Shown here piece after piece: positions 1 to 64,000 of a stretch of 64,000 nt of DNA. Below the pieces are notes generated by a model. That model ran no database searches, had not been told where the DNA came from, and was given only the letters and a program-made list of their open reading frames with translations. A program made the position numbers and the translations under genes. The DNA lies in NCBI GenBank assembly GCA_030616605.1, contig JAUWWY010000001.1, positions 132,251-196,250 on the forward strand, written 5' to 3'. This DNA comes from a bacterium (GTDB lineage: Bacteria > Patescibacteriota > Minisyncoccia > Minisyncoccales > CG1-02-41-26). Each line of letters opens with the position of its first letter. Position 1 is the first letter of the stretch.

Positions 1-2
1 TA

Positions 3-329
3 AAAGAATATCAAAAATTATGTAAAGAGACGGCAACGAAACCTAATGATAAGAACAAAGAAATTCTTACCTGGGGATTGGGTATTACCGGAGAAGCTGG
101 AGACGTTGCCAGTTGTATTAAAAAAACATTTATCCATGGCAATGATCAAAGAGAGGGGATAAGAGAAAATTTAGGCGATACTTTATGGTATGCGGCAATG
201 ATTTGTAATTTCTTTGATTGGGATTTTCAGAAAATTTTAGAAGAGAATATCAAAAAACTTGAAAAAAGATATCCTAAGGGTTTCACAGAAAAAGATGCCC
301 AAAGAAATAGAATAGATTGGAATGAGTAA
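3..329 (+). CDS. MazG-like all-alpha NTP pyrophosphohydrolase, 5' end cut by window edge
   Basis: Frame is open back to nt 3. GITGEAGDV and LGDTLWY helices are typical of the MazG fold. Confidence 0.6.
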   Translation, partial: KEYQKLCKETATKPNDKNKEILTWGLGITGEAGDVASCIKKTFIHGNDQREGIRENLGDTLWYAAMICNFFDWDFQKILEENIKKLEKRYPKGFTEKDAQRNRIDWNE

Positions 330-415
330 TACGGGGGTATGTAGCTTAATTTTGATATCTTGACAAGGAAGCTGGACACAGTAAAATTAAAGTAATGGTA
401 ATGTAATCATTTCTA

Positions 416-1099
416 ATGGTTCGATTTATGTCTAGGCTTCCCATAGAAACAAAAGAAAAAGCTTTCGATTTGAGGAAAAAAGGTTATTCAGTCAAAGAGA
501 TAGCTGATAAATTGGGTATTGCCAAAAGCACTTCTTCTCTTTGGGTTAGACATATAAAACTAAATAAAAAGGCTCAAGAAAGATTAAAGAAAAGACGTCT
601 TCTACCTTATTATAAAGCGGCTCTACGATGGCAAAAGAAAAGAGCCAAGAGGAAACAAGAATATTATTTTTCAGCACTTAAAATAATAAATAAAATAAAA
701 AGAGACTCTAATCATTACAAAGTATATTGTGCACTTCTTTATTGGTGTGAAGGAGGAAAAGATGCAACCCACGGAGTAAGATTCGTTAATTCTGACCCTG
801 TACTTATTCAAAGTTTCTTAAAACTTTTTCGGAGCGCATTTAATGTTGACGAAAAGAAGTTCCGTGTTCTTTTACACCTTCATGAGTATCATAATGAAGA
901 AAGGCAAAAGATTTTTTGGGCTAATCTAACTAAAATTCCTAAAAATCAATTTCATAAAACTTTTTATAAATTCCATACAAAAAAAAGAATTAGAGAAGGT
1001 TATCCAGGTTGTGCGGCGATATACTATAATGATTGTAAAATTGTCCGAGAACTTCAAGCGATTTATAAAGCTTTTTCCAAAAAAATGGGGACGTGGTGA
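416..1099 (+). CDS. HTH protein with LAGLIDADG-like (homing-endonuclease fold) C-terminal half
   Basis: N-terminal KKGYSVKEIADKLGIAKSTSSLW helix-turn-helix. LLYWCEGGK resembles a LAGLIDADG motif. The stop lies inside tRNA-Trp. Confidence 0.35.
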   Translation: MVRFMSRLPIETKEKAFDLRKKGYSVKEIADKLGIAKSTSSLWVRHIKLNKKAQERLKKRRLLPYYKAALRWQKKRAKRKQEYYFSALKIINKIKRDSNHYKVYCALLYWCEGGKDATHGVRFVNSDPVLIQSFLKLFRSAFNVDEKKFRVLLHLHEYHNEERQKIFWANLTKIPKNQFHKTFYKFHTKKRIREGYPGCAAIYYNDCKIVRELQAIYKAFSKKMGTW

Positions 1100-1161
1100 A
1101 ATGGCTATCATGGGAATCTCCAAAATTTCTGTTCCAGGTTCGAGTCCTGGCGTCCCCGCCA
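1087..1161 (+). tRNA. tRNA-Trp (anticodon CCA), CCA end encoded
   Basis: Hand-folded cloverleaf: acceptor GGGGACG/CGTCCCC, anticodon loop CTCCAAA, T arm CCAGG-TTCGAGT-CCTGG, 75 nt. Confidence 0.9.
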
Positions 1162-1463
1162 TGCCAAGAAAAAAAGTAAACTCTATAAACGACTTAATTC
1201 TTTTTGTTTTGTATTCTTTTACTGATGGAAAATCTTCTTTTGAGAGATTAGTTAAAGAATGCTTCAGTCAATTTCCTCAGGTTTTTTCTTTGAAAGATTA
1301 CCCCCAATTGCCTGATTCCAGAAAACTTGACCGACCCCTCCGTGATCTTCGGAAGAAAAAATTGATTAAAGGGGACCCTCAAACACTTTTCAGCTTGACC
1401 ACAAGCGGAAAAAGAAAAGCAGAAGAAATTACTCTAACTTTCAAGCAAAGAAAACTTTTATGA
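1161..1463 (+). CDS. hypothetical small protein (start moved to the first ATG after the tRNA)
   Basis: The ORF track start at 1011 would run through the tRNA. MPRKKVNS starts at 1161. Its end overlaps the ychF start by 4 nt. Confidence 0.4.
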   Translation: MPRKKVNSINDLILFVLYSFTDGKSSFERLVKECFSQFPQVFSLKDYPQLPDSRKLDRPLRDLRKKKLIKGDPQTLFSLTTSGKRKAEEITLTFKQRKLL

Positions 1464-2488
1464 GTTTATCTATTGGAATTTTGGGTTTGCCAAATGTCGG
1501 CAAGTCAACATTATTTAAAGCCTTAACAAAAAAACCAGTAGATATTTCAAATTATCCTTTCTGTACTGTTGAGCCGAATATTGGTATAGTTGAGGTTCCT
1601 GACCAAAGATTAGAAAAGTTAGTCCAGATTTCAAAACCCCAAAAAGCAATTCCAACAATTATTAAATTTGTCGATCTAGCCGGGTTGGTCAAAGGTGCCC
1701 ATAAAGGAGAAGGACTTGGTAACCAGTTTTTAGCTCATTTAAGAGAGACTGATGTTTTACTTCATATTGTCAGATGTTTCCAAGCTGAAAATATAGCTCA
1801 CGTAGATGGTGAAATAAATCCCCACAGAGATATAGAAACAGTAAAAAAAGAATTAATTTTAAAAGACCTGGAAACCGTTGAGAGCCGGCTTCAGAAAATT
1901 GAGAGAGACGTAAAACAAAGAAAAAAAGAGGCAGAAAATGAATTTGAGATTTTGAATTCTGTCAAAGAGAAATTAAATCAGGGAGAAATGGCCTTTGAGG
2001 GGACAGCCCCATTTTTTTTGCTAACAAGTAAACCTCAGATTTTTCTTTTAAATGGTCAAGAGAAAGATATTTCTGAAGATTTAAAAAAAGAATTGGAAAA
2101 ATCTGACTGGCTCCAGTTTGATTTAAGGGAAGAATTGGATAAGTCAGAATTGACTGATAATGAAAGAAAAGAACTTGGTCTATCAGAGTCAAAACTTGAG
2201 GAATTAATCAAAAAATGCTATCAAATTTTAGACCTTATTACTTTTTTTACTATTGTTGGTGAGGAAGAGACCCGAGCCTGGTCAATAAAAAGGGGAAGTA
2301 CAATTTTAGAAGGAGCTGATAAAATTCACTCTGATTTCAAGGAAAAATTTATTACAGCTGAAGTTTTGAATTGGAAAAAAGTTGTTGAGATAGGGGATTG
2401 GAAAAAATGTAAAGAGCTCGGCCTCTTGAAAAATGTTGGAAAAGATTATATTTTAGAAGATGGTGATGTAATTGAAATAAAAATTTAA
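1460..2488 (+). CDS. ychF: ribosome-binding ATPase YchF
   Basis: GLPNVGKSTLF P-loop, NYPFCTVEPN, DLAGLVKGA and a C-terminal TGS-like end. Confidence 0.9.
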   Translation: MSLSIGILGLPNVGKSTLFKALTKKPVDISNYPFCTVEPNIGIVEVPDQRLEKLVQISKPQKAIPTIIKFVDLAGLVKGAHKGEGLGNQFLAHLRETDVLLHIVRCFQAENIAHVDGEINPHRDIETVKKELILKDLETVESRLQKIERDVKQRKKEAENEFEILNSVKEKLNQGEMAFEGTAPFFLLTSKPQIFLLNGQEKDISEDLKKELEKSDWLQFDLREELDKSELTDNERKELGLSESKLEELIKKCYQILDLITFFTIVGEEETRAWSIKRGSTILEGADKIHSDFKEKFITAEVLNWKKVVEIGDWKKCKELGLLKNVGKDYILEDGDVIEIKI

Positions 2489-2498
2489 GAACAATATT

Positions 2499-2813
2499 AT
2501 GTATTTTTATATTTTATTAGCAGCTTTTTTCGGGGGAATGGTTAGGGGTTTGGTTGGGTTTATCAAACACCAATACTCTTACAAGAACGTTTCATTTAAT
2601 CTTCCTTATTTTTTAGGAATGAGTTTCTTATCTGGAATAATTGGTTTAATGACAGCAGCAGCTATTCGGGAAATCGGCTTCACTTATCAGGGATTTTTTA
2701 CTCCGGCTTTGAGTTTTGTTGTTGGTTATGCTGGGGGCGATTTTATTGAAAACGTCTATAAAATCATAGTTAAAAAATCCTCTATTTACCCTTTATCAAA
2801 AGAGGAGAGATAA
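2499..2813 (+). CDS. small integral membrane protein
   Basis: 104 aa with three hydrophobic segments. No recognisable motif. Confidence 0.45.
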   Translation: MYFYILLAAFFGGMVRGLVGFIKHQYSYKNVSFNLPYFLGMSFLSGIIGLMTAAAIREIGFTYQGFFTPALSFVVGYAGGDFIENVYKIIVKKSSIYPLSKEER

Positions 2814-3437
2814 ATGGAAGATTTAATTGATAATTTAATCAAACAAGACTGGTTGAAAACGCCAAACATAATCGAGGCTTTTAAGAAAATTAAAAGAGTT
2901 GATTTTTTACCGGAAAATAACAAAGAATTAGCCCGTTTAAATGAAGCCCTACCAATTGGTTATGGTCAGACAATTTCTCAGCCTTTGGTAGTGGCTTTTA
3001 TGCTCGAACTTTTAAAACCAGAATCTGGAGATAAAATTTTGGATATTGGAGCAGGTAGCGGATGGACCAGCGCTCTTTTAGCTGAAATAGTCGGGAAAAA
3101 AGGAAGGATTATCTCCATAGACATAATTCCGGAACTTGTAGAATTTGGCAAGGGAAATGTTGCTAAATATAATTTTATAGAGAAGGGAATTGTTCAATTT
3201 ATTTGTGGCGATGGCTCAAAAGGTTATTCTAAGGAAGCTCCTCTTGATAAAATCTTATGTTCGGCAACAGCTCAAAGAGAATTGCCCCAAACCTGGAAAG
3301 AGCAAGTTAAGGTTGGAGGTAGAATTGTAACGCCTATTGATTCTTCAATTTGGCTTTTTATAAAAAAATCAGATTCTCGCTTTGAATCTAAAGAATATCC
3401 AGGCTTTGCTTTTGTTCCTTTAGTAAATGATCGGTAA
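2814..3437 (+). CDS. pcm: protein-L-isoaspartate O-methyltransferase
   Basis: GYGQTISQP and the LDIGAGSGW SAM-binding motif. Confidence 0.85.
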   Translation: MEDLIDNLIKQDWLKTPNIIEAFKKIKRVDFLPENNKELARLNEALPIGYGQTISQPLVVAFMLELLKPESGDKILDIGAGSGWTSALLAEIVGKKGRIISIDIIPELVEFGKGNVAKYNFIEKGIVQFICGDGSKGYSKEAPLDKILCSATAQRELPQTWKEQVKVGGRIVTPIDSSIWLFIKKSDSRFESKEYPGFAFVPLVNDR

Positions 3438-4524
3438 AATGGATGAACTTTTTAAACAATCTAATCCTAAAAAATCGAAAATTCCTAAAAAATATTATAA
3501 ATTAACTCTAATTTTAGTGCTGGTTTTGCTTGGGATTTGGTTGGCTCAAGGATTTTATTTACCAAAAGAACCCGGTTCTGAAACTAAAACTCTCTTTTTA
3601 ATTGAAAAAGGGACGGGGCTGACAGATATAGCTTCTAATTTAGAAAAGCAAGGATTGATTAAATGCAGATTTATATTTGGATTATATGCCGTCTTAGGGA
3701 ACTCAATAAAAAATCTTCAAGCTGGCAGATATAATTTACAACCATCAATGAGCACTCATCAAATACTTGTTAAATTAATTCAAGGTGACACAATTAAAGA
3801 AAAAATTACTATAATTGAGGGCTGGAATTTAAGAGATATTGGTTGGTATTTTGAAAATAAGGGAATGTTTCAGGCTGAAGAACTTTTTGAGCTTATAGGT
3901 TTCCCAACAATTGATTATTCCAAATCCCATGACCTCCCGCCATTAAAAGATTTTTCTGATGAGTTTGATTTTTTAAAGGAAAGACCAAAAAATATAGGAT
4001 TGGAAGGCTATCTTTTTCCAGATACCTATGAAATTGATAAAGGAGAAAGCCTGGAAAAAATTGTAAAAAAAATACTCAGTAATTTTAATAAAAAGGTTTC
4101 TCTCGACTTAAGAGAAAAAATTAAAAGCCAAGGGAGAACTTTAGAGGAAGTTTTAATCATTGCTTCTTTGTTGGAAAAAGAAGTTAGAAATTATGAGGAT
4201 CGCCGGATTGTAGCCGGTATTTTATGGAAAAGATTGAGAATGGGATGGCCATTACAGGTTGATGCTACTTTAACCTATCTTACTGGAAAAGGAAGTGACC
4301 AGTTATCCAAAGAAGACCTTGCAATTGATTCTTCTTACAATACTTATAAATATTATGGATTGCCTCTGGGGCCTATTTGCAACCCGGGCCTTAGTAGTAT
4401 AGAAGCTGCAATTTATTATAAAGAAAACTCCTATTGGTTCTACCTAACTACCCCGGACGGAGAAACAATTTTCAGTAAAACACTTGAAGAACACAACATA
4501 GCAAGATTTAAATATTTAAGATAA
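3427..4524 (+). CDS. mltG: endolytic murein transglycosylase MltG (YceG-like)
   Basis: N-terminal TM segment, LEGYLFPDTY, ASLLEKE and YNTYKYYGLPLGPICNPG. Confidence 0.85.
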   Translation: MIGKMDELFKQSNPKKSKIPKKYYKLTLILVLVLLGIWLAQGFYLPKEPGSETKTLFLIEKGTGLTDIASNLEKQGLIKCRFIFGLYAVLGNSIKNLQAGRYNLQPSMSTHQILVKLIQGDTIKEKITIIEGWNLRDIGWYFENKGMFQAEELFELIGFPTIDYSKSHDLPPLKDFSDEFDFLKERPKNIGLEGYLFPDTYEIDKGESLEKIVKKILSNFNKKVSLDLREKIKSQGRTLEEVLIIASLLEKEVRNYEDRRIVAGILWKRLRMGWPLQVDATLTYLTGKGSDQLSKEDLAIDSSYNTYKYYGLPLGPICNPGLSSIEAAIYYKENSYWFYLTTPDGETIFSKTLEEHNIARFKYLR

Positions 4525-4525
4525 T

Positions 4526-5056
4526 ATGTCTAAAAAAATTGCCATCATTATTGCTTTCAAGGATTTTCGGGATGAAGAATATTTTATTCCCAAAAATATA
4601 TTTTTAGAAAAGGGAATAGAAGTTAAAACGGTTAGTAGCAAAAAGGGTAAAGCCCTTGGGAGCTACGGAGGAGTAATTGATGTTGATTTGTGTTTAGAGA
4701 AATTGAATGTTTCTGATTTTGATGGAATTGTATTTGTTGGGGGAAGTGGAGCAGAAAAATATCTAAACGACGATAAATGTCATCAGATAGCCCAGGAAAC
4801 AATTTCTCAAGGCAAGGTTTTGGCGGCAATTTGCATAGCTCCCGCAATTTTAGCCAGAAGTGGAGTTTTGAAAGACAAAAAGGCTACTGTTTGGCAAAGC
4901 AACATGGATAAATCATTAGTTAAGATTTTAAAAGAAGAAGGAGCAGATTATCAGGAAAAACCAGTAATTATTGATGGAAATATTGTTACGGCAGACGGAC
5001 CCCAATCAGCCAGGAAATTTGCTGAAATGATTGTTAGGGTGTTGACAAAATTATAA
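4526..5056 (+). CDS. DJ-1/PfpI family protein
   Basis: FVGGSG and the AAICIAP nucleophile-elbow Cys motif. Confidence 0.8.
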   Translation: MSKKIAIIIAFKDFRDEEYFIPKNIFLEKGIEVKTVSSKKGKALGSYGGVIDVDLCLEKLNVSDFDGIVFVGGSGAEKYLNDDKCHQIAQETISQGKVLAAICIAPAILARSGVLKDKKATVWQSNMDKSLVKILKEEGADYQEKPVIIDGNIVTADGPQSARKFAEMIVRVLTKL

Positions 5057-5086
5057 AATAGATTAAACTTTAGAGTGTAAGTATAT

Positions 5087-5156
5087 CCCACAGACAGTAG
5101 GCATTAAATAAGACCTACTCAGGGAAAGCAAGAGAGTATTTTGTTTTGTCTGTGGG
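5087..5156 (+). promoter_or_regulatory. candidate L10 (rplJ) autoregulatory leader
   Basis: Perfect 10-bp helix CCCACAGACA (5087-5096) with TGTCTGTGGG (5147-5156) encloses the hairpin GTAGG/CCTAC. It lies just upstream of rplJ. TTGACA-N16-TAAACT promoter at 5042-5069. Confidence 0.45.
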
Positions 5157-5173
5157 AAACCACAGATTTTTTT

Positions 5174-5701
5174 ATGGCAAAGACTCGTCAAGAAAAAGAG
5201 AAAATAATTAAGGATTTAGAAGAAGAGCTTACTAAAAATGAAGCAATAGTTTTGGTTGATTTTAAAGGTTTGGATTCTAAATCTCTCTTTGATTTGAGAA
5301 GTAGATTGAGAAAATCAAAGTGTTTTTTAAAGGTTATAAAAAAGACTTTATTGGAAAAGGTTTTAGAAAAGCTGAAGAAAAAAGAGCTCGGAGAAAAAAT
5401 TAAAGAGATTAAAACCGAGATAGCTTTGGTTTTTGGTCTTGAAGATGAAATAGTTAAGGCTAAAATTTGTTATCAGTTTTCAAAGGAAAACAAGAATTTA
5501 GAAATTTTAGGTGGAATAGTCGGAAATCAGTTTTTAGAAAAAGAAAAAATGATTGAATTAGCTGAACTGCCTTCAAAACAAGAACTTTTCTCAAGATTAG
5601 TTGGAAGCTTACAGAATCCCATTTCAAATTTTGTCTATATTTTAAAAGGCAATATTAAAGGTCTAATTTATTCGCTTAAGGCAATAAAAGAAAGTAAATA
5701 A
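5174..5701 (+). CDS. rplJ: 50S ribosomal protein L10
   Basis: [12 protein letters not shown] start and position directly upstream of rplL. Start trimmed to 5174 so it clears the leader helix. Confidence 0.85.
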
Positions 5702-5709
5702 ATAATATT

Positions 5710-6153
5710 ATGGCTGAAGAAAAAAAAGAAAAGATTAAAGAAGAGGAGAAGGTTGAGATTCCAAAAAAATTCAATAAAATAGTTGAAGAAATTGAAAAAA
5801 TGACAGTTGTAGATTTAGCAGAATTGGTTAAGATTTTAGAGAAGAAATTTGGCGTTTCTGCTATTCCTCAGGTTGTAGCCCAAGCAGAGGTTCCAGCAGC
5901 CGGCCAAGAAGCCGGTGGAGCTGCTGAAGAAAAAAGTGTTTTTAACATTGTTATTCAGGAAATAGGAAATAAGAAAATTGAAGTAATAAAAGCTGTTCGC
6001 GATATAACTCAAAAAGGATTGAAGGAATCAAAAGATTTAGTTGATTCTATAGAAAAAGAACCCCAGACAATTAAAGAAAATGTTAAAAAGGAAGAAGCAG
6101 AAGAAATCAAAAAAAAGTTTGAAACAGCAGGAGCAAAGGTGGAATTGAAATAG
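5710..6153 (+). CDS. rplL: 50S ribosomal protein L7/L12
   Basis: LEKKFGVSA, an Ala/Glu hinge, and a C-terminal [24 protein letters not shown]. Extra KE-rich N-terminus. Confidence 0.9.
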
Positions 6154-6159
6154 TTTTGA

Positions 6160-7086
6160 TTAAAAAATCAAATAACCCAGAATTAGAAGAAAAATTAAAA
6201 TTAAAATACTAATTAAACTTTTTTTAAGTTTTTCTTTTAAAAGAGGAGATTGGGGAAGTATTTTCCTAATTTTTCTGCCTACCCCGCCGAAGCCTCGGTC
6301 GCCGACGCGCCATAGCCGCTTTGGCGACGGCGCGCGAAGGCGGGTCTTTTTTTGCTTTTTAACAAAAACAAAAAGTAGAACCCCAAAGGCATCTTTTAAA
6401 ATTTCTTTTTTTTCTTTGAAAAATTTTTTCAATTCTTTAACATTTTTAATCTCTAAGAAATTTTTAAAAATCTCTTTTTCAGAAAAGTCTTCAAATAAAC
6501 TTTGATTTAAAACCAAAATTCTGTCTTCCTGGCTTAATTCCCCCTTAATTATATTGGGAAATATTTTTATCAGAGAAGAATCAAGATTTAGACTTTCTCC
6601 AAGACTAAAAATTTCTCTTTCCCGAAAAAGGAAAACTTTCAAATTTCCGATTTTTGAAAAGATAATTGATGTTCTATCAAGAAGTTGACCAGAAATTTCA
6701 TTTTGCTGAGGGGCTAAAGAAAAAACTAAGAAACTTAAATTTCCTAGCCAATCAGTGTTATTTTTTTTGATTTTTCTTCTTAAAAATTGATTAGCTCGGG
6801 CTAAACTTTTTTTAAAAGAATCCTCAATAGCTCTTTGACTCACTGCGTAATATTCATTTTTTATAATTTCAGCAAGATTTTTTAAAAATTCTTTGTTTTT
6901 TGCTGAAGCATTTTTTAGTTCACCAACTAAATAAAGGTTTCCAAATTTACACTCTTTTCTAGAAGAAGGGACAAAACAAAAAGCTTTAAAACAAGTTGTT
7001 TTTATGGATTTTACTTCCTTACTCCATCTTGTCTGGATTGAAAACAGGCTTCGCCTGGGATTAAAATACAATTGAAAAGCCTTCAT
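6160..7086 (-). CDS. hypothetical protein with C-terminal TM anchor and an in-frame GC-rich insert
   Basis: 308 aa ending LISILILIFLLILGYLIF. Weak PP2C-like pattern only. Confidence 0.45.
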   Translation of the reverse strand: MKAFQLYFNPRRSLFSIQTRWSKEVKSIKTTCFKAFCFVPSSRKECKFGNLYLVGELKNASAKNKEFLKNLAEIIKNEYYAVSQRAIEDSFKKSLARANQFLRRKIKKNNTDWLGNLSFLVFSLAPQQNEISGQLLDRTSIIFSKIGNLKVFLFREREIFSLGESLNLDSSLIKIFPNIIKGELSQEDRILVLNQSLFEDFSEKEIFKNFLEIKNVKELKKFFKEKKEILKDAFGVLLFVFVKKQKKTRLRAPSPKRLWRVGDRGFGGVGRKIRKILPQSPLLKEKLKKSLISILILIFLLILGYLIF

Positions 7087-7150
7087 AAATCAACATTTCA
7101 TTATACAATACTTTACAGGAAATGGTAAGTATAATAAACTAGATAAAGAA

Positions 7151-7223
7151 GGGCGGTTAGCTCAGAAGGAAGAGCATACGCTTCACATGCGTAAGGTCAG
7201 TGGTTCAAGTCCACTACCGCCCA
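7151..7223 (+). tRNA. tRNA-Val (anticodon CAC)
   Basis: Acceptor GGGCGGT/ACCGCCC, anticodon loop TTCACAT, T arm AGTGG-TTCAAGT-CCACT, 73 nt. CCA is not encoded. Confidence 0.9.
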
Positions 7224-7233
7224 CTCATGACTT

Positions 7234-7635
7234 ATGATTGAAGCATCTCCTAAAAAAATTATTATTTTTAAATTCTTAATTTGGCATTTTTTTGAAGTAC
7301 CAAAGAATTTATTAAAAGTTCTTCGGAATTTTTTAGTTTTTAATTTTAATTACTTTTCCATTCCCTTGCTTTTAAAGACTTTTTTTGCTCATTGGAAAAA
7401 ATACCGAGAATTTTATGGACGGGGATTTGACCCCAAAAGATATGCCCGAGTTTTTGCTTCCAATATAACCTCAAGAGTTTTAGGGGCAATTATCAGATTT
7501 TTTATCATTATAATAGGCTTAGTTTCTGAAATTTTTATTTTCATTTCTGGAATTCTTATTTTTCTGATTTGGTTGGTTTTACCTATTTTATTAATTTTTC
7601 TTTTTTACTTAGGAATTGATCTATTAATCAACTAA
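7234..7635 (+). CDS. integral membrane protein
   Basis: 133 aa with hydrophobic segments at both ends. Confidence 0.45.
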   Translation: MIEASPKKIIIFKFLIWHFFEVPKNLLKVLRNFLVFNFNYFSIPLLLKTFFAHWKKYREFYGRGFDPKRYARVFASNITSRVLGAIIRFFIIIIGLVSEIFIFISGILIFLIWLVLPILLIFLFYLGIDLLIN

Positions 7636-7639
7636 GCAT

Positions 7640-10138
7640 ATGTTTAATCTCAAAACTACTTCAATTTATCAGGCAAATAAATTAGAAAGAAATCCTTTTT
7701 TCAGATTTAGAAAACTTTTTAAAATTCTATTCTTTAGTTTAGCTATTATTTCTCTTTTATTTGCTTCACTTGGAGCAGCAATTTTATTTTTAAGTTTGGC
7801 TCTTCTATTTTTTGAGTTTTCTCTTTTCTTTAATTCAAAAATTAAAAACCCTTCTCTTAAATATTCAATTTCTGAAGCCTTATTAAGACCGGAAGATTTT
7901 AATTTTGCTTCTTTTTTAGATTTTGAAACAGCAAAAATCTGCCAAAAAACTCTTAAGAAAGCTAAAAAAAGAAATTTTAGAGAACCAGCTAAGGAACTTT
8001 TACTTTTTCATCTTTTGAATCCAAAAATTAAAGAAGTAAATTTTATATTCGGCAGAGCCGGTTTAAGTTTCAAAGGTATTAGACAAGATTTAGAAAAAGA
8101 GCTTTTGAAAATTGACAAAGAATGGACTCCCCATTTTGATAAGATGATTTTAAGAGCAGCAAATATCGCAAGAAATCGTCAAAAATCAAAAATTGGTTTA
8201 TTGGATGTTTTAATAAGTTTTGCTGATTCTGATCCATTTTTTCAAAAGTTTTTAAATCTAAATAATTTAAGAAAAGAAGACATTGAGAATTTAGCTGATT
8301 GGTATCAAAGAATAGAAGAAAGAGTTTCAGAATCTAAAAAGTTTTGGAGATATGAAAACTTGCTTAAAAAAGGTTCAATTGCTAAAGATTGGTCAGCTGG
8401 TTATTCCATAACTTTAGATAAATACTCTTTTGATTTAAAAAGAAGATTAAGAAAAAGCGGCTTTCGAGAAATTGTTGGCCATCAAAAAGAAATTAAACGA
8501 GTTGAAAGAATTTTAGAAAAAAAGGGTATTAACAATATTTTACTGGTTGGTGAACCAGGAACTGGAAGAAAAAGTATTGTTGAAGCTCTGGCTCAAAGAG
8601 CATTTTTGGGCAAAAGTTCTCAGTCAATAAATTACAAAAGAATTATAAATTTTGACCTTGTCCAATTGGTAGCTGAAGTTCCTTCTTTGGAAAAATTAGA
8701 AATTATTTTAGATGAATGTTTTTCCCAAGTAGTTCAAGCTGGCAATATTATTTTAGTTATTGAAGAAATCCAGAACTTCTTTTCTGATATTCCCAAACCG
8801 GGAACAGTGGATATTTCTGGAATTTTAGCTCGCTATTTACCTCTATCTTCTTTTCAACTTATCGCCATAACCACTTATAGAGGTCTTCACACTATAATTG
8901 AAAAAAGACCTTCTCTTTTGAGTCTTTTTGAAAAAGTTGAGGTCTCGGAAATTTCAGAAAAGGAAACTTTAAGATTTTTAGAAAATTTCGTTCCATTTTT
9001 TGAAAAAAGATACAAAAAGTTTATAAACTATAAAGCTTTAAGAGAAATTTTAAGATTAAGCTCTAAGTATCTCCAAGATAATCCTTTTCCTCAAAAAGCC
9101 CTTCAGCTTTTAGACGAAAGTATGAGTTGGCTGGCAATTGAGGGTAAAGAATCTGTTTTAAAACCAGAACACATAAAGAGAGTTGTTTCTGAAAAAACAG
9201 AAATACCCCTTGAAACCTTTGGAGTAAAAGAAAAGCAGCTTTTACTGAATTTAGAGGAATTAATCCACCAAAGGATTATTAATCAAGAAGAAGCGGTCAG
9301 GGAAGTAAGCGCCAGTTTAAGAAGAGCCAGAGCTGAGATTCAGACCAGGTCGGGACCAATGGGTTCCTTTCTCTTTTTAGGACCAACTGGCGTAGGGAAA
9401 ACCGAAACTTCAAAAGCTTTATCGGCTGTCTACTTTGGTTCTGAAAAAAGAATGATAAGATTGGATATGTCTGAATTCCAGGAGATTAGTGACATTAAAA
9501 GATTGGTGGGTGAGGAAGGAAAAGAAGGACTCCTGACAACACCTGTTCGAGAAAATCCCTTTTCTTTAGTTTTACTGGATGAAATAGAAAAGGCTCACTC
9601 CAAAATTCTGAATTTATTTCTACAGGTTTTAGATGAAGGATGGGTTACTGATGGTTTTGGAAGAAAAATTGACTTCAAAAATACTGTTATTATCGCCACA
9701 AGCAATGCCGGAGCTGAAATTATAAGAGAAGATATTAAAAGAAATAAGAAGTTAGATATCATAAAAGAAGACCTTTTGGATTACATTTTTAAGAAAGCAA
9801 TTTTCCGCCCAGAATTTATTAATCGATTTGATGCGGTAGTTGTTTTTAAACCCTTAACAAAAGAAAATCTTTTGGCAATTTCCCAGCTTATGTTTAAAAA
9901 ATTAAGTGATAATCTCAGAGATAAAGGAATAGATTTTGAAATAACAAACGAGTTGAAAGAGAAAATTGTTGAATTGAGCTATTCACCTCAATTTGGGGCA
10001 AGAGAGATGAGAAGAGTTATTCAAAATAAAGTTGAAAATCTTTTGGCTCAAGGACTTTTAAGTGCTAAAATAAAAAGAGGAGATAAAGTAAAAATAAAAG
10101 TCGAAAGAGAGGAAGAATTTCGTTTAATTGTTGAATAA
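7640..10138 (+). CDS. membrane-anchored two-ring Clp/Hsp100-type AAA+ ATPase
   Basis: D2 has GPTGVGKTE and LLDEIEKAH. D1 has GEPGTGRKS and VIEEIQN. The C-terminal GAREMRR region is present. An N-terminal TM hairpin precedes Clp_N-like repeats. Confidence 0.8.
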   Translation: MFNLKTTSIYQANKLERNPFFRFRKLFKILFFSLAIISLLFASLGAAILFLSLALLFFEFSLFFNSKIKNPSLKYSISEALLRPEDFNFASFLDFETAKICQKTLKKAKKRNFREPAKELLLFHLLNPKIKEVNFIFGRAGLSFKGIRQDLEKELLKIDKEWTPHFDKMILRAANIARNRQKSKIGLLDVLISFADSDPFFQKFLNLNNLRKEDIENLADWYQRIEERVSESKKFWRYENLLKKGSIAKDWSAGYSITLDKYSFDLKRRLRKSGFREIVGHQKEIKRVERILEKKGINNILLVGEPGTGRKSIVEALAQRAFLGKSSQSINYKRIINFDLVQLVAEVPSLEKLEIILDECFSQVVQAGNIILVIEEIQNFFSDIPKPGTVDISGILARYLPLSSFQLIAITTYRGLHTIIEKRPSLLSLFEKVEVSEISEKETLRFLENFVPFFEKRYKKFINYKALREILRLSSKYLQDNPFPQKALQLLDESMSWLAIEGKESVLKPEHIKRVVSEKTEIPLETFGVKEKQLLLNLEELIHQRIINQEEAVREVSASLRRARAEIQTRSGPMGSFLFLGPTGVGKTETSKALSAVYFGSEKRMIRLDMSEFQEISDIKRLVGEEGKEGLLTTPVRENPFSLVLLDEIEKAHSKILNLFLQVLDEGWVTDGFGRKIDFKNTVIIATSNAGAEIIREDIKRNKKLDIIKEDLLDYIFKKAIFRPEFINRFDAVVVFKPLTKENLLAISQLMFKKLSDNLRDKGIDFEITNELKEKIVELSYSPQFGAREMRRVIQNKVENLLAQGLLSAKIKRGDKVKIKVEREEEFRLIVE

Positions 10139-10142
10139 ATAA

Positions 10143-11132
10143 ATGATTATATTAAGAACCAAGCTTTTAATTCCGGCTTTAATAGTTATTTTAGTTTTGG
10201 GAACAATTTCTACTTTACTGGTGACAAAAACCTGGGACCCAACATGGAATCCTTTCAAAAGATTTCCTTCCCGAATTGTTGAAAATGCGATTGTTAAATT
10301 AACAGAAGCTGAAAGTTTTAAATTTGAAGGAGAGATTGGAGGAGAATTTCAAACCAGTGCTATTCTCAAAACTGTTACTATTTCCCTTTCTTTTTCTGGA
10401 CTTTTTGATAAATCAGATAAAGATAGTTTAAAAAGTTCTAGTGGTTTGGATTTGAGCGTCGGTATGGAAGGATTAATAATTCAAGTGAAGGCCGAAATAA
10501 TAACTTCAGCTAAAGATATCTATTTGAAAATTACCCAACTACCAGCCCTACCTTTTTTGACTGAAGAGTTTTTGGGGATTAAAAATCAATGGCTCAAAAT
10601 TGATGCAGAGAAATTGAAAGAATTGACAGAAACAGAGGAACAATTATTAGACGAGGAAGAGTTTATTCAAGATATAAAAAATCTTTTAGCAGATAAAGAA
10701 ATTTTTAAAATGCAAAAGAATTTTGGTGAGGAAGAATTAGAAGGAGTAAAAGTAGAACATTATTTGGCTGGTTTTAAAAAAGAAACTTTGAAAGTTTTAA
10801 TTCCTGAATTTTTCCAATTAATGAAAAAATATATTCCTGAAAAAGAAAGAGCAAATTATGAAAAAGACCTTGAAGAATTTTCAAATAATTTCTCTGAAAA
10901 TTTTAATGAAATTTGGCGAGCAATAACCCCGCTAGAATTTAATTTTTGGATTGAAAAAAGAGATTTATGGTTAAGGAAAATAGAATTTGAAAAAGAAATG
11001 ATTTATAATTTTCCTGAAACAGAAGAAGAGACAAAAGTTAAATTAGAAATTGATTTAAATTTTTCTGACTTCAACAAAAAGTTTGAAATTGAAATTCCAG
11101 AAAATTACATGTTAATAGAAGAAGCTTTATAG
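10143..11132 (+). CDS. hypothetical exported or membrane-anchored protein
   Basis: N-terminal TM LLIPALIVILVLGTISTLLV. The remainder is acidic and helical. Confidence 0.45.
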   Translation: MIILRTKLLIPALIVILVLGTISTLLVTKTWDPTWNPFKRFPSRIVENAIVKLTEAESFKFEGEIGGEFQTSAILKTVTISLSFSGLFDKSDKDSLKSSSGLDLSVGMEGLIIQVKAEIITSAKDIYLKITQLPALPFLTEEFLGIKNQWLKIDAEKLKELTETEEQLLDEEEFIQDIKNLLADKEIFKMQKNFGEEELEGVKVEHYLAGFKKETLKVLIPEFFQLMKKYIPEKERANYEKDLEEFSNNFSENFNEIWRAITPLEFNFWIEKRDLWLRKIEFEKEMIYNFPETEEETKVKLEIDLNFSDFNKKFEIEIPENYMLIEEAL

Positions 11133-11155
11133 CATCAAAAGATTATTAGAGAATT

Positions 11156-11186
11156 AAAAATCCCGAGAATAATCCTCGGGATTTTT
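11156..11186 (+). terminator. rho-independent terminator
   Basis: AAAAATCCCGAG-aataat-CTCGGGATTTTT. Confidence 0.7.
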
Positions 11187-11210
11187 AATAAAGTTTTAAA
11201 CAAACTTCTC

Positions 11211-11392
11211 AATTGTGGATAATCTGTGGAAAACTTCTCTTAAAAACTGAGTTTTTTGTTGTTTTTTCAGTATTTTTAATAAAAATAACAAAAGATAAGA
11301 AATGGTTGACATTGAAGCTAAAATGGGATAAAAAGGAAACATATGGAAGATTGTGGATAAAAGTGGGGATAACTAAGGAATACTGTGGAAAA
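11211..11392 (+). promoter_or_regulatory. mraZ promoter region with GTGG-repeat boxes (MraZ operator or DnaA-box-like)
   Basis: TGTGGATAA occurs twice (11214, 11352) and TGTGGAAAA twice (11225, 11384), with GTGGGGATAA at 11363. GTGG cores start at 11343(ATGG)/11353/11363/11385 and 11215/11226. TTGACA at 11306. Confidence 0.55.
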
Positions 11393-11397
11393 CTATT

Positions 11398-11829
11398 ATG
11401 TTTTTAGGAGAATATACCTACACAATAGACACTAAAAAAAGATTATCTATCCCAACTAAATTTAGGGGGATTTTAGGCAAAAAGGCAATTATTACCAGGG
11501 GCTTGGATAATTGTCTTTTTTTATATCCTTCTAAAGAATGGGGAAAGCTTGCTAAAAAACTTTCTCAACTTCCTTTATCTCAAGCTGATGCCCGGGGTTT
11601 TGTCAGAATTATGTTAGCTGGAGCAATGGAAGTCAATTTAGACCAATTTGGAAGAATTCTAATTCCTGATTATTTAAAAAAATATGCTTCTTTAAAAAGA
11701 AAGACAGTGGTTGCAGGTTTATATAATCGAATTGAAATCTGGGATGAGCAAAAATGGAACCTTTACAAACAGAAAATTGAGAAAGGAGCAGGGGATATCG
11801 CAGAGAGGTTAAAAGAACTGGGAATATAA
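11398..11829 (+). CDS. mraZ: transcriptional regulator MraZ
   Basis: FLGEYTYTIDTKKRLSIP and a second SpoVT/AbrB-like repeat GRILIPDYL. Confidence 0.9.
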   Translation: MFLGEYTYTIDTKKRLSIPTKFRGILGKKAIITRGLDNCLFLYPSKEWGKLAKKLSQLPLSQADARGFVRIMLAGAMEVNLDQFGRILIPDYLKKYASLKRKTVVAGLYNRIEIWDEQKWNLYKQKIEKGAGDIAERLKELGI

Positions 11830-11842
11830 ATAGGTAGAATCT

Positions 11843-12736
11843 ATGCACATTCCTGTTTTACAAAAAGAAGTTATCAATTATCTTGCTCCTCAGTCCAACC
11901 AGAACTTTGTAGATACAACTTTTGGACAAGGAGGTCATAGCTTAGCTATCTTAGAAAAAAACAAACCAGACGGAAAAGTATTAGGGATTGAGTTTGATCC
12001 AAAACTCTACGAAAAATTCACAATTTATAATTTTCAATTTTCAAGCAATTTTCAATTTTCAAACAGATTAATTTTAAAGAATGATTCTTATGTGAATCTT
12101 AAAAAGATTGTTCAGGAATATAATTTTAGGCCAATTAGCGGAATCTTGTTTGACTTGGGAATATCAAGCTGGCATTTAGAGAAATCAGAAAGAGGCTTCT
12201 CCTTTCGGAAAAAAGATGAAATCTTAGATATGCGTTACAATCCTGAAAAAACCTCTTTGACTGCCCAAGATATTTTGAACCAATGGAATAAAAAAGAAAT
12301 TGAAAAAATATTAAGGGAATATGGAGAAGAAAAATTTGCCAAAAGAATTGCTGAAAATATTATTGAACTAAGAATAAGAAAGCCGATTAAAACCACTTCT
12401 GATCTTGTAAGAATTATTGATAAAGTCGTTCCGGCTTCCCATCTTCGCTCTGTCACCAGAACCTTTCAAGCATTAAGAATTGCTGTCAATAACGAATTAA
12501 ATAATTTAAAGATAAGCCTGCCTCAGTCATTAGAGATATTAAATCATGGCGGAAGAATAGTAGTTATTTCTTTCCATTCTTTAGAAGATAGAATAGTAAA
12601 AAATTTCTTCAAAGAAAATAAAAAAAGAGGTTATTTGAAAATCTTAACAAAAAAACCAATTACTCCCACAAAAAAAGAGCTTCAAAGAAACCCTAAAGCA
12701 AGGTCGGCAAAACTAAGAGCAGCAGTAAAAATCTAA
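11843..12736 (+). CDS. rsmH: 16S rRNA (cytosine1402-N4)-methyltransferase RsmH
   Basis: HIPVL, DTTFGQGGHS, DLGISSWHL, SFHSLEDR and ARSAKLRA. Confidence 0.9.
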   Translation: MHIPVLQKEVINYLAPQSNQNFVDTTFGQGGHSLAILEKNKPDGKVLGIEFDPKLYEKFTIYNFQFSSNFQFSNRLILKNDSYVNLKKIVQEYNFRPISGILFDLGISSWHLEKSERGFSFRKKDEILDMRYNPEKTSLTAQDILNQWNKKEIEKILREYGEEKFAKRIAENIIELRIRKPIKTTSDLVRIIDKVVPASHLRSVTRTFQALRIAVNNELNNLKISLPQSLEILNHGGRIVVISFHSLEDRIVKNFFKENKKRGYLKILTKKPITPTKKELQRNPKARSAKLRAAVKI

Positions 12737-12741
12737 AAAAT

Positions 12742-13056
12742 ATGACATCACAAAGATTATTTTTAACTTCCCCTTATCTTATCTTGGTTATAATTTCCTT
12801 TTTAGCTTTGGCTTCTTTAGTTTTTTATCTCTTTCAGGTTGAAAAATTAACTAAAGGAAGTTATTTGGTAAAAATTTATCAAAACGAACTCAAAACCCTT
12901 CAAGAAGAAACCCTTGTTCTTGAAAAGAACGAAACAGAACTCTTTTCTTTGGAGAATATTGAAGATAAAATAAACCAGCTTAGTTTTGTTAATGTTTCTG
13001 AAGTTAAGTATATTTCTATTTCTTACGATTACTTAGTAAGAGGTTCTGGCCAATAG
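12742..13056 (+). CDS. FtsL-like small bitopic division protein (assigned by position)
   Basis: One TM segment plus a coiled coil, located between rsmH and the PBP gene. Confidence 0.45.
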   Translation: MTSQRLFLTSPYLILVIISFLALASLVFYLFQVEKLTKGSYLVKIYQNELKTLQEETLVLEKNETELFSLENIEDKINQLSFVNVSEVKYISISYDYLVRGSGQ

Positions 13057-13060
13057 GCAC

Positions 13061-14743
13061 ATGAAAAATCTGAAAGTTAAATTTATCTTTTTTCTTTTTT
13101 GTTGTTTTGCTTTTTTAATTATTTTTAAATTATATAATCTCCAGATAAAAAATGGAGATTATTTTGAAGCCCTGGCTTTAGGCCAACAAATTGATTTTCC
13201 AGAAATAAGCGGCGAGAGAGGGGAGATTTTTTTTAATAAAGGGGAAGTTCCCTTAGCTCAAACCGAAGAGAAAAACATAGCCTATATTTTTCCTGGAAAA
13301 ATCCCAGAACAAGATTTAGAAAAGACCTTAGAAATCCTATCAGATATTTTAGCTGAGAAAAAGGAAAACCTTGTTTCTCTTTTTGAGAAAGAAAAAGTTT
13401 TTAAAAGAGAATTATCAAAAGAAAATTATCAAAAAATAGAATCCCTTCATCTTAACGGGGTTTCTTTAGACAAGATTTGGGTCAGAAACTATCCTCAAAA
13501 AAACTTAGCTTCTCATGTTCTTGGTTTTTTGAACCAAGAAGGAAAAGGTCAATATGGGATTGAGGGTTATTATGATGAAATTTTGAAAGGAACTGAGGGT
13601 TTTAGAGAAAAAGGGAGATCACCGCTTGGTTATTTAATTTTTGGCGACAGTTCCCCAAAAGAATCTTCTTTTAAAGGAGCAGATATTTTTTTAACATTAG
13701 ATTACAATATCCAGTATCTTTCTGAAAAATTATTACTCAAAGCTAAAGAAAATTGGGATATTGATTCAGGTCAGATTATAGCTTTAGAGCCTTCAACTGG
13801 TGAAATTTTAGCCTTAGCTGTTTTTCCCGGATTTGATCCAAATCATTACTCAAAAGAGAAATCACTTGAGATATTTCTTAACTCCTCTTTTCAAAAACTT
13901 TTTGAACCAGGTTCTGTTTTCAAACCAATAACTTTTGCCTCGGCTTTAGAAGAAAATTTAATAAGCCCGGAAACTACTTATGAAGATGAGGGCCTTGTTG
14001 AACTTGGAGGACCGCCAATTTATAATTTTGAAAAAAGAGTTTGGAATACTCAAACTATGACTGATGTTTTAGAGGAATCAATTAACACCGGAGCTGTATT
14101 TGTTCAGCAGGAGCTTGGCAGAAATCTTTTTTTAAACTATTTGGAAAAGTTTGGCCTTTTTGAAAAAACAGAAATTGATTTACAGGCAGAAGAGTTTTCT
14201 TTAAATAAAACTTTAAAATCAGGCTATCCTCGGGATATAGCCACAGCCAGTTTTGGCCAGGGAATTGAATTGACACCTTTTCAATTAGTCAGGGCTTTTG
14301 GAGCAATAGCCAATGGAGGCAATTTAATGAAACCCCATATTGTTAAAAAAATTGTCAAAACAAACAATCAAGTTATTGAAACTGAACCAGAGATTCAAAG
14401 AAAAGTGATTTCCGAAGCAACTTCAGCAGAACTTATCTCAATGCTTGTCAGTGTTGTAGAAAACGGTTCTGGCAGGCGGGCAAAAATCAATGGTTACGAT
14501 ATTGCTGGAAAAACAGGAACTGCTCAAGTTCCTCAAAAAGAAAAAAGTGGTTATTCAGAAACAGAAAGCATTCAAAGTTTTGTTGGTTTTCTGCCAGCTT
14601 CTGAACCAGAAATTTTAATTTTTTTAAAATTAGATAATCCCAAAGGAGTAAAAACAGCTGCTTATTCTGCTGTTCCTTTATTTCGAGAACTGGCAAAATA
14701 TATCATTGATTACTGGCAAATCTCCCCAAATATGATAGAGTAA
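13061..14743 (+). CDS. ftsI: class B penicillin-binding protein (FtsI/PBP2-type transpeptidase)
   Basis: SVFK (SxxK), SINTG (SxN) and KTGTAQ motifs with an N-terminal TM segment. Confidence 0.85.
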   Translation: MKNLKVKFIFFLFCCFAFLIIFKLYNLQIKNGDYFEALALGQQIDFPEISGERGEIFFNKGEVPLAQTEEKNIAYIFPGKIPEQDLEKTLEILSDILAEKKENLVSLFEKEKVFKRELSKENYQKIESLHLNGVSLDKIWVRNYPQKNLASHVLGFLNQEGKGQYGIEGYYDEILKGTEGFREKGRSPLGYLIFGDSSPKESSFKGADIFLTLDYNIQYLSEKLLLKAKENWDIDSGQIIALEPSTGEILALAVFPGFDPNHYSKEKSLEIFLNSSFQKLFEPGSVFKPITFASALEENLISPETTYEDEGLVELGGPPIYNFEKRVWNTQTMTDVLEESINTGAVFVQQELGRNLFLNYLEKFGLFEKTEIDLQAEEFSLNKTLKSGYPRDIATASFGQGIELTPFQLVRAFGAIANGGNLMKPHIVKKIVKTNNQVIETEPEIQRKVISEATSAELISMLVSVVENGSGRRAKINGYDIAGKTGTAQVPQKEKSGYSETESIQSFVGFLPASEPEILIFLKLDNPKGVKTAAYSAVPLFRELAKYIIDYWQISPNMIE

Positions 14744-14752
14744 AAAATATTA

Positions 14753-14825
14753 GGCCTCGTCATCTAGTGGTTTAGGATACATGGTTCTCAACCATGTCAC
14801 ATGGGTTCAAATCCCATCGAGGCCG
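14753..14825 (+). tRNA. tRNA-Glu (anticodon CTC)
   Basis: Acceptor GGCCTCG/CGAGGCC, anticodon loop TTCTCAA, T arm ATGGG-TTCAAAT-CCCAT, 73 nt. Confidence 0.9.
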
Positions 14826-14858
14826 CAATCTTTCTTTCAGTCTTCATTTCATAGAAAA

Positions 14859-14883
14859 AGCCCTGTACATTTTGTACAGGGCT
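14859..14883. terminator. bidirectional terminator hairpin
   Basis: AGCCCTGTACA-ttt-TGTACAGGGCT. The T-run is better on the minus strand (CTTTTTCTAT). Confidence 0.65.
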
Positions 14884-14899
14884 TTGTTGGGAAGGAAAA

Positions 14900-15637
14900 T
14901 CAAGAGGAACGTTCAGGTACCACTTTGAGAAGCAGCTTCGAGACGAGCTCGAAGTTGGCTACGCCGAATACTCCTCCGAATAGAGCTCCAATGAGCGCAT
15001 TCCCGACAAGGTATCCCACTAGCGCGCCAATGGCAGCATCCACGCCGCAGAGTAGTCGTTCATCTGAGTGAATCAGCTTGACCACCTGCCAGATGAAGCA
15101 AGAAAGCAGTACAATGCCAGCAGGGATATGGAGGACAGTCCACCAGACGCCTTTTAACGTGAGTTTCGGTAGATACCAGAAGTATACGAAGAGAGCATTA
15201 TGTCGTGCCAACTTACGCTGCTCTTGAACTTTTGACTGGTATTTTTCCCTGCCGCAACCACAAAGTACTGACCGTGCCATCAACAGGCCTGCAAGTGGGG
15301 TTAGTAGAAGATAAGCAACTGCGACACCAATCTCAGAAATGAGCAAGAAAAGCATTGCAAAGGGCACAGTTATCACACTGAAGAAGATTGTTGAATAGAT
15401 ACTCGCTTTTCCGAGTGCTTTCCAGTACTCAAAATCTGGTCGCCATGAGGTTACTGTTCTCCAGGCTTCGGGAATCGCCCTGAGCACCTCCTTAAACTCG
15501 TAGGTAAAGTAGCCGACGAGGCCACCGACAAAGAGGCCAACCCACCAGAAGTAGTGGTTGAGCTGGAGCGCTACCAGACTGCCGATGAACGCACCAAGCG
15601 CACAGGCAACAAACACCTTCTGTAACTGCTTTTTCAT
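14900..15637 (-). CDS. GC-rich multi-pass membrane protein of unknown function
   Basis: 245 aa with about 6 hydrophobic segments. Strong SD (AAAGGAG, 7 nt before the ATG). Composition is far above its neighbours. Confidence 0.6.
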   Translation of the reverse strand: MKKQLQKVFVACALGAFIGSLVALQLNHYFWWVGLFVGGLVGYFTYEFKEVLRAIPEAWRTVTSWRPDFEYWKALGKASIYSTIFFSVITVPFAMLFLLISEIGVAVAYLLLTPLAGLLMARSVLCGCGREKYQSKVQEQRKLARHNALFVYFWYLPKLTLKGVWWTVLHIPAGIVLLSCFIWQVVKLIHSDERLLCGVDAAIGALVGYLVGNALIGALFGGVFGVANFELVSKLLLKVVPERSS

Positions 15638-15765
15638 GATTTACTCCTTTTTGTTGATTGTAGTTGATTGTAAAAGAACTTATATTATATTTAAGCATAT
15701 AATATCTAAAATGTCAATATCTAGACTATTTGAGCTTTCACAAATTTTTATTATAATAGGATAAG

Positions 15766-18381
15766 ATGAAAAAAGCTAAAAAATCTTACTCTTGGCATAA
15801 TCTTTCCTCAAAAAAGATTGCTAAAATCTTGAAGACTGATTTAATTCAAGGACTCTCAGAAAAAGAAATAGAAATCCGTCAGGAAAAAGAAGGTAAAAAC
15901 AAGCTTCCTGAAGAAAAACCTTTGTTAAGGGTTAAGATATTTTTAAATCAGTTCAAAAGTCCTTTAATTTATATTTTAGTTTTTGCTGGAATTATAACTT
16001 TAATTTTAGGGGAATGGACTGATACAATAGTTATTTTTGCTGCTGTTTTTTTAAATACAATCGTTGGCTATCTTCAAGAAAATAAAGCCTCAAATGCCCT
16101 GCGGGAATTAAAAAAAGTTTTAAGAGTTAAGACTAAAGTTTTAAGAGAAGGCAAACAAAAAGAAATTTTCCAGGAAGAATTAGTCTCTGGAGATATTGTC
16201 ATTTTAAAAGCAGGAGACAAAGTACCAGCCGATGGAAGAGTTTTTGAAAGTTTAAATTTGAAAATTAATGAAGCTCCCTTAACCGGAGAGTGGTTGGCAG
16301 CGGACAAAAAAGCGAAAATCTTTCCAGAGAAAACTCCTCTGGCTGACAGAGATAATATGGTTTATATGGGAACAACGGTTGAAGACGGAGAAGGAAGAGT
16401 AGTCATTACTGGAATCGGAATCAGAACCGAAATTGGTAAAATTGCCAGTCTTATTCGAGAGACTAAAGAAGAAAAAACTCCTTATCAAAAAAAGTTAAGT
16501 CATTTTTCAAAGATTATTGGAGCTATTATTGCTTTGTTTTCTATTTTTATTTTTATTGAAGGAATGATAACTGGCGGAGCTTTTATCGAAATGTTTACCA
16601 CTGCCATAGCAATAGCTGTGGCTGCCATTCCAGAAGGATTGCCAGTGGCTATGACAGTAATTCTGGCTTTGGGGATGCAAAGAATTTTGAAAAGAAAGGG
16701 TCTGGTTAGAAAATTAGCTTCAGCTGAAACCCTGGGAAGCACCTCTGTAATTGCCACTGATAAAACTTTAACCTTAACCGAGGGAAAAATGAAAGTAGAG
16801 AAAGTTTTGGCAGAAGATAAAAAATTAACTTTGAAGATTGCCGTTTTGGCTAATGAGGCATTTGTAGAAAATCCCCAGGACCCACAACCAGATTGGAAGA
16901 TAAGAGGAAGACCAACTGATAGGGCTCTTCTTTTAGCTGGAGAAAAAGAGGGTTTGAATAAATCAGAACTGGAAAAGAAATTTCCTAAGATTCATGAAAT
17001 TCCTTTTAATCCTCAAAACAAATTTATAGCAACAGTTCATCAAACAAAAAAAGAAAAAATATTGTTTGTTTCCGGAGCCCCGGAAAGAATTATTGAGTTA
17101 AGCTCTAAAATCCAAAAAAGGGGTAAAAGAAAACTAATCAATAAAAACATTCTTTCAAAAATGAATGAAGATTTAGAAGATTTAACCAGTCAGGGATTAA
17201 GAGTGATTGGAGTAGGTTATAAAAAAACAAAAAATAAAAATTTTGAGAACGAAATTAATAATTTAACTTTTGTCGGATTTATTGGCTTGAAAGACCCTTT
17301 AAGAAAAGAAGTTAAAAAAGCAATTGATATTTGTAAAAAAGCAGGAATGAAGCCGATTATTGTTACTGGAGACCACATTTTAACTGCTAAAGCTGTAGCT
17401 AAAGAATTGGGTTTGGAAATAAAAAAAGAAAATATTATAGAAGGGAAAGATTTAGCTGATATTTCAGACAAAGAACTTGAAAAAAAATTAGATAAAATCA
17501 ATGTTTTTGCCAGAGTAGAACCAGAACACAAAATGAGAATTATTAGCGCTTGGCAGGCTAAAAATCAGGTCGTGGCTATGACTGGTGATGGAATTAACGA
17601 TGCCCCGGCCCTAAAAAAAGCTGATATTGGAGTAGCTCTGGGCTCTGGAACTGGGGTTGCCAAAGAAGTTTCAGATTTAATTTTGCTAAATGACAGTTTT
17701 TCTATAATTGTAGCAGCAATTGAGGAAGGAAGGGCAATCCTTGATAACATTAGGAAAGTTATTACTTATTTGCTTTCCGACAGTTTCACCGAAGTGATTT
17801 TGGTAGGAGTAAGCATAGTTCTCAGGCTTCCTTTACCAGTGATAGCAGCTCAAATTTTATGGGTCAATATCATTGAAGATGGACCACTTGGACTTTGTTT
17901 GGCATTTGAACCAAAGGAGAAAGACCTGATGAAACAGAAACCCCAAGACCATAATATCTCATTATTTACCAGAGAAATGAAAGTTTTAATTTTTATTATT
18001 GGCCTGATTACCGATTTATTTCTCTTGGGACTTTTCTTCTGGCTTTTAAAATATTCTGGCTACGAAATACCCCATATCCAATCAATAATTTTTGCTGGTT
18101 TAACTATAGATTCAATTTTTTACGTTTTTTCTTGTAAAAGCTTGCGAAGAAATATTTGGCAGATGAATCTTCTATCAAATAAATTCCTAATTTTTGCCTG
18201 GATTTTCGGAGTTGTAATGCTTATCTTAGCTCTTTATTTACCTTCCCTTCAAACTCTTTTGAAAACTGTACCTCTAAATCTTTTTGATTGGCAACTGGTT
18301 TTGGGAGTTGGTTTAATTGATATAGTTTTAATTGAAGCTACTAAATATTATTTTATTGTCAGACATCAGACCAATATTTAA
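15766..18381 (+). CDS. P2-type (Ca2+/cation) P-type ATPase with atypical core motifs
   Basis: TGDGINDAPALKKADIGVA, VTGDH and SGAPE are present. The phosphorylation motif reads DKTLTLT and the A-domain motif reads TGEW. Confidence 0.85.
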   Translation: MKKAKKSYSWHNLSSKKIAKILKTDLIQGLSEKEIEIRQEKEGKNKLPEEKPLLRVKIFLNQFKSPLIYILVFAGIITLILGEWTDTIVIFAAVFLNTIVGYLQENKASNALRELKKVLRVKTKVLREGKQKEIFQEELVSGDIVILKAGDKVPADGRVFESLNLKINEAPLTGEWLAADKKAKIFPEKTPLADRDNMVYMGTTVEDGEGRVVITGIGIRTEIGKIASLIRETKEEKTPYQKKLSHFSKIIGAIIALFSIFIFIEGMITGGAFIEMFTTAIAIAVAAIPEGLPVAMTVILALGMQRILKRKGLVRKLASAETLGSTSVIATDKTLTLTEGKMKVEKVLAEDKKLTLKIAVLANEAFVENPQDPQPDWKIRGRPTDRALLLAGEKEGLNKSELEKKFPKIHEIPFNPQNKFIATVHQTKKEKILFVSGAPERIIELSSKIQKRGKRKLINKNILSKMNEDLEDLTSQGLRVIGVGYKKTKNKNFENEINNLTFVGFIGLKDPLRKEVKKAIDICKKAGMKPIIVTGDHILTAKAVAKELGLEIKKENIIEGKDLADISDKELEKKLDKINVFARVEPEHKMRIISAWQAKNQVVAMTGDGINDAPALKKADIGVALGSGTGVAKEVSDLILLNDSFSIIVAAIEEGRAILDNIRKVITYLLSDSFTEVILVGVSIVLRLPLPVIAAQILWVNIIEDGPLGLCLAFEPKEKDLMKQKPQDHNISLFTREMKVLIFIIGLITDLFLLGLFFWLLKYSGYEIPHIQSIIFAGLTIDSIFYVFSCKSLRRNIWQMNLLSNKFLIFAWIFGVVMLILALYLPSLQTLLKTVPLNLFDWQLVLGVGLIDIVLIEATKYYFIVRHQTNI

Positions 18382-18382
18382 C

Positions 18383-19339
18383 ATGCTTTTACTTTACATT
18401 TCAATTTTCATAATTTCCTGTCTTGTCCTGGTTCGCTCTGGAACCTGGATGGTTCGTTCTTTAACCAGAATTGCCCAATTTTTAAAGTGGAAAGAATTTA
18501 TAGTGGCTTCGGTTTTAATGGCTTTTGCTACTTCTTTGCCCGAGCTTTTTGTAGGAATTACTTCGGCTCTTCATCACAAACCCGAACTTTCTTTTGGAAA
18601 CGTTATCGGCTCAAATATCATCAATTTAACCTTGATAGTGGGAATCTGTGTTTTAGTCGCTCGGGGTCTAAAAACCGAGGGCGTTATCTTACAGCGAAAC
18701 GCAATTTATACTGCTTTTCTTGCCTCTCTACCCATTCTTTTAATGTTAGATAATAAAATCTCCAGGGTAGATGGAGTAGTTTTATTATTGGCCCTGATAC
18801 TATATTTCTATAACCTTATCTCAAGAGAAGAGACGTTTACTAAGGTTTTTTCCGATAGTTTCAATAGGGAGTGGACTCATCTTAAATTATTTTTAAAAGA
18901 TATGGGAATGTTTTTTCTGGGAATACTTTTGCTTTTATTGAGTGCTGAAGGAATTGTTTTCTCCGCTTCTTTTTTAGCTGAATTTGTCAGTTTGCCTCTA
19001 ATAATAGTCGGGGCATTAATTGTAGCCCTGGGGACCAACATACCAGAAATAGTTTTTGGAATAAAAGCGATTATTATGAAGCATAAAGAGATGGTCTTGG
19101 GAAATCTGATGGGCTCAGTAGTAATTAACTCTACTTTAGTTTTAGGAATAACTTTTTTAATTTATCCTTTAGAAATTCCTGATTTTTCTTTTTATGCTAT
19201 TGGAATTATTTTTACAATTTTTAGCGCTTTACTTTTTGTTATTTTTTCTAGAACTGGTAAGGAAATCAGCAAAAAAGAAGCATTTATTTTACTTTTCGTT
19301 TATGTCATTTTTGTTGCTTTTCAATTATTTATAAGTTAG
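18383..19339 (+). CDS. CaCA family Na+/Ca2+ (cation/Ca2+) exchanger, YrbG-like
   Basis: Two alpha-repeats: GNVIGSNIINLTLIVG and GNLMGSVVINSTLVLG. Start taken at the ATG right after the ATPase stop. Confidence 0.75.
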   Translation: MLLLYISIFIISCLVLVRSGTWMVRSLTRIAQFLKWKEFIVASVLMAFATSLPELFVGITSALHHKPELSFGNVIGSNIINLTLIVGICVLVARGLKTEGVILQRNAIYTAFLASLPILLMLDNKISRVDGVVLLLALILYFYNLISREETFTKVFSDSFNREWTHLKLFLKDMGMFFLGILLLLLSAEGIVFSASFLAEFVSLPLIIVGALIVALGTNIPEIVFGIKAIIMKHKEMVLGNLMGSVVINSTLVLGITFLIYPLEIPDFSFYAIGIIFTIFSALLFVIFSRTGKEISKKEAFILLFVYVIFVAFQLFIS

Positions 19340-19417
19340 AATAATTCTATTATAAGAACCTGCTCGCTTCGCTCGCAGAACCTTGATTCGCTAATGTATA
19401 AATATATATCTTGAATT

Positions 19418-19732
19418 ATGTTTGCAGTTATTAAAACTGGTGGTAAACAATATCTTGTTTCTCCGGGACAAGAAATAAAAATTGAAAAACTTGACAAAAA
19501 AGAGGATAAAGAAGTTGTTTTTAATCAGGTTTTACTTTTGGAGAAAAATAAAAAATTAGAAATCGGCACCCCCCTTGTTAAGGGGACAAAAGTATTCGCT
19601 AAGGTTTTAAAGCAGGGGAAAAACAAAAAAATAGTTATTTTCAAATACAAACCGAAAAAACGTTATAAAGTAAAAAAAGGTCACAGACAGACCTTTACTC
19701 AAGTAAAAATATTGAAAATAGAAACTTCTTGA
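19418..19732 (+). CDS. rplU: 50S ribosomal protein L21
   Basis: MFAVIKTGGKQYLV and KGHRQ. Confidence 0.9.
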   Translation: MFAVIKTGGKQYLVSPGQEIKIEKLDKKEDKEVVFNQVLLLEKNKKLEIGTPLVKGTKVFAKVLKQGKNKKIVIFKYKPKKRYKVKKGHRQTFTQVKILKIETS

Positions 19733-19742
19733 AACTCAGTTT

Positions 19743-20360
19743 CTATTTTCTGCTCTGAAAAGCAGAAGATAGGGTATCTTCGTCAGCGTATTCCAATTCA
19801 CCACCCACTGGCAAGCCGCGGCCAAGCTGGGTGATTTTTATTGGCAGAGATTTCAGTTTTCTTTGAATCCATAAGCAGGTATTTTCACCTTCAGTAGTTG
19901 GATTTAAAGCTAAAATTACTTCTTTAATTTTAGAATCTGATTTTTTAATCCTATCAATCAATTTATTAACCCTTTCTTCAATTTTTTCTTTTTCTTTTTT
20001 GTTTTTAAAGCCAAAGATTGTTCCACCTAAGATAAAATAAAGTCCTTTATATTTTTTAATTTTTTCAATAGCTTCCAGGTCTATCTCTTTTTCAACGATA
20101 CAAACTATGGATTTGTCTCTTCTGGGGTCAGAACAGACAGGACAAAGTTCTAAATCTTCTGAATCAGATTCAAAAGGATTAAAACAAAAAGAACAAATTT
20201 CTATCTTCTTTTTTAGTTCAGTAATTGCTTCTATTAGTTCTTCAACTTTCTCCTTGGGAGTTTTAAGTAAATAAAAAACAAACCGAGCAGCAGTTCTCGG
20301 TCCAACCGTTGGAAACTTAGAAAAAAGTTCAATGAGTTTTTGAATTTTTGGCGAAAACAT
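19743..20360 (-). CDS. recR: recombination protein RecR
   Basis: HhH N-terminus PTVGPRTAARF, a C4 zinc finger CSFC..CPVC, and Toprim. Confidence 0.9.
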   Translation of the reverse strand: MFSPKIQKLIELFSKFPTVGPRTAARFVFYLLKTPKEKVEELIEAITELKKKIEICSFCFNPFESDSEDLELCPVCSDPRRDKSIVCIVEKEIDLEAIEKIKKYKGLYFILGGTIFGFKNKKEKEKIEERVNKLIDRIKKSDSKIKEVILALNPTTEGENTCLWIQRKLKSLPIKITQLGRGLPVGGELEYADEDTLSSAFQSRK

Positions 20361-20362
20361 AA

Positions 20363-21718
20363 TTACTCTTCATATCCTTTTTCCAAATCTTTAAAACTTA
20401 CTCTTGTTTCATCAAAATAAAGTTCAACTTTGCCGACCGGACCATTTCTGTGTTTGGCAATAATAATGTCAGCAATATTTCTCCTATCGCTACTTTCTCG
20501 ATAGCGATCCTCACGATATATAAATAAAACCACGTCGGCATCCTGCTCTAAACTGCCGCTTTCGCGAAGGTCGGATAATCTTGGAATTTGAGGAGACCTC
20601 TGCTCAACTGCTCTTGATAATTGAGAAATAGCTAAAACCGGTACGTTAAGTTCTTTGGCTAAAGATTTCAAAGCTTTTGAGTTTTCAGTTACTTGCTGAA
20701 CTAAACTAAAATTCGGATTCCTATATTCCATTAACTGCAAATAATCAATTATTAAGAGACCTAAACCCTTATCTGCCTGCAATCGGCGAGCCATAGCTCT
20801 CATTTGTAAGATATTACAAGTTGCTGCATCATCAATATAAATTGGAGCCTCAGATAAAACTCCCATTGCCTTCTGAATTTTTTCAAAATCATTTTCTTCT
20901 CCTTTATCAGAAAGTCGGCCCGTTCTCAACCTCCACAAATCTATATCAGCTTGAGCAGCAATTAATCTATCAACAATTTGGTCTTTTGACATTTCCAGAC
21001 TGAAAATTCCAACTGGTATTTTATAGTTGCAGGCAACATAACGGGCTATGTCGGTAGCCATGGCTGACTTTCCTAAACTTGGTCTGGCCGCTAAAATTAT
21101 CAAATCAGATTTTTGCAATCCTGCCAAAATATTATCTAAATTTCGAAAACCACTTGGGATTCCCCGAAGTTTTCCTTTATGCTCAGCAAGTTCTTCAATT
21201 CTTTTAAAGGTGTCTTCCAGAGCTTCCTTGACCGGGGTGAAAGTTTGACTTAAAGATTTTTGAGCAATACTGAAAATCTTTTTTTCAGCTTTATCCAGGG
21301 AAATGTCAACGTCTTCTTCTTCGTTGTAACCCATCTGACCAATTTCTTGACTGGCAGAAATTAAATCCCTGGAAATTCTTTTTTGTTGAACTATTTTAGC
21401 ATAGTCAATAATATGGCTTGCTGTTGGAACAGAATTAACCAAAGAAGTTAAATAACTCATTTCTCCCACTTCTTCAAACTTCTTTCTTTCTTTTAAACGA
21501 TTAGAAACACTCAAGATATCTATTTTATTTCTTTTGGAAAAAAGGTCTATTATAGTCTGATAAATTTCTTGATGAGTATTTTTGTAAAAATCTCTTGGAT
21601 TTAAGAAATCACTCACTTTTAAGACAGCTTCAGGGTCAATCATTAAGCACCCTAAAAGGCATTTTTCAGCTTCAATATTTTGAGGAGGTAGTTTTTCCGG
21701 TAGTTCTTTATTTGCCAT
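20363..21718 (-). CDS. dnaB: replicative DNA helicase DnaB
   Basis: PQNIEAEKCLLG, ARPSLGKSA Walker A, IIDYLQLM and QLSRAVE. Start trimmed to MANKELPE. No intein. Confidence 0.9.
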   Translation of the reverse strand: MANKELPEKLPPQNIEAEKCLLGCLMIDPEAVLKVSDFLNPRDFYKNTHQEIYQTIIDLFSKRNKIDILSVSNRLKERKKFEEVGEMSYLTSLVNSVPTASHIIDYAKIVQQKRISRDLISASQEIGQMGYNEEEDVDISLDKAEKKIFSIAQKSLSQTFTPVKEALEDTFKRIEELAEHKGKLRGIPSGFRNLDNILAGLQKSDLIILAARPSLGKSAMATDIARYVACNYKIPVGIFSLEMSKDQIVDRLIAAQADIDLWRLRTGRLSDKGEENDFEKIQKAMGVLSEAPIYIDDAATCNILQMRAMARRLQADKGLGLLIIDYLQLMEYRNPNFSLVQQVTENSKALKSLAKELNVPVLAISQLSRAVEQRSPQIPRLSDLRESGSLEQDADVVLFIYREDRYRESSDRRNIADIIIAKHRNGPVGKVELYFDETRVSFKDLEKGYEE

Positions 21719-21856
21719 AGATTCCTTGTTACAAATCCATACTACAAAAAAGAAAAAATTAGTCAATTCTTTTTACTTCCGAACAAAGTGAGACAAATTA
21801 AATGAGTTTATTCATTTAATTTGCGAACGAGTGAGGAGGCAAGGTTCTGCCGAGCG

Positions 21857-23254
21857 TTAGCGAGGCATGGTTCTTATCTTTGGACCCTCTTTGCTGTCCT
21901 CAATTTTATAGCCGAGTTTCTCAATTTTTCTTCGGATTTCATCAGCTTGCTGCCAATTCTCCTGGTTTCTTGCCTTTTCTCGAAGTTTTCCTAACTCTTT
22001 AATTTCTTTTGGCAAGATTTCTTTTTCTTTAATTCTTTTAAAATCCAAAAAGCCAAAGATTTTGTTGATTTTTTTGAAAAAATTGTAAATCTCTTCTGCT
22101 TCTTGAGGCGAAAGTTTATTTTCTGAAATTCTTTTATTTGTTTCAGCCAAAAAATCAAAGATTAATCCTTTGGCTTGAGGAGTGTTAAAATCATCTTCTA
22201 AAACTTTGAAAAAAGATTTTTCAAAGTTTTTTACAATCTCTTTTCCATTTTCTTTTGGACCCTTTTTTAATTCTTCTAATTTCTTTAGTAATTCTTTTAA
22301 TTTTTGGAGATTTGTTTTTGCCTCTTGAGCTATTGCTTCCGAATAATCAAGAGGGGAGCGATAATGACTGGAAAAAACAATAAATCTTAAAACTTCTGGT
22401 TTATATTTTTTAAGAAAATCTTTTAAAGTAATAAAATTACCCAGAGATTTTGACATTTTTTGGCCGTTGACAGTCAGAAAACCGGCATGAATCCAATATT
22501 CAACCATTGGTCTTTTATCTGAAAGAGCTTCCATTTGAGCGATTTCTGCTTCGTGATGAGGGAAAATTAAATCTCTTGCTCCACCGTGAATATCATATTG
22601 AGGACCAAAATATTTTTCAGTAATTGCTGTATCTTCAATATGCCAGCCTGGCCGACCATTTCCCAAAGAACTTTTCCAATATGGTTCTCCAAATTTCCAT
22701 AAACAGAAATCGCCTCTGTTTCTTTTATTTTCGGCTTGGTCAATCCGGGAAACAGCGTCTTCAGCTTGCTCTATTGTCCTACCAGAGAGCTTTCCGTAAT
22801 CTTTAAACTTTTTAATATTATAATAAATTCCACCTCTAATTTCATAAGCATATCCTTTTTTCAGTAATCTTCTAACCTGGTTTTGGACTTCTTTTATGTG
22901 GCTGGTTGCTCTGGCATACTTTGTGACACTCTTTATATTCAAGGCTTTCATATCTTTTAGATATTCTTTTTCAAATTTTCTGGCAATTTCTTTCCAAGTT
23001 GTTTTCTTTTCTTTTGCTCTCTGAATAATTTTATCATCAATATCAGTAATATTTTGTAAATAAAAAACCTTATATTGCTGATATTTTAGATAACGAACGA
23101 GCATATCATAAACAATATAAGTCCTGGCATGGCCTAAATGGGAAAAATCATAAACCGTTGGTCCACAGACAAAGAGATTAACTTTTCCCCTTCTTATCGG
23201 TTCAAAATCCTCTTTTTTTCTGAAGAGAGTGTTGTAGAATTTGAGCATATTCAT
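21857..23254 (-). CDS. cysS: cysteine--tRNA ligase
   Basis: HLGHARTY (HIGH) and KMSKSLGN. A TATAAT 7 nt upstream of the second ATG suggests a leaderless MLKF start. Confidence 0.9.
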   Translation of the reverse strand: MNMLKFYNTLFRKKEDFEPIRRGKVNLFVCGPTVYDFSHLGHARTYIVYDMLVRYLKYQQYKVFYLQNITDIDDKIIQRAKEKKTTWKEIARKFEKEYLKDMKALNIKSVTKYARATSHIKEVQNQVRRLLKKGYAYEIRGGIYYNIKKFKDYGKLSGRTIEQAEDAVSRIDQAENKRNRGDFCLWKFGEPYWKSSLGNGRPGWHIEDTAITEKYFGPQYDIHGGARDLIFPHHEAEIAQMEALSDKRPMVEYWIHAGFLTVNGQKMSKSLGNFITLKDFLKKYKPEVLRFIVFSSHYRSPLDYSEAIAQEAKTNLQKLKELLKKLEELKKGPKENGKEIVKNFEKSFFKVLEDDFNTPQAKGLIFDFLAETNKRISENKLSPQEAEEIYNFFKKINKIFGFLDFKRIKEKEILPKEIKELGKLREKARNQENWQQADEIRRKIEKLGYKIEDSKEGPKIRTMPR

Positions 23255-23333
23255 TATTATAACTCTTTAAGCCCAAATAATCAATCAAAAACTCTCTTGA
23301 TTTAAGGTTTTTTTTGGGCTAAAATACAAAACT

Positions 23334-23870
23334 GTGGCAGCTGAAATTCAAACATTTTTACTGGCAATGACGCCTGTTGGAGAACTGCGGCTTTCTTTGC
23401 CCTTGGCTTTAACTGTCTACAATCTAAATTGGGGAGTAGCTTTTTTGATTTCAGTAATTGGAAATTTGGTTCCGGTCATAGTGATTCTTTTGTTTTTGAA
23501 ACCTCTTTCCAACTGGCTTTCAAGAAATTTTAAGATTTGGCAAAGATTTTTTTCCTGGCTTTTTGAAAGAACCAGGGAAAAACACCAATCCAAGATAAAA
23601 AAATATGGTTATCCTGCCCTGATTCTTTTTGTTGCTATTCCTTTACCAATTACTGGTGGTTGGACTGGAAGTTTAGTTGCTTTTTTGTTTGATGTACCCT
23701 TTAAAAAAGCCTTTCCTCTAATTACCATAGGTATTGTAATTGCCGGTTTCATAGTTTCCTTTTTAACTCACGCTGGAATTACCATTGAAAAATATCTCGG
23801 CTGGCAAGTTCTGGTCGGATGTTTAATAACCATTGGATTTATCTGGTTAATATACAGATTAAAGAAATGA
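23334..23870 (+). CDS. small multi-pass membrane protein (COG2426 small multidrug export-like)
   Basis: MTPVGELRLSLPLAL and a 4-5 TM pattern. GTG start is uncertain. Confidence 0.45.
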   Translation: MAAEIQTFLLAMTPVGELRLSLPLALTVYNLNWGVAFLISVIGNLVPVIVILLFLKPLSNWLSRNFKIWQRFFSWLFERTREKHQSKIKKYGYPALILFVAIPLPITGGWTGSLVAFLFDVPFKKAFPLITIGIVIAGFIVSFLTHAGITIEKYLGWQVLVGCLITIGFIWLIYRLKK

Positions 23871-26206
23871 ATAATTTAGTTTTATATCGAAAACATCGTC
23901 CCAAGACATTTGCTGAAGTAGTTGGCCAAGAGCATGTGGTTCAAACCCTGACTAATGCCATTGCTTCGGGAAAATTTTCCCATGCCTATTTATTTACCGG
24001 ACCTCATGGCTGCGGAAAAACTACTATTGCCCGTCTTACAGCCAAAGCAGTAAACTGCCAGAAGAGAGAACAAGGGGATTTTGAACCCTGTAACCAATGC
24101 GATTCCTGTCAGGAAATTAATCAGGGAAATGCAATTGATTTAATTGAAATTGATGCTGCTTCCAACCGGGGAATTGATGAAATAAGGGATTTAAAAGAGG
24201 GGATAAGATTTGTTCCTGTTAAATCAAAATATAAGGTTTTTATTATTGATGAATGTCTTACTGGCGATCATTTTATCACCTTAAGTGATGGAAGGGTAAA
24301 AAACATTTCTGAAATAAAAAATGGAGAAAAAGTGGCATCTGTTGATGTAAAAACAGGGAACATTGTTTCTGGCGAGGTAAAAAATTGGTTCAAAAGAGAA
24401 ACTAATCAGATTATTGAAATAAAAACTCCCCAAGCTTTTCTTAGGTGTACTTCCACTCATCGACTCTGGATTATGAGAGATAATAAATTTTTACTAACCG
24501 AGGCTAAAGATATTAAAATTGAAGATTTCCTGTTAAGTCCTGTTTATTTACCTCATGTTCAGAAAAATAATCTTTCACCTAGTCAACTTGCTTTACTCGC
24601 TTTAATCCAGTGTGATGGCCATGTATCTAAGGACTCGATTACAGTACAAATAGAGATCCAAAAAGATAAAGATTATTTTAAAAAAGTTTTTGAAAAAGGT
24701 CTAAGAGCTTGGCAAATAAAGGAAAAATCAATAATCAAAGAAACGTCTCGAGGAACAAGATTAATTAGAGTTTATTCTAAAAAGTTAAAAGATACTTTAA
24801 TTAATTTAGGTTGTCCTCAGGGTAAAAAAGGTAAAAAAATTGATATTCCCGATGTTGTTTTCCAAGCCCCTCTCGAAAGCATCAAGGCTTACATTGATAC
24901 TTGTTTTTGTTGCGAGGGAAATATAGATTTTAATAGGTCTCTCAATCTTTATAGATTGAATTTTAATTCTACCTCTGAAATTTTTACTAAAAAACTTCAG
25001 CTCTTACTCAAAAAATTTGGTATTTCCAGTAGTTTTTTGAGAATTCCAAGAAAAAGAAGAAATAAAAATCATTCTACTCAATATCGTCTTTGTCTATCAC
25101 ATTATAATCTTAAAATTTTTCATAAAAAAATTGGGTTATCTTTACAACGAAAAGCTAAAATCTTATTAAAATGTTCATTAGAAAAGGAAAAACAAGATAC
25201 TATTCCAATCGAGAAGATAGTTGTCGAAAAGCAGAAAGAAATAAAATTACCATATTTGTTGCGGGCTTCACTTGGAATTTATCCGGATTTAAGACAGCAT
25301 TTATCAAGGAGAGCAGTAGTAAATTTTATGAAAGCAGGGAGTCTACCTGAATTAAATAAATATTTACAATTTCGATATGAGAAAGTTAAAAAAATTAAGA
25401 TTTTAAATCAGAAAGAAGAAGTGTACGATTTTACAGTAGGGAATACTCATACTTTCATTGCAAATGGAATTTGTTCTTCAAATTCACACCAGTTAACCAA
25501 GGAGGCAGCCAATGCCTTATTAAAAACCTTGGAAGAGCCGCCTTCCCATGCTATTTTCGTTTTAGCCACTACCGAAGCTTATAAAATGATTCCTACTATT
25601 ATCTCAAGATGCCAGAGATTTGATTTCCGAAAATTAACTATGCCAGAAATCATAGGGAGGTTGAAAACAATCTTAGAAAAAGAAGAAATAAAGTTTGAGC
25701 CAGAAGCTATAAATTTAATTTCTTTCTCAGCTAATGGCGCAATTAGAGATGCTGAAACCCTTTTGGACGAAGTTGTAAGTTTTTCAGGCAAAGAAAGATT
25801 TATTAAAAAAGACCTGGTAGAAAAACTTCTGGGAATAGCTGACAGAGAAATGATTTTTAAATTTTTAAACTTCCTCAACCAGAAAAAAGCAAAAGAATCA
25901 ATTGAATTTTTAAACGAAATTATCTACAAAGGGATTGACCTTCAGGAATTTACAAAATCTTTAATTCAATATCTGAGAGAGGCTTTACTTCTGAAAATTG
26001 ATTCCCAATTTGAAAATCCTTTGTTTTTAGGATTAACAAGCGAACAAAAAAATGAACTTAAATCTTTGGCTGAAAATTTCCCTGAATCAGAACTTAAAGA
26101 AATCCTTGAAAAATTTGTTGTTGTTGAAAACAAAATAAAATACGCTTCAATCCCTCAACTGCCCCTAGAACTGGCAATAGTTGAAATCTGCCAAGAAAAG
26201 AAGTAA
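23867..26206 (+). CDS. dnaX: DNA polymerase III subunit gamma/tau, interrupted by an intein
   Basis: HAYLFTGPHGCGKTT Walker A; VFIIDE then an insert, then SHQLTKEAANALLKTLEEPP and SRCQRF. ATGA overlap with the upstream gene. Confidence 0.9.
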   Translation: MNNLVLYRKHRPKTFAEVVGQEHVVQTLTNAIASGKFSHAYLFTGPHGCGKTTIARLTAKAVNCQKREQGDFEPCNQCDSCQEINQGNAIDLIEIDAASNRGIDEIRDLKEGIRFVPVKSKYKVFIIDECLTGDHFITLSDGRVKNISEIKNGEKVASVDVKTGNIVSGEVKNWFKRETNQIIEIKTPQAFLRCTSTHRLWIMRDNKFLLTEAKDIKIEDFLLSPVYLPHVQKNNLSPSQLALLALIQCDGHVSKDSITVQIEIQKDKDYFKKVFEKGLRAWQIKEKSIIKETSRGTRLIRVYSKKLKDTLINLGCPQGKKGKKIDIPDVVFQAPLESIKAYIDTCFCCEGNIDFNRSLNLYRLNFNSTSEIFTKKLQLLLKKFGISSSFLRIPRKRRNKNHSTQYRLCLSHYNLKIFHKKIGLSLQRKAKILLKCSLEKEKQDTIPIEKIVVEKQKEIKLPYLLRASLGIYPDLRQHLSRRAVVNFMKAGSLPELNKYLQFRYEKVKKIKILNQKEEVYDFTVGNTHTFIANGICSSNSHQLTKEAANALLKTLEEPPSHAIFVLATTEAYKMIPTIISRCQRFDFRKLTMPEIIGRLKTILEKEEIKFEPEAINLISFSANGAIRDAETLLDEVVSFSGKERFIKKDLVEKLLGIADREMIFKFLNFLNQKKAKESIEFLNEIIYKGIDLQEFTKSLIQYLREALLLKIDSQFENPLFLGLTSEQKNELKSLAENFPESELKEILEKFVVVENKIKYASIPQLPLELAIVEICQEKK
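24254..25483 (+). mobile_element. 410-aa intein with LAGLIDADG homing-endonuclease domain, in the DnaX Walker B/sensor region
   Basis: Starts with Cys1 (CLTGDH). Block B is TSTHRL. LAGLIDADG motifs are LLALIQCDGHV and AYIDTCFCCEGNIDF. Ends VGNTHTFIANGICSSN followed by Ser+1. Confidence 0.85.
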
Positions 26207-26219
26207 AATATAAAGTCAT

Positions 26220-26290
26220 TCCGGGGTCGTCTAACGGTAGGACATTAGGCCTTGGCCCTAAGAATCTTCGTTCGAATCGAAGCCCCGGAG
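26220..26290 (+). tRNA. tRNA-Gln (anticodon TTG), atypical C at position 33
   Basis: T1-A72 pair and G73. Acceptor TCCGGGG/CCCCGGA, anticodon arm TTAGG-CCTTGGC-CCTAA, T arm CTTCG-TTCGAAT-CGAAG, 71 nt. Confidence 0.75.
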
Positions 26291-26293
26291 CAT
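26279..26293 (+). repeat. direct repeat copy 1 (3' end of tRNA-Gln)
   Basis: GAAGCCCCGGAGCAT is identical to 27020-27034. Confidence 0.85.
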
Positions 26294-26304
26294 AATAAAG
26301 TAAT

Positions 26305-26991
26305 ATGGCTTCTGTTAAGGAAAACACAACAATAAGAGAGTATCAGAATTTTGTAAAACAAGTTTATGGTTTGCCTAATGATAGATATTTTACTTTGTGG
26401 GATATGGTTACTAATATGGAACGATTTATGATGAGAGGACTTAAAGGCATTAGAAAAGAAGATACTGAGAAAACGAAAATCAATTTACTGATTGCTTTTA
26501 GCTGGTTTATATCTATAACGAATCAGCTGCATGTAAATTTAGAGGAAGAGCTTTGGAATAGATTTCCCTTTCTCTGTTCTTATTGTGCTTCTTGTCCTTG
26601 TTTATGCAAAGAAAGCAAAATAGAGCATAGGAAAGAGGTTTCAATAGATAATATTAAAAGGCCAAAATTACTTGAAGAGTTTCAGAATATGTTTAATCAG
26701 ATATATCCGACCGAACAAAGAACTTTAGAACATGCGGGTATTCACTTAGCAGAAGAAGCTGGTGAGTTTTCAGAAGCGATATTGAGTTACCGCGGAGGCC
26801 GCAAAGATAAAGATTTTAAGGGAGTTGAATTAGAGATGGCTGATTTTTTTTCTTGCATAATGGGTGTTTTTAATTCATTAGGAACAAATGTTGCAAAAGA
26901 ACTCTCCATTATGTTTTCTGATAACTGTCATGTATGTAAAAACATTCCTTGTACTTGTAATTTCAAAGATATTACTGACTTCAAGTCTTAG
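26305..26991 (+). CDS. tandem MazG-like NTP pyrophosphohydrolase with Cys clusters
   Basis: EHAGIHLAEEAGEFSEA and ELEMADFFSCIMG helices, plus CSYCASCPC and CHVCKNIPCTC. Confidence 0.6.
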   Translation: MASVKENTTIREYQNFVKQVYGLPNDRYFTLWDMVTNMERFMMRGLKGIRKEDTEKTKINLLIAFSWFISITNQLHVNLEEELWNRFPFLCSYCASCPCLCKESKIEHRKEVSIDNIKRPKLLEEFQNMFNQIYPTEQRTLEHAGIHLAEEAGEFSEAILSYRGGRKDKDFKGVELEMADFFSCIMGVFNSLGTNVAKELSIMFSDNCHVCKNIPCTCNFKDITDFKS

Positions 26992-27019
26992 TTTCTGAAT
27001 ACACCCATCAAACAAATTT

Positions 27020-27034
27020 GAAGCCCCGGAGCAT
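27020..27034 (+). repeat. direct repeat copy 2 (duplicate of the tRNA-Gln 3' end)
   Basis: GAAGCCCCGGAGCAT, followed by TAT versus AAT in copy 1. Confidence 0.85.
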
Positions 27035-27104
27035 TATTGAGCACGGTTCAAGTGACCGAGGTAAAAATTAATAATTTAGCCAACTATATCGAAAATTAAT
27101 CATT

Positions 27105-28040
27105 ATGAACCAGGTTATTGAACTTTTTGGTTTTTTAATCATCACTTTTATAGGATTTGTCTTCCCTGTTTTTGGTATTTTGATTTCATTATTCCCCGAA
27201 GGTATAAAAAAGTTAACTTTGAAATATGAAAATGAGAAAAAACGGGCTGAAGAGAATATTAAATCAGAAATAGAAAAAAAGAAGGACAAAACCCTTAATG
27301 TAGGAATTTTAGAAAGAAATCTGCGCATTTTAAAGAAAAATAAAAAAACAGCCGGAGAAAAATTATCCTATTTAAATCCGAAGATAATATTACCTAAAAT
27401 TTTTATCTTCCTTTTGCTTTCATTAATTGGAGTAATGGTGGCTCTTTCAAGCGATGATATTCTTGTACGCTATCTCGCTTTTGTATTAAGTTTATTATTC
27501 TTTGGTTATACAATATATATTTTATGGAAACTACTGGGCGCCCTAACTGAACTCTCAGTAATTGTTAAGGAAGAAAAAACAAACTCAGATAAAACGATAA
27601 TTAGACTTCTTTCAGCTTCAGTAGAAAAAACTCCGGATGTGGTTTCTCCTTTTCTTAATGAAGGTAAAGTTTCGATTCTATTCAATAAGGAAAAGGTAGT
27701 TAACGATAAGAAGATTCCTTTTTCTGCTAATAAAAAATATCAATTGCCAATATCTATCGTTAATTCTGATGAAAGAATGGCAAAAAAAGTGGAGGTTGGC
27801 TTTATCTTTCCTCTCAGTTTCATGATTGAAGAAACATCAGATATCTCGTCAATTTACACCGGTGAGAACCATCAAATCGTGCGCTTTGAAGAAGAATTTA
27901 TACAATCTGATGAAACAAATCAGCAAGGAAACCTAAATATTACCTTCTTAAAAGTAGGACCTCATAACATTAGGGTGTTTATAAAAGGAGAAAATATAAA
28001 GGTCTCTAATTATTCTTTCACTATTGAGGTTATCGACTAA
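27105..28040 (+). CDS. hypothetical membrane protein (2+2 TM, coiled coil, C-terminal soluble domain)
   Basis: Hydrophobic segments near aa 5-30 and aa 95-140. KE-rich linker. Confidence 0.45.
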   Translation: MNQVIELFGFLIITFIGFVFPVFGILISLFPEGIKKLTLKYENEKKRAEENIKSEIEKKKDKTLNVGILERNLRILKKNKKTAGEKLSYLNPKIILPKIFIFLLLSLIGVMVALSSDDILVRYLAFVLSLLFFGYTIYILWKLLGALTELSVIVKEEKTNSDKTIIRLLSASVEKTPDVVSPFLNEGKVSILFNKEKVVNDKKIPFSANKKYQLPISIVNSDERMAKKVEVGFIFPLSFMIEETSDISSIYTGENHQIVRFEEEFIQSDETNQQGNLNITFLKVGPHNIRVFIKGENIKVSNYSFTIEVID

Positions 28041-28153
28041 AAGGTGTAGCTAAACTTGTTAGATATATTACCCGACCGAGACGCGTTAAATTATTCCTGA
28101 AGGTTCTAGACCGACTAGGGGAGCCAACAAAACTAAAAACCCCTGATTTATCA

Positions 28154-28447
28154 TCAAGGGTTTTTATGATCGAATCTTATTACCAATGTGGCAATAATAA
28201 CTGAAATTAGTATTGAAGGAATAACAATAAGGAAAAGAAAGAGCAAAGCTCTGAAATCAACAATCTCTTTTGTCAAAAGATGCAGATTTCCAGCTCCTAT
28301 ATTGATGTATCCCACATACTCTTTTGTTGGGTTGGAATGCTGATGAAAAAACCAGAAAAGATTAATGGCCAATAAGGTCAGCGGTAGAAAAACCCCTAAC
28401 AGCAGAGATGTTTTTTTCATTGTGAGTCTCCTTTTTGCAATTATCAC
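28154..28447 (-). CDS. small membrane protein
   Basis: 97 aa with two TM segments. The terminator hairpin AAAACCCCTGA..TCAAGGGTTTT overlaps its 3' end. Confidence 0.4.
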   Translation of the reverse strand: MIIAKRRLTMKKTSLLLGVFLPLTLLAINLFWFFHQHSNPTKEYVGYINIGAGNLHLLTKEIVDFRALLFLFLIVIPSILISVIIATLVIRFDHKNP

Positions 28448-28531
28448 TTTTTAATGAACTAATTTAATTTATCTTTCTTTTATCCTTTTGTCAATCAGGT
28501 TCGAATGTTGTTCAATATGGGGAGTTAAATA

Positions 28532-28560
28532 TTGACAATATCACAGAAATGTGATATTCT
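28532..28560 (+). promoter_or_regulatory. promoter with palindromic operator in the spacer
   Basis: TTGACA (28532-37)-N17-TATTCT (28555-60). ATATCACA-gaaa-TGTGATAT palindrome at 28538-28557. Confidence 0.6.
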
Positions 28561-28592
28561 TTATTTAGAAAGAAAGTAAAGGAGGTAGCAAC

Positions 28593-28775
28593 ATGTCCTT
28601 ATGTCCAGTTTGCGGAAGGGCTCTATGTGACCATACTCCTGAGGAACGTGGTCAAACGGACGAAGAAATGATGAGACCGCTCTCGGAAGAAGAAGAGGCT
28701 ACATGGAGGAATAATCCTTCTGACAGTCCGGTGAAAACAGCAGTAGCCCAGAAACACAAACACGATCCGGTATAA
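28593..28775 (+). CDS. small acidic protein with N-terminal CPVC..C.H knuckle
   Basis: Strong SD AAAGGAGG. GC-rich relative to its flanks. Has its own promoter and terminator. Confidence 0.5.
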   Translation: MSLCPVCGRALCDHTPEERGQTDEEMMRPLSEEEEATWRNNPSDSPVKTAVAQKHKHDPV

Positions 28776-28796
28776 TCTGTCGTAAGAGACAGAAAA

Positions 28797-28845
28797 AGTC
28801 CTGGCCAGCTCAATTTTTGAGTTTTGGCCAGGACTCTTTTATTTT
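28797..28845 (+). terminator. rho-independent terminator
   Basis: AGTCCTGGCCA...TGGCCAGGACT followed by CTTTTATTTT. Confidence 0.7.
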
Positions 28846-29012
28846 AGATCGTATACAAACTCTAATTTTTCCAATTCTTCCTCAATTCCTACCCAATCTA
28901 AGGTTCTGAACGCGTCCTGTAATGGAGCAGAGTAACAGAAACGGGGTCACAGAAACCCTGTTTTTTCCTTGAAATTTCTAAAAATTAGAGCTATCTTGGA
29001 AGTAGGTAATCT

Positions 29013-29690
29013 ATGAAAGAAAAAATTAAGAAAATGAGAACCTCAATAATCGCTATTGGTTTTAAACCAAATCCAAATCAAATCACAATAATTGGTAGCG
29101 GTTTTTGTGCGGGTAAAGATGGGAAAATTTTAAGCGCTGCGCATCTTTATAATCGACTTACTCCTGAACAAAAGGAAAATTTTTTTGGTATGGCAATGAC
29201 GAAGCAAGAGGAAAACGATTTAGAGCATTATACTTGGTTACCCCTAAAACTAGTAAAAATTAATGACAAAAACGATATATCTTTATTCCAATTAGAAGGA
29301 TACGACAAGACTCTTTTGAAACCGGTAGAGCTAGATGATTCTGAAAGATCTGAAATCGGAGATGAAGCATATTTTATTGGTTTTCCATATGCTGCTCAAC
29401 TTATGAATGATGGTTTCGGCATTACTCTTATAGTAAATAAAACTATTATAAGTAATATAAAAAGAGACGGTGTGGACCCAAATCATCCAAGAAATTGGTT
29501 TATAGTGGATGCTATTAGCAATCCTGGCAATAGTGGTTGCCCTCTTGTAAATTTGGAAACAAATAAAGTTGTTGGGATTATGACCATTTCTTTCAGGACA
29601 AAATCCAAGACTCAATCAAATCTTGATATTAGAGAACCAATGCATATTGCTGGTGCTAGGCCAATTAATTTAGCAAAAAATTTATTATAA
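29013..29690 (+). CDS. trypsin-like (chymotrypsin-fold) serine protease, no signal peptide
   Basis: Catalytic triad contexts SAAHLY, NDISLFQL and SNPGNSGCPLV. Confidence 0.75.
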   Translation: MKEKIKKMRTSIIAIGFKPNPNQITIIGSGFCAGKDGKILSAAHLYNRLTPEQKENFFGMAMTKQEENDLEHYTWLPLKLVKINDKNDISLFQLEGYDKTLLKPVELDDSERSEIGDEAYFIGFPYAAQLMNDGFGITLIVNKTIISNIKRDGVDPNHPRNWFIVDAISNPGNSGCPLVNLETNKVVGIMTISFRTKSKTQSNLDIREPMHIAGARPINLAKNLL

Positions 29691-29744
29691 GCTACACAGT
29701 ACTAAAATTCGTCCACTCTTGACAACAAATTGACATTATATAAG

Positions 29745-29829
29745 ATAGGTCTTATATAGGACATTATCGGACATTAGGTCTTGACCTTAGGACATTAAAT
29801 CTTGACCATAGGACATTAGGTCTTGACTA
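29745..29829 (+). repeat. iteron-like array of 21-bp direct repeats
   Basis: Units TAGGACATTA+GGTCTTGACCn start at 29767, 29788 and 29809, with half-units at 29746 and 29757. An AT-rich stretch follows at 29830-29870. Confidence 0.8.
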
Positions 29830-30097
29830 TAAGAATTTATAAACATTTATTAATATTAATTTTGACTTGAACTTTTTAAGAGATTAGGTTAATCTGAAAA
29901 TTGACAATAACTTGACTTCTTATACGAATGGATTAGGATAAAATAGAATGAAAGAAATGAAGCTCTTGACAACGAATTAATACTATGATAGACAGAAATA
30001 TAACCTTAAAAAAGTCGTTTTTTTAGTTATAAATTGGCAATTTAGTCGATTGCCAATAAAATTTAATAGTTTAAAACTATTTAATAGTTTAAAACAT

Positions 30098-33000
30098 ATG
30101 AACAAAACATATTTGTTTATTGGAAGTAAGTTCTTAAGAAGTTCTAAAAAAGGTTTTTTTGTTATTTTAACCACTGTATTATTTTTAAGTGGTTTTTTTG
30201 TTGCCAATTCCGCTTTGGCTTTAAATAGTATTACTGTTAATTCTCCTAATGAAGGAGAGTATTTGAGTGGGATACAAGATATAACTTGGACAGCTGATTG
30301 CGTAGAAGGGGATGCCGTTAATATTTATTATTCTACTGATGATTTTGTAAATCAGTCAGTAAAAATTGACGGAAACTTAACGTGTAGTGATGGTTCTTAT
30401 TCTTGGAATACTACAGGAGTAAATGATGGAGATTATAAAATTAGAGTCACAGATTCTAATGATCCGCATGTTTACGATACATCTGGATTTTTTACAGTTG
30501 ATAATACTTCTCCAGCTATCCAGACTACTACTCTCACATCCCCTAATGGTGATGAAAATTGGGCAGGTGATTCAAATCAGACAATTAGCTGGACAGCAGG
30601 TGATATAACTGACACTAATTTAGGCACAAATTCAATTGGTTTTTATTATACTACTGATGGGGATGTCTGGAATACTATTGCAGAAAATCAGACAAACAGC
30701 GGAAGTTATCCGTGGACAATCCCAACTATTAATTCAGCGACAGTTAAAGTAAAAATTGTAGTTACTGACTTAGCAAGTAATACAGCCAGCGATGAGAGTA
30801 ATGCAGTTTTTACCATTGATAGTATATATCCAACCGCCACTGTCATAGTATCAGTTGACTCAATCACTGATAGTAGCTTAGAGCAGACAATTACTGTTAC
30901 TTACAGTGAGTCAATGGATGTAAATACTGAGCCAATTATTACGATTACAGGCCTTGTTTCTTCATACAATGTAACTGGAGGGACTTGGAGTAAAATCACT
31001 AATGATAATGATACTTATACTGTAATTCAAGTCATTAATGACAATAATGAAGAAACCATAGCTACTGTCGAGGTTAGTGGAGCGGTTGATTTAGCCGGTA
31101 ATACTCAAGAACCAAATAACACCGAGACGTTTGAAGTTGATACTAAAAACCCGACTGTTGTTAGTGCGGTAGCCAGTCCAGACCCAGCCAAAGATGGCAC
31201 AGTAACAGTTACTATAACTTTTAGTGAAGAGATGGATACCAATACTTCTCCAATAATCCAAATTACTGGAATAACTGGTAGTCCAATAGTTAATCAAACA
31301 AGCTATGTGGATGATACTTGGACAGGAACATTTACTCTAGTAGATAATGACGAAGAAAAACCTGCCACAATTTCTGTAACAGGTGGAGTAGATTTAGTCG
31401 GTAATGTAATGGATGACAATCTGGCTGCAGGAACATTTGTGGTAGATACAATTGATCCCACTGTTTCCTTAATAAGCCAAAGTACTGCCTTAATCACTGA
31501 TACTACAAATAGTTTTATGGTTACGGTTGATTATAGTGAGGCGATGGATCAATCTTTAGCACCCACGGTTAGCTTCAGTTTAGATGTTTCATCCACTTTA
31601 ACATTAGCAAGCGGCTCATGGTCAGATTCAGATACTTATATAGCTACTTATGATGTAGTCGATGCAGATGTAGAGATGGATGATGTGGATATTTTCGTTA
31701 TGGGAGCGACAGACCCTGCTGGCAACGAACAAGAAGCTGGCAGTTTAATTGATGCTTTTGATATTGATACTAAAAATCCAACCGTAGAATTAACAGATGA
31801 TCAAATAGAAGATAATATAGTTAGAGATGCTGATACAGTAGTAATTACCGCTGTTTTTATTGAAGCAAACGAAATTAACGAAACTGTGGCACCTAAAATT
31901 ACTATTGGTACTGTTGTAACGGGTGCGATAATGACAGAAGTAGATGATACTAATTTACAATGGACTTATACTTGGGATGTACCAGCTGGTAATGATGGTA
32001 TCGCCGATGTTTCTATCACGGCTACTGATATGGCTGGTAATTCAAATGCAGCGGCTACGGGCGAAGTTTCTTACACTATTGATAATATCTCACCAATGGT
32101 TGAGTTAACTTATAATCCCAATAGGCCCGTAAGAGATGCCGACACAGTAGAAATTACAGCAACTTTTAACGAGCCAATGGCAAGCGCGCCAACAGTCGCT
32201 ATTGATACCACTGAAACAGATTTAGTCGCGACAGCAATGTCTGGCAATGGAACGGTGTGGACTTACCAACATGATGTTCCAACCGGAAGCGACGGAAATG
32301 CGACAGTAATGATTTCAGGTACAGATATAGCTGGCAACCCAAACGAAACGGCAACTAATAATACATTTATTATTGATAATATCGCACCAGTGATAACATT
32401 ATTAGGACAAGTTACAGTGGAAATTGAAACAGGAGAGGAATATACAGATGCCGGAGCAACGGTAGATGAAACAGTTGAAGTAACAACCAGTGGAAGTGTT
32501 AATAACAGCATAGTTGGAGAATATATACTTACTTATAATGCAGTTGATTTAGCGGGAAATACCGCAGAATCTAAGATAAGAACAGTTAATGTTGTTGCTC
32601 CAACTTTGATAAATATGACCGCGAGCGATGTCAGCCAAAAGCAGGATTTGGAGTTTATCGTTGAAATAAATTCCAAAGGAAATGTTCGCGACAGCCAAAA
32701 TGATCATTTAGTAAGATTTTACGGAGTGATTCCAGGATTAACCGCTAATGAAATAACTTTTTTGGGCAGTAATATTCCGGCAGTGGTAACCGATTCAACA
32801 GAACGCGGTTACGCGGGAGCTGACACAGATGATTTAGTTTTAGCTTGGGGACCAGAAGGTGGATTTCCAATCGGCGACGCTGAATCCGCTTATGAAAGCG
32901 AGGGCGGTTTATCAACAACCTTTAATGCCATGGTTAGCAAACAAGCAGATTACGCCATAAGTTTCAAAATGTACGACTTTACTAAAAACGCCGTTCCTGC

Positions 33001-35299
33001 CACTGGTTCAGCAAGTTTGAATATTACCGATGGAGTTGCGCCAACAGGATATACTGTTACCATTGACCAATCTTACATTAACAACAGCAACCAAACCGCG
33101 CTTTCCTTTATTTTTGCCAATGCTGAAGTAGACGCAACATATAATTACTCAATAGATAGTTCAGGAGGCGGCACAACCGTAACAAGCAATGGAATAATTA
33201 CAGCTACTAACCAACAAATTATAGGCATTAATGTTGCTGGTTTAAATGACGGCACATTAACTTTAACTGTTTATTTAACCGACCAAGCTGACAATCAAGG
33301 CAATACTGTTACTGATGCAGTGGTTAAAGATATAGTTGCGCCAACAACATCTGATGATTATGTTAGTAAAGATGATATTTGGCAGAATACCGATCAAACG
33401 ATTACTTTAACTCCTGTTGACACAACATCAGGAGTAGTAACTACCAAATATTGCACAGACACAGAAAATAATTGCGATCCAGCAAACGATTATACTCAAG
33501 CAGTTATGATTAATACCGAAGGCATAACCTATTTTAGATATACTTCCACAGATAATGCTGGGAATGTTCAGGAAACAGTTTCAAGAACAGTTAAGATAGA
33601 CGAAACAGCGCCTGTAACAACAGACGATGTACCTTTAGGCTGGCAAACGGCTGATGTAACAGTAACTTTAACCTGTGATGACTCTATTGGTGGAAATTCA
33701 GGTTGCTTAAAAGTTTATTACACAACTGATGATTCAGACCCAACAACTGCTTCATTTTTTGTTGATGCGGGTAGTAGTTGGCAATTCACTGTCTCAATTG
33801 ATGGAGATTATACAGTAAAATACAGAGGTGAAGATGTAGTAGGTAATCTGGAAGCAGTAAAGACAGCAGCTAATTCTCTACAGTTGGATAAAACAGCCCC
33901 TGATATTACCAATTTCTCGCCATCAGATGGCTCTATTACATCCGACACCACTCCTACTATTAGCGCAGATTTTACTGAAACTGGTTCCGGGATTGATATT
34001 AGTAGTGTAATTATTACAGTCAACGACACTGATGTAACTGTTTTTGCTACTATCGATACTAATAGCGTTAGTTATACACCAGGTAGCGCTATGTCAAATG
34101 GCATCAAAACAGTTACTCTTGGTGTTAGTGATGTGACTGGTAATGCGGCTAGTCAATCCTCTTGGAGTTTTGAAGTAGCTGCTACCGTAGCATCAGTTAG
34201 TGTAACCATTGATAAATCAAGTTTAATGGCTGATGGTAGTACCCAGGTTAAAATAACGGCTTTAGTATTAGATAGTGGTACTCTAGTAACCAGCGGTAAT
34301 GTTGTTTTTGCTACTGTTATTGGTACTTTAACTTCCGCCTCTGTGGACTTAGATGCAAGCGGTAAAGCTATAACATATTTAACCTCTAATGAAGTTGGGG
34401 AAACCACTGTGACTGCTTCCTATAATGGACCAAGTGGATTAGTTTCTGGAACTGTTAATGTTACTTTCACAGCTACGCCAAAAACTATATCAGTAGTTTC
34501 CAGTCTTAGTAGTGTGCCGGCTGATGGAGTGACTCAATCCACCATTACTGTTACAATATTGGACAATAATAATCCAATAGACGGCGGAACAGTTAATTTC
34601 AGCACTAATCTAGGCGTTTTAATCTCGAATAGCGAGGTCTCTAATGTCGATGGTGAAGCCAGTGTAACTATAACTTCTTCAGCTATTGGTTTAGCTACCA
34701 TAATAATTAGTTATAATACCGGCGATGAGACGATTAGCGATACAGCTGAGGTTGATTTTACAGGAGAAGTGACTACTTATAATATTCCTTTATCTACTGG
34801 TTGGAATTTGATTTCTTTGCCGTTGATACCAGAAAATACGACTATTGAAAATGTTCTAGCTGATATAAACGGTGATGTTGATATAGTTTGGTATTATAAC
34901 GCTAACGCTGGCAGTTGGTTAAACTACAAGCCAGAAATTGGTGGTAATTTAACCACAATGGAAGACGGAAAGGGGTATTGGATATTTATGAATAATACTG
35001 ATACTTTAACTATAATTGGAAGCGAGATGCCTGCCGGAGGGCCAGAAGAACCAACCAGTTATTCTGTGGTCGGAAATAAATGGAATCTTATTGGCTTTAA
35101 ATCTGTCATCAGTATGCCAGTTAAAAATTACATTACCCAGATAGGTAATAACGATGTTTTATGGGTATACAAAAAATACGAAAATGAAGAAAATGAAGAA
35201 TATGTCCTAGTTCATCCATCAGGCACTAACAGCATGGAATCTGGTTATGGATACTGGTTATATCCTTACGATGGCTATTCGATAGTACCCACTGACTAA
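30098..35299 (+). CDS. giant secreted Ig-like repeat surface protein (adhesin/S-layer-like)
   Basis: Signal peptide ..FFVANSALA. Many repeats about 100 aa long end in (F/Y)x(V/I)D(T/N)xxP(T/M)V. DNIAPVITLLG domain. Two invasin-type Big_1-like domains (ADGSTQVKITALVLD, ADGVTQSTITVTILD). Confidence 0.85.
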   Translation: MNKTYLFIGSKFLRSSKKGFFVILTTVLFLSGFFVANSALALNSITVNSPNEGEYLSGIQDITWTADCVEGDAVNIYYSTDDFVNQSVKIDGNLTCSDGSYSWNTTGVNDGDYKIRVTDSNDPHVYDTSGFFTVDNTSPAIQTTTLTSPNGDENWAGDSNQTISWTAGDITDTNLGTNSIGFYYTTDGDVWNTIAENQTNSGSYPWTIPTINSATVKVKIVVTDLASNTASDESNAVFTIDSIYPTATVIVSVDSITDSSLEQTITVTYSESMDVNTEPIITITGLVSSYNVTGGTWSKITNDNDTYTVIQVINDNNEETIATVEVSGAVDLAGNTQEPNNTETFEVDTKNPTVVSAVASPDPAKDGTVTVTITFSEEMDTNTSPIIQITGITGSPIVNQTSYVDDTWTGTFTLVDNDEEKPATISVTGGVDLVGNVMDDNLAAGTFVVDTIDPTVSLISQSTALITDTTNSFMVTVDYSEAMDQSLAPTVSFSLDVSSTLTLASGSWSDSDTYIATYDVVDADVEMDDVDIFVMGATDPAGNEQEAGSLIDAFDIDTKNPTVELTDDQIEDNIVRDADTVVITAVFIEANEINETVAPKITIGTVVTGAIMTEVDDTNLQWTYTWDVPAGNDGIADVSITATDMAGNSNAAATGEVSYTIDNISPMVELTYNPNRPVRDADTVEITATFNEPMASAPTVAIDTTETDLVATAMSGNGTVWTYQHDVPTGSDGNATVMISGTDIAGNPNETATNNTFIIDNIAPVITLLGQVTVEIETGEEYTDAGATVDETVEVTTSGSVNNSIVGEYILTYNAVDLAGNTAESKIRTVNVVAPTLINMTASDVSQKQDLEFIVEINSKGNVRDSQNDHLVRFYGVIPGLTANEITFLGSNIPAVVTDSTERGYAGADTDDLVLAWGPEGGFPIGDAESAYESEGGLSTTFNAMVSKQADYAISFKMYDFTKNAVPATGSASLNITDGVAPTGYTVTIDQSYINNSNQTALSFIFANAEVDATYNYSIDSSGGGTTVTSNGIITATNQQIIGINVAGLNDGTLTLTVYLTDQADNQGNTVTDAVVKDIVAPTTSDDYVSKDDIWQNTDQTITLTPVDTTSGVVTTKYCTDTENNCDPANDYTQAVMINTEGITYFRYTSTDNAGNVQETVSRTVKIDETAPVTTDDVPLGWQTADVTVTLTCDDSIGGNSGCLKVYYTTDDSDPTTASFFVDAGSSWQFTVSIDGDYTVKYRGEDVVGNLEAVKTAANSLQLDKTAPDITNFSPSDGSITSDTTPTISADFTETGSGIDISSVIITVNDTDVTVFATIDTNSVSYTPGSAMSNGIKTVTLGVSDVTGNAASQSSWSFEVAATVASVSVTIDKSSLMADGSTQVKITALVLDSGTLVTSGNVVFATVIGTLTSASVDLDASGKAITYLTSNEVGETTVTASYNGPSGLVSGTVNVTFTATPKTISVVSSLSSVPADGVTQSTITVTILDNNNPIDGGTVNFSTNLGVLISNSEVSNVDGEASVTITSSAIGLATIIISYNTGDETISDTAEVDFTGEVTTYNIPLSTGWNLISLPLIPENTTIENVLADINGDVDIVWYYNANAGSWLNYKPEIGGNLTTMEDGKGYWIFMNNTDTLTIIGSEMPAGGPEEPTSYSVVGNKWNLIGFKSVISMPVKNYITQIGNNDVLWVYKKYENEENEEYVLVHPSGTNSMESGYGYWLYPYDGYSIVPTD

Positions 35300-35313
35300 A
35301 AAGGAAAATAATT

Positions 35314-35922
35314 ATGAAGGAAATAAAACGATTAGCAATTATAATAGCAGTGCTTACTTTAGTTTTTCCTGTGGTGGGTTTAACTGAATCACCGCCACCG
35401 ATACCACTTTTGGTATACGGTAATATTACTATAGACGGCCAATCGGCTCCTCTTGATACAGAAATTTCAGCAAAGATAGAAGAAGTAGAAGTTGCTGTTG
35501 CCACTATGATAAAAGAAGGTATATATTTTATTGAAATTCCTGATGGTAAGGTTAATGAAGGAAAAATTATAATATTTAAAGTTAATGGGATTACTGATGA
35601 TAATAATCAGCGTGAGTGTGTTAACATTGATACAATTCCTAGTATAAGGTTTGATTTAGCCATTATTACTCCGTCTCCTCCGGCTCCTTCCACTCCTCCC
35701 TCCGGAGGCGGAGGAGGTGGCGGTGGAGGAAGCACTACCCCTCTACCAACTGACTATGAAATAGGAGATACTAATAAAGATGGCAAAGTAGATAAATATG
35801 ATTTTTCCTTAATGATGGCTGATTGGGGAAAAACAGGAACAAATAATTCTGATTTAAACAACGACAATAAAGTAGACAAATATGATTTCGCTCTTTTGAT
35901 GTTAGATTGGAGCACGATATAA
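35314..35922 (+). CDS. secreted dockerin-domain protein
   Basis: Signal peptide, Pro/Gly9 linker, and duplicated Ca-binding F-hand segments GDTNKDGKVDKYDFSLMM and DLNNDNKVDKYDFALLML (about 35764-35913). Confidence 0.7.
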   Translation: MKEIKRLAIIIAVLTLVFPVVGLTESPPPIPLLVYGNITIDGQSAPLDTEISAKIEEVEVAVATMIKEGIYFIEIPDGKVNEGKIIIFKVNGITDDNNQRECVNIDTIPSIRFDLAIITPSPPAPSTPPSGGGGGGGGGSTTPLPTDYEIGDTNKDGKVDKYDFSLMMADWGKTGTNNSDLNNDNKVDKYDFALLMLDWSTI

Positions 35923-35932
35923 AATAAAAAAT

Positions 35933-36820
35933 ATGAAAAAAGATAAAATTACAATTTTAGTTTTAGGATTTATTACTGTTTTAATCACTGGATTTGCTTT
36001 TTATAATCCAGTAGAGGCCGCAGATACTTCAGTTTATGTTTCACCAGAGAGTTTAAGTAAAGAAGTAGGGGACATATTTAATGTATCTGTAAAGGTTAAT
36101 CCGGCTGGAGAAAAAGTTTGTGCGGTTGAGGGTAATTTGAATTTGGATAAACTCTCCTGTCTGAGTATTACGCTCGGAGAAGGAATTATGGCCCAAAGTT
36201 CACCCTCTTGTAGTAATCTTTACTTTTTGTTTGGAATTCCCGGTTGCAGTACTAAAGATAAGACATTATTCACAATTAGAGTAAGGGCAAAAAGTGCTGG
36301 TACTGCTACTATAGGTTTTACAGGAATTGATATTATCGGAGAGGGTGTTCCAATTTCTTCTAATTCGTCAGAAGGTAGTTATAGTATAGTAATACCAGAG
36401 ACAATTTTACCTCCAATAACACCAATATGTAATTGTGATAGCTGGAGTTCGTGGCAAAAAGGAGATTGTGGAGAAGAAAATTGTATTCCTACTCAACTCC
36501 TTCAAACTCGGACCCGAACCTGCGAACCAGTTGGTTGTGAACTTGAAGCTGAAAAACGCTGTATAGATGATGCTTACTGTGCTTCGTTACCAGCAACCAC
36601 AACAAAAGAAGATGAAGAAGAAAGTGAAAAAGAAAGTGATGAAGTTACCATGACTGATTCTGTAGAAACTGAATCACTTTTCTTAGCAACAATTGGAAAT
36701 ATCTTTTCCCTTGGAACAGGTAATACATTGGTGGCAATTCTTGTAGGACTGATAATTTTAGCGATATTAATTTACTGTTCCTATTATCTGTACAAAAAAC
36801 GCTGTAAAAAACTTAAATAG
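35933..36820 (+). CDS. membrane-anchored protein with cohesin-like domain and thrombospondin type-1-like Cys module
   Basis: A beta-sandwich-like region at aa 29-150 resembles cohesin. WSSWQKGDCG..TRTRTC..GC..C module. Acidic linker. C-terminal TM plus KKRCKKLK. Confidence 0.5.
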   Translation: MKKDKITILVLGFITVLITGFAFYNPVEAADTSVYVSPESLSKEVGDIFNVSVKVNPAGEKVCAVEGNLNLDKLSCLSITLGEGIMAQSSPSCSNLYFLFGIPGCSTKDKTLFTIRVRAKSAGTATIGFTGIDIIGEGVPISSNSSEGSYSIVIPETILPPITPICNCDSWSSWQKGDCGEENCIPTQLLQTRTRTCEPVGCELEAEKRCIDDAYCASLPATTTKEDEEESEKESDEVTMTDSVETESLFLATIGNIFSLGTGNTLVAILVGLIILAILIYCSYYLYKKRCKKLK

Positions 36821-36847
36821 ATATTTATCTCTCTTAAGTTTCGAAGC

Positions 36848-36885
36848 ACCAAAAAATCGCCAAGAAGGCGATTTTTTGGTAATTA
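36848..36885. terminator. T-P module copy 1 (14-bp bidirectional hairpin plus TGGTAATTA)
   Basis: ACCAAAAAATCGCC-aagaa-GGCGATTTTTTGGT. Confidence 0.75.
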
Positions 36886-37217
36886 AAAAAGAAAAGGGGG
36901 AAGCACACTTGGTAGGTACCAGCAGTATGCTTCCCCTTAATTCGGAGACTCTCGAGAACCCGCTTAAGAGAGAGGTATTGCACTGTCGACTTCACAGAAG
37001 CTGGCGCCTCTGCTTCGTTGTCTCCCTCTTATTCTACACACTTAAGAGATTCTCCAGGGCGCTTTTCACAACCTTAGGGTTGTTACTTTCACAAGAGTCA
37101 GACGACCGGGATTCGAACCCAACTTCTCCAACCTTCAGGAACGGCTTTGGACTACGTCCAAATTCCCCAAAGACTTAACGGAGCGCTTACCAGAAGCTCG
37201 CCTTTTTTCCGAACCCT
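36886..37217 (-). ncRNA. unclassified GC-rich structured RNA candidate (about 330 nt)
   Basis: About 50% GC within an AT-rich background. Minus-strand TTGACA (37252-37247) with an AAATAT -10. Minus-strand terminator GGGGAAGCA..TGCTTCCCC plus CTTTTCTTTTTT. Dense nested helices. The plus-strand ORF is not protein-like. Confidence 0.45.
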
Positions 37218-37258
37218 AAATCTATATTTATTCAGAAACTATAATTTGTCAAGTAGGT

Positions 37259-37397
37259 TCTAATGTTGTCCACGACTCCCAGTATCAAAAATTCCATCGC
37301 TGGGTGATTTTTTATTTTAACTTGACTTTCAAGTAGAAAAGGTGATAGTTTGAAATTAGTAAAGGTCGATTAAAAAATAATTAAAAAAAATAAAAAT
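37259..37397 (+). promoter_or_regulatory. upstream module U, copy A (terminator-like hairpin, promoter, 46-nt 5'UTR)
   Basis: TTGACT (37322)-N18-TAGTTT with a TG extension. 64 nt (37321-37384) are identical to 38530-38593. Confidence 0.7.
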
Positions 37398-38336
37398 ATG
37401 AAAAAATTACTAATAGGATTAATAATAGCGGCCTTTTTAGTGGCATCGGTGGGAATAGTGATGGCAAAAGATACCCAGAATAATGGACAACCATTCAAGG
37501 AGCTATGGGATGCTATAAATGAGATACGGAATCAAACAACATCTCTCTGGGATGCTATAACCAATATTGAGTTAATACCCGGACCACAGGGTCCTCAAGG
37601 CGAACAAGGTCCAGAAGGTCCACAAGGACCAAAAGGAGATAAAGGTGACAAAGGAGATACTGGAGCAATAGGTCCACAAGGAGAACTAGGACCAGAAGGG
37701 ACATGCAGTTGTCCATTTACAATAGAAGAATATCAGAGCCTTGTATCAAGAGTTGAGGTACTTGAAAATGCTTTTGGTTTTAAGTGGGAAGGAGATAATG
37801 TTGAACCCTGGCTTCATGATAATTATCAAGTATTTGATCCAACCAAGACAATAAGCAGATGTGGTTCTCCGGGTGTATGGAATTGTCCGCATGAAACCTT
37901 TGCAACATCTGATGGAAATATTACACTATTTGATTCAGGACCAAAACATGCAGACACACGGTATCAGGGAGACGGCATGAAATTCTGGTTAGAAGATATA
38001 CAAGTATTACCAGGAGCTGAATATGTGGTTGAGTTCTATATATCAGACCTTGATGCACACGGTGAAGGAAATCTTAAATCATATACACCTGGATGGACAT
38101 TGTATGTAGTAGAAGGTAATACTGTTTTAGAAACTCTTAGTGAACCATGGGGAACAAAAAGATGCAATGATTGTAATCCAGATCCAAATTCATTAGGAGA
38201 AAGGATGCTCACATTTACGCCATCACATGACAAGATTAGTTTCTACTTTGTCCATTCTTATGGATCTAGCCAATCTTCTTCAAGCATATATCATGTAAAG
38301 ATGGCATTGGACTATTTCTATGTAACAGTAAAGTGA
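37398..38336 (+). CDS. secreted collagen-like triple-helix repeat protein
   Basis: Signal anchor, then 13 G-X-Y triplets [40 protein letters not shown] (37581-37700), then a globular Cys-containing C-terminus. Confidence 0.8.
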
Positions 38337-38378
38337 AATAGCTGATATGTTAATAACATATGCAAATAATGTTATAGC

Positions 38379-38414
38379 GCAGATAAACGATATCCCGCAG
38401 ATAAACGATATCCC
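38379..38414 (+). repeat. perfect 18-bp tandem duplication
   Basis: GCAGATAAACGATATCCC occurs twice. The palindrome ATATGTTA-A-TAACATAT lies at 38345-38361. Confidence 0.8.
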
Positions 38415-38467
38415 TTAGAAGTTCTTAGTCATACAATAAGTGAATGAAATTTTAGTCTACGAGAGGC

Positions 38468-38606
38468 TCTAATATTGTCCAAGTCCCAGAAGTCAACAAA
38501 AAACCCATCTCTGGGCAGTTTTTTATTAGCTTGACTTTCAAGTAGAAAAGGTGATAGTTTGAAATTAGTAAAGGTCGATTAAAAAATAATTAATAAAAAT
38601 AAAAAT
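38468..38606 (+). promoter_or_regulatory. upstream module U, copy B
   Basis: Same as copy A: TTGACT at 38531, TAGTTT at 38555. Confidence 0.7.
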
Positions 38607-39926
38607 ATGAAAAAAATATTTTTGTTTGGAATATTATTAGTAGTGATATTATCAGTTGCTATTGTTGGAGTAAAAGCAATAACAGCAGAAAACGGTACTT
38701 GTGTTATCATACCTAACCAGGGTTCTAATGCAGAACATTTAGGACAGGGTGTAGAAAACCAAGCAGGTAGTGTTTGTGATGCAACTGCAGATGGTGGTTG
38801 TGGAGCTTGTGTTGAACAATGTATTCAGTTCAGGAAGATAAAAAACTCATTTGGCTGTGATTTATGTGGAGGAGATGGCTTCTGTAATCCAATGTGTGCA
38901 GCTGGAGAGGATCCTGAAGTGGATCCTGATTGTATCGTATGTGTAGATAATGATGAAGATGGTTATGATGCAATAACTCCAATCTGTCCAACAGGTGATG
39001 ATTGTAATGATAATAATGCTAATGTATATCCTGGAGCAACTGAAGTTTGTGATGGAGTAGATAATGATTGTGATTCTAGTGTAGATGAGGATTATATAGA
39101 AACTTCTACAAGCTGTGGTGTTGGAGAATGTTCAGCTAATGGTTTATTGCAATGTATTGCTGGAAGTGAAGTAGATTCTTGTACAGCTGGTACTCCTAGT
39201 GCAGAAGTTTGTGACGGTCTAGATAATGATTGTGATGATTTAATAGATGAGAATTTGGGTAGCACAACATGTGGAATAGGAAAGTGTCAAGTTACCATAC
39301 AGAATTGTATTGGGGGTGTAGTACAAACTTGTATGCAAGGAAGTTCAACACCCGAAGTCTGTATTGATGGAATTATAAGCCCAGGAGAATGGGACCCTGC
39401 AGATACCATAGGGTTAGTGTTAGACTTGACAGTTAATGTACCTGAAGGAGGAACAACGCCAGCAAGATTATATGTAATGAATGATGCCGCTAATTTATAT
39501 CTTGCTCTGCGATTTGAACGCACTGTGGCTGATCCAGGAAATTCCTTGTCTTTTGAGTTTGATAATGACAATGATGGAATAAGGGAAGAAGGAGATGACG
39601 CAATCGTGTACAATGCAGCATCTGGCTTTTATGATGACTTCCGGATGCTACACGATGGCAGATGGGGCGGACCTAAAGATATAGCTTATGGCGGCACCAG
39701 TGATGGGGAAGGAGCCTTCTTAAATGATGGAACATATAGTGTTTACGAAATGTCGCATCCGCTTGACAGCGCAGATGACCTGCATGACTTTTCTCTGAGC
39801 CAAGGATATACTATCGGCTTTTATTTTCATCTAAGGATGATAGGGCCTGGTGGGGTATGGCCAGAGGATTATGGCGAGACTTATTACCCATCATATGGAA
39901 ATTACATGCAATTCACAGTAAATTAA
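38607..39926 (+). CDS. secreted Cys-rich protein with MopE-type putative metal-binding repeats and a C-terminal beta-sandwich (CBM9/DOMON-like) domain
   Basis: Repeats of the form DCNDNNANVYPGATEVCDGVDNDCD and EVCDGLDNDCDDLIDE. Confidence 0.6.
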   Translation: MKKIFLFGILLVVILSVAIVGVKAITAENGTCVIIPNQGSNAEHLGQGVENQAGSVCDATADGGCGACVEQCIQFRKIKNSFGCDLCGGDGFCNPMCAAGEDPEVDPDCIVCVDNDEDGYDAITPICPTGDDCNDNNANVYPGATEVCDGVDNDCDSSVDEDYIETSTSCGVGECSANGLLQCIAGSEVDSCTAGTPSAEVCDGLDNDCDDLIDENLGSTTCGIGKCQVTIQNCIGGVVQTCMQGSSTPEVCIDGIISPGEWDPADTIGLVLDLTVNVPEGGTTPARLYVMNDAANLYLALRFERTVADPGNSLSFEFDNDNDGIREEGDDAIVYNAASGFYDDFRMLHDGRWGGPKDIAYGGTSDGEGAFLNDGTYSVYEMSHPLDSADDLHDFSLSQGYTIGFYFHLRMIGPGGVWPEDYGETYYPSYGNYMQFTVN

Positions 39927-39970
39927 GAATTGATTTGGATAGAGATATACCAATTAAATGAACATAAAAT

Positions 39971-40065
39971 AAAGACTTATCGTCGGTAAATTCGTTATTT
40001 GAAAATTTCGAACCTGCCACAATTTAGCCCCGATATTCATCGGGGCTAAATAGTTTAGATTGAAC
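39971..40065 (+). repeat. downstream module D, copy 1 (gene-end relic plus terminator)
   Basis: About 90% identical to 43419-43513. Terminator TTTAGCCCCGAT-attc-ATCGGGGCTAAA at 40023-40050. Confidence 0.75.
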
Positions 40066-40095
40066 ATCGCCAAGAGGGCGATTTTTTGGTAAAGT
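40066..40095 (+). promoter_or_regulatory. T-P module copy 2
   Basis: ATCGCC-aagag-GGCGAT-T6, then TGGTAAAGT. The ATG lies 6 nt after the -10. Confidence 0.65.
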
Positions 40096-40101
40096 AAATC
40101 A

Positions 40102-41229
40102 ATGGAACCATTAGCTTCAAAAATCAGACCAAAGACCTTGAAAGAATTCGTGGGTCAGAGTCATTTAGTTGGCGAAGGAAAACCTTTGAATGTTGCCATA
40201 AAGCAAAAGCATCTGTTTTCGTTTGTTTTTTGGGGTCCGCCGGGAACCGGAAAAACAACTCTGGCGAAAATATATGCCAAAAGTTTGAATGCCAAGCTTT
40301 ACGAATTATCTGCGGTTTCCGCCGGCAAAGCAGATATCAGGAAAATAATTGAGGAAGATACGAAAAACTATCCCAAAGTTTTATTCTTGGACGAAATTCA
40401 CCGCTTCAATAAGGCCCAGCAGGATTTTCTGCTTCCTTATGTGGAAAGAGGGGATATGACTTTAATCGGAGCCACTACGGAAAATCCAAGTTTTGAAATA
40501 ATTGCGCCTTTGCTTTCACGCTGCAGGATTTTTGTTTTGTACGAACTTTCAGATAAAGAGATGGAAACCATCATTAAACGAACCAAATTCAAATTAGACA
40601 AGAAATCAATTGACTGGCTGATTAATATGGCAAACGGAGACGCAAGGCAGGCCATTACCATGCTTGAAAACACGAACGAACTTTATAAGAAGATCACTGT
40701 GGAAAATCTAAAGAACGCCTTGCAGTCAAAGTTCTTAAGATACGATAAAGTAGGGGAGGAACATTATAATACTATTTCAGCTTTTATTAAAAGCATGAGA
40801 GCAAGCCAGTCGGATGCGGCTTTATATTATTTAGCGCGGATGATTGATTCTGGCGAAAATCCCAAATTCATAGCAAGGAGAATGGTTATTTTCGCTTCAG
40901 AGGACATAGGCTTGGCCCAGCCCACAGCTTTGGTGGTAGCTAACGATGTTTTTAGAGCCGTGGAAATAATCGGGTTGCCCGAGTGTGGCATTAACTTGGC
41001 GCACGGAGTAGTTTATCTGTGCCAATGCAAAAAAGACAGAAGCGCCTACGAGGCCTATATGAAAGCTATGGAAGATGTTAAAAAATACGGAAACTTATCC
41101 ATACCTTTGCATTTGCGGAATCCGGAAACAAAACTAATGAAAGAACTGAATTACGGCAAAGGATATGAAAAATACTCCAAGGAATCTTTTCTGCCCGATA
41201 AGTTGAAAGGAAAGAAATACTTACAGTAA
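40102..41229 (+). CDS. rarA: replication-associated recombination protein A (MgsA/RarA AAA+ ATPase), short form
   Basis: FWGPPGTGKTTLA, LFLDEIHRFNKAQQD, and MgsA_C-like ISAFIKSMRASQSDAALYYL. Confidence 0.8.
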   Translation: MEPLASKIRPKTLKEFVGQSHLVGEGKPLNVAIKQKHLFSFVFWGPPGTGKTTLAKIYAKSLNAKLYELSAVSAGKADIRKIIEEDTKNYPKVLFLDEIHRFNKAQQDFLLPYVERGDMTLIGATTENPSFEIIAPLLSRCRIFVLYELSDKEMETIIKRTKFKLDKKSIDWLINMANGDARQAITMLENTNELYKKITVENLKNALQSKFLRYDKVGEEHYNTISAFIKSMRASQSDAALYYLARMIDSGENPKFIARRMVIFASEDIGLAQPTALVVANDVFRAVEIIGLPECGINLAHGVVYLCQCKKDRSAYEAYMKAMEDVKKYGNLSIPLHLRNPETKLMKELNYGKGYEKYSKESFLPDKLKGKKYLQ

Positions 41230-41242
41230 CTTTTACCGAAAA

Positions 41243-41261
41243 GGCGATTTTTTGGTAGAAT
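41243..41261 (+). promoter_or_regulatory. T-P module copy 3 (left arm lost)
   Basis: GGCGATTTTTTGGTAGAAT. The ATG lies 11 nt after the -10. Confidence 0.55.
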
Positions 41262-41272
41262 AAGAAAAGAGT

Positions 41273-41668
41273 ATGAAAGCAAAAGTAAAGAATTCAATTT
41301 TATTAATTGAAGACGACCCATTTTTAATAGATATTTATAAGAAAAAGTTTGAAAGTGCTGGTTTTAAAATAAGGGTAGCAGAAAAAGGAAGAAAAGCTCT
41401 GAGGATGTTAAAAGAAGAAATACCCGATCTTATAATTTTAGATATTGTTTTACCAGGAATTTTTGGTTGGGAGGTTCTAAGGAAAATAAGAAAAAATCCA
41501 AAATTAAAAGGATTAAAAATAATAATTTTGAGCAATTTGGGACAAAAAGAAGAAATAGAAAAAGGCTTAAAGTTAGGAGCAACCAAATATTTGATAAAAG
41601 CTCATTATACTCCAAGTGAAGTAGTAAAAGAGATAGAAAAGATATTAAAAATTTCAAAGGCCAAATAA
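41273..41668 (+). CDS. single-domain response regulator (CheY-like receiver)
   Basis: LLIEDD, DLIILDIVLPG and ILSNLGQ..K. Confidence 0.8.
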   Translation: MKAKVKNSILLIEDDPFLIDIYKKKFESAGFKIRVAEKGRKALRMLKEEIPDLIILDIVLPGIFGWEVLRKIRKNPKLKGLKIIILSNLGQKEEIEKGLKLGATKYLIKAHYTPSEVVKEIEKILKISKAK

Positions 41669-41694
41669 ATTGTGACCTGTGCTGGGTAATTTTT

Positions 41695-41724
41695 ATCGCC
41701 AACTAGGCGATTTTTTGATAGAAT
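41695..41724 (+). promoter_or_regulatory. T-P module copy 4
   Basis: ATCGCC-aacta-GGCGAT-T6-GATAGAAT. The -10 overlaps the ORF-track ATG at 41723. Confidence 0.65.
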
Positions 41725-41731
41725 GGAAAAT

Positions 41732-42325
41732 ATGATAAAAGCAATCATTTTTGATTATGGAGGCGTTTTGACAAAGGAGGTGTTTTTCTATAAGTTTGCA
41801 AAAATACACGCATCCAGGTTTGGAGTGGAGCAAAAAGAGTTCAATGAATTGATTAAAGAAAATTGGTCTAAAGCAAAAACAAATAAAATTAGCTCTAAAA
41901 CATTTTGGTTAAACTTGTCAAAATTTCTGAAAGTAGACAGTAAAGTTCTAAGAAAAGATATTATAAATTTCTTTGGCTTTAGATATGAAATTTTAGACCT
42001 GATAAGGAAGCTAAAAGAGAAGTACAAAATAGGGTTATTAACCAACCAAATAGAAGACTGGTTAGAGGGGGTTATAGAAAAGCACAAATTGAACGAAGTT
42101 TTTGATATTATAATAACTTCATACCGAACCAAGAAAGCTAAGCCAGACATTGCTATTTTCCAAGAAGCAATTGAAGGGTTGAGAGTTAAACCAGACGAGT
42201 GTATTTTTATAGACGACCTAGAAAATAATACCTTGGCAGCAAGCCGATTAGGTATGAAAGTGATTCTATTTAAGAATACTAAACAATTAATATCTGATTT
42301 AAAAAGAATGGGTATTAAAATCTAA
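41732..42325 (+). CDS. HAD-superfamily hydrolase (subfamily IA-like)
   Basis: IIFDYGGVL motif I, LLTN, and K..PD..IF..DD. Start placed at the ATG 7 nt after TAGAAT (leaderless). The alternative start is 41723. Confidence 0.7.
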   Translation: MIKAIIFDYGGVLTKEVFFYKFAKIHASRFGVEQKEFNELIKENWSKAKTNKISSKTFWLNLSKFLKVDSKVLRKDIINFFGFRYEILDLIRKLKEKYKIGLLTNQIEDWLEGVIEKHKLNEVFDIIITSYRTKKAKPDIAIFQEAIEGLRVKPDECIFIDDLENNTLAASRLGMKVILFKNTKQLISDLKRMGIKI

Positions 42326-42330
42326 ATTAA

Positions 42331-42429
42331 GCCCCATCGCTGGGCAGTTTTTATTTAACTTGACTTTCGAACAGAAAAGATGTTAATTTGAGATTAGTAA
42401 AGGTCGATTTTAACTATTGGTGAAAAAAT
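42331..42429 (+). promoter_or_regulatory. upstream module U, copy C (diverged)
   Basis: GCCCCATCGCTGGGCAGTTTTTATTTAACTTGACTTTCGAACAGAAAAGATGTTAATTTGAGATTAGTAAAGGTCGATT. Confidence 0.6.
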
Positions 42430-43437
42430 ATGAAAAGAAAATTAATTTTAGGTTTGATTATAGCTATAATTTTAGCTACTCTACCCGCATCAACGCTTGC
42501 CTGGGGTTCAGCAACCCATGCATATCTTACTGAAAAACTTGGAAATAAAGAAGATGTTCTGAATCAGCAAGAGATGTATGGAGCAACATTGATAGATGTG
42601 TTTAATTTTATGTTTGGTGTTCCGTATCAGCCATATTTATGGACAAAAACGCATTATGGATTTATGACATTAGTTGACGCAGCAGAACCCGAAGAAGCAG
42701 CACTTGCTTATGGATTTGTAAGTCATAACGAGGCTTGGGGAGCAGATTACACTGCACATATTAATGCTTTAACTCTTGAAGGAGATAAAGGATATGTAAT
42801 TACAAAAGGTGAAGAATTAGCTCCTTTGTTAGTGTCTACTATAATAGCATCTTTAGAAGAACTTTTAGGTGCCCCTCTACCGGACCCTCTACCACCAGTG
42901 TATGAAGAATTAATTGGAGAATTATCTTTAGGATTAGCTCATATTGGTATAGAGAGTGCAGTTGATTATTTGGTAAGTCAAAATGAGGATAGAAAAATTG
43001 GATATAAAATGTTAACTTCAGCACAAGAGAGAGATGATTCTGTTCCATTGTTGTTAAGTGAAGCATATGCAGAAGGTTTGGCAGAGGCAACTGGAATGTC
43101 ACTTGAAGTCGCAAATGGAATAATTTATGAAACTGAAAGTGAATTTCAAGCACAGATGATCAGTTATGGTGCAGCATTAACACAAGAAAATGCATTGGAG
43201 CTATTGGCTGAGCAAGGTACAGAATTAGCTATAATGATTTTAGAAGCAGAACATGGAATTGAGGTACCATCAGAAAGATACGGGGAGATATTTGCATTAG
43301 TAAAAAACTTAATGGCATCCACTTTGCTTGAAGCTATAGAAGTAGTTGAAGATGATTACTCTGAAGAATTAGAAGCAACACAAAAGTATGTAAAGAAACA
43401 ATTGAATGCAAATAAGATAAAGACTTATCGTCAGTAA
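42430..43437 (+). CDS. secreted protein with a zinc phospholipase C / S1-P1 nuclease-like N-terminus
   Basis: Signal peptide cleavage ..STLA|WGSATHAYL would expose an N-terminal Trp, as in that superfamily. The rest is acidic and helical. Confidence 0.4.
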   Translation: MKRKLILGLIIAIILATLPASTLAWGSATHAYLTEKLGNKEDVLNQQEMYGATLIDVFNFMFGVPYQPYLWTKTHYGFMTLVDAAEPEEAALAYGFVSHNEAWGADYTAHINALTLEGDKGYVITKGEELAPLLVSTIIASLEELLGAPLPDPLPPVYEELIGELSLGLAHIGIESAVDYLVSQNEDRKIGYKMLTSAQERDDSVPLLLSEAYAEGLAEATGMSLEVANGIIYETESEFQAQMISYGAALTQENALELLAEQGTELAIMILEAEHGIEVPSERYGEIFALVKNLMASTLLEAIEVVEDDYSEELEATQKYVKKQLNANKIKTYRQ

Positions 43438-43513
43438 ATTGATTATTTGAAAATTTCAAACCTGCCACTATTTAGCCCCGATACTCATCGGGGCTAAATT
43501 GTTTAGATTGGAC
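43419..43513 (+). repeat. downstream module D, copy 2
   Basis: Begins inside the last 6 codons of the gene. Terminator at 43471-43498. Confidence 0.75.
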
Positions 43514-43543
43514 CTCGCCAAGAAAACGATTTTTTGATAGAAT
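43514..43543 (+). promoter_or_regulatory. T-P module copy 5 (degenerate hairpin)
   Basis: CTCGCCaagaaaACGATTTTTTGATAGAAT. The ATG lies 6 nt after the -10. Confidence 0.6.
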
Positions 43544-43549
43544 GGAAAC

Positions 43550-44125
43550 ATGAATAATGTTGAGATTGAAATCCAAGTTAATATTGAAAATAGTAAATCA
43601 TTAATAGATTTTTTGGAAAAAAATGGTCAATTTAAATCAGAAGAACATCAAAAGGATGAGTATTTTTCTCCAACTCATCGCAATTTTATTGAAGTCCGTC
43701 CAGTAAAAGAGTGGTTAAGGTTAAGAGATTCGGATGGTAAATATTCTATAAACTATAAGAACTGGTATTTTGATGAAGATGGGAAAAGTCGTCATTGTGA
43801 TGAATACGAAACAAAAGTAGAAGATTTGGCTCAAATCAAAAAGATATTAGAGGTTCTTAATTTTAAATCTATTGTTAAGGTTGATAAAATAAGAAAAACT
43901 TGGATATATAAAGATTATGAAATTGCTATAGATTCTGTGAAAGAATTGGGGGATTTTGTAGAGATTGAATATATCAATAAAGATGAAAAAGTAGACCCAA
44001 AAAAGGTTACAGAAGAAATGATTAATTTTCTTAAAAGTATTGGTTGTGGAAAAATAAAAAGAAACTATGTAGGTTATCCATTTCAGTTGTTATTTCCAGA
44101 AGAAGTAAAATTTGAGGAACAATAA
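43550..44125 (+). CDS. CYTH-domain protein (class IV adenylate cyclase / triphosphatase family)
   Basis: EIEIQV start, LRLRD, and a tunnel-fold pattern ending GDFVEIEY. Confidence 0.8.
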   Translation: MNNVEIEIQVNIENSKSLIDFLEKNGQFKSEEHQKDEYFSPTHRNFIEVRPVKEWLRLRDSDGKYSINYKNWYFDEDGKSRHCDEYETKVEDLAQIKKILEVLNFKSIVKVDKIRKTWIYKDYEIAIDSVKELGDFVEIEYINKDEKVDPKKVTEEMINFLKSIGCGKIKRNYVGYPFQLLFPEEVKFEEQ

Positions 44126-44155
44126 ATCGCCAAGATGGCGATTTTTTGGTAGAAT
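44126..44155 (+). promoter_or_regulatory. T-P module copy 6
   Basis: ATCGCC-aagat-GGCGAT-T6-GGTAGAAT. The ATG lies 7 nt after the -10. Confidence 0.65.
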
Positions 44156-44162
44156 GAGATAT

Positions 44163-44741
44163 ATGACTAAGATAATTTTAGCTACAACGTCTCCATATCG
44201 TATAGAAATATTTAGGGTTTTAGGAATTGATTTTGAGGTGAAGGGAAGTAATGTTGATGAATCCCAAGTAGAAAGAAATAATCCGGAAGAATTGGTAAAA
44301 AGCCTTTCAAAATTAAAAGCTGAAGTTGTTGTTACAAACCACTCTGATGCTATTGTGATTGGAATGGATTCAGTTGGGCTTTTTAATGGTCAAATTTTTG
44401 AAAAACCAAAATCAAGAGAGGAAGCATTCCAAAGATTAAAATCTCTTTCAGGGACTACTCATCAATTTTATACTGGGATTTATATGATAAATACAGGTTT
44501 GAAAAAAGTAATTTCAAAGGTTGTGAAAACCAAAGTCTTTATGAGAAATCTTTCAGATAGAGAAATTAACAAATATCTCGACGAAGATCCTCATTTTAAT
44601 ACCTACGCTCTGGGTTATGACCCTGTAAAACATTACAGTGCATCATTTGTCAAAAGAATAGAGGGTAGTTATTACAATCTGTTAGGAGGTATGCCTTTAG
44701 AGGTAATTATTGAAATGTTGCCTAAAGTTGGATATAAATAA
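44163..44741 (+). CDS. maf: Maf-like nucleoside triphosphate pyrophosphatase
   Basis: IILATTSPYR, DE.. and KP.s.eEA. Start trimmed to MTKI after the T-P module. Confidence 0.85.
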   Translation: MTKIILATTSPYRIEIFRVLGIDFEVKGSNVDESQVERNNPEELVKSLSKLKAEVVVTNHSDAIVIGMDSVGLFNGQIFEKPKSREEAFQRLKSLSGTTHQFYTGIYMINTGLKKVISKVVKTKVFMRNLSDREINKYLDEDPHFNTYALGYDPVKHYSASFVKRIEGSYYNLLGGMPLEVIIEMLPKVGYK

Positions 44742-44862
44742 CAGGTTGTAAAATCGTCCCATTTTCTACAGCCATCAAAAAAGCCCATTGCTGGGTAATT
44801 TTTATTTTTCTTAGATATGGTAAAATAATAGAAAGGTCAAAATTAAAAAAATATCCAAAAAC

Positions 44863-44994
44863 ATGAAAAAGAAAACCAAAACCAGAGAATGGACAGTCTA
44901 TAGAAGCTCAATAACTGGTAGATTTGTTACGAAAAAACATGCCAAACAAAAACCAAAAACTACCGAGAAAGAAAGAGTAAAAATACGCAAATAG
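44863..44994 (+). CDS. 43-aa basic protein (not in the ORF track)
   Basis: MKKKTKTREWTVYRSSITGRFVTKKHAKQKPKTTEKERVKIRK, preceded by a diverged U-like module at 44781-44862. Confidence 0.3.
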   Translation: MKKKTKTREWTVYRSSITGRFVTKKHAKQKPKTTEKERVKIRK

Positions 44995-45017
44995 CAACTA
45001 TTTTTTGTCCTTGAGAT

Positions 45018-45036
45018 GGCGATTTTTTGGTAGAAT
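45018..45036 (+). promoter_or_regulatory. T-P module copy 7 (left arm lost)
   Basis: GGCGATTTTTTGGTAGAAT. The ATG lies 6 nt after the -10. Confidence 0.6.
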
Positions 45037-45042
45037 GAGAAT

Positions 45043-45501
45043 ATGCCACATATTCATAAACTCATAGATTTTGTAGTTGACATATTTATTGTTTATAAAG
45101 ACAAAATTCTTTTAATCCATCATAGAGGACAAAATAAATGGCTACCTATAGGTGGGCATATTGAATTAGATGAAGACCCAGAGCAAGCCCTTTTTAGAGA
45201 AATAAAAGAAGAATGTGGTTTAGAGATTGAGATTCTTGGAGAAAAGCCTTTAGTTCAGTCTCCCATAGCAAAATTTCTATACCCGCCAGTCTTTTTAGAT
45301 ATTCACAAAATCTCTGATACTCACAAGCATGTAGGGCTTTTCTATTTTGCCAAGGCCAAAAATGATAAAGCTGTATTGAATCAAAGAGAACACAAAGGAA
45401 TCAAATGGTTCAGCAAAGAAGATTTAGATAACCCTGATTTTAATCTTGACCCAATTATTATATTCTGTGCGAAAGAGGCCTTAAAAAAACTGGCTTGGTA
45501 G
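45043..45501 (+). CDS. NUDIX hydrolase
   Basis: Nudix box GGHIELDEDPEQALFREIKEECGLE. Confidence 0.85.
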   Translation: MPHIHKLIDFVVDIFIVYKDKILLIHHRGQNKWLPIGGHIELDEDPEQALFREIKEECGLEIEILGEKPLVQSPIAKFLYPPVFLDIHKISDTHKHVGLFYFAKAKNDKAVLNQREHKGIKWFSKEDLDNPDFNLDPIIIFCAKEALKKLAW

Positions 45502-45608
45502 ATATAATTTATCCTTAAATATGGGTTGCTGGAATAGTATGTATTAACTTGGTATAATAAGAATAAAAGGTCGGCTATATTTTGGTCACATTAAAAACGA
45601 AATTAAAA

Positions 45609-45764
45609 ATGAATACAAAAAATATTGGAGTAATTATTTTGGTTATAGTATTGATTGCTTTGGCTTGTTATTTATATTGGGGTCTAACAGAATGTAAGAC
45701 TGCGGCAACAGAATTGGGAACACAATTACAAGAGTGTGGAGAAGCTTTAACCAACCTTCAGTAG
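45609..45764 (+). CDS. small single-TM protein
   Basis: MNTKNIGVIILVIVLIALACYLYWG. TATAAT at 45553. Confidence 0.35.
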   Translation: MNTKNIGVIILVIVLIALACYLYWGLTECKTAATELGTQLQECGEALTNLQ

Positions 45765-45934
45765 GCGTGTGCTCCTTATCTTCCCGTAGAGTAATTAAAA
45801 ATTTTAATAAGAATCTCCGATTAAAGGGTCACTAGATTACTATGTGACCTTTTTTTTAAAGTCATCGATTGACAAATAGCAGTTTTTATGCTAATCTATT
45901 TTTAGTACCTAAACTTAATAAAAAGGAGAAAGAC

Positions 45935-46228
45935 ATGCCGAATATCATGATATGCGGGTTCCAACCTAAAAGGGCAGAGGGGTTAAGAACCAGTATCGAA
46001 ATAATTATGCGGAATATGAGCTTGGGTGACGAAGCGTTAACGTCGATCGTGGATATGGAAGCCAAGTCCTGTGACGGGACAAGGACCCCCATGCCTTATC
46101 TCCGCATCTGTTCCACTGATGAGGGTGAAATCCAAAAAATCATCAATACCTTCAAGGAGGAGGGGATAAAAGTCGACGTTGAGTGGCTGGTCCTGAACGG
46201 ATTCATCCCTGCTAACAAAATGACCTGA
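45935..46228 (+). CDS. hypothetical protein (GC-rich islet)
   Basis: SD AAAAGGAG 8 nt upstream. TTGACA-N17-TAATCT promoter. Terminator AAAGGCGTTC..GAACGCCTTT at about 46281-46308. Confidence 0.5.
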   Translation: MPNIMICGFQPKRAEGLRTSIEIIMRNMSLGDEALTSIVDMEAKSCDGTRTPMPYLRICSTDEGEIQKIINTFKEEGIKVDVEWLVLNGFIPANKMT

Positions 46229-46374
46229 CAGCTGGCATCTGAGTAAACTGAGGTACAGCTGGTCCCTCACTCTCACCAATAAAGGCGTTCTTATGAACGC
46301 CTTTTTCTTTGTCCTTTCATGAGCTAAGATAAGGGTAGTTCAATAAAAATAAAAAATAATAGAAGGACAGAACA

Positions 46375-46725
46375 ATGACAGATTTTTTACTTTCCCGGAA
46401 ATACTCAGGACCCCTGAAGGTTATCATTCACCCGCTCGGGAACGAAGAGCCCTTCAGTTTTACACCTCATTTCAGGGACTCAACACTCTTTGACTATGTC
46501 GGTCATGCCTGTGCCTGTATTTTCACAAACATGACCACTCAGTTGTCGGTGTGCACGAGACCCGAAGATTGGGAGGTGGTTCGGTTTGCTCCCGACGAGA
46601 ACATATTGGAGGTCTTGCAGGTAGGAGGCGAAGAGCTGGAGATTGAAATAGACGACCCACAGCGTTTATTATATTTCCTTAATACCATGGCATTCCTGCT
46701 ATTAGCAAAACCTCAATCGCAGTGA
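46375..46725 (+). CDS. hypothetical protein (GC-rich islet)
   Basis: 116 aa at about 47% GC. Terminator AAAACCCTAGGG..CCCTAGGGTTTT downstream. Confidence 0.5.
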   Translation: MTDFLLSRKYSGPLKVIIHPLGNEEPFSFTPHFRDSTLFDYVGHACACIFTNMTTQLSVCTRPEDWEVVRFAPDENILEVLQVGGEELEIEIDDPQRLLYFLNTMAFLLLAKPQSQ

Positions 46726-46867
46726 GGGAAGCCGTGATATATGGCTTGAGTTTTTAAAAACCCTAGGGATAACCCTAGGGTTTTAGTTACGCTGTAATTG
46801 ACAGGAATATACCTACATGCTATAAACAATACAGTTCTTGGAAAATTAAAATCAGAAAGGAATAGTC

Positions 46868-47161
46868 ATGAAAGAAGTGACAATTCAGAAAATCGATAGC
46901 ATCCGTGCTACCTACAACGCTACCTACGACACTTTCCTGATTCCCATTATGATTGGGACTGCTGCCTGTTTAGTTGTAATACCTTTAGTTATAACGTTCG
47001 GCATACTTCATGTTATTAACATGGGAGTGGCAGGACTCATTACTGCGTGTCTTATCGTTCTCGGCGGTCTCATCCTATACCTTGGCAACAGGCATTTCCA
47101 GCGGCTGAGAAACCGTTTCCATCTTTCTATAGAAAATCTTTCTTTAGAAAATGATGCTTGA
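46868..47161 (+). CDS. small membrane protein (GC-rich islet)
   Basis: Two TM segments. SD GAAAGGAA. Confidence 0.45.
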   Translation: MKEVTIQKIDSIRATYNATYDTFLIPIMIGTAACLVVIPLVITFGILHVINMGVAGLITACLIVLGGLILYLGNRHFQRLRNRFHLSIENLSLENDA

Positions 47162-47319
47162 CCCTTCTGTTCATCACCAAAAAAAGCCGAAAGTCTAATA
47201 AGACAAGTAGGCTTTTTTCATATAAAGGATTTTGTTTGGACTTGACTTTTTAATATTAATCTGGTATTATTAAAAAACTGTTCTTTAAATCTTAAATAAG
47301 CCAATAAAAGGAGAAAACG

Positions 47320-47913
47320 ATGAGAAAGATAATCATGTGTGTGGTTGTTTTCCTGTTTGTCCATGTCCAATTGGCCTCGGCACAGGGACTGGAACTTTCC
47401 GAAGCAACTACCAATGTCGGTAAAAGCGCATTCATCTCCGGGTTTGACATTACTCTAAAATTCAAAGGAGGTGGCAACCTGTTAGACGTGACAGGAAATG
47501 ATCAAAGAGTTCGTGCTACTTATCTTTGGGATTTTCCCTCGTCTATCAATGCAGGTATTTGCGGAGGTTTTTTCAAAAACATGCCTTTTGTAGGACCCTA
47601 TGTAACCTTTGCTCCATTCAGCTTCCTGTCTTTTCTTGAGTGGGTTGGCTGGAGTGGAGGAAAGCCGGATAATCCCGGGACGGAAATTAACTTCTTTTTT
47701 CATGACACAGCTGTTTTTCTAAATATTAAGAGTTTTACTCTCAGCTATGTTCATGAAAATTTCATGGAAGAGGAAGTATCGATTCCCGGAGTAACTTATG
47801 AAACGCCGATAAATAACGACTTTGAGTTTTCTATAGGCGTAGATTATAAGTTCAGTAAGGACTCGAAAGACGAACCCCTTTTCCATATGGGAGTTTCATA
47901 TTCCCCAGAATAA
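47320..47913 (+). CDS. secreted protein of unknown function (GC-rich islet)
   Basis: Signal peptide ..HVQLASA|QG. SD AAAAGGAG. Alternating beta-strand-like pattern. Confidence 0.5.
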   Translation: MRKIIMCVVVFLFVHVQLASAQGLELSEATTNVGKSAFISGFDITLKFKGGGNLLDVTGNDQRVRATYLWDFPSSINAGICGGFFKNMPFVGPYVTFAPFSFLSFLEWVGWSGGKPDNPGTEINFFFHDTAVFLNIKSFTLSYVHENFMEEEVSIPGVTYETPINNDFEFSIGVDYKFSKDSKDEPLFHMGVSYSPE

Positions 47914-48000
47914 CCGAATATCCTACATTGTTCATATAGAGGGATAAGATTTAATTCTTGTCCCTCTTTTTATTTAGAGAAATATTGGTAAAATTGAAAT

Positions 48001-48852
48001 ATGATAGAAAATATTGTTATATCCAATCCAGAAGAATTAGAAAAATCAAAAAAATCAATTTCTGAGGCTGGACCTGACAAGCTTCATGTTTTAGCTGACT
48101 TTGATAGAACTCTAACAACAGCTTTTATTGAGGGGAAAAGCGTGCCCTCTCTTATTTCGCTTTTACGTGATGGGAATTATTTAACGCCTGATTATGCTCA
48201 AAAAGCCAATAAACTTTACGCTAAATACCATCCAATTGAAATTGACCCGAAAATTCCATTAGAAAAAAAGAAGGATGCAATGCTTGAATGGTGGACAACT
48301 CACTCTAATTTGTTGATTAAATCGGGATTAAACAAAAAGGATTTAAAAAAACTTGTTGAATCCAAAAAGATTAAATTTAGAGATGGATTTGCAGGTTTTA
48401 TTGATTTTTTAAAAAGCTATGAGATTCCTTTAGTTATTATGTCCTCAAGTGGATTGGGTAATAATCTTATTTCAATGTTTTTAGAAAAACAAGAAAAGTT
48501 ATACGATAACATTTATATTATTTCTAATTCCTATGAATGGGACAAAAACAATAATGCAGTTGGTGTCAAGAAGCCGATTATTCATGCGATGAACAAAGAT
48601 GAAACTATTATCAAGGATTTTTCAGTTTTTGAGCTACTTAAGAATAGAAAAAATGTTTTATTATTAGGAGATAACTTGAATGACATTGGGATGGTAAAGG
48701 GCTTTGATTATGATAATTTGATTAAAATAGGATTCCTCAATGAAAATATGGAGGAGAACTTGGAATATTATAAAAATAATTACGATGTCATAATTTTAGA
48801 TGATTCTTCTATGGATTTTGTTAATGGGTTATTAAAAGAAATGATAAGATAA
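48001..48852 (+). CDS. HAD-type 5'-nucleotidase (UMPH-1/cytosolic 5'-nucleotidase III-like)
   Basis: LADFDRTLT motif I, IMSSSG and LLLGDNLNDIGM. Confidence 0.6.
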   Translation: MIENIVISNPEELEKSKKSISEAGPDKLHVLADFDRTLTTAFIEGKSVPSLISLLRDGNYLTPDYAQKANKLYAKYHPIEIDPKIPLEKKKDAMLEWWTTHSNLLIKSGLNKKDLKKLVESKKIKFRDGFAGFIDFLKSYEIPLVIMSSSGLGNNLISMFLEKQEKLYDNIYIISNSYEWDKNNNAVGVKKPIIHAMNKDETIIKDFSVFELLKNRKNVLLLGDNLNDIGMVKGFDYDNLIKIGFLNENMEENLEYYKNNYDVIILDDSSMDFVNGLLKEMIR

Positions 48853-48891
48853 TTTTCTTGACAAACCTTTTTAGAAACGCATAATGAAGAT

Positions 48892-49198
48892 GTTCTTTCA
48901 AAATACAGCATCGAACTTGTTAGCTAGGCGTCGGACTTTTACCCCCGAGCCAAAAGTGTGAGTGGGCCTACCTTTCTTCTACCTGCCAAGCAAAGGTCTC
49001 ACAACTATCGCTCTCTGTATTGCTCTCTGCGAAAATAAACGGCCAATACAGGAGGGCCTGATTCTTATATACGGTGGTCATCCGCATACCTCGACCATAC
49101 AGGAACCATACAGGCAATCTGAAAGCCTCCTGAGCGTGTAGCTAACAAGTTCACATTACTTCTATAGTCCACCTTTATATATTAAGGTGGACTTTTCT
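48892..49198 (+). ncRNA. multi-copy structured RNA family, copy 1 (about 307 nt)
   Basis: Promoter TTGACA (48858)-N16-CATAAT (48880). P1 is 48913-48926 paired with 49139-49152. Terminator at 49166-49198. Confidence 0.7.
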
Positions 49199-49240
49199 CT
49201 TTACTCTTGACAATTCTTTATAATAGTGTATAATAAAGAT

Positions 49241-49498
49241 GTTCTTTTAAAATATAGTATAGAATCTGTTAGCTGGGTGTCGGACTTTTGCCCCCGAAAA
49301 AAGTGTGAGTGGGTCTACCTTTTCAGCTCTCTAAGGTCTCACACACCTCTGTTGTCCAAACCTACCCCTTTTGACACAAAAATGACCCAAACAGGAGGGT
49401 CTAGCACTCCCAAGGCACAGACAATCTGAAAGCCTCCTGGACGTCTAGCTAACAACTTTTCTCTAGTCCACCTTTTATATATCAGGTGGACTTTTTTT
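49241..49498 (+). ncRNA. multi-copy structured RNA family, copy 2 (about 258 nt)
   Basis: Promoter TTGACA (49207)-N16-TATAAT (49229). Same block order as copy 1. Terminator at 49465-49498. Confidence 0.7.
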
Positions 49499-49509
49499 GT
49501 GGTCAAACC

Positions 49510-49538
49510 TCGCTAAAAAGGCATCTTTTTGATAGAAT
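49510..49538 (+). promoter_or_regulatory. T-P module copy 8 (diverged)
   Basis: CTCGCTAAAAAGGCATCTTTTTGATAGAAT. The ATG lies 12 nt after the -10. Confidence 0.5.
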
Positions 49539-49550
49539 AAAGTAAATCAT

Positions 49551-51014
49551 ATGTTGAAAACCACAACCAAACAAAAAGAATATGTTTTTATGTGGAGTCA
49601 AACTCCAATAATGCCAAGTTCTTGGGGTACTGCTTTTTCTCTTAAAAAGGGACGTGATATTTATAGAAAAGGAGGAATTATTTTTAGTTATTATGACGGA
49701 AAAATAATTACAACTTACATACCAAAACAAGATTTGGAAATTCGAAAAAACATAGACAGCATAAAATACTTAAGTCCAAAATTTTTTAAAAAATATCAAT
49801 TGAGGTATAAAAAAGAAAAAGCTCAATGGTGGAATTGGATTAGAAAGATAGAGAGAAAAGATTATTCCAAAATTTCAATAAATCAACTAAAAAAAGACCA
49901 TTTGAAATTTCAAGAATACATGCGTGATGCTCTTGCTTATTTTGGGAGCACCAGGCCCGAATTTACTTATCAAGCAGAGCAGAAATTAGAAAAGATACTT
50001 AAAAAATATTTTAAAGACAACTGGGGAAATGTTTTTACTGTTTTAGTTGATTCATTAAAACTAGATAATGTTCAAAAAGAACATTTAGAAAGCTTAAAGT
50101 TATTAACTGCCAAAATTACAAAAGAAAAGCTTTTGATTCATACTTCTAAATTTCCTTGGCTTGTTTCTGATTATCTTGAAGAAAAAAAAGCTTTATCTTT
50201 TTTAAGAAAGATTTTTATCAAAGAAAAAGGGAGTTACAAAGAAGAAAAGAACAGATTAAAAAATGAAAAAAGAAAATTAAAACAAAAACAGGAAAAGATA
50301 TATAAAAAATTAAATGAAAAAGATGAAAAAGAAGCAAGATATTTAGCATCTTTTTTGCAAATACAGTCAGTAGAACGAATGAATATTAAATCTTATTGGG
50401 CAGGATGTTATTATTTAGCCAGAAATATGTGGTATAAAATTGCTGAAATCCTTGACTTAAAAGTAAGTGATATTTTAAAGTTTCTAACTCCATTAGAAAT
50501 TCAACAACTATTGAGTGGTAAATATAAAGAAGATATCAGCGAGCTTATCAAATTGCGCAAAAAATCCTATGCTATTAGTTATGAAGGAGGGGAAAAAGTA
50601 GAAATTTTTACTTATAAAGAAGCAGATAAATTATTTAAAGAAAGGATAAAAAAACCTTCTACTAGAGATAAAATAATTAAAGGACAATCCGCCTCCTTAG
50701 GAATTTATAAAGGAAAGGTTAGAAAAATAATAGTAGGTGATTTAGAGATATTACAAGATAGCATTAAGAAGTTTAAAAAGGGTGAGGTATTAGTAACTAG
50801 TATGACTCAACCTAATATGATGGTAATTGCCAGAAAAGCCGGGGCAATTGTCGCTGATGAGGGTGGGATTACGTCTCATGCAGCCATTATCTCCCGGGAA
50901 CTTAAAATTCCCTGTATTGTTGGCTGTTTAAAAACTATGCAAGTCCTCAATGACGGCGATTTAGTGGAAGTAGATGCAAATAAAGGAATTATTAAGATAT
51001 TAAAAAAGAAATAA
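49551..51014 (+). CDS. PEP-utilising enzyme mobile (swivel phosphohistidine) domain protein
   Basis: C-terminal GGITSHAAIISRELKIPCIVG. The roughly 380-aa N-terminal region is unassigned. Confidence 0.7.
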   Translation: MLKTTTKQKEYVFMWSQTPIMPSSWGTAFSLKKGRDIYRKGGIIFSYYDGKIITTYIPKQDLEIRKNIDSIKYLSPKFFKKYQLRYKKEKAQWWNWIRKIERKDYSKISINQLKKDHLKFQEYMRDALAYFGSTRPEFTYQAEQKLEKILKKYFKDNWGNVFTVLVDSLKLDNVQKEHLESLKLLTAKITKEKLLIHTSKFPWLVSDYLEEKKALSFLRKIFIKEKGSYKEEKNRLKNEKRKLKQKQEKIYKKLNEKDEKEARYLASFLQIQSVERMNIKSYWAGCYYLARNMWYKIAEILDLKVSDILKFLTPLEIQQLLSGKYKEDISELIKLRKKSYAISYEGGEKVEIFTYKEADKLFKERIKKPSTRDKIIKGQSASLGIYKGKVRKIIVGDLEILQDSIKKFKKGEVLVTSMTQPNMMVIARKAGAIVADEGGITSHAAIISRELKIPCIVGCLKTMQVLNDGDLVEVDANKGIIKILKKK

Positions 51015-51030
51015 GAAAAGCCCGAACATG

Positions 51031-51507
51031 TTAAATATTCGGGCTTTTAGTGTTAAGAGAAAGGACTCTTAGAAAAGAGTTGACAATTTCCCTTGCAACC
51101 TGCTGGAGTACTTTTGAGCATTCCTGGTAGGCGGCAAGGTCTTTTTTGAATGGATTGGGCACTCCACCTGCACCTTTGTTAGCAACAAGGATTTTTTCGA
51201 GCGGAATACCCAAGTATGTAAGGATATTGAGTTGTTCTTCCTCCATACACACTATTAAGTCATAATCTATAAGATTGAGGTCTCCAAACCAACGACTGCG
51301 GTGATTTCGGAGGTTAAGACCAAGCTCAACCATACAGGTTATTGAATGTTCATTTGCGGAATTGCCTTTTGTTTCCTGAAGAGTTCCAGCGCTTTCCACT
51401 TTAACACCCTGGATGCCTTTTTCTTGAAGTTCTTTTTTAAGTAAAACTTCAAGCATCGGGCTTCTACAGGTGTTTCCTTTACATAGACACAATAGGTTCT
51501 GGACCAT
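51031..51507 (-). CDS. low-molecular-weight protein-tyrosine phosphatase / ArsC-like
   Basis: CLCKGNTCRSP (CX5R-S) loop and a DP motif. Strong SD GAAAGGAGG. GC above background. Confidence 0.8.
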   Translation of the reverse strand: MVQNLLCLCKGNTCRSPMLEVLLKKELQEKGIQGVKVESAGTLQETKGNSANEHSITCMVELGLNLRNHRSRWFGDLNLIDYDLIVCMEEEQLNILTYLGIPLEKILVANKGAGGVPNPFKKDLAAYQECSKVLQQVAREIVNSFLRVLSLNTKSPNI

Positions 51508-51646
51508 TAGTGCCTCCTTTCAGCGGAATATATTTTTGTTAAGGAACTTGATACCTCAATTATAACATAATTATTCAGAAATGTCAATTAAGTTAAAATC
51601 TCAATAGTTTTCTTGACAAATCTTTTTAGAAACGCATAATAAAGAT

Positions 51647-51936
51647 GTTCTTTCAAAATTTAGCATTGAACTTGTTAGTTAGGCGTCGGACTTTCTTCCT
51701 CCGGCTAAAAGTGTGAGTGGGCCTACCTTTCTTCTACCAGCTAAAGAAAGGTCTCACAACTATCGCTCTCTGTACGCTCTCTGCGAAAATAAACGGCCAA
51801 TACAGGAGGGCCCTCTGTTCTGGACTCCTATGCGGTAAACCCCAGCTAACAGGCAATCTGAAAGCCTCCTGAGCGTGTAGCTAACAAGTTCACATTACTT
51901 CTATAGTCCACCTTTATATATTAAGGTGGACTTTTT
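51647..51936 (+). ncRNA. multi-copy structured RNA family, copy 3 (about 290 nt)
   Basis: Promoter TTGACA (51613)-N16-CATAAT (51635). Near-identical to copy 1 except at three variable sites. Terminator at 51905-51936. Confidence 0.7.
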
Positions 51937-52020
51937 CTATTGAACTGAAATTTGACAAATCTTTTATTATCTATTATAATCTTGGTAGAAATTCTTTAAT
52001 AACTTAATAAAAGGAAAATC

Positions 52021-52785
52021 ATGAATGAAACGATTGTAATGATTCATGGTATGTGGGGTGGCGGATGGTGCTGGGAGAACTACCGGAATTTTTTTGAGCA
52101 GAGAGGTTATCATTGTATTACTCCTACCTTACGTTTTCACGATATGGCTCCGAATGAAGTTCCTAATTCTCAATTAGGAACTTTCAGTCTATTGGATTAC
52201 GCCAAAGACCTTGAAAGAGAAATCCATGAACTTGACGTGACTCCTGTCCTAATGGGGCACTCCATGGGTGGACTTCTTGCCCAAATTCTTGCAAGTCGAG
52301 GATTAGGGAAAAGTCTTGTCCTCTTAAATCCATCAGTGCCCTATGGGATTATGGCTCTAAAACTTTCAGTGATAAGAAGTTTCTGGAGTATCCTTACAAA
52401 ATGGGGCTTTTGGAAAAAGCCAATGCGACAGACTTTTAAAGAAGCGGTTTATTCAATAATGCAGCTATTGACTGTCGAAGACCAAAAAGAGCTTTTTGAA
52501 AAATTCGTTTACGAGTCTGGTCGGGCAGGAGCTGAAATCGGGTTCTGGTTTCTTGATTCAAAAGCAGCAACAAAAGTTGATGAATTAAAAATTACCTGTC
52601 CTGTTTTGATTGTTGCTGGAAGCAAAGACAGGATTACTCCGGTAAAGGTTACCCGAAAAGTTGCGGATAAATATAGGTTTGTCTCAACTTACAGGGAATT
52701 TCCAAACCATGCCCATTGGCTCATTGAAGAACCAGACTGGCAGGAAATAGCAAGCTATATCTCTATTTGGTTGAATCGGGTGTAA
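52021..52785 (+). CDS. alpha/beta-fold hydrolase
   Basis: GHSMGG nucleophile elbow, with D and H near the C-terminus. Has its own TTGACA-N17-TATAAT promoter. Confidence 0.8.
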   Translation: MNETIVMIHGMWGGGWCWENYRNFFEQRGYHCITPTLRFHDMAPNEVPNSQLGTFSLLDYAKDLEREIHELDVTPVLMGHSMGGLLAQILASRGLGKSLVLLNPSVPYGIMALKLSVIRSFWSILTKWGFWKKPMRQTFKEAVYSIMQLLTVEDQKELFEKFVYESGRAGAEIGFWFLDSKAATKVDELKITCPVLIVAGSKDRITPVKVTRKVADKYRFVSTYREFPNHAHWLIEEPDWQEIASYISIWLNRV

Positions 52786-52799
52786 GGTGTAATTAAATA

Positions 52800-52827
52800 A
52801 AAAATCGCCAAAAAATTGGCGATTTTT
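52800..52827. terminator. T-P family hairpin copy 9 (terminator only)
   Basis: AAAAATCGCCAA-aaaa-TTGGCGATTTTT. Confidence 0.7.
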
Positions 52828-52870
52828 TATTTACCCTTGACAAGTTTTAATAAATGTGTATAATGAAGAT

Positions 52871-53095
52871 GTTCATTAAAATATATAGAACTTGTTAGCT
52901 GAGCGTCGGACTTTTTGGGTGTGAGCGGGTCTACCTTTCTACCTGGAAAAGGTCTCACATCATTATCTCTCTCGTTCTCTCCGATAAACAATAAAGACCA
53001 ATACAGAGGATTATTCCTGAAAGCCTACTGAGCGTTTAGCTGACAAGTTCTCATCATTGCTAAGTCCATCTGATATACAAAGATGGACTTTTTTT
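52871..53095 (+). ncRNA. multi-copy structured RNA family, copy 4 (about 225 nt, minimal form)
   Basis: Promoter TTGACA (52837)-N16-TATAAT (52859). Lacks the P2 hairpin and has a 14-nt P4 insert. Terminator AGTCCATCT..AGATGGACT at 53063-53095. Confidence 0.7.
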
Positions 53096-53147
53096 GTTGA
53101 AAGATTGATAAAAAATAAAAAAAGCGTTAAAGTGAAGAAAAAGTCAA

Positions 53148-53768
53148 ATGCCCCAAAAAAAATTAAGAAAAATTAAAGACGAATTTCTTGATTTAGTCTG
53201 GCAAGAATTTAAATTAGTTGAGAGTGTCAGTACTCTTAATCCCTTGGCAAGAAATAAAGTTCTTCAAGCCCTGGATTTCGCCCGAAAAGGACACTGGGGG
53301 CAGCTTCGCTATGAAGGAATACCCTATATTATTCATCCTATTAGAACAGCCCTTATTTTAATTGAAGAACTCAATATCAAAGAGCCAGATGTTTTATCGG
53401 CCGCTCTTTTACACGACATAGTTGAAGACACGACAATAACAATTGAGGAAATAAAAAATCAATTTGGCCCTAAAATTAGCCGTTTAGTTAAAGGTTTAAC
53501 TCGAATAAGACCAAAAAATGAAACTGAGAAAGAAAAAGAAAGAAACAAACTAAAATGGGTTCAAAAAATAGGCCGTTCTAATAAGAAAATCCGCTTGATT
53601 AAACTATGCGACATCCTTGATAATCATCGGTCTATGGGTTTTATTCCTAAAAATAATCCTTGTTTTAAGAAAATTCCTCGCTGGAAAAGAGAGCTTTGTC
53701 GCTATTTGCCAATCGCTAAAAAAACCAATCAAAAATTATTTCAACTTCTCGGCCAGTTTAAAAAGTAA
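53148..53768 (+). CDS. HD-domain (p)ppGpp hydrolase-like protein (RelA/SpoT hydrolase domain only)
   Basis: HWGQLRYEGIPYIIHPIRTA and AALLHDIVEDT. Confidence 0.75.
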   Translation: MPQKKLRKIKDEFLDLVWQEFKLVESVSTLNPLARNKVLQALDFARKGHWGQLRYEGIPYIIHPIRTALILIEELNIKEPDVLSAALLHDIVEDTTITIEEIKNQFGPKISRLVKGLTRIRPKNETEKEKERNKLKWVQKIGRSNKKIRLIKLCDILDNHRSMGFIPKNNPCFKKIPRWKRELCRYLPIAKKTNQKLFQLLGQFKK

Positions 53769-53777
53769 AATAAGGTA

Positions 53778-54209
53778 ATGAAAAATAATAATAAACCAGT
53801 ATTGTGCAGTGCTTGTTTGTTAGGGATAAATTGTAGATATAATGGAGAAAGCAAATCAAATGATAAGGTTATTGAATTAGCTAAAAAAGAGATTTTGATT
53901 CCTGTTTGCCCTGAACAATTGGGCGGTTTATCAACGCCGCGCGAACCCGCGGAACAACAAGGGGAAAGGGTTATAACAAAATCAGGCAGAGAGGTTACTG
54001 AAAATTTTCTAAGAGGAGCAGAACAAGTTTTAAAATTAGCAAAATTATTGAATATTAAAGAAGCAGTCTTAAAACAAAAAAGTCCATCCTGTGGCTGCGG
54101 AAAAATTTATGACGGAACTTTTTCTGATAGAATTATTAAAGGTGATGGAGTTACAACTGATTTATTAAAAAAGAATGGAATTAAGGTGGTAACAGAAGAA
54201 GATTTATAG
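53778..54209 (+). CDS. DUF523 / TudS-like (2-thiouracil desulfurase family) protein
   Basis: CSACLLGINCRYNG, PVCPEQLGG and SPSCG. Confidence 0.7.
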   Translation: MKNNNKPVLCSACLLGINCRYNGESKSNDKVIELAKKEILIPVCPEQLGGLSTPREPAEQQGERVITKSGREVTENFLRGAEQVLKLAKLLNIKEAVLKQKSPSCGCGKIYDGTFSDRIIKGDGVTTDLLKKNGIKVVTEEDL

Positions 54210-54212
54210 TAT

Positions 54213-54521
54213 ATGAAATATAATAAACTTGTTAGGGATAAAATTCCCAAAATTATTAAAGAAAAAGGAATTGTTCCTTTTACTCATATTGCCGACGATG
54301 AAGAGTATTGGCAGAAATTAAAAGAAAAACTTAAAGAAGAAGTTAATGAGTTTTTAGAAAACAGCAATGAAGATGAATTGGCCGATATTTTAGAGGTTGT
54401 TTATGCTATCCGTGATTTCAAGAAAATTGACAAAGAAAAGTTAGAAACTGTTAGAAAAAAGAAAGCTGAAAAAAGAGGCGGGTTTAAAGATAAAATAATC
54501 CTTGATGAAACAAACGTTTGA
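54213..54521 (+). CDS. MazG-superfamily house-cleaning NTP pyrophosphohydrolase (PRA-PH-like)
   Basis: YNKLVRDKIP, EEVNEF, ELADILEV and RGGF. Confidence 0.7.
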   Translation: MKYNKLVRDKIPKIIKEKGIVPFTHIADDEEYWQKLKEKLKEEVNEFLENSNEDELADILEVVYAIRDFKKIDKEKLETVRKKKAEKRGGFKDKIILDETNV

Positions 54522-54597
54522 AAATATCTAAAAATCTGCTAAAATAGTATCTTAGTTCTTTCAATTTTAGAACCTTAAAGAAGAAAGAGAGGTTAGA

Positions 54598-54996
54598 TTG
54601 AAAAAAAAAGTTAAATCTAAAAAAGGAAAGGGGCCTGGTTGGTTAGAAATTCAGAGAAAACTCAGAAAAGAAGTTCTCCCCAAAGAAAAAAAGACAGAGT
54701 GGATTGGCCAAATGCGAGAAGAGATGGTCAGAAGCGTTCTTGAAGAATTGAAGCAAAAAGGAGAAATTCATGATTTTGTAGGTACTGGAAAGTTGACTTT
54801 TGCTGATTTAATCAAAGGGGTGGATTTTATCTTTGTTTATGTGGAGGATGTTTATAAGACTATTTCTTTTTCAGTTACCGGTCCGAAATGGCTTGCCAAA
54901 CACCGAGCAGCTCATCCGGAAATTCCGACTATCTCGGTTCGTCTAAACGAAAGCAGCATATCCATAGAAAATAAAATCTTAGGCCTAAAAAAATAA
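54598..54996 (+). CDS. hypothetical basic protein (TTG start)
   Basis: ORF only. No motif recognised. Confidence 0.35.
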   Translation: MKKKVKSKKGKGPGWLEIQRKLRKEVLPKEKKTEWIGQMREEMVRSVLEELKQKGEIHDFVGTGKLTFADLIKGVDFIFVYVEDVYKTISFSVTGPKWLAKHRAAHPEIPTISVRLNESSISIENKILGLKK

Positions 54997-55042
54997 GGGC
55001 AGCAATTTAAAAAACATTTGCTGTCCTTTTTTTATTATATTG

Positions 55043-55720
55043 TTATTTTACAATTCGCCATTTAATATCTGATTCTTTGCCGGCAAATTCCAGCCATTCA
55101 CCATATTTATCAATAACATACCATTTCTTTCGGGTCTTTGACCAAACCATAGGCATATCGTCATAAAATGGCTTTTTAACCACTTCTTTTGGTTTTAATC
55201 TGTCAAGTTCCAACCATTTTTTAAAAACTGTTTCAATGGCATAATCTAAATCTCTTGATTTTGCCCATTGAGCAACGACATTAATTGCCTTTTCGGCTTT
55301 TTTAACAGAGCCAGCCAATTCTAAAAGCTGTTTTGCCGGCTTGGTAAATCTTGAATAAATAATTTTTCTCTTTTTGGCATTTTTTTTAAGTTCGTCTAAA
55401 CTTAAACCTTTGCTGTAAAAATAATAAGTAACAATCTGGCGGATAGCGGTTTCTTCTTTCAGTTCTTGATAATACTTAATCTTTCCTTTTTTAATATATT
55501 CTTCAATTTTTTTAGCAATACTTTTGCCTATGCCTGAAATTTTTTCAAGACCCTTAATACCTTCTTTTTTGTAAAGCTGAGAAACATCTTCTTTTAAATT
55601 TTCCAAAGCCAAAGCTGCTTTATGGTAAGCTCTTGGTTTATAAGCCACTCCTTTTATGTCTAAATATTCTTCTATCTCGTATAATAGCTTGGCAATTTTT
55701 TGATTAGTATAAGGATTCAT
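55043..55720 (-). CDS. helix-hairpin-helix protein related to the Pol X N-terminal (8-kDa/HhH) region
   Basis: NQKIAKLLYEIEEYL..AYKPRAYHKAA and ISGIGKSIAKKI. Start trimmed to MNPYTNQ so it does not overlap the upstream gene. Confidence 0.5.
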   Translation of the reverse strand: MNPYTNQKIAKLLYEIEEYLDIKGVAYKPRAYHKAALALENLKEDVSQLYKKEGIKGLEKISGIGKSIAKKIEEYIKKGKIKYYQELKEETAIRQIVTYYFYSKGLSLDELKKNAKKRKIIYSRFTKPAKQLLELAGSVKKAEKAINVVAQWAKSRDLDYAIETVFKKWLELDRLKPKEVVKKPFYDDMPMVWSKTRKKWYVIDKYGEWLEFAGKESDIKWRIVK

Positions 55721-55727
55721 AAAAATT

Positions 55728-56036
55728 TTAGTTTTTAAAAAAATTCTTAATCCTTTCTGCTTCTTTCCCAACAACTTCACCTTCATATTCTCCACTATGA
55801 GCAGGGACATTTTTGTAAATCGGTTTTTTTTGGTCAAGATGTAAATTGAGAAATATTTCTTTGGTTTCTTTATTCTCTTTCAGCCAAACATGAAATCTGG
55901 GAAAGGAAATTCCTTTAATCGCTCGGATAAAAGTCATTTCTTTGGTTTCTTTTTTTTCTCCCCAAAAATGATAACCAAGTTTTCGCATTAAATTTTGAAT
56001 ATTCTCTCTTGATATATTTTTAACAACAAATTTCAT
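55728..56036 (-). CDS. hypothetical protein
   Basis: 102 aa, 7 nt upstream of the next minus-strand gene. Confidence 0.4.
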   Translation of the reverse strand: MKFVVKNISRENIQNLMRKLGYHFWGEKKETKEMTFIRAIKGISFPRFHVWLKENKETKEIFLNLHLDQKKPIYKNVPAHSGEYEGEVVGKEAERIKNFFKN

Positions 56037-56080
56037 GATTACTAATTGAATCTTATCATAAATTAAGATAAAATTTAAGA

Positions 56081-56665
56081 ATGCGCAGGATTTTTATTGC
56101 TATAAATTTACCAGATAAAATTAAAACTGAGTTGGAAAATTTAGAAAAAGAAACTAATGATTTATTCCCTCAAGAACTAAGGGAAGAAATGATGCGCTGG
56201 CTTAAAAAAGAAAATATACACTTGACCTTGCTTTTTATCGGCTATGTTAAAGACGAAGAAATCCCTCAGGTTTGCCAAGTTGTAAAAAAAATAGCTCAAA
56301 CACAAAGACCCTTTTCTTTGAAATTTGAAAAACTATGTTATGGACCACCTAAGACAAGCCCGCCCCGCTTAATTTGGACAGATATAGAAAAAAAGCCGGA
56401 ATTGCTGGAAATTGCTAAAAAATTAAAAAAAGACATGGCTGAAGCTGGTATTTTGAAAAGAATTGAAAAAAGAGAATTTTCTCCCCACATCACTTTGGCA
56501 AGAATTAAAACCTGGTATTGGCGAAAAATTGAACCAGAAGAAAGACCGGAAATTGAAAAAGAAATTGATTTTAATTTTGAGGTCAAATCTATTGAAGTAA
56601 TGGAGAGTAAACTCAAAAGAACTGGTGCAGAATATAGCGTAGTAGAATCAATGACCCTCGGCTAA
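56081..56665 (+). CDS. thpR: RNA 2',3'-cyclic phosphodiesterase (2H family, ThpR/LigT)
   Basis: Two HxT motifs: HLTLLFIG and HITLAR. Confidence 0.85.
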   Translation: MRRIFIAINLPDKIKTELENLEKETNDLFPQELREEMMRWLKKENIHLTLLFIGYVKDEEIPQVCQVVKKIAQTQRPFSLKFEKLCYGPPKTSPPRLIWTDIEKKPELLEIAKKLKKDMAEAGILKRIEKREFSPHITLARIKTWYWRKIEPEERPEIEKEIDFNFEVKSIEVMESKLKRTGAEYSVVESMTLG

Positions 56666-56680
56666 TCACTCAATAGTTTT

Positions 56681-58024
56681 ATGAAAATTCACTTCATTGG
56701 TATTGGTGGCATTGGTGTTTCGGCACTTGCTCAATATTATTTAAAGAAGGGCCACAAAGTGAGTGGCTCTGATTTAATTTCCTCAGAAATTATTGATTTT
56801 TTAAAGAAAAAAGGGATTAAAATCTTTCTTGGCAAACATAAAGAAAAAAACATTGTCAAAGACGTAGATTTAGTTATTTACAGTCCGGCTGTTATTTCCA
56901 CTAATCCCGAGCTAAAGAAAGCCAAAAAATTAAAAATTAAAACCAAATCATATCCCCAAGCCCTCGGCCAGTTGACCAAAAAATACTTTACTATTGCTGT
57001 TTCCGGCACTCATGGCAAAAGCACAGTAACGGCAATGCTCAGTTTAATTTTAATTAAAGCCGGACTTGAGCCAACAGTGGTTTTGGGAACAAAACTCAAA
57101 GAATTTGGCCAGACTAATTTTCGAATGGGAAAAAGCAAATACTTGGTTATTGAAGCAGATGAATGGCAGGCTTCTTTTTTAAATTATTGGCCCAAGATTA
57201 TTGTTCTGACTAACGTTGAAAAAGAGCATTTAGATTATTATAAAAACTTAAACCAAATACTTAAAACTTATAAAGAATATATTTCTCATTTGCCTAAAAA
57301 TGGAGCATTAGTAATAAACAAAGACGATAAGAATAGCTCAAAGCTCAAAATTCAAAGCTCAAAGCTACAGCTCAAAACTCAAAGCTATAGTTTAAAACAA
57401 AAAGAAGTAGAAAATCTGAAAAAGATTTTAAAAATTCCAGGAGAGCATAATGTTTTAAATGCTCTTGCAGCTCTAACTCTGGCTCGGGTTTTAAAAATTC
57501 CTGACAAAATTAGCTTTAAAGCTTTATCAGAATATAAAGGTGCCTGGCGAAGGTTTGAAATTATAAAAGCAGAAAAGATAACGATCATCTCTGATTATGG
57601 ACATCACCCAACAGAGATTTTAGCAACCCTGAAAGGAGCTCGGGAAAAATTTAAAATAAAAAAAATCTGGCTTATTTTCCAGCCCCATCAATATCAAAGA
57701 ACATCCTATCTTTTTAATGATTTTGTTAATGTTCTTAGGCAAGTTAAGAACAAAAATTTTGTTAATAATCTAATAGTTACTGATATTTTTGATGTTGTTG
57801 GCAGAGAAAAGAAAAAGATAAAAGAACGAGTTAACTCCAAAAAATTGGTAGAGAAGATAAATATCCCTTCAATAGTTTATTTGGCAAAAGATGAAATAAT
57901 AAATTATCTAAAAAAGAATTTAAGGGGCAAAGAAGTAGTAATATTTATGGGGGCAGGGGATATCTATAAATTGGTTGAAAAGTTTTCCACAGGTTCAGTT
58001 GACTTGACTCAAAAATGTTTTTAA
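56681..58024 (+). CDS. murC: UDP-N-acetylmuramate--L-alanine ligase
   Basis: IHFIGIGGIGVSALA and GTHGKSTVTAM. Contains a low-complexity insert SSKLKIQSSKLQLKTQS. Confidence 0.9.
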   Translation: MKIHFIGIGGIGVSALAQYYLKKGHKVSGSDLISSEIIDFLKKKGIKIFLGKHKEKNIVKDVDLVIYSPAVISTNPELKKAKKLKIKTKSYPQALGQLTKKYFTIAVSGTHGKSTVTAMLSLILIKAGLEPTVVLGTKLKEFGQTNFRMGKSKYLVIEADEWQASFLNYWPKIIVLTNVEKEHLDYYKNLNQILKTYKEYISHLPKNGALVINKDDKNSSKLKIQSSKLQLKTQSYSLKQKEVENLKKILKIPGEHNVLNALAALTLARVLKIPDKISFKALSEYKGAWRRFEIIKAEKITIISDYGHHPTEILATLKGAREKFKIKKIWLIFQPHQYQRTSYLFNDFVNVLRQVKNKNFVNNLIVTDIFDVVGREKKKIKERVNSKKLVEKINIPSIVYLAKDEIINYLKKNLRGKEVVIFMGAGDIYKLVEKFSTGSVDLTQKCF

Positions 58025-58138
58025 AATAGATCAAAGGTTAAAGTACAAAAAGTCGTTCTAAAAATAAAAGGTGGTATATCTTTTTTACTTCTTTTTTAAG
58101 AAAAAAAGTAAAAAGATTTATACTTCCAAAGGTCAAAT

Positions 58139-58276
58139 ATGACAACTCTTTATTATTGGATAATTTTGGTTGTTGTGGTAGTAGTTGGTCTTATTATTTG
58201 GTATTTAAAATCAAAGAAGACTGGAGAGAAAAAAGAAGAAAAACCTCAAGCTCCGCCAGAAGGCCCGCAAGTATAA
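58139..58276 (+). CDS. 45-aa single-TM protein (not in the ORF track)
   Basis: MTTLYYWIILVVVVVVGLIIWYLKSKK... Followed by the terminator ACAGGAG.CACTT..AAGTG.CTCCTGT plus T7. Confidence 0.3.
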   Translation: MTTLYYWIILVVVVVVGLIIWYLKSKKTGEKKEEKPQAPPEGPQV

Positions 58277-58393
58277 CTGTCTTGGAATTTAAAAACATTC
58301 CTAAAGAAACTTAGACAGGAGACACTTCAATAAAGTGGCTCCTGTTTTTTTAGGGTTGCTATTTTTCTTTAAACTTATTAAAATTGATTTAAT

Positions 58394-59596
58394 ATGGCTA
58401 TAAATACTGACTCTAAAAAAATAAAAGAGATTTTGGAAAGGGGAGTAGAAAAGATTATTAAAGAAGAAAATTTATTAAAGAAACTAAAGAAAGGGAAAAA
58501 ATTAAGGATAAAACTTGGTATTGATCCAACTGGTCCTAAAATCCATATTGGTAGAGCTGTTCAACTTTGGAAACTAAAAGCTTTTCAAGAATTAGGCCAT
58601 CAGATTGTTTTAATTATTGGTGACTTTACAGCTCAAATTGGTGATGCTTCTGATAAGACATCGATGAGAAAGTCGTTAACAGAAGAAGAAATAAGGAAAA
58701 ATATGAAAGATTATCAAAGCCAGATTGCTAAAATCTTAGATATGAAAAAAGTTGAGGTTCGGCGAAATTCAGAATGGTTGGCCAAATTAAATCTTAAAGA
58801 ACTTCTGCCCATGACCATGGAATTTACTGCCCAGCAAATGATTCAAAGAAGGAATTTCAAAGAGAGGTGGAATAAAGGCAAAGCTATTGGAATCCATGAA
58901 TTAATTTATCCAATTTCCCAAGGATACGATTCAGTAATGGTAAAAGCTGATGTTGAAATTGGGGGATTTGATCAACTTTTTAATTTAAAAATGGGAAGAG
59001 AAATCCAAAGGATGTTTAGCCAACCCCCTCAAGATATTATGACTTTGAAAATGCTTTATGGTCTAGATGGTAGAAAAATGGCAACTAGCTGGGGCAACGT
59101 TATAAACATTGTCGATAAACCCGGAGAAATGTATGGAAAAGTTATGTCAATGAAAGATGAATTAATCGAAGATTATTTTGAGCTGGTAACCAAAATGCCC
59201 TTAAGGGAAATAAAAGTGATTAAAAAAGAATTGAAATCAGGAAAATTAAATCCCCGAGATGCTAAAGCACAATTGGCAAAAGAAATTGTAGCGCTATATC
59301 ACGGAAAAAAGAAAGCAAATAAAGCTCAAATAGAGTTCAATCAAGTGTTCAGAGAAAAAAAATTACCATCAAAAATTCCCATCTTTAAAACTTCAAAAAG
59401 GGTCTTGCCAATTTTAGATTTAATTTTCAATTCAAAATTGGCCTCTTCTAAGAGTGAGGCTAAAAGATTAATTTTAGAAAAAGGAGTAAAAATCAACACT
59501 AAAATAAAGACTGATTGGAAAGAAAAAATTAAAATTAAAGAGGGAATGATAGTTCAGGTAGGGAAGAGAAAATTTATAAAAATCAAATTAAAATGA
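58394..59596 (+). CDS. tyrS: tyrosine--tRNA ligase
   Basis: PTGPKIHIGRA (HIGH), KMATS (KMSKS-like), and a C-terminal S4 domain SKSEAKRLI. Confidence 0.9.
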   Translation: MAINTDSKKIKEILERGVEKIIKEENLLKKLKKGKKLRIKLGIDPTGPKIHIGRAVQLWKLKAFQELGHQIVLIIGDFTAQIGDASDKTSMRKSLTEEEIRKNMKDYQSQIAKILDMKKVEVRRNSEWLAKLNLKELLPMTMEFTAQQMIQRRNFKERWNKGKAIGIHELIYPISQGYDSVMVKADVEIGGFDQLFNLKMGREIQRMFSQPPQDIMTLKMLYGLDGRKMATSWGNVINIVDKPGEMYGKVMSMKDELIEDYFELVTKMPLREIKVIKKELKSGKLNPRDAKAQLAKEIVALYHGKKKANKAQIEFNQVFREKKLPSKIPIFKTSKRVLPILDLIFNSKLASSKSEAKRLILEKGVKINTKIKTDWKEKIKIKEGMIVQVGKRKFIKIKLK

Positions 59597-60990
59597 AAAG
59601 AATTCCAATAAATGAAACACCAAAATACCTCGGTAAACAAATCAAATTATCTGGTTGGGTCAATTCACGCCGGGACCACGGAAAGCTTATTTTTATTGAT
59701 TTAAGAGATAGGAACGGTCTGACTCAGGTAGTATTTGTTCCTCAAGAAAAAGAAATTTACAATTTGGCTCAAAAATTAAGGAATGAGTGGGTGGTTGAGG
59801 TAATTGGAAAGGTTTCTCAAAGACCCAAAGGAATGGAAAATCCAAAAATTGAAACAGGAAAAATTGAGGTAAAAGCCAAAGAGTTGAAGATTTTTTCAGA
59901 AGCTAAAACCTTGCCTTTTTCAATTGAAACTGATGGTCATGAAATAGGGGAAGAAAAAAGATTAAAATATCGCTATTTGGATTTAAGAAGAAAAAGGTTA
60001 CAAAAGAATCTGGATATCCGCCAAGAAGTAATCCGCTTTATAAGGGAATATCTCCAGCAAGAGAACTTTATAGAAATAGAGACGCCAATTTTAACCAAAT
60101 CTACCCCGGAAGGTGCTCGGGACTTTTTGGTTCCTTCAAGATTACAGGCTGGGAAATTTTATGCCCTACCTCAAAGCCCTCAACAATATAAACAGCTTTT
60201 GATGGTAAGCGGTATTGAAAAATATTTTCAGATTGCCAGATGTCTGCGAGATGAAGACCCAAGAGGCGACAGGCAAGCAGAACACACTCAGTTGGATATT
60301 GAAATGTCATTTGTGGAACAGGAAGACATTCTAAACCTGATTGAAGGCCTTTATTTAAATCTTTGTAAAAAATTATTTCCTAAAAAGAAAATTAAAGAAA
60401 TTCCTTTTCCGCGCTTTAACTATGAAGAAGTAATTAAGAAATATAATACAGACAAACCTGACCTCAGAAAAGACAAATCTAATCCAAATGAATTAGCTTT
60501 TTGCTTTATAACTAACTTCCCAATGTTTGAGTGGCATAAAAAAGATAAAAAGTGGGGACCTATGCATCATCCTTTTACAAAGCCCCAAACCAAAAATATA
60601 AAAGAAATTAATAAAAATCCAGAGAAGATTTTATCCTTTCAACATGATTTTGTATTAAACGGTAATGAAATTGGTGGAGGAAGCCTACGAAGCACAGATG
60701 CCGAAACACTAACAGCAGTTTTTGAGGTTTTAAGCCATAAAAAAGAAGAAATAAAAGAACGATTCGGCCATTTATTAGAAGCTTTTCAATACGGTGTTCC
60801 CCCTCATGGAGGAATAGCCATGGGAATTGATAGATTTTTGGCAATAGTCTTAAACGAACCAAACATCAGAGAGGTCATGGCTTTTCCGAAAACCGGTGAC
60901 AACCGAGATTTAATGATGGATGCTCCTTCCAAGGTTTCAAAAGAACAGTTGAAAGAACTCCATATTAAAGTAAGTAAAAAAAATGACTAA
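59593..60990 (+). CDS. aspS: aspartate--tRNA ligase, short form without the GAD insertion
   Basis: OB-fold N-terminus, FYALPQSPQQYKQLLM, FRDEDPRGDRQAEHTQLDIEMSF, and GGIAMGIDR. Confidence 0.9.
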   Translation: MKRIPINETPKYLGKQIKLSGWVNSRRDHGKLIFIDLRDRNGLTQVVFVPQEKEIYNLAQKLRNEWVVEVIGKVSQRPKGMENPKIETGKIEVKAKELKIFSEAKTLPFSIETDGHEIGEEKRLKYRYLDLRRKRLQKNLDIRQEVIRFIREYLQQENFIEIETPILTKSTPEGARDFLVPSRLQAGKFYALPQSPQQYKQLLMVSGIEKYFQIARCLRDEDPRGDRQAEHTQLDIEMSFVEQEDILNLIEGLYLNLCKKLFPKKKIKEIPFPRFNYEEVIKKYNTDKPDLRKDKSNPNELAFCFITNFPMFEWHKKDKKWGPMHHPFTKPQTKNIKEINKNPEKILSFQHDFVLNGNEIGGGSLRSTDAETLTAVFEVLSHKKEEIKERFGHLLEAFQYGVPPHGGIAMGIDRFLAIVLNEPNIREVMAFPKTGDNRDLMMDAPSKVSKEQLKELHIKVSKKND

Positions 60991-61903
60991 AAATATTAAA
61001 CTTTTTCTGATTATAATTTTAGTAAGTTTGCCTTTTTATTGGGGAATAAATCTTTTAGAGAAAAATCTTGAAGATTTTTTTTACTTTAAGCAAGTTGAGA
61101 AAAATCCTCCTTCTTTTTTTATTGCCCAAATTGCTCAAAATTATCCAACCTTAAAAGACATTCAAATTTCAGCCGAAGCTGCTATTTCAATTGAGATAGA
61201 TGAAAACGGCAAAGAAAAGATTATTTTCAAAAGGAATGAAAATGAAAAAATGGCAATTGCAAGTTTAACCAAACTGATGACTGGAATTACTGCTTTAGAA
61301 TTTTATCAACCCTTGGATAAGATTGAAATTTCACAAGCTACTGTCGACCAACCAGAAGATACTGGTCAATTGAGAGAAGGGGAGGTTTTAAAGGTTGAGG
61401 ACCTTTTGCGTATTATGCTTATTGAATCAAGTAATGATGCTGCTTTTGCTCTGGCTGAAGAATCTGGTATTGGGGGATTTGTCCATCTAATGAATTTAGA
61501 AACTAAGGAAATAGGATTGGAAAATACTCGTTTTTTTAACCCAACCGGCCTTGACCCAGAAGAAGACCCATCGATAAAGAAACCCAATTATTCAACAGCC
61601 AGAGATTTAGCAAAACTGACAAAATATTTATTAGAGAACCATCCTTTAATTTTGGATATTTTGAGTCTAAAAGAATATCAACTCTATTTAGAAAACGGGG
61701 TTCTCCATCACAATCTTAAAAACACAAATGAACTTCTTGGTGAAATTCCCGGAATAATTGGCGGCAAAACAGGCTTTACTGAAAAAGCCGGGGGCTGTTT
61801 AGTTTTAATCTCAAAAACCGGAAAAGAGGGGAATTATTTAATAAATGTAGTCCTGAACTCAACTAAGAAATTTGAAGATATGAAAAAATTATGTTCGCCA
61901 TAA
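60983..61903 (+). CDS. D-alanyl-D-alanine carboxypeptidase (S11, PBP5-type)
   Basis: ASLTK (SxxK), SSND (SxN) and KTGFT. Confidence 0.8.
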   Translation: MTKNIKLFLIIILVSLPFYWGINLLEKNLEDFFYFKQVEKNPPSFFIAQIAQNYPTLKDIQISAEAAISIEIDENGKEKIIFKRNENEKMAIASLTKLMTGITALEFYQPLDKIEISQATVDQPEDTGQLREGEVLKVEDLLRIMLIESSNDAAFALAEESGIGGFVHLMNLETKEIGLENTRFFNPTGLDPEEDPSIKKPNYSTARDLAKLTKYLLENHPLILDILSLKEYQLYLENGVLHHNLKNTNELLGEIPGIIGGKTGFTEKAGGCLVLISKTGKEGNYLINVVLNSTKKFEDMKKLCSP

Positions 61904-62946
61904 ATGCAATTAAAATATTATTTTTATTAGCTTTTTCAAGCTTTTTAGCCGTTCTCTGGACACCTCTATTAACTCATTTTCTTTATAAATACAAACTTTG
62001 GCGAAAAACCGCCAGAACTAAAACTATTGACGGCAAACCTGCTCCGGTTTTCTACGGCTTACATAAAAAAAGAGAAGTTACTGTTCCTCGAATGGGCGGG
62101 CTTTTAATTTGGATAACAACTCTTTTTATAGCATTTTTGTTTGCCGCATTGGCTAAAATCTTTGACGGGTTCTGGCTGGAAAAGTTAAATTTCCTATCAA
62201 GGGACCAAACCTGGCTCCCTCTGGCTACTTTAGTCAGTGCTGCTCTCTTGGGTCTTAGTGATGATATTCTCCAAGTTCTTGGTAAAGGAAAATACACTGG
62301 AGGCGGCATCCGATTTACCAGAAGATTAGCAGTAGTTCTCTTAATAGGAATTGTTGGAGCTTTGTGGTTTTATTTCAAACTAGAATGGCATAGTTTATAT
62401 ATTCCTTTGGTCGGCGACCTGGAAATTGGTTTCTGGTATCTACCATTATTTGTTATTACAGTTCTTGCCTGTTGGGCTGGAGGAATAATTGACGGCATTG
62501 ACGGCTTAGCCGGAGGAACCTTTGCCATAATGTTTGCTGCTTTCTCTGTAATTGCTTTTTCAAACATGCAATACAACCTAGCAGCCTTTTCTGCGGTTAT
62601 TACCGGAACAATTCTGGCTTTTTTATGGTTTAATATCCCGCCGGCTCGCTTCTATATGGGAGAAAGCGGAATGATAGGTTTAACAGCCACTTTAGCCGTA
62701 GTTGCCTTTTTAACTGACTCTGTTCTTGTTCTGCCAATTATCGGAGGACTTTTGGTTATAGAGGTCGGCTCTGTTTTAATTCAACTCTTTTCAAAAAAGT
62801 TTTTTGGCAAGAAAATTTTCCTTTGTACTCCTATTCACCATCATTTAGAAGCCAAGGGTTGGAGTCCAGCAAAAATTACTATGCGATTTTGGATTTTAGG
62901 TATGGTATTCGCGGTTATAGGAGTAGTAATAAAACTTCTCGGATAA
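61891..62946 (+). CDS. mraY: phospho-N-acetylmuramoyl-pentapeptide transferase
   Basis: 10-TM pattern, DDILQV, IDGIDGLAGG and PIHHHLE. Confidence 0.9.
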   Translation: MFAINAIKILFLLAFSSFLAVLWTPLLTHFLYKYKLWRKTARTKTIDGKPAPVFYGLHKKREVTVPRMGGLLIWITTLFIAFLFAALAKIFDGFWLEKLNFLSRDQTWLPLATLVSAALLGLSDDILQVLGKGKYTGGGIRFTRRLAVVLLIGIVGALWFYFKLEWHSLYIPLVGDLEIGFWYLPLFVITVLACWAGGIIDGIDGLAGGTFAIMFAAFSVIAFSNMQYNLAAFSAVITGTILAFLWFNIPPARFYMGESGMIGLTATLAVVAFLTDSVLVLPIIGGLLVIEVGSVLIQLFSKKFFGKKIFLCTPIHHHLEAKGWSPAKITMRFWILGMVFAVIGVVIKLLG

Positions 62947-63028
62947 ATAGATTGACAAATATAAGGATTGTCGTATAATAGAAATAGTCCTTAATGTTCA
63001 TTAAAATTAAAAAAAGGAGATATAAATA

Positions 63029-63379
63029 GTGAGTAAAAAAATATTAATAATCGATGACGACGAGAATATCCGTTTACTGTTAAAGGATATTTTAGAGGGG
63101 ATTTTGAAAACAGGACCAGTCAAAGAGGCAGAAACGGGCATGAAAGGAGTAGAGCTGGCTATTTCAGAGAAGCCTGATGTTATTTTTTGTGACATTAATA
63201 TGCCAGATATCTCGGGTTTAGAAGTAGTCCGTCAGCTTCGTAATAATCCACCCTTTAAAAATACTCTAATCATCGCCATGAGCGCCGAATATCATTATGA
63301 AGATGGAATCTTAAAGGCAGGAGCAAACGTTTTTCTGAAAAAACCCTTTGACCTGGCCGCCATCAAAAATCTCTTCTAA
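63029..63379 (+). CDS. single-domain response regulator (CheY-like receiver), GTG start
   Basis: ILIIDDDE, DVIFCDINMPD, IIAMSA and KKPF. Confidence 0.8.
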   Translation: MSKKILIIDDDENIRLLLKDILEGILKTGPVKEAETGMKGVELAISEKPDVIFCDINMPDISGLEVVRQLRNNPPFKNTLIIAMSAEYHYEDGILKAGANVFLKKPFDLAAIKNLF

Positions 63380-63389
63380 CCAATCAATT

Positions 63390-63423
63390 AGTCCATCAAC
63401 CTTAGGTTGATGGACTTTTTTTC
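63390..63423 (+). terminator. rho-independent terminator
   Basis: AGTCCATCAACC-tta-GGTTGATGGACT plus T-run. Confidence 0.75.
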
Positions 63424-63472
63424 CTTAAAAATCTATCTTTTTCTAAAAATTTATGATAAATTGTAGATAGAA

Positions 63473-64000
63473 ATGAAATTAAATCAACTAAAAAACAAAA
63501 GTATATTAATTTTAGGATTCGCTAAAGAAGGAAAAGATAGTTATTTGGCTTTGAAAAAATTGCGGGCAACAGAAGACTGGCGTCCAAAGAAAGCTTTAGG
63601 AATAGCTGATAGAGAACAGAATAAGAACTATCTGAAAAAAGTCAAAAATTACGATTTAATAATCAAAAGTCCGGGCATTCCCTTAAGAATAGTAAAGCCA
63701 TTTTTGAAAAAGGGGGCAAAAATAATTTCTCAAACTGAAATTTTCTTTGAAAACTGTCCGGGGACTATTATTGGTGTCACTGGTACCAAAGGGAAGGGGA
63801 CAACTGCTTCTTTGATTTACCAAATATTAAAAAGACGGGGCTTGAGAGTAAAATTAGTAGGAAATATCGGAAAACCAGTTTTTCAAGTTTTATTAAAAGC
63901 TAAAAAAGACGATATTTTTGTTTATGAATTATCTTCTCATCAACTTCAAAATCTTAAAAAATCCCCAAAGATTGCTGTTTTTTTAAATCTCTATCCGGCT
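63473..64000 (+). CDS. murD: UDP-N-acetylmuramoylalanine--D-glutamate ligase, 3' end beyond the window
   Basis: Open frame to the window edge (not in the ORF track). [12 protein letters not shown]-loop and ELSSHQL. Confidence 0.85.

Follow-up and report, generated by a model that had tools for sequence, protein, structure and literature searches.

The window analysed here is a stretch of 64,000 nt from a Nealsonbacteria-like genome of the Patescibacteria, in which nine copies of a short intergenic module lie between 36.8 and 52.8 kb and none in the remaining 48 kb. By simple arithmetic, the chance of nine copies being confined to one quarter of the window is 0.25^9, or about 4e-6. The copies cluster in an accessory-gene segment, and the core-gene segments contain none. 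All nine sites listed by a first-pass annotation made from the letters alone are present, with the adjustment that its position 36848 is an A-run flank and the hairpin proper starts at 36856. The perfect form, ATCGCC-N5-GGCGAT-T6, is found at 36856, 40066, 41695 and 44126 (0.01 expected by chance), and a copy with an 8-nt loop, ATCGCC-N8-GGCGAT-T6, at 52804. The loss or decay of the left arm that the annotation reported for some copies was seen again: those at 41243 and 45018 keep the right arm alone (GGCGATTTTTT), and those at 43514 (CTCGCC..AACGAT) and 49509 (CTCGCT..GGCATC) are degraded.

The features described below are all on the forward strand. The first is a symmetric hairpin, A6-ATCGCC-AAGAA-GGCGAT-T6 (36850..36877; fold -20.3 kcal/mol, z -8.1), which lies 36 nt past the stop codon of a cohesin-like gene (35933-36820) and is terminator-like on both strands; downstream of it stands a degenerate TGGTAATTA only, with no clear promoter. 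A full module (40066..40104) precedes rarA/mgsA (40102..41229, Pfam RarA/MgsA) and consists of a hairpin at 40066-40082, a T-run at 40082-40087, TG at 40087-40088, the -10 hexamer TAAAGT at 40090-40095 and a gap of 6 nt before the ATG at 40102. The right-arm-only copy at 41243..41275 forms no hairpin; here GGCGAT-T6 leads into TGGTAGAAT, with the -10 at 41256-41261 and an 11-nt gap to the ATG (41273) of a receiver-domain gene (41273-41668). Next comes the full module at 41695..41734 (hairpin 41695-41711, T-run 41711-41716, then TGATAGAAT with the -10 at 41719-41724), from which a 7-nt gap leads to the ATG at 41732 of a HAD hydrolase gene ending at 42325. The degraded, non-folding copy at 43514..43552 reads CTCGCC-AAGAA-AACGAT-T6 followed by TGATAGAAT, with the -10 at 43538-43543 and a 6-nt gap to the ATG (43550) of a CYTH gene that ends at 44125. 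A separate 13-bp hairpin is located upstream of this copy, at 43470-43499.

Directly on the base that follows the CYTH stop codon begins the full module at 44126..44165 (hairpin 44126-44142, T-run 44142-44147, TGGTAGAAT with the -10 at 44150-44155; fold -13.7 kcal/mol), and 7 nt beyond its -10 is the ATG (44163) of Maf, which runs to 44741, so that the whole stop-to-start distance is 37 nt. The right-arm-only copy at 45018..45045 (GGCGAT-T6, TGGTAGAAT, -10 at 45031-45036) serves a NUDIX gene with ATG at 45043, a gap of 6 nt, and end at 45501, and the degraded copy at 49509..49553 (CTCGCT-AAAAA-GGCATC-T5, TGATAGAAT, -10 at 49533-49538) a PEP-utiliser mobile-domain protein starting 12 nt downstream at 49551 and ending at 51014. 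The last feature, A6-ATCGCC-N8-GGCGAT-T6 (52798..52828; fold -18.5 kcal/mol), is again a two-way terminator-like hairpin, situated past an alpha/beta-hydrolase gene (52021-52785) and upstream of a canonical TTGACA-N16-TATAAT promoter (52837-52864) with no extended -10. A related promoter without a hairpin, TGGTAAAAT at 47986..48003, has the same geometry, with a 6-nt gap to the ATG (48001) of a pyrimidine 5'-nucleotidase gene.

Five of the nine copies fold (those at 36856, 40066, 41695, 44126 and 52804), and the other four (41243, 43514, 45018 and 49509) have no hairpin and are promoter-only. In every folding copy T6 stands directly 3' of the stem, and in related loci T5-T7. At 40066 and 41695 the 6-bp stem is weak, with a fold of -8.4 kcal/mol in each case (z about -2.5), and termination there may be partial. 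Among related loci, internal changes in the left arm comprise 12 C-to-T, all compatible with G.U pairing, and no T-to-C or G-to-A; in a promoter-ascertained alignment 87.7% of the cells are complementary, against 25-56% with slid partners. The most frequent right arm in an unbiased sample is GGCGG, which makes a U.G pair, and since U.G occurs at pair 2 in 24 of 42 sequences, the commonest form of the module (ATCGCC/GGCGGT) is asymmetric as DNA. Variants that are nested or have an 8-nt loop also keep the arms complementary, some of them by compensatory changes, and so do variants with loops of 8-19 nt. This pattern points to selection on the hairpin as a sense-strand RNA structure adjoining the U-run.

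A hairpin of this kind could simply be the terminator that the genome uses everywhere, an outcome that the first-pass annotation had named in advance as fatal to its proposal. For this comparison, a motif-blind sample of 461 kb from related genomes was used. Ordinary terminators in the sample have diverse stems and are rarely joined to a promoter: a promoter is fused to 42 of 60 ATCGCC-type hairpins (70%) but to 21 of the 118 that have a different stem (18%), and thus the ATCGCC hairpin is not a house terminator.

In seven of the nine copies the T-run continues into an extended -10 of the form TG(G/A)TAGAAT or TGGTAAAGT, just as the annotation had it: TGGTAAAGT at 40087, TGGTAGAAT at 41253, 44147 and 45028, and TGATAGAAT at 41716, 43535 and 49530. 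Such an element is lacking at 36856 and 52804. In the unbiased sample, positions -15/-14 are always TG and are followed by a base that varies freely (TGG 41, TGA 14, TGT 13), while the -10 hexamer is TAGAAT in 41 of 94 cases, TAAAAT in 14 and TATAAT in 3; TG, a free base and TAnnnT together match the pattern expected of extended -10 promoters. The promoter can also occur by itself, as in one related genome (L094) where rarA has no hairpin and GGTAGAAT-N6-ATG is retained within the end of the preceding ORF. The left arm was likewise correctly described as lying at -35 distance: at 41696, 43515 and 44127, TCGCCA precedes TAGAAT by 17 nt, and it matches four of the six consensus positions. Its T is retained in 38 of 42 sequences even though it mostly faces a G, with which C would form a stabler pair; a base kept at the cost of stem stability suggests that something besides pairing constrains the left arm. 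Counting against a -35 role, the left arm is displaced from that position in the two lineages with an 8-nt loop (L151 and L152).

The distance from the -10 to the start codon is the remaining element. In the window it is 6-7 nt at five copies, as first noted (6 nt for the ATGs at 40102, 43550 and 45043, 7 nt for those at 41732 and 44163), and 11 or 12 nt at the ATGs at 41273 and 49551. Over 161 modules, ORFs start at gaps of 6, 7, 8 and 9 nt in 33, 13, 13 and 10 cases, or 69 of 161 in all, and the start codons at gaps of 4-10 nt are 70 ATG versus 2 GTG. For rarA and the receiver, CYTH and NUDIX genes, the ATG after the module is the first possible start of the ORF. Among 136 database-called genes, -10-like hexamers are most frequent 6 nt before the start codon (16 versus a background of about 3 per position) and are twice as frequent as SD-like motifs. 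Other genes of the window have canonical AAAGGAG Shine-Dalgarno (SD) sites upstream, so GGUAGAAU is not the SD of this organism. The geometry of the module supports predicted mRNAs that would be leaderless and free of an SD, with both the start site and the mode of translation deduced from spacing. No earlier report of leaderless mRNAs in Patescibacteria, and no earlier description of a terminator-promoter module, was found in the literature. In a literature search for sets of start sites from the candidate phyla radiation (CPR), that of Nanosynbacter was the only one found.

In our best reading, Nealsonbacteria-like Patescibacteria use the module as an intergenic junction with two functions, and we consider it probable that it combines a compact intrinsic terminator, an extended -10 promoter and a leaderless start. 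The transcript of the upstream gene would fold as AUCGCC-N5-GGCG(A/G)U followed by U6 and terminate there. The T-run would double as the upstream spacer of the promoter TG(G/A)TAGAAT, with TCGCCA at -35 making a partial sigma contact, and initiation would fall 6-9 nt past the -10, at the A of the ATG or 1-3 nt from it. Initiation at the ATG would by itself make the downstream mRNA leaderless, to be translated with no SD. The predicted outcome is an autonomous one-gene transcription unit with about 37 nt from stop to start. The module's anatomy, conserved pairing, spacing, clade-wide distribution, stem-promoter association and rarA exchange are observations, and the comparisons support the reading insofar as every element passed an independent comparative test.

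A unit of terminator, promoter and ORF would be insulated from its upstream context and for that reason could be relocated or exchanged between genomes, for example with rarA. The genes served are unrelated, as the first-pass annotation had proposed; Pfam gives RarA/MgsA, receiver, HAD, CYTH, Maf, NUDIX and PEP-utiliser mobile domain. Downstream of modules, 83 proteins match 83 Pfam families, and so the module defines no regulon. The unit of module plus rarA is found in ten different neighbourhoods (ten distinct neighbour pairs). Homology of the unit begins at the left arm, at 40066 in L119, L120, L144 and L188 and at 40063 in L187 and L190, and the unusual -10 (TAAAGT or TAGAGT; TAAACT in L189) is common to rarA in eight of nine relatives. 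Of five genome pairs compared, four show a synonymous difference of 19-23% in rarA and one, the window and L190, shows 39%; in the same pairs the figure for other genes (BipA, DEAD, Obg, P-ATPase and TyrRS) is 48-58%. Divergence so far below that of other genes indicates that rarA and its module have been exchanged horizontally. The CYTH-module-Maf junction, on the other hand, is vertically inherited in L130-L132: it aligns throughout at 79% nucleotide identity in L130 and L131, and the 3' end of CYTH, the module and Maf align at 77% in L132. The portability that the first-pass annotation had suggested is supported for rarA.

Termination and initiation alone are insufficient to explain a near-uniform stem over a broad range of species. 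A GTDB genome scan located the 19-mer GGCGATTTTTTGRTAGAAT in at least 117 stretches from other genomes, mainly MAGs of Patescibacteria, and the same module sequence is maintained across this range; two hairpin-less copies in the window still carry a perfect GGCGA, for which pairing gives no reason. The module might instead be a recombination junction, either a near-identical block of homology or a site for an unspecified recombinase, so that genes flanked by two modules are swapped within or between genomes after DNA uptake, and the terminator and promoter make each cassette expressible anywhere. We regard this as possible but doubtful; it extends the preferred reading and does not exclude it. 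Besides the ten contexts, the break in homology at the left arm and the low synonymous divergence of rarA, it would account for the modules found on either side of the rarA unit in most genomes, for an extra gene precisely between the CYTH stop codon and the module in L176 and L136, for homology that stops at modules in L012/L079, L081/L091 and L037/L052, and for the restriction of the copies to the accessory-gene segment. The uniform stem and the preference for TAGAAT over TATAAT also resemble shared descent or homogenisation. However, no recombinase or integrase turned up when about 50 window ORFs were scanned against Pfam, 30 nt is close to the lower limit for RecA-dependent exchange, and modules occupy gene boundaries, where homology usually stops anyway, which makes the coincidence weak as evidence. 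The transfer signature is so far clear for rarA only, set against the vertical inheritance of CYTH-module-Maf. A tentative extension, to which we would not give even odds, is an integrase-free gene-cassette system in which each small gene is a terminator, a promoter and a leaderless ORF and the 30-nt junctions serve as portable homology; competent, DNA-scavenging Patescibacteria would insert, delete and swap single genes within and between genomes. In a related and equally tentative scheme, RNA polymerase freed at the U-run would start again within a few bases, so that adjacent genes would be coupled without being co-transcribed.

Gaps of 6-9 nt are also the usual spacing from SD to ATG, and the geometry alone is compatible with a non-SD ribosome-binding role. 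The hairpin would then not terminate, and within a polycistronic RNA the U-run and GGUAGAAU would act as an S1-type or other non-SD enhancer 6-9 nt before the AUG. Weak stems, the known S1-binding enhancer activity of U-rich tracts and the detection of an anti-SD in just 48% of the 16S rRNAs of Parcubacteria (PMC9297842) would suit such a signal. We find it improbable all the same, as the extended -10 consensus is matched at all informative positions (TG fixed, N free, TAnnnT), ordinary AAAGGAG sites are used elsewhere in the genome, starts of the form TATAAT-N6-ATG and TGGTAAAAT-N6-ATG exist without any hairpin, and near-exclusive ATG suits leaderless initiation.

Still less probable is an operator, in which ATCGCC-N5-GGCGAT would bind a dimeric transcription factor over the -35 of a regulon and the RNA hairpin would be incidental. 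A perfect 6-N5-6 palindrome centred between -35 and -10 is a classic helix-turn-helix layout, and several of the genes are of the nucleotide house-cleaning type (HAD, CYTH, Maf and NUDIX, with a 5'-nucleotidase and an HD protein nearby), but there are 83 different families downstream, the hairpins at 36856 and 52804 have no promoter, and the internal changes are all G.U-compatible on one strand only. Symmetric half-sites at a fixed spacing are not what was found, given U.G at pair 2 in the asymmetric commonest form and arms that remain complementary with 8-19 nt inserted between them. Least probable of all is a selfish REP-like or MITE-like palindrome spread by a transposase, with accidental likeness to a promoter and terminator: the module is a short intergenic palindrome in many, clustered and sometimes degraded copies per genome, but apart from the hairpin it has no terminal inverted repeats, target duplications or REP-typical GTAG head, no RAYT or other transposase was found among the window genes, its sequence is maintained over many species rather than being species-specific, and its nucleotide-exact placement relative to stop codons and ATGs is unlike random insertion.

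To our knowledge, next to nothing is known about transcription and the initiation of translation in the CPR, because most members are uncultured. If the junction reading is true, about a quarter of the genes in a large part of the Paceibacteria/Parcubacteria would be leaderless and transcribed from extended -10 promoters, and in many cases the T-run of the promoter would also belong to the terminator of the gene before it. This might also be a reason for the low detection of the anti-SD in Parcubacteria in the survey cited above (PMC9297842). The start-codon signal could be used by gene callers on these genomes, and the module offers a compact, self-insulating expression part of about 37 nt; it also points to a route by which tiny genomes may rearrange and exchange single accessory genes.

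Several known systems resemble the module in part. As in intrinsic (Rho-independent) terminators, a G+C-rich stem-loop and U6 come just past a stop codon, pairing is preserved through G.U and compensatory changes, and an upstream A-run gives some copies a two-way look; unlike the stems of ordinary terminators, which are free to vary, this one is near-fixed (ATCGCC/GGCGR) over many species, is only 6 bp long and shares its U-run with a promoter. With extended -10 (TGn) sigma-70 promoters, including the Gram-positive '-16 region' TRTG, it has in common TG at -15/-14, the free base, TAnnnT and the weak -35 typical where an extended -10 is present; it differs in that a terminator hairpin fills the -35 and spacer and that TAGAAT is preferred over TATAAT. 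The -10 distance, absence of an SD and strong AUG preference are those of leaderless mRNAs in Actinobacteria (Mycobacterium), Deinococcus and archaea, whereas here leaderless mRNAs are predicted from sequence, in Patescibacteria, and joined with nucleotide precision to an upstream terminator.

Integron cassettes with attC sites are similarly small, unrelated genes that are parted by a recurring imperfect-palindrome repeat and move between genomes, but the module measures 30 nt rather than 57-141 nt and gives each gene its own promoter instead of a shared Pc. It was rejected as an attC site, as ATCGCC-N5-GGCGAT-T6-GGTAGAAT contains no R''/R' GTTRRRY cores, and the Pfam scan of about 50 window ORFs (inside 35-54.5 kb the main ones, elsewhere all of at least 140 aa) found no integron integrase (IntI) or any recombinase. 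The terminators formed by uptake-sequence pairs in Neisseria and Haemophilus are also fixed-sequence inverted repeats; a DNA uptake sequence was rejected here, the 6-mers not being enriched outside modules (GGCGAT 8 versus 7.0 expected, ATCGCC 7 versus 4.7). Correia elements are likewise short conserved intergenic repeats with possible promoter activity, although the module is far shorter and has no terminal repeats. Finally, 'minimal mobile elements' offer a parallel for gene exchange by recombination in conserved flanks following transformation.

All nine sites reported in the first-pass annotation as copies of ATCGCC-N5-GGCGAT-T6 were found when each coordinate was inspected, although only four of the nine are perfect. 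A motif search of the window places the perfect copies at 36856, 40066, 41695 and 44126, with a chance expectation of 0.01. The remainder comprise one copy with an 8-nt loop (52804), two right-arm-only copies that retain GGCGATTTTTT alone (41243 and 45018) and two degraded copies (43514 and 49509); a repeat finder independently grouped the same copies (families D1 and D6). Seven copies do lead straight into the extended -10, TG(G/A)TAGAAT, with TGGTAAAGT as the form preceding rarA, and a consensus scan gives TCGCCA, 17 nt and then TAGAAT at 41696, 43515 and 44127. An extended -10 is absent after two of the hairpins, 36856 and 52804. The distance from the -10 hexamer to the ATG is, as originally described, 6, 7, 6, 7 and 6 nt for the ATGs at 40102, 41732, 43550, 44163 and 45043, and it is longer for those at 41273 (11 nt) and 49551 (12 nt). 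The ORFs of rarA, the receiver gene, CYTH and NUDIX offer no earlier start codon than the ATG adjoining the module; the gene identities first proposed agree with Pfam. One correction to the first-pass annotation is that the hairpin can be folded in only 5 of the 9; the other four are promoter-only remnants.

Every copy lies within 36.8-52.8 kb. None is present in the rest of the window, which carries core genes including L10, L7/L12, ClpB, MraW, a PBP, DnaB, RecR, CysRS, DnaX, a MurC-like gene, TyrRS and AsnRS/AspRS. An intein carrying a LAGLIDADG homing-endonuclease domain splits the DnaX clamp-loader gene (23819-26206, + strand). Directly upstream of the module-rich segment, a 1749-aa ORF followed by dockerin-like and cohesin-like proteins (30050-36820) suggests a cell-surface assembly. 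From 41732 to 54209 the window holds a series of small enzymes of nucleotide house-cleaning or salvage (HAD, CYTH, Maf, NUDIX, the pyrimidine 5'-nucleotidase UMPH-1, an HD_4 protein and a 2-thiouracil desulfurase); relatives have similar collections (NUDIX, CYTH, HAM1, HIT, HD) in differing order. A 141-nt repeat, 88% identical between its copies at 39951-40091 and 43399-43539 (+ strand), ends in a module in both; its 13-bp hairpin, ATTTAGCCCCGAT-loop-ATCGGGGCTAAAT, is strong but lacks a good U-run.

In the promoter half, TG is invariant and the next base is free (TGG 41, TGA 14, TGT 13), while the hexamer is TAGAAT in 41 of 94 cases and TAAAAT in 14, alongside related hexamers; this predicted TG-N-hexamer element is of the extended -10 pattern. 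With ORFs of 50 aa or longer considered, the first start after the hexamer fell at 6, 7, 8 and 9 nt in 33, 13, 13 and 10 of 161 modules over a flat background, and 70 starts were ATG versus 2 GTG. Among 136 database-called genes in eight related loci, -10-like hexamers peak at a 6-nt gap (16, versus a per-position background of about 3); a gap of 5-9 nt is seen for 36 of the 136 genes and a Shine-Dalgarno (SD)-like motif for 18. Ordinary AAAGGAG sites precede other genes of the window, and GGUAGAAU is therefore unlikely to be the ribosome-binding sequence of the bacterium. Upstream of rarA in the related genome L094 the hairpin is absent, and GGTAGAAT-N6-ATG is kept within the last part of the ORF before it. 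From this anatomy and these statistics, we infer that transcription would terminate at the U-run and initiate 6-9 nt past TAGAAT, and that translation would be leaderless. In a published survey the share of Parcubacteria 16S rRNAs with a detected anti-SD motif was only 48% (PMC9297842), as would fit extensive SD-independent initiation. A literature search on Patescibacteria, CPR, Parcubacteria and Nealsonbacteria found no account of leaderless mRNAs, promoters or terminators.

A second class of mRNA, in the window and in many related loci (L021, L030, L063, L071, L098, L103), has a repeated 100-nt leader (37310-37409, 38519-38618 and 42348-42447, + strand) upstream of secreted collagen-like and MopE-like proteins. 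Its layout is TTGACT-N16-GATAGT, then AGTAAAGGTCGATT, then about 30 A-rich nt. AAAGGTC, 5-15 nt past the -10, recurs over Patescibacteria loci as an alternative to the leaderless layout.

The hairpin half varies in a strand-specific manner. Among the matches listed, whose right arm was fixed by the search, all 12 internal left-arm changes are C-to-T and hence G.U-compatible in the RNA of the sense strand. T-to-C and G-to-A, changes that would cost the sense pair and leave the opposite-strand one intact, are absent. About 10 copies have a nested second hairpin between the arms, the lineage of loci L151 and L152 has an 8-nt loop with compensatory TCGTC/GACGA, and CCGCC/GGCGG arms also occur. Sites were also collected by the promoter half only (a run of at least five T followed by G[AG]TAnA[AT]T) in a motif-blind sample, which covers 461 kb in 66 loci surrounding homologues of rarA and maf; about 52 of the 61 distinct sites bear the hairpin or a variant. 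In a gap-free alignment of 42 of the 61, with the 19 having other registers or loop lengths left out, 87.7% of the cells can form a pair, versus 25-56% with the partner slid by 1-3 columns, and the second pair is most often U.G (24), then U-A (14). The strand asymmetry and variable loops thus disfavour a duplex operator and argue for a sense-strand RNA hairpin beside a U-run, a predicted intrinsic terminator. No Rfam family matched the modules at gathering thresholds, nor did any when the cut-off was E<=1. At a variant junction (4750-4835 of locus L176, also L012, L068 and L079), a second hairpin, CCCTCAC...GTGAGGG or GCCCTGA...GAGGGG, separates TAGAAT from the T-run and so amounts to a structured promoter spacer.

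Four genes for structured non-coding RNAs, paralogues of about 230-310 nt, also lie in the window (48849-49196, 49198-49496, 51604-51935 and 52828-53094, + strand). Each has a CTTGACA-N16-[CT]ATAAT promoter and a terminator (AGTCCACC...GGTGGACTTTT) of its own, a 19-bp closing helix (GAACTTGTTAGCTAGGCG / CGTGTAGCTAACAAGTTC) and inner helices, and the predicted consensus structure has 57 pairs. They have no Rfam match, and related loci totalling 1.3 Mb yielded no further copy.

One explanation considered for the constancy of the stem is a -35 role alone. The -35 T is retained in 38 of 42 sequences despite a mostly G partner, where C-G would be more stable, and A occupies the first loop position (-30) in 70 of 99. 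This explanation is weakened by the 8-nt loop of L151/L152 and by the promoterless stems. We read the left arm as probably doubly constrained, by pairing and by partial -35 recognition; this does not explain everything, namely the promoterless stems (36856, 52804) and the loops that move the stem off -35. A second possibility, raised in the first-pass annotation as its own counter-test, is that the motif is merely the house terminator, and here the result went against it. The motif-blind sample has 178 terminator-like hairpins, 118 of them with other, diverse and usually longer stems (AAGCCC.../...GGGCTT etc.). Fusion to an extended -10 is seen for 21 of these 118 (18%) versus 42 of 60 ATCGCC-type stems (70%), or, counting distinct sites, 43 of 62 by the strict pattern plus several with TTTTCTGTTAGAAT; the fixed stem so belongs to the promoter-bearing module.

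A regulon with the stem as operator is disfavoured by the strand-asymmetric wobble, the variable loops and the diversity of downstream genes. The 83 proteins encoded directly downstream of modules gave 83 different Pfam families, the most frequent being GNAT (5 proteins), methyltransferases (3) and HD (3), consistent with the original remark that the genes served are unrelated. An uptake sequence is rejected, as outside modules the frequencies of GGCGAT and ATCGCC are close to expectation. No recombinase or transposase was found in the window and no attC-type core or terminal repeats in the module sequence, and an integron, lacking both integrase and attC cores, is rejected. Phage origin is rejected with a true module in only 1 of 3 matches within viral contigs, and a SigH-type promoter, with consensus RWAGGAXXT-N14-HGAAT, is mismatched in spacing.

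The window has a G+C content of about 33%, and numerous homologues share 87-98% identity with its RarA, labelled by their sources as Nealsonbacteria, Gribaldobacteria or 'Patescibacteria group'. An exact scan for GGCGATTTTTTGRTAGAAT in one genome per GTDB species found it in at least 117 stretches; the matches listed are mostly from Patescibacteria MAGs, including Nealsonbacteria, Paceibacteria/Parcubacteria, Minisyncoccales, Staskawicz-, Gribaldo- and Doudnabacteria and Saccharibacteria-labelled MAGs. The majority of the 131 matches listed have (A/G)TCGCC exactly 5 nt upstream and an ATG within a few bases. The module thus belongs to a large clade rather than to one locus, a further correction to the first-pass annotation.

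For rarA, ten genomes were compared (the window, L094, L118-L121 and L187-L190), and the gene on each side differs in every one. A module lies upstream of rarA in 8 of the 9 relatives, sharing the unusual -10 (TAAAGT or TAGAGT; TAAACT in L189), the 6-nt gap and the ATG, and most of these have a second module past the stop codon. Nucleotide homology to the window extends from the left edge of the hairpin (40063-40077) to the rarA stop codon (the window ORF is 40102-41229). Nucleotide identity between genomes is 83-97% for rarA and 65-72% for other shared genes. Where amino acids are identical, differing codons amount to 19-23% in rarA for four genome pairs and 39% for window-L190, versus 48-58% for the same pairs in BipA, DEAD helicase, Obg, P-type ATPase and TyrRS. 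Together, the varied flanks, homology edges and low synonymous divergence indicate that the module and rarA, a replication-associated recombination gene, have been exchanged recently and horizontally as a unit between divergent genomes.

Other junctions give hints of portability: L176 and L136 have an additional gene fitted precisely between the stop codon of CYTH and the module; a gene 93% nucleotide-identical between L012 (2710-3203) and L079 (4164-4656) has a module-leaderless start in one genome, while in the other its start is AAAGGAGAAAT-ATG, of Shine-Dalgarno type, and homology stops at the ATG; and the upstream gene varies among the maf orthologues that have a module, about 12 of 53. 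CYTH-module-Maf, however, aligns throughout at 79% in L130 and L131 and is partly covered in L132 (77%), and junctions are therefore also inherited vertically. Homology also tends to stop at gene boundaries anyway, a further point against a purely 'portable' view.

Overall, the observation is confirmed, and the interpretation first placed on it is supported by the comparison of related sequences. Taken singly, the components are elements of known kinds; what appears undescribed is their nucleotide-precise fusion, the fixed sequence over a broad range of species and the tie to a nomadic gene.

Follow-up and report, generated by a model that had tools for sequence, protein, structure and literature searches.

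What does a GC-rich stretch of an AT-rich bacterial genome encode when its only open reading frame is not credible as a protein? In the window (the whole 64,000-nt stretch of DNA analyzed here), the sliding GC profile revealed a GC-rich island at 36890-37215, with a GC content of 0.497 against 0.342 in the whole window, which agrees with the first-pass annotation (about 50% GC in an AT-rich background). The plus-strand ORF at 36876-37178, already considered implausible in that annotation, is present and corresponds to 100 aa, and it is spurious, its product having no relatives among 5.8 billion proteins. The minus strand folded with an MFE of -117.8 kcal/mol (z = -3.1) and none of 100 shuffles was as good, whereas the fold of the plus strand was weaker (-99 kcal/mol, z = -2.3). 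The dense nested helices noted earlier are present, as are the CAACC/GGUUG and UUUGGAC/GUCCAAA hairpins. Furthermore, two covariance models matched the locus on the minus strand only, with E values of ~1e-15 to 1e-22. Because the L1-stalk models and the T-loop described below fit the minus strand only, the strand was assigned as minus, settling what had been proposed as the likelier orientation of a structured RNA gene. The outer features of the locus are as follows.

36890..37215, minus strand: whole noncoding RNA, ~325 nt, delimited by GC content, fold z score and minus-only model matches
37247..37252, minus strand: TTGACA, -35 box of a putative promoter, read from the sequence
36885..36936, minus strand: intrinsic terminator, formed by a GGGGAAGCA...UGCUUCCCC hairpin that encloses a smaller one and by the CUUUUCUUUUUU tract after it, from sequence and MFE

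The TTGACA box was found where the first-pass annotation had placed it (37252-37247), and the accompanying -10 box proved to be weak (TAAATA/AAATAT, ~17 nt downstream of TTGACA). Since the box was read from the sequence only and a consensus promoter scanner gave no call at the site, the promoter is regarded as putative. The strong minus-strand terminator was recovered as described, with GGGGAAGCA (36936-36928) pairing with UGCUUCCCC (36905-36897) and CUUUUCUUUUUU extending thereafter to 36885; a simple terminator scanner gave no call at 36885-36936 because the loop is long. The 3' end of the RNA falls in the U-tract, and the 5' end was provisionally placed from the promoter and the start of helix P1 (see below). 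With its own -35 box and terminator, and with no same-strand gene downstream among the window ORFs, the locus is probably a stand-alone gene, and the RNA is predicted to be transcribed from the minus strand as a unit of ~325 nt.

None of the standard housekeeping RNAs accounted for the locus, as had been stated from inspection by eye. At gathering thresholds, Rfam 15 returned only four tRNAs elsewhere in the whole window and left the locus unmatched; at E <= 10, no tmRNA, RNase P, SRP, 6S or T-box RNA, nor any other plausible family, was returned for 651 nt around the locus. ARAGORN reported neither a tRNA nor a tmRNA there at default settings, and its tmRNA search was negative with relaxed settings included. 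The tRNA covariance model (RF00005) gave no match at the locus at E <= 10, and the tmRNA model (RF00023) matched just a 13-nt T-arm with 6.5 bits; therefore, the RNA belongs neither to the tRNAs by RF00005 or ARAGORN nor to the tmRNAs, standard or permuted. A permuted tmRNA was also rejected on structural grounds, with no downstream acceptor partner and no tag frame, and no tag-like frame with a typical tail was seen by eye at the locus. For RNase P RNA, inspection by eye showed neither the CR-I nor the CR-V motif, and the models were negative. The GAAGCAG suggestive of SRP RNA lies on the wrong side of its hairpin and proved to be part of H78, a helix described below. Membership in the RNase P, SRP, 6S, T-box and YrlA/bacterial Y RNA families was likewise not found, the last having no Rfam match and a different topology. 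The RNA does not occupy the position of an L1 autoregulatory leader, that is, upstream of rplK/rplA on the same strand. No Rfam family spans the whole locus, and the Rfam check proposed with the first-pass annotation yielded no clear assignment but a local match of a single module to the bacterial LSU rRNA model (RF02541), at only positions 2129-2212 of 2925, so that the RNA as a whole is not an LSU rRNA.

The identity of the 3' half emerged from sequence comparison. A sensitive blastn search against plasmid records gave matches at unannotated sites in Sphingomonas and Stammera replicons, and these sites are 23S rRNA genes, aligned at H76-H78. The 3' half of the RNA contains a module that forms the L1-stalk structural unit H76-H78, with the following parts.

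36956..37052, minus strand: replica of the 23S rRNA L1 stalk, H76-H77-H78, found by blastn, the LSU model, the model R1 (below) and alignment
37054-37039 paired with 36970-36954, minus strand: H76
37038-37030, minus strand: T-loop 1, UGUAGAAUA
37013-36994, minus strand: H78
36983-36976, minus strand: T-loop 2, GUGCAAUA

The first-pass annotation had concluded that the locus fits none of the standard housekeeping RNAs by eye. This holds for the locus as a whole; the helices AAGAGAGAG/CTCCCTCTT, which it had listed, belong with their surroundings to a copy of the 23S L1 stalk, which it had missed. When 161 nt were given as input, LSU_rRNA_bacteria matched 36963-37046 on the minus strand with 53.7 bits (E 8.9e-16), a local match covering 84 of the 2925 model positions; the match was absent on larger inputs because the speed filters dropped the region. 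We also built a covariance model of 97 positions (R1); its training set, five real 23S sequences plus seven phage modules, contained neither the window RNA nor its homologue L136. R1 scored 37052-36956 on the minus strand at 78.4 bits (E ~1e-22), which was the one significant match in the window (the runner-up reached 12.7 bits, E 0.64), and it gave no false matches on 636 kb of control loci.

Aligned with the LSU consensus, the window RNA reads GUGUAGAAUA / AGAGG / GA / GAC / AACGAA / GCAGAGGC / GCCA / GCUUCUGU / GAA / GUC / GACAGUGCAAUA / CCUCU. All helices of the L1 stalk are kept with other base pairs, and all conserved unpaired nucleotides are kept; for example, AGAGG/CCUCU stands where 23S has GGUGG/CCACC, and the module differs from every 23S sequence. 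All 30 invariant columns (30/30) are retained, both T-loops included. In an alignment of 14 sequences, 90% of the cells were paired in the L1-stalk structure and 21 of the 26 pairs had changed on both sides, values that 0 of 500 shuffles reached and to which no slid register came close. In the window RNA, helices 2-4 are paired throughout. Two departures were found: of the platform positions, G at 37037 and C at 36981, the C stands in the place of A2169, where nearly all other modules differ, and a nearly invariant G beside H77 (column 61) is not kept. The 3' domain is homologous to the ribosomal L1 stalk. It shares with the bacterial 23S L1 stalk (E. coli ~2093-2196) the secondary structure, the length and the 30 invariant nucleotides, those of the two interlocked T-loops and the H78 loop included. 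Unlike in 23S rRNA, the 97-nt module is isolated inside a 325-nt RNA with its own putative promoter and terminator and without an rRNA gene, its stems are recoded by compensatory changes, and residue 2169 is C rather than A.

Local similarity to 23S genes and to the LSU model could also come from a decayed 23S fragment, a pseudogene or an assembly chimera, lying beside a degenerate tRNA. We consider this explanation barely conceivable. Only 84 of 2925 model positions are represented, in flanks that bear no relation to 23S. The invariant loop bases are kept, while compensatory changes set the stems apart from every 23S sequence, and the locus has a promoter-like box and a terminator of its own. 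Besides, a homologue with the same multi-domain architecture exists, as shown below, and the compensatory changes together with this homologue contradict an rRNA pseudogene.

The 5' half of the RNA is a tRNA-like domain, not a tRNA. Its parts are listed here.

37100..37203, minus strand: tRNA-like domain, a closed cloverleaf-like unit in the MFE fold
37203-37198 with 37105-37100, minus strand: acceptor-like helix of 6 bp, AGGCGA with UCGUCU
37197-37185, minus strand: D-arm GCUU-CUGGU-AAGC
37183-37126, minus strand: long irregular arm replacing the anticodon arm
37106..37122, minus strand: T-arm UUGGG-UUCGAAU-CCCGG (GGGUUCGAAUCCC) with a canonical 7-nt T-loop at 37117-37111, from sequence

The arm at the anticodon position consists of a 5-bp stem with a 48-nt irregular insert, and the variable region is 3 nt long. 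The parts that form a tRNA elbow, namely, the T-loop and the GG in the D-loop, are present. The T-arm-like hairpin at 37122-37106 had been correctly recognized in the first-pass annotation, whereas its place inside a closed tRNA-like domain had not.

The two domains are held together by a frame of helices, of which P2 joins the tRNA-like domain to the L1-stalk domain.

37208..37215, minus strand: 5' strand of P1, GGUUCGGA, pairing with 36946-36939, from MFE and RNAalifold
37207-37204, minus strand: A-rich linker after P1
37092..37099, minus strand: 5' strand of P2, GACUCUUG, pairing with 36954-36947, recovered by RNAalifold
37069..37082, minus strand: P3 hairpin CAACC-CUAA-GGUUG between P2 and H76, from MFE
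36939..36954, minus strand: 3' strands of P2 (36954-36947) and P1 (36946-36939), with zero nucleotides between them

The order of parts is therefore P1, A-rich linker, tRNA-like domain, P2, P3, L1 stalk, the returning strands of P2 and P1, and the terminator. A metagenome scan, in which a T-loop had to be followed after 55-85 nt by UAGRAUANNNGGGAG and after another 30-60 nt by AAUACC, yielded one locus, L136, on a 2-kb contig, and no Rfam family matched this whole contig at gathering score. L136 shares the part order with the window RNA, from P1, the A-rich linker and the tRNA-like domain through P2, a hairpin and the L1 replica to the return strands and the terminator. Its T-arm is AGGGG-UUCGAUU-CCCCU, its hairpin at the P3 position is of similar size, and its L1 replica reached 88.7 bits with R1 and 57.3 bits with the LSU model. 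Folded alone and unconstrained, the tRNA-like domain of L136 gave an MFE cloverleaf that lacks a D-stem, with faint matches to tRNA-clan models (tRNA-Sec, 14.7 bits; Tymovirus tRNA-like element, 11.8 bits). Both family members have a canonical T-loop and a GG in the D-region.

The two RNAs are ~60% identical. Of the 51 aligned pairs in eight helices, 26 are the same, 4 have one-sided changes, 17 are changed on both sides and still paired, and 4 are unpaired in one sequence. P1 is conserved with one compensatory change from U-A to C-G, P2 has 5 of its 8 pairs changed on both sides and still paired, and the acceptor helix and the T-stem have two compensatory pairs each. From a plain MAFFT alignment of the two sequences, RNAalifold independently recovered the L1 helices as well as P1, P2 and the T-stem, and 18 of the pairs were compensatory. 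As P1 and P2 enclose both domains and covary, the two domains are parts of one RNA. The conservation check suggested with the first-pass annotation thus returned a single homologue that keeps the helices by compensatory changes; since the family has two members (n = 2), the covariation outside the L1 module represents one pairwise comparison. The support for an architecture conserved as a whole in one distant homologue may be called good, not definitive.

Other scans returned no further members. Scans of viral contigs for the ACUCUUGUGAA motif gave no new family members, and a scan with a T-loop and two UGUGAAR anchors gave 74 loci, all of which were ordinary tRNAs matched by chance; UGUGAA motifs are not enriched in the window.

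With ARAGORN at an 80% threshold (ps80) and introns allowed, the 5' domain could be drawn as 'tRNA-Leu(aag)' with a 41-nt intron. On this drawing, the locus might be a genuine tRNA-Leu(AAG), having a cloverleaf, the anticodon AAG and a 41-nt insert, next to an unrelated structured element; or else it might be a cis-regulatory leader of a neighboring gene. We regard both as very improbable. The acceptor stem as drawn is mismatched, a tRNA-Leu would need a longer variable loop, position 37 would be U, and the tRNA covariance model is silent at E <= 10. Bacteria are not known to splice introns as short as this one, and an independent tRNA does not account for P1 and P2, which enclose both domains and covary. 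A leader is at odds with the terminator that closes the RNA and with the lack of a downstream gene on the same strand.

The L1-stalk module was also found without the remainder of the RNA. A scan of viral contigs with the L1-stalk motif alone gave 16 loci, of which 3 were parts of real 23S genes and 11 were stand-alone modules on phage contigs; the other two were L148, a chance match in a coding region, and, for L151, a second copy at a contig end. The 11 stand-alone modules represent seven distinct sequences from environmental phage contigs (L138, L139, L140/L150, L141, L142, L149 and L151). Those of L139, L142 and L149 sit directly before an RBS and a start codon, and those of L140 and L150 are embedded in a different RNA of ~215 nt that lies in an array of tRNA genes. 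The phage copies and the window RNA have in common the 97-nt module, its invariant positions and its location outside rRNA genes; the phage copies differ from the window RNA by having neither the P1/P2 frame nor the tRNA-like domain, which was present in none of them. The combined type with both the tRNA-like and the L1 part was absent from the 2.9 million viral contigs scanned. A blastn search against GenBank phages returned only records with host 23S contamination.

The genomic neighborhood of the window copy was then compared. The flanking genes encode surface proteins (Ig-like, cohesin, dockerin and collagen-like), and the cohesin-like and collagen-like genes next to the locus are on the strand opposite to the RNA. 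This block of surface-protein genes is variable and shows no synteny in relatives. A conserved MgsA/RarA gene lies 3 kb from the RNA; relatives identified through it (90-98% identical) had entirely different neighbors and no RNA. The adjacent gene of 312 aa had only two homologues (63-67% identity), on short contigs without the RNA. Among seven housekeeping proteins, five were found in the protein collection, all as singletons at 90% identity, and close relatives are therefore not available in that collection. A prophage context was rejected for the window copy, as the PHROG tail-fibre matches of the neighboring gene are collagen repeats only, and no integrase, capsid or other phage gene was found near it. 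No TROVE/Rsr (Ro60) gene, the neighbor expected of a YrlA/Y RNA, was identified among the annotated neighboring genes scanned.

The phage modules raise the question of whether the window RNA is itself of mobile origin. As a decoy or hijacker, a phage or prophage RNA imitating a tRNA and the L1 stalk would distract a host defence nuclease or interfere with host ribosomes, with the window copy as its domesticated or resident form. This would fit the only homologue, L136, which adjoins a Mu Gam-like phage gene, the bare modules, which occur in at least seven distinct contigs of environmental phages and twice within arrays of tRNA genes, and the variable, non-syntenic block in which the RNA is found. 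However, phage genes are missing around the window copy and the combined type is missing among the viral contigs; moreover, no defence system is known to target the L1 stalk. Taken together, a decoy role seems improbable to us.

Whether the host has a uL1 protein bears on any role of an L1-stalk replica. The window is bacterial and CPR-like, being AT-rich and encoding DnaB, PBP2, a Mur ligase and a DNA polymerase III tau with an intein, and an archaeal origin was rejected on account of these genes. Shine-Dalgarno motifs are at background level (5/46 genes vs 8%). The rplJ-rplL genes are preceded by DJ-1, YceG and PCMT genes, not by rplK-rplA, and a Pfam scan of window ORFs, covering most of those >= 120 aa, gave neither rplK nor rplA. 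[quoted passage not shown] Nealsonbacteria lack uL1 (bioRxiv 10.1101/2022.04.20.488981); they are the best-named relatives of one window gene, which looks horizontally exchanged. On this circumstantial evidence from a 64-kb window, the host is probably without uL1.

If uL1 were present, the RNA could act in trans as a sponge or regulator that binds free uL1 with rRNA-like affinity, thereby titrating the repressor of the L11/L1 operon or storing and delivering the protein, and the tRNA-like domain would then be a mere folding or processing handle. A 55-nt 23S fragment of the L1 region suffices for specific binding of L1 (PMC2175363), and L1 recognizes the same motif in rRNA and mRNA (PMC2175363; PMC3616713). 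The window RNA keeps all invariant positions of the L1-binding region, and some phage copies, placed directly before an RBS and ATG, resemble translational operators. Nevertheless, the host resembles Parcubacteria without uL1, the replica with its full H76, both T-loops and H78 exceeds the small stem and bulge sufficient for L1 regulation, and the RNA deviates at the nearly invariant G of column 61. We keep the uL1 sponge as a tentative possibility on the unlikely side.

[quoted passage not shown] The reading that we prefer, and to which we give an even chance, is that the window RNA is a stand-alone, off-ribosome mimic of the L1 stalk, serving as a dock for a tRNA-type elbow and, where uL1 is present, binding this protein as well. 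Such an RNA would offer the surfaces by which the ribosomal L1 stalk binds its partners, but off the ribosome. Its stalk head would most likely dock a tRNA-type elbow. The elbow could belong to the RNA's own tRNA-like domain, with docking in cis or between two copies, or else to cellular tRNAs. In hosts having uL1, the RNA would also bind this protein, a possibility suggested by the conserved motif. Elbow docking, in favor of which stand the canonical T-loop and the D-region GG of both family members, is a prediction, as are uL1 binding and a physiological role. The geometry for docking in cis is not obviously right, as the elbow lies ~11 bp from the junction and the stalk head ~28 bp (P2, 7-8 bp; H76, ~16 bp; and a further 5 bp). 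The C at the A2169-equivalent platform residue of the window RNA counts against this reading, and so do the failure of the tRNA-like domain in tRNA models and a family of two members.

Because the host is probably without uL1, an RNA-only role is favored. A CPR lineage that has lost uL1 might keep an L1 stalk that is made of RNA only, works off the ribosome, is tethered to a tRNA-like domain and docks tRNA-type elbows; stated in this form, the proposal appears rather unlikely to us. One possibility under it is the formation of head-to-tail dimers or larger assemblies, and head-to-tail joining has reportedly been seen recently for other ornate bacterial RNAs. Another is the capture of deacylated tRNAs, or engagement of the ribosomal E site via the tRNA-like domain.

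The known bacterial tRNA mimics are tmRNA and the Y RNAs, and the known rRNA mimics are small cis-acting operators of ribosomal protein genes. With the tRNA-like domain of tmRNA and with YrlA/Y RNAs, the 5' domain has in common the T-arm, the GG-containing D-region, the acceptor-like helix and the replaced anticodon arm. Compared with tmRNA, its acceptor helix is closed inside the RNA, and there is no free CCA end, tag frame or pseudoknot series; compared with Y RNA, its anticodon-like arm is closed and its acceptor-like helix leads on into the other parts of the RNA. RNase P RNA (J11/12-J12/13) and stem I of the T-box are also tRNA-elbow docking modules, whose models did not match here; the window module is instead the ribosomal version with H78, and it comes without a catalytic core, specifier loop or antiterminator. 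The L1 autoregulatory mRNA sites (the rplK/rplA leader and the archaeal L1 operon) are likewise off-ribosome rRNA mimics of the L1 region. These operators are small, with a stem of 6-12 bp and a G-A bulge upstream of rplK or rplA (PMC3616713). They act in cis directly upstream of these genes, whereas the window RNA carries a full copy of H76-H78, terminated and alone, far from ribosomal protein genes and fused to a tRNA-like domain.

We found no description of free-standing L1-stalk RNAs in the searchable literature, and a separately transcribed fusion of an L1 stalk with a tRNA-like domain was absent from Rfam 15 and likewise not found in that literature. As the RNA failed the membership tests of every known family considered and the fusion is undescribed, we rate it as what appears to be a new RNA class, whose building blocks are familiar and which has one known structural module inside. 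It would be a case in which a whole functional domain of rRNA, the tRNA-ejecting L1 stalk, has been copied and fused to a tRNA-like domain. If functional, the RNA would offer a handle on how the reduced ribosomes of CPR bacteria cope without uL1, and on how phages tamper with translation via rRNA-like RNAs; it might also represent a fourth natural use of the double T-loop elbow dock, besides the ribosome, RNase P and T-boxes. Should the RNA-only stalk prove true, it would add a new kind of device linked to translation, either a ribonucleoprotein or one of RNA only, and a new RNA class shared with phages.

Stand-alone replicas of the 97-nt L1 stalk of 23S rRNA (helices H76-H78), lying outside any rRNA gene, were present on environmental phage contigs, at the following positions:

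L138 3860-3956, L1-stalk module
L139 2340-2436, L1-stalk module (the same in L144 and L146)
L140 4710-4806, L1-stalk module
L150 375-471, L1-stalk module
L141 633-729, L1-stalk module (the same in L147)
L142 2478-2573, L1-stalk module (the same in L145)
L149 1223-1319, L1-stalk module
L151 14-78, L1-stalk module

Two of the phage modules were located within tRNA gene arrays, and some were followed directly on the 3' side by a ribosome-binding site and an ATG. Against Rfam, the phage modules generated only local LSU matches. Two related phage contigs, L140 and L150, each carried two structured RNAs in tandem, with tRNA genes on either side and the L1-stalk module in the second RNA of the pair:

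L140 ~4675-5075, minus strand, tandem structured RNAs
L150 ~340-760, minus strand, tandem structured RNAs

Each of these RNAs started with GGAA(A)CGUACAGCA and ended with (A)CGUU(U)CC followed by a U-tract. An 11-nt string, ACUCUUGUGAA, occurred both in the second RNA and in the window RNA, a match that is probably due to chance.

The only full homologue of the window RNA, on the metagenome contig L136, was located downstream of a gene for a Mu Gam-like end-protection protein and a PHROG family 11311 protein, suggesting phage or prophage surroundings for this copy:

L136 30-1756, setting of the RNA homologue (Mu Gam-like gene and PHROG family 11311 protein)

A palindromic, terminator-like element, CCAAAAAATCGCC..GGCGATTTTTTGG, was repeated at unrelated sites, both within this genome and on other Patescibacteria contigs; one of those contigs had a copy on each side of MgsA:

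window 36851-36892 and 44125-44157, palindrome
L001 1694-1737 and 19923-19953, palindrome
L006 9964-9991 and 11144-11188, palindrome

The element looks like a REP-like repeated terminator. The MgsA/RarA gene of the window (40077-41222) was 97% identical in DNA to the metagenome contigs L001 and L002, where the flanking genes were entirely different, and 90-91% identical to further metagenome contigs. The similarity stopped sharply at the gene ends, which suggests that the gene is either unusually conserved or exchanged horizontally between Patescibacteria.

When the five window housekeeping proteins present in a collection of ~15 billion proteins were considered, CysRS, PBP2, a class II aminoacyl-tRNA synthetase, MurC and L7/L12 were all singletons at 90% identity. 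Examples of the genes are:

window 21857-23254, 13061-14743 and 59593-60990, housekeeping protein genes

No close relative of this genome has thus been sequenced, and this accounts for the small number of RNA homologues found. Separately, an intein containing a LAGLIDADG homing-endonuclease domain split the DNA polymerase III tau/gamma gene (window 23819-26206). In window 4526-6153, DJ-1/PfpI, YceG and PCMT genes, not rplK-rplA, lay upstream of rplJ-rplL, and Shine-Dalgarno motifs preceded 5 of 46 genes in the whole window, a frequency at background level. Both observations fit Parcubacteria without uL1 and the anti-SD motif.

Follow-up and report, generated by a model that had tools for sequence, protein, structure and literature searches.

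Two kinds of described RNA serve as points of comparison for the locus analyzed here: riboregulators that mimic the anti-SD, such as RsaE and RoxS, and RNAs that bind or sequester proteins or form part of an RNP, such as 6S, Y RNA, and CsrB. With respect to the former, the 16S anti-SD motif has been detected in only 48% of Parcubacteria genomes (PMC9297842). An Rfam search with the four copies found at this locus gave no match at gathering thresholds and no credible match at E<=10, in keeping with the original prediction, which could assign them to no RNA family. The four copies are paralogous genes of a previously undescribed, lineage-restricted sRNA family, real and selected. The core reading of the original prediction, namely that they form a family of structured non-coding RNAs, each transcribed independently, is supported and now strengthened by orthologues, and we consider it very probably correct; the explanation as a whole, mode of action included, we hold with about even confidence.

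Four paralogous RNA genes and their transcription signals

Promoters included, the four units span approximately 48858-49198, 49207-49498, 51613-51937, and 52837-53095 of the window (the whole stretch of DNA analyzed, 64 kb), all in one orientation on the + strand and within 4.3 kb. A profile built from these units and searched against the window with nhmmer returned matches at 48892-49198, 49241-49500, 51647-51938, and 52872-53096 (E-values of 2e-83 to 2e-59), thereby recovering the four units where they had been predicted, and detected no fifth copy in the 64 kb. A profile rebuilt from six sequences found the same four units and nothing more. The window contains exactly four instances of each of the sequence blocks GTGTGAGYGGGYCTACCTTT, CTGAAAGCCTMCTG, and TTGACAA-N-ATAATRAAGATGTTC, a count far beyond chance: shuffled windows hold ~0 matches to either the first or the third block and 0.5 to the second.

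The transcription units are predicted from sequence, with 5' ends placed by promoter geometry. As had been predicted, every copy has its own near-consensus match to a sigma-70 promoter, and all four rank within the top six promoter matches of the region from 47.5 to 54.5 kb. The predicted hairpin and U-run terminators are likewise seen in all four, as an AGTCCAYCT/AGRTGGACT hairpin followed by a T-run, with a stem that is 100% paired and includes two double changes. These signals strongly support each copy being its own transcription unit, with predicted transcripts of ~225-310 nt.

No conserved ORF was found on either strand of the copies, nor any 3-nt periodicity of substitutions among them. 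The ATG following the -10 was re-read as opening frames of 23, 3, 23, and 9 codons in copies 1 to 4, the same lengths as originally reported, and the leader ATG ORF, read by eye from the orthologue sequences, is ~56 codons long in L008b and 3 codons long in L014.

Table 1. Positions of the RNA genes and their elements in the window
Feature	Coordinates	Strand	Details
Copy 1 promoter	48858..48885	+	TTGACA-16-CATAAT, 11/12
Copy 1 RNA gene	48890..49198	+	5' end inferred, ~5-7 nt past -10; 3' end is terminator T-run; nhmmer, alignment, fold
Copy 1 P1 5' strand	48912..48931	+	GAACTTGTTAGCTA + GCGT
Copy 1 P2 hairpin	48935..48957	+	C-rich loop; variable element
Copy 1 P3 hairpin	48958..49002	+	internal loop TGGGCCT 48963-48969, pseudoknot 5' side
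Copy 1 linker	49003..49040	+	CU-rich then A-rich; not kept in orthologue L008a
Copy 1 pseudoknot 3' strand	49041..49044	+	GGCC; C-G to U-A covariation
Copy 1 P4	49049..49132	+	P4a CAGGAGG 49049-49055 with CCTCCTG 49126-49132, enclosing variable arm P4b and conserved CTGAAAG 49119-49125
Copy 1 P1 3' strand	49134..49153	+	
Copy 1 intrinsic terminator	49166..49198	+	10-bp stem + T-run
Copy 2 promoter	49207..49234	+	TTGACA-16-TATAAT, 12/12
Copy 2 RNA gene	49240..49498	+	nhmmer, alignment, fold
Copy 2 P1 5' strand	49261..49280	+	
Copy 2 P3	49305..49342	+	internal loop TGGGTCT 49310-49316
Copy 2 pseudoknot 3' strand	49384..49387	+	GACC, then C
Copy 2 P4	49392..49439	+	P4a, short P4b, CTGAAAG 49426-49432
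Copy 2 P1 3' strand	49441..49460	+	
Copy 2 terminator	49465..49498	+	AGTCCACCT / AGGTGGACT + T-run
Copy 3 promoter	51613..51640	+	TTGACA-16-CATAAT, 11/12
Copy 3 RNA gene	51646..51937	+	nhmmer, comparison with copy 1, fold
Copy 3 P1 5' strand	51667..51686	+	
Copy 3 P3	51713..51757	+	internal loop 51718-51724
Copy 3 pseudoknot 3' strand	51795..51798	+	GGCC
Copy 3 P4	51803..51871	+	P4a, P4b, CTGAAAG 51858-51864
Copy 3 P1 3' strand	51873..51892	+	
Copy 3 terminator	51905..51937	+	stem + T-run
Copy 4 promoter	52837..52864	+	TTGACA-16-TATAAT, 12/12; kept in orthologues L008 and L014
Copy 4 RNA gene	52870..53095	+	minimal version, stub P2, without P4b; nhmmer, fold
Copy 4 P1 5' strand	52887..52906	+	
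Copy 4 P3	52921..52958	+	internal loop CGGGTCT 52926-52932
Copy 4 linker	52959..52995	+	ATTATCTCTCTCGTT invariant in three copy 4-type orthologues
Copy 4 pseudoknot 3' strand	52996..52999	+	GACC; GGCC in L008b, with matching loop change
Copy 4 P4a	53004..53030	+	terminal loop holds CTGAAAG 53017-53023
Copy 4 P1 3' strand	53032..53051	+	
Copy 4 terminator	53063..53095	+	AGTCCATCT / AGATGGACT + T-run; U-A in place of C-G pair

Fold, homologues in related genomes, and covariation

In the MFE folds, all four copies form a long closing helix; z-scores relative to shuffles range from -2.4 to -5.4. The proposed fold consists of this closing helix (P1; 14 bp and perfect in copy 1), P2, P3 with an internal loop, a pseudoknot between that loop and GRCC, and P4. 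On re-inspection, the predicted P1, P3 with its 7-nt internal loop, P4, and the GGCC, GGGTC:GACCC, and GGTC:GACC pairings were all borne out, while the statement that copy 4 lacks P2 is true of the full hairpin but overlooks a possible 4-bp stub (ACUU-UUU-GGGU). There is strong support for a compact core, in which a long, sequence-conserved P1 (15+4 bp), its strands near both ends of the RNA, closes a multi-helix junction; the 7-nt internal loop of P3 forms the pseudoknot by pairing over 4-5 bp with the GRCC just upstream of P4, and P4 presents a conserved CUGAAAG loop. The peripheral, fast-changing elements are P2, the linker, the apical loop of P3, and the P4b arm.

A search beyond this genome, which the original prediction had proposed, yielded homologues of the copy 3 and copy 4 types in three other metagenomic assemblies (Logan contigs L008, L014, and L015), with both types present in L008. 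These are syntenic with the window, occupying the same positions on either side of the alpha/beta-hydrolase gene and upstream of the HD gene. L015 has one decayed mini-copy, and individual copies can therefore be lost; more distant relatives, e.g., L004, have no copies at the syntenic sites. That at least two subtypes, the long copy 3 type and the minimal copy 4 type, are kept at the same positions in related genomes is strongly supported, and the paralogues are thus maintained by selection. The names on homologues of the neighboring proteins fit an assignment of this Parcubacteria-like genome to Patescibacteria.

The fold was assessed on nine sequences (six full-length and three partial), all from closely related genomes. 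In the proposed fold, 94% of 334 cells pair, compared to 32-48% in slid-partner controls, and changes on both sides occur in seven pairs (10 cells), the terminator stem apart. The observed covariation score was reached by 0 of 500 shuffles, a control that ignores phylogeny; because the sequences are few and the genomes closely related, the covariation is suggestive only and not statistically established. The pseudoknot pair is C-G in copies 1 and 3, L008a, and L008b and U-A in copies 2 and 4, such that copy 4 and its own orthologue L008b differ by a double change. Elsewhere, the outer G-C of P3 becomes A-U in L014, an A-U of P4a becomes G-C in L008b, and a G-C of P1 becomes A-U in the L015 mini-copy. 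To the pairing-preserving differences originally described among the copies, the orthologues bring further compensatory changes, located in P1, P3, P4, the pseudoknot, and the terminator. Changed positions amount to 9-15% in paired columns and 15-47% in unpaired columns, and the ncRNAs are 82-85% identical between the window and L008, compared to 65-67% at four-fold degenerate sites.

Mode of action and alternative readings

The function, which we infer only, is most likely exerted in trans, by an RNA whose core is structured. As a tentative model, the scaffold would serve riboregulation in trans and would probably be recognized by a protein, with specificity coming from copy-specific unpaired segments (5' leader, pyrimidine-rich linker, C-rich loop of P2, and P4b) that would pair with other RNAs. 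Weighing against this model are the incomplete conservation of the candidate seeds and the lack of enrichment of start regions in the window for pairing with them, both described below, as well as a neighborhood of nucleotide house-cleaning enzymes that offers no candidate partner. Within the linker, 15 pyrimidine-rich nt are invariant among copy 4-type orthologues. P1 is near-invariant even though a helix could covary, which suggests sequence-specific recognition or RNase III-type processing.

Possible, if doubtful, is a related reading that overlaps with the trans-acting model and is not exclusive of it, in which the RNAs bind or sequester a protein or belong to an RNP, as do 6S, Y RNA, and CsrB, and have no base-pairing targets. 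Contacts would be made by the P1 sequence, the junction UCGG and CCAAUACAG, and the CUGAAAG loop, leaving P2 and P4b as dispensable decorations. The near-constancy of the P1 sequence across paralogues whose unpaired columns differ by 25-47%, the compact and pseudoknotted core, and the retention in relatives of a minimal type without P2 and P4b all fit this reading, as do candidate seeds that are not universal and translation-initiation regions that are not enriched for pairing. However, the neighborhood holds only nucleotide house-cleaning enzymes, with no Ro60/TROVE, CsrA, or RtcB gene among the neighboring genes; the Rfam models of the 6S, Y RNA, and CsrB type give no match; and the invariant pyrimidine block of the copy 4 types looks more like a pairing seed.

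The original prediction had also speculated on RsaE-like targeting of SDs, by which the RNAs would occlude the SDs of a few SD-led, GC-richer, and probably foreign genes. We consider this unlikely. The accompanying remark on SD strength is correct, in that the strongest SDs of the window belong to GC-richer genes, among them the LMWPc and alpha/beta-hydrolase genes adjoining the copies; most genes in the window have no SD, and the hydrolase is 70-76% identical to proteins of other phyla. The limited occurrence of the anti-SD motif in Parcubacteria, the CCCCC or CCUCC loops of P2 in copies 1 to 3, and the CU-rich linkers of 5/6 full-length copies also agree with such targeting. The seeds, however, are not conserved in orthologues: L008a has a different sequence in place of the CU-rich linker, copies of the copy 4 type have no C-rich loop, CAGGAGG is altered to CAGGGGG or CAGGGG in L008, and the P4a GGAGG/CCUCC, which lies inside a helix, reads GGGGG/CUCC in L008a and GGGG/CCCC in L008b. 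Nor are start regions in the window enriched: their predicted pairing with the seeds is on average weaker than that of internal coding windows (for the copy 1 linker, means of -9.1 and -10.7 kcal/mol, respectively). The best single prediction pairs the copy 4 linker with the start region of 47320-47913 (-22.3 kcal/mol); it is the top result among 59 genes x 7 seeds and reaches only the ~1% tail of controls. The RsaE model of Rfam does not match the copies at E<=10.

It is more improbable still that the copies are cis-acting, riboswitch-like leaders whose terminators gate the same-strand PEP-utilizer, alpha/beta-hydrolase, and HD phosphohydrolase genes. A same-strand gene does lie downstream of every copy (copy 1 being upstream of copy 2), nucleotide-metabolism genes abound nearby, and the P1-closed junction, the pseudoknot, and the A-rich strand preceding its 3' strand are aptamer-like. 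However, between the copy 3 terminator and the start codon of the alpha/beta-hydrolase gene lies a 12/12 promoter belonging to that gene, which L008 and L014 conserve and which is recognizable in L015; copy 3 is therefore not the leader of that gene. Copy 1 is followed by another complete unit and not by a gene, P1 and the terminator are ~13 nt apart, inspection of the window and orthologues revealed no conserved antiterminator pairing, and no Rfam riboswitch family matches.

A selfish or neutral repeat, i.e., a MITE-like element with the P1 inverted repeats as its boundaries, or recent segmental duplicates without a function of their own, is hardly plausible and largely refuted: the perfect 14-bp inverted repeat, the apparently horizontal origin of the genes flanked by copies, the empty syntenic sites of distant relatives, and the decayed L015 copy would suit it, but homology covers everything between the -35 box and the terminator T-run and so exceeds P1 by ~55 nt on the upstream and ~45 nt on the downstream side, P1 has no flanking target-site duplications, the copies share one strand and a single 4.3-kb stretch, orthologous positions are kept, substitutions preserve pairing, conservation exceeds that of four-fold sites, and no transposase, integrase, or reverse transcriptase lies nearby. 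The MITE, which the original prediction had itself named as a refuting outcome, thus fails on the extended homology, the lack of target-site duplications, the single orientation, and the conserved positions. Also cited for such a repeat are the scaffolds of copies 1 and 3, which are ~97% identical, with the P2 loop, P3 loop, and P4b arm replaced in copy 3; this near-identity may reflect gene conversion instead of constraint.

Four RNA units and their relatives

The four units (c1 to c4) very probably represent a real, selected family of non-coding RNA genes. All lie on the plus strand within 4.3 kb (48858-53095), and a profile HMM built from them recovers exactly four matches in the 64-kb window, with E-values from 2e-83 to 2e-59; neither this profile nor one rebuilt from six sequences finds a fifth copy there. 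Three conserved blocks occur four times each, against ~0 to 0.5 matches in shuffles of the window. Every unit starts with TTGACA-16-(C/T)ATAAT and is closed by an AGUCCAYCU/AGRUGGACU hairpin followed by a T-run, and the six best sigma-70 matches between 47.5 and 54.5 kb are the four unit promoters together with those of an LMW phosphatase gene (LMWPc, minus strand) and an alpha/beta-hydrolase gene. The ORFs that begin at the ATG after the -10 run for 23, 3, 23 and 9 codons in c1 to c4, no ORF on either strand is common to the copies, and pairwise comparisons give no 3-nt periodicity of substitutions. Like sibling sRNAs, the units are paralogous genes that encode no protein and have a promoter and terminator each. 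Profile, promoters, terminators and ORF lengths all agree with the original prediction; the one point of difference concerns P2, a small hairpin that the prediction gave as lacking in c4, where a possible 4-bp stub remains.

Positions of the RNA units, their structural elements and other features named in the text
Feature	Position	Strand	Remark
c1	48892-49198	+	profile HMM
c2	49241-49500	+	profile HMM
c3	51647-51938	+	profile HMM
c4	52872-53096	+	profile HMM
P1	A2 columns 8-27 with 233-252		closing helix
P2	A2 columns 31-36 with 48-53		small hairpin
P3	A2 columns 54-58 with 94-98, plus 66-71 with 88-93		round 7-nt internal loop
Pseudoknot	A2 loop columns 61-64 with 140-143		
P4a	A2 columns 148-154 with 225-231		
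P4b			variable arm
c1/c3 shared scaffold	48800-49240 and 51555-51990		compared regions
c1 P4b tandem duplication	49095-49116		11 nt
Hydrolase promoter	51952-51980		between c3 terminator and gene
Alpha/beta hydrolase	52021-52785		between c3 and c4
PEP-utiliser	49551-51014		phosphohistidine swivelling domain
LMWPc 5' leader	51508-51530	-	
Strong-SD gene	51031-51507	-	
Strong-SD gene	45935-46228		
Strong-SD gene	47320-47913		best single match of the c4 linker
Strong-SD gene	14900-15637	-	
RF01820 match	49504-49605	-	outside the copies
suhB/mmgR match	51005-51085	-	sub-threshold
House-cleaning and RNA-end enzymes	43550-56665		cluster round RNA genes
Putative surface proteins	35933-39926		upstream

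Homologues were sought with nhmmer profiles and with exact-block scans covering GTDB genomes, JGI metagenomes and IMG/VR. The block GTGTGAGYGGGYCTACCTTT had 0 matches in these three collections, and further block patterns had 0 in IMG/VR. Absence from these collections is weak evidence because the first three patterns would match only L014, one of the orthologous contigs described below, as checked by eye. Matches to a 3' block in two JGI loci (L005 and L006) and to a 5' block in a Eubacteriales locus (L007) were treated as chance; L006 has no other conserved block, and nhmmer found nothing in either JGI locus. A blastn search against phage records found nothing. The spurious ORFs over the copies are absent from the protein collection, and this route was dropped, the best frame of c1 and c2 having only one 5-residue word in common.

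Homologues were also sought through conserved gene order. Seven loci syntenic for the PEP-utiliser gene (L001-L004, L016-L018) have no copies, and one of them (L004) keeps the order of PEP-utiliser and LMWPc genes without an RNA there; loci with HD genes at 61-64% identity (L009-L013) have different neighbours and no copies. Synteny of the HD and alpha/beta-hydrolase genes finds orthologues on three metagenome contigs. On L008 (Logan SRR22387873; HD 80% and hydrolase 78% identical to the window), a c3-type copy truncated at the contig end comes first, followed by the hydrolase gene with its promoter, by a c4-type copy that is complete from promoter to terminator, and by the HD gene. L014 (hydrolase 96% identical) carries the 5' half of a c4-type copy, and L015 (hydrolase 85% identical) the 3' end of a c3-type copy. 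The c4 position of L015 (917-1030) holds a decayed mini-copy of ~110 nt with no promoter or terminator. This mini-copy retains UCGGACUUU, GUGAGCGGGGGCC, CUGAAAA and P1, in which one G-C pair has become A-U by a compensated change, and also lacks P4 and distal P3; the gene downstream of it encodes a short-chain dehydrogenase in place of the HD protein. As far as can be seen, the RNA family is limited to one narrow lineage of Patescibacteria, where its two subtypes, a long c3 type and a minimal c4 type, occupy fixed positions.

Fold, covariation and replaced modules

The minimum free energy folds of all four copies have a long closing helix, with z-scores of -2.4 to -5.4. Under the proposed fold, 95.5% of cells pair in the four window copies and 94.0% of 334 in a nine-sequence alignment (A4), versus 32-48% with slid 3' partners. 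Seven pairs (10 cells) in A4 have changed on both sides, and the observed covariation score and count of double-change cells were reached by 0 of 500 shuffles. The pseudoknot pair is C-G in c1, c3 and both L008 copies and U-A in c2 and c4, so that c4 and its own orthologue on L008 differ by a compensated double change. An outer P3 G-C becomes A-U in L014, and a P4a A-U becomes G-C in the c4-type copy of L008, the same change repairing an A/A mismatch of c4. In seven sequences, every position of the terminator stem pairs (100%), with two pairs changed on both sides, and pairwise change affects 9-15% of positions in paired columns compared with 15-47% in unpaired ones. That differences between the copies preserve pairing, as first proposed, therefore holds, with double changes in P1, P3, the pseudoknot, P4a and the terminator. 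The P3 register returned by RNAalifold (GUGGG/CUCAC) is broken by a U-to-C change in c4 and was rejected for that of the original prediction, and a local GRCC/GGYC hairpin in place of the pseudoknot was rejected as a general solution, the c4 types having no second GGYC.

Identity between the window and L008 is 82.5-85% for the RNAs, which is similar to coding sequences overall, and 65-67% at four-fold degenerate sites. Divergence from the very close L014 is about equal in the 5' half of c4 (92% identity) and at four-fold sites (93%), and all within-helix changes in that half keep pairing. As judged from these sequence comparisons, the divergence pattern is that expected of an RNA selected for its fold.

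Universal elements are the P1 sequence GAACUUGUUAGCU/AGCUAACAAGUUC (nearly invariant), UCGGA after P1, GUGUG-GGGYCU-CCUU/AAGGU-UCA in P3, GRCCAAUACAG, CUGAAA in the P4 loop and the terminator core GUCCAYC. Other elements are not universal: the CU-rich linker reads CGCAUUGGAGCAACAUAA in the c3-type copy of L008, the C-rich P2 loop is found in c1 to c3 only (CCUGCC in the c3-type copy of L008, with P2 a stub in c4 and in the c4-type copies of L008 and L014), and the SD-like CAGGAGG appears in L008 as CAGGGGG or CAGGGG. Three orthologues of the c4 type have in common an invariant stretch of 15 unpaired nucleotides, AUUAUCUCUCUCGUU.

The scaffolds of c1 and c3 share ~97% identity, starting exactly at TTTTCTTGACA and ending with the terminator T-run, while the P2 loop (7/12 positions), the P3 loop and the ~50-nt P4b arm have been replaced. 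Either the modules were replaced after a recent duplication, or gene conversion was patchy. The 5' half of P4b in the c3-type copy of L008 resembles that of c1 and not that of c3, which implies that the c3 arm was exchanged recently or that gene conversion homogenised the scaffold only. Such a combination of conserved scaffold and replaced peripheral modules is striking. In c1, the motif ATACAGG ahead of P4a occurs three times, and its P4b arm contains a tandem duplication, CCATACAGG(A/C)A.

Comparison with known RNA families

At gathering thresholds, Rfam 15 detects four tRNAs only in the whole window and none of its families on the copies, in keeping with the earlier failure to match the units to any known RNA family. 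With E<=10 over 48700-53300, the matches over the copies are all weak, terminator-driven and far below threshold (suhB, 21.2 bits versus 41; L10_leader, 20.9 versus 44; Qrr, 17.9 versus 50), and ARAGORN detects neither tRNA nor tmRNA there. A separate suhB/mmgR match (32.7 bits versus a gathering threshold of 41, E = 5e-4) coincides with the bidirectional terminator that separates the PEP-utiliser and LMWPc genes and is most likely just a terminator. Pfam scans of neighbouring proteins found no reverse transcriptase adjacent to the copies, as a retron msr-msd would have, and a weak RT-2 RNA match (22.3 bits versus 40) is internal to the PEP-utiliser ORF. Hammerhead-like CUGANGA, integron attC core sites, a retron, a type I or III toxin-antitoxin system and a leaderless micro-ORF (MFF...) were rejected, fitting neither sequence nor context.

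The closest likeness in organisation is to multicopy sibling sRNAs of ~50-110 nt, such as Qrr1-5 of Vibrio, LhrC1-5 of Listeria, the csRNAs of Streptococcus, PrrF1/2 and OmrA/B. Like these, the units are clustered or tandem paralogues that have their own promoter and Rho-independent terminator, encode no protein and combine a conserved core with copy-specific segments, and the tandem c1-c2 pair resembles LhrC1-4 and PrrF1-2. Unlike them, c1 to c4 have a predicted length of 225-310 nt, a 19-bp 5'/3' closing helix and a pseudoknot in the core, and show neither an evident Hfq-type module nor any sequence or covariance-model similarity. The C-rich apical loops of c1 to c3 (CCCCC, CCUCC) recall RsaE/RoxS (RF01820), other Firmicute sRNAs with C-rich seeds and RNAIII hairpins, and the pyrimidine-rich unpaired stretches could, as in RsaE/RoxS, pair with G-rich ribosome-binding sites. 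However, the C-rich loop is absent from the c4 types and altered in the c3-type copy of L008, and the architecture is unrelated; at least two unpaired C-rich motifs (CCCC/UCCC), typical of RsaE/RoxS, are not found in all members. RF01820 itself has no match on the copies, its sole match reaching 19.3 bits versus a gathering threshold of 79 (E = 8.1).

The raiA motif and other Breaker/Weinberg motif RNAs that have a promoter and terminator of their own, orphan structured RNAs discovered by comparative genomics, resemble the units in predicted independent transcription, a length of ~200 nt, conserved junction nucleotides, a pseudoknot and no obvious cis target. The units differ in having no homology to those motifs, which Rfam 15 contains, and in occurring as four copies per locus in one narrow lineage. 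Y RNAs/YrlA and 6S likewise have 5' and 3' regions forming a long, sequence-conserved stem that closes a variable interior, and Y RNA paralogues combine a conserved stem with variable loops. In contrast to these, the units have no tRNA-like module, their fold is not a rod with a central bubble, the Rfam models have no match, and no Ro60/Rsr, RtcB or other partner gene is nearby, TROVE and RtcB domains being absent from 30 neighbouring proteins in Pfam scans.

The units are a new family among multicopy bacterial small RNA genes, a core interpretation that is supported, and are unusual in size, in combining a closing helix with a pseudoknot, in modular variability and in their CPR host. The regulatory and structural RNAs of Patescibacteria (CPR) have hardly been explored, and our literature searches on structured or small RNAs of these bacteria found nothing comparable reported. 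A genome of the sub-megabase type seems to give a single RNA with a pseudoknotted core four genes with strong promoters. The family, which has a defined fold and covariation that can be tested, is a compact and concrete candidate for the first sRNA or RNP family specific to CPR.

Readings of function and genomic neighbourhood

Our tentative reading of the mode of action is that the units are trans-acting small RNAs, in which the structured core would probably be recognised by a protein and the variable peripheral segments would supply specificity. The main rival is a purely protein-binding role, as an RNP or sponge. No conserved seed is common to all copies, the invariant 15-nt unpaired block being confined to c4-type orthologues, and the variable modules have no complementarity to the window above chance matches of 10-12 nt. 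In a crude comparison with seven seeds, the start regions of the 59 ORFs of the 64-kb window do not exceed internal coding windows in their pairing with leader, linkers or loops (means with the c1 linker, -9.1 kcal/mol for start regions and -10.7 kcal/mol for coding windows). The best single match, between the c4 linker and one ORF's start region (-22.3 kcal/mol), lies in the 1% tail of the controls after 59 x 7 trials.

These results speak against the original speculation that the RNAs control SD-led genes, as start regions are not enriched for pairing and the C-rich and CU-rich elements are not universal. Its accompanying observation, that the strongest SDs sit on GC-richer genes, does hold over the 59 ORFs: most have no recognisable SD (median anti-SD duplex -2.4 kcal/mol), and genes with a GC content of 0.41-0.50, versus 0.33 overall, carry the strongest SDs (AAGGAGG or AAGGAG). 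A published survey detected the 16S anti-SD motif in only 48% of Parcubacteria (PMC9297842); the window itself contains no rRNA. It is quite improbable, in our estimation, that the family is a modular RNA system in an SD-poor genome of the Parcubacteria type, with a fixed, protein-recognised scaffold (P1, P3-pseudoknot, P4) and fast-exchanged modules (P2 loop, linker, P4b) whose pyrimidine-rich, anti-SD-like members would selectively silence or tune the few SD-led genes acquired horizontally. If true, this would be RNA-level xenogeneic control in a lineage often without a 16S anti-SD. Should the function prove to involve control of SD-led foreign genes, or a new RNP, it would bear on gene regulation in these minimal, host-dependent bacteria.

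Cis regulation, with each unit a riboswitch or leader of the downstream gene, is unlikely because the hydrolase downstream of c3 has its own promoter (12/12 positions; conserved in L008 and L014, recognisable in L015) and c1 is followed by another complete unit. By inspection, no conserved antiterminator was found, the only possibility being a 5-bp GGACU/AGUCC pairing that is broken in the c4-type copy of L008. A MITE or neutral repeat would, like REP/BOX/ERIC elements, account for a repeated intergenic sequence with a long inverted repeat foldable as RNA, but is unlikely because the homology spans a promoter-to-terminator gene and does not end at the P1 inverted repeats, all four copies share one orientation, the same positions are occupied in relatives and substitutions preserve structure; the target-site duplications that the original prediction had named as the mark of a MITE are absent around P1 in the window.

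According to Pfam scans, the copies lie among genes for nucleotide house-cleaning and miscellaneous enzymes: CYTH, Maf, NUDIX, pyrimidine 5'-nucleotidase, a PEP-utiliser swivelling-domain protein, LMW phosphatase (minus strand), alpha/beta hydrolase, HD_4 phosphohydrolase, 2-thiouracil desulfurase and LigT. Nucleotide house-cleaning and RNA-end enzymes cluster round the RNA genes, the pyrimidine 5'-nucleotidase being UMPH-1, the HD_4 protein a SpoT-like hydrolase and LigT a 2H phosphoesterase; UMPH-1 is a mostly eukaryotic family. No transposase, integrase, reverse transcriptase, Cas, Ro60 or CsrA gene was found in the neighbourhood. Homologues of the neighbouring proteins carry the names Paceibacterota, Parcubacteria or Patescibacteria. 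The alpha/beta hydrolase shares 70-76% identity with proteins of Chloroflexota, Poribacteria, Deltaproteobacteria and archaea and, because of this identity to unrelated phyla and archaea, appears horizontally acquired; it seems to be a gene that is often transferred and has here come to lie between two RNA genes.

One PEP-utiliser gene is annotated in the window, and related genomes (L002, L003, L004) contain arrays of three to five paralogues. The putative surface proteins upstream, with cohesin-like, collagen-repeat and MopE metal-binding motifs, are unrelated to the RNA genes. The LMWPc leader reads CCGCUGAAAGGAGGCACUAAUG, in which CUGAAAG is in common with the conserved P4-loop motif and AGGAGGC is the complement of GCCUCCU in the 3' strand of P4a. 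The LMWPc orthologue in L004 (6460-6490) also has GCUGAAAGGA; these likenesses to P4 motifs involve 7-mers and may be chance matches.
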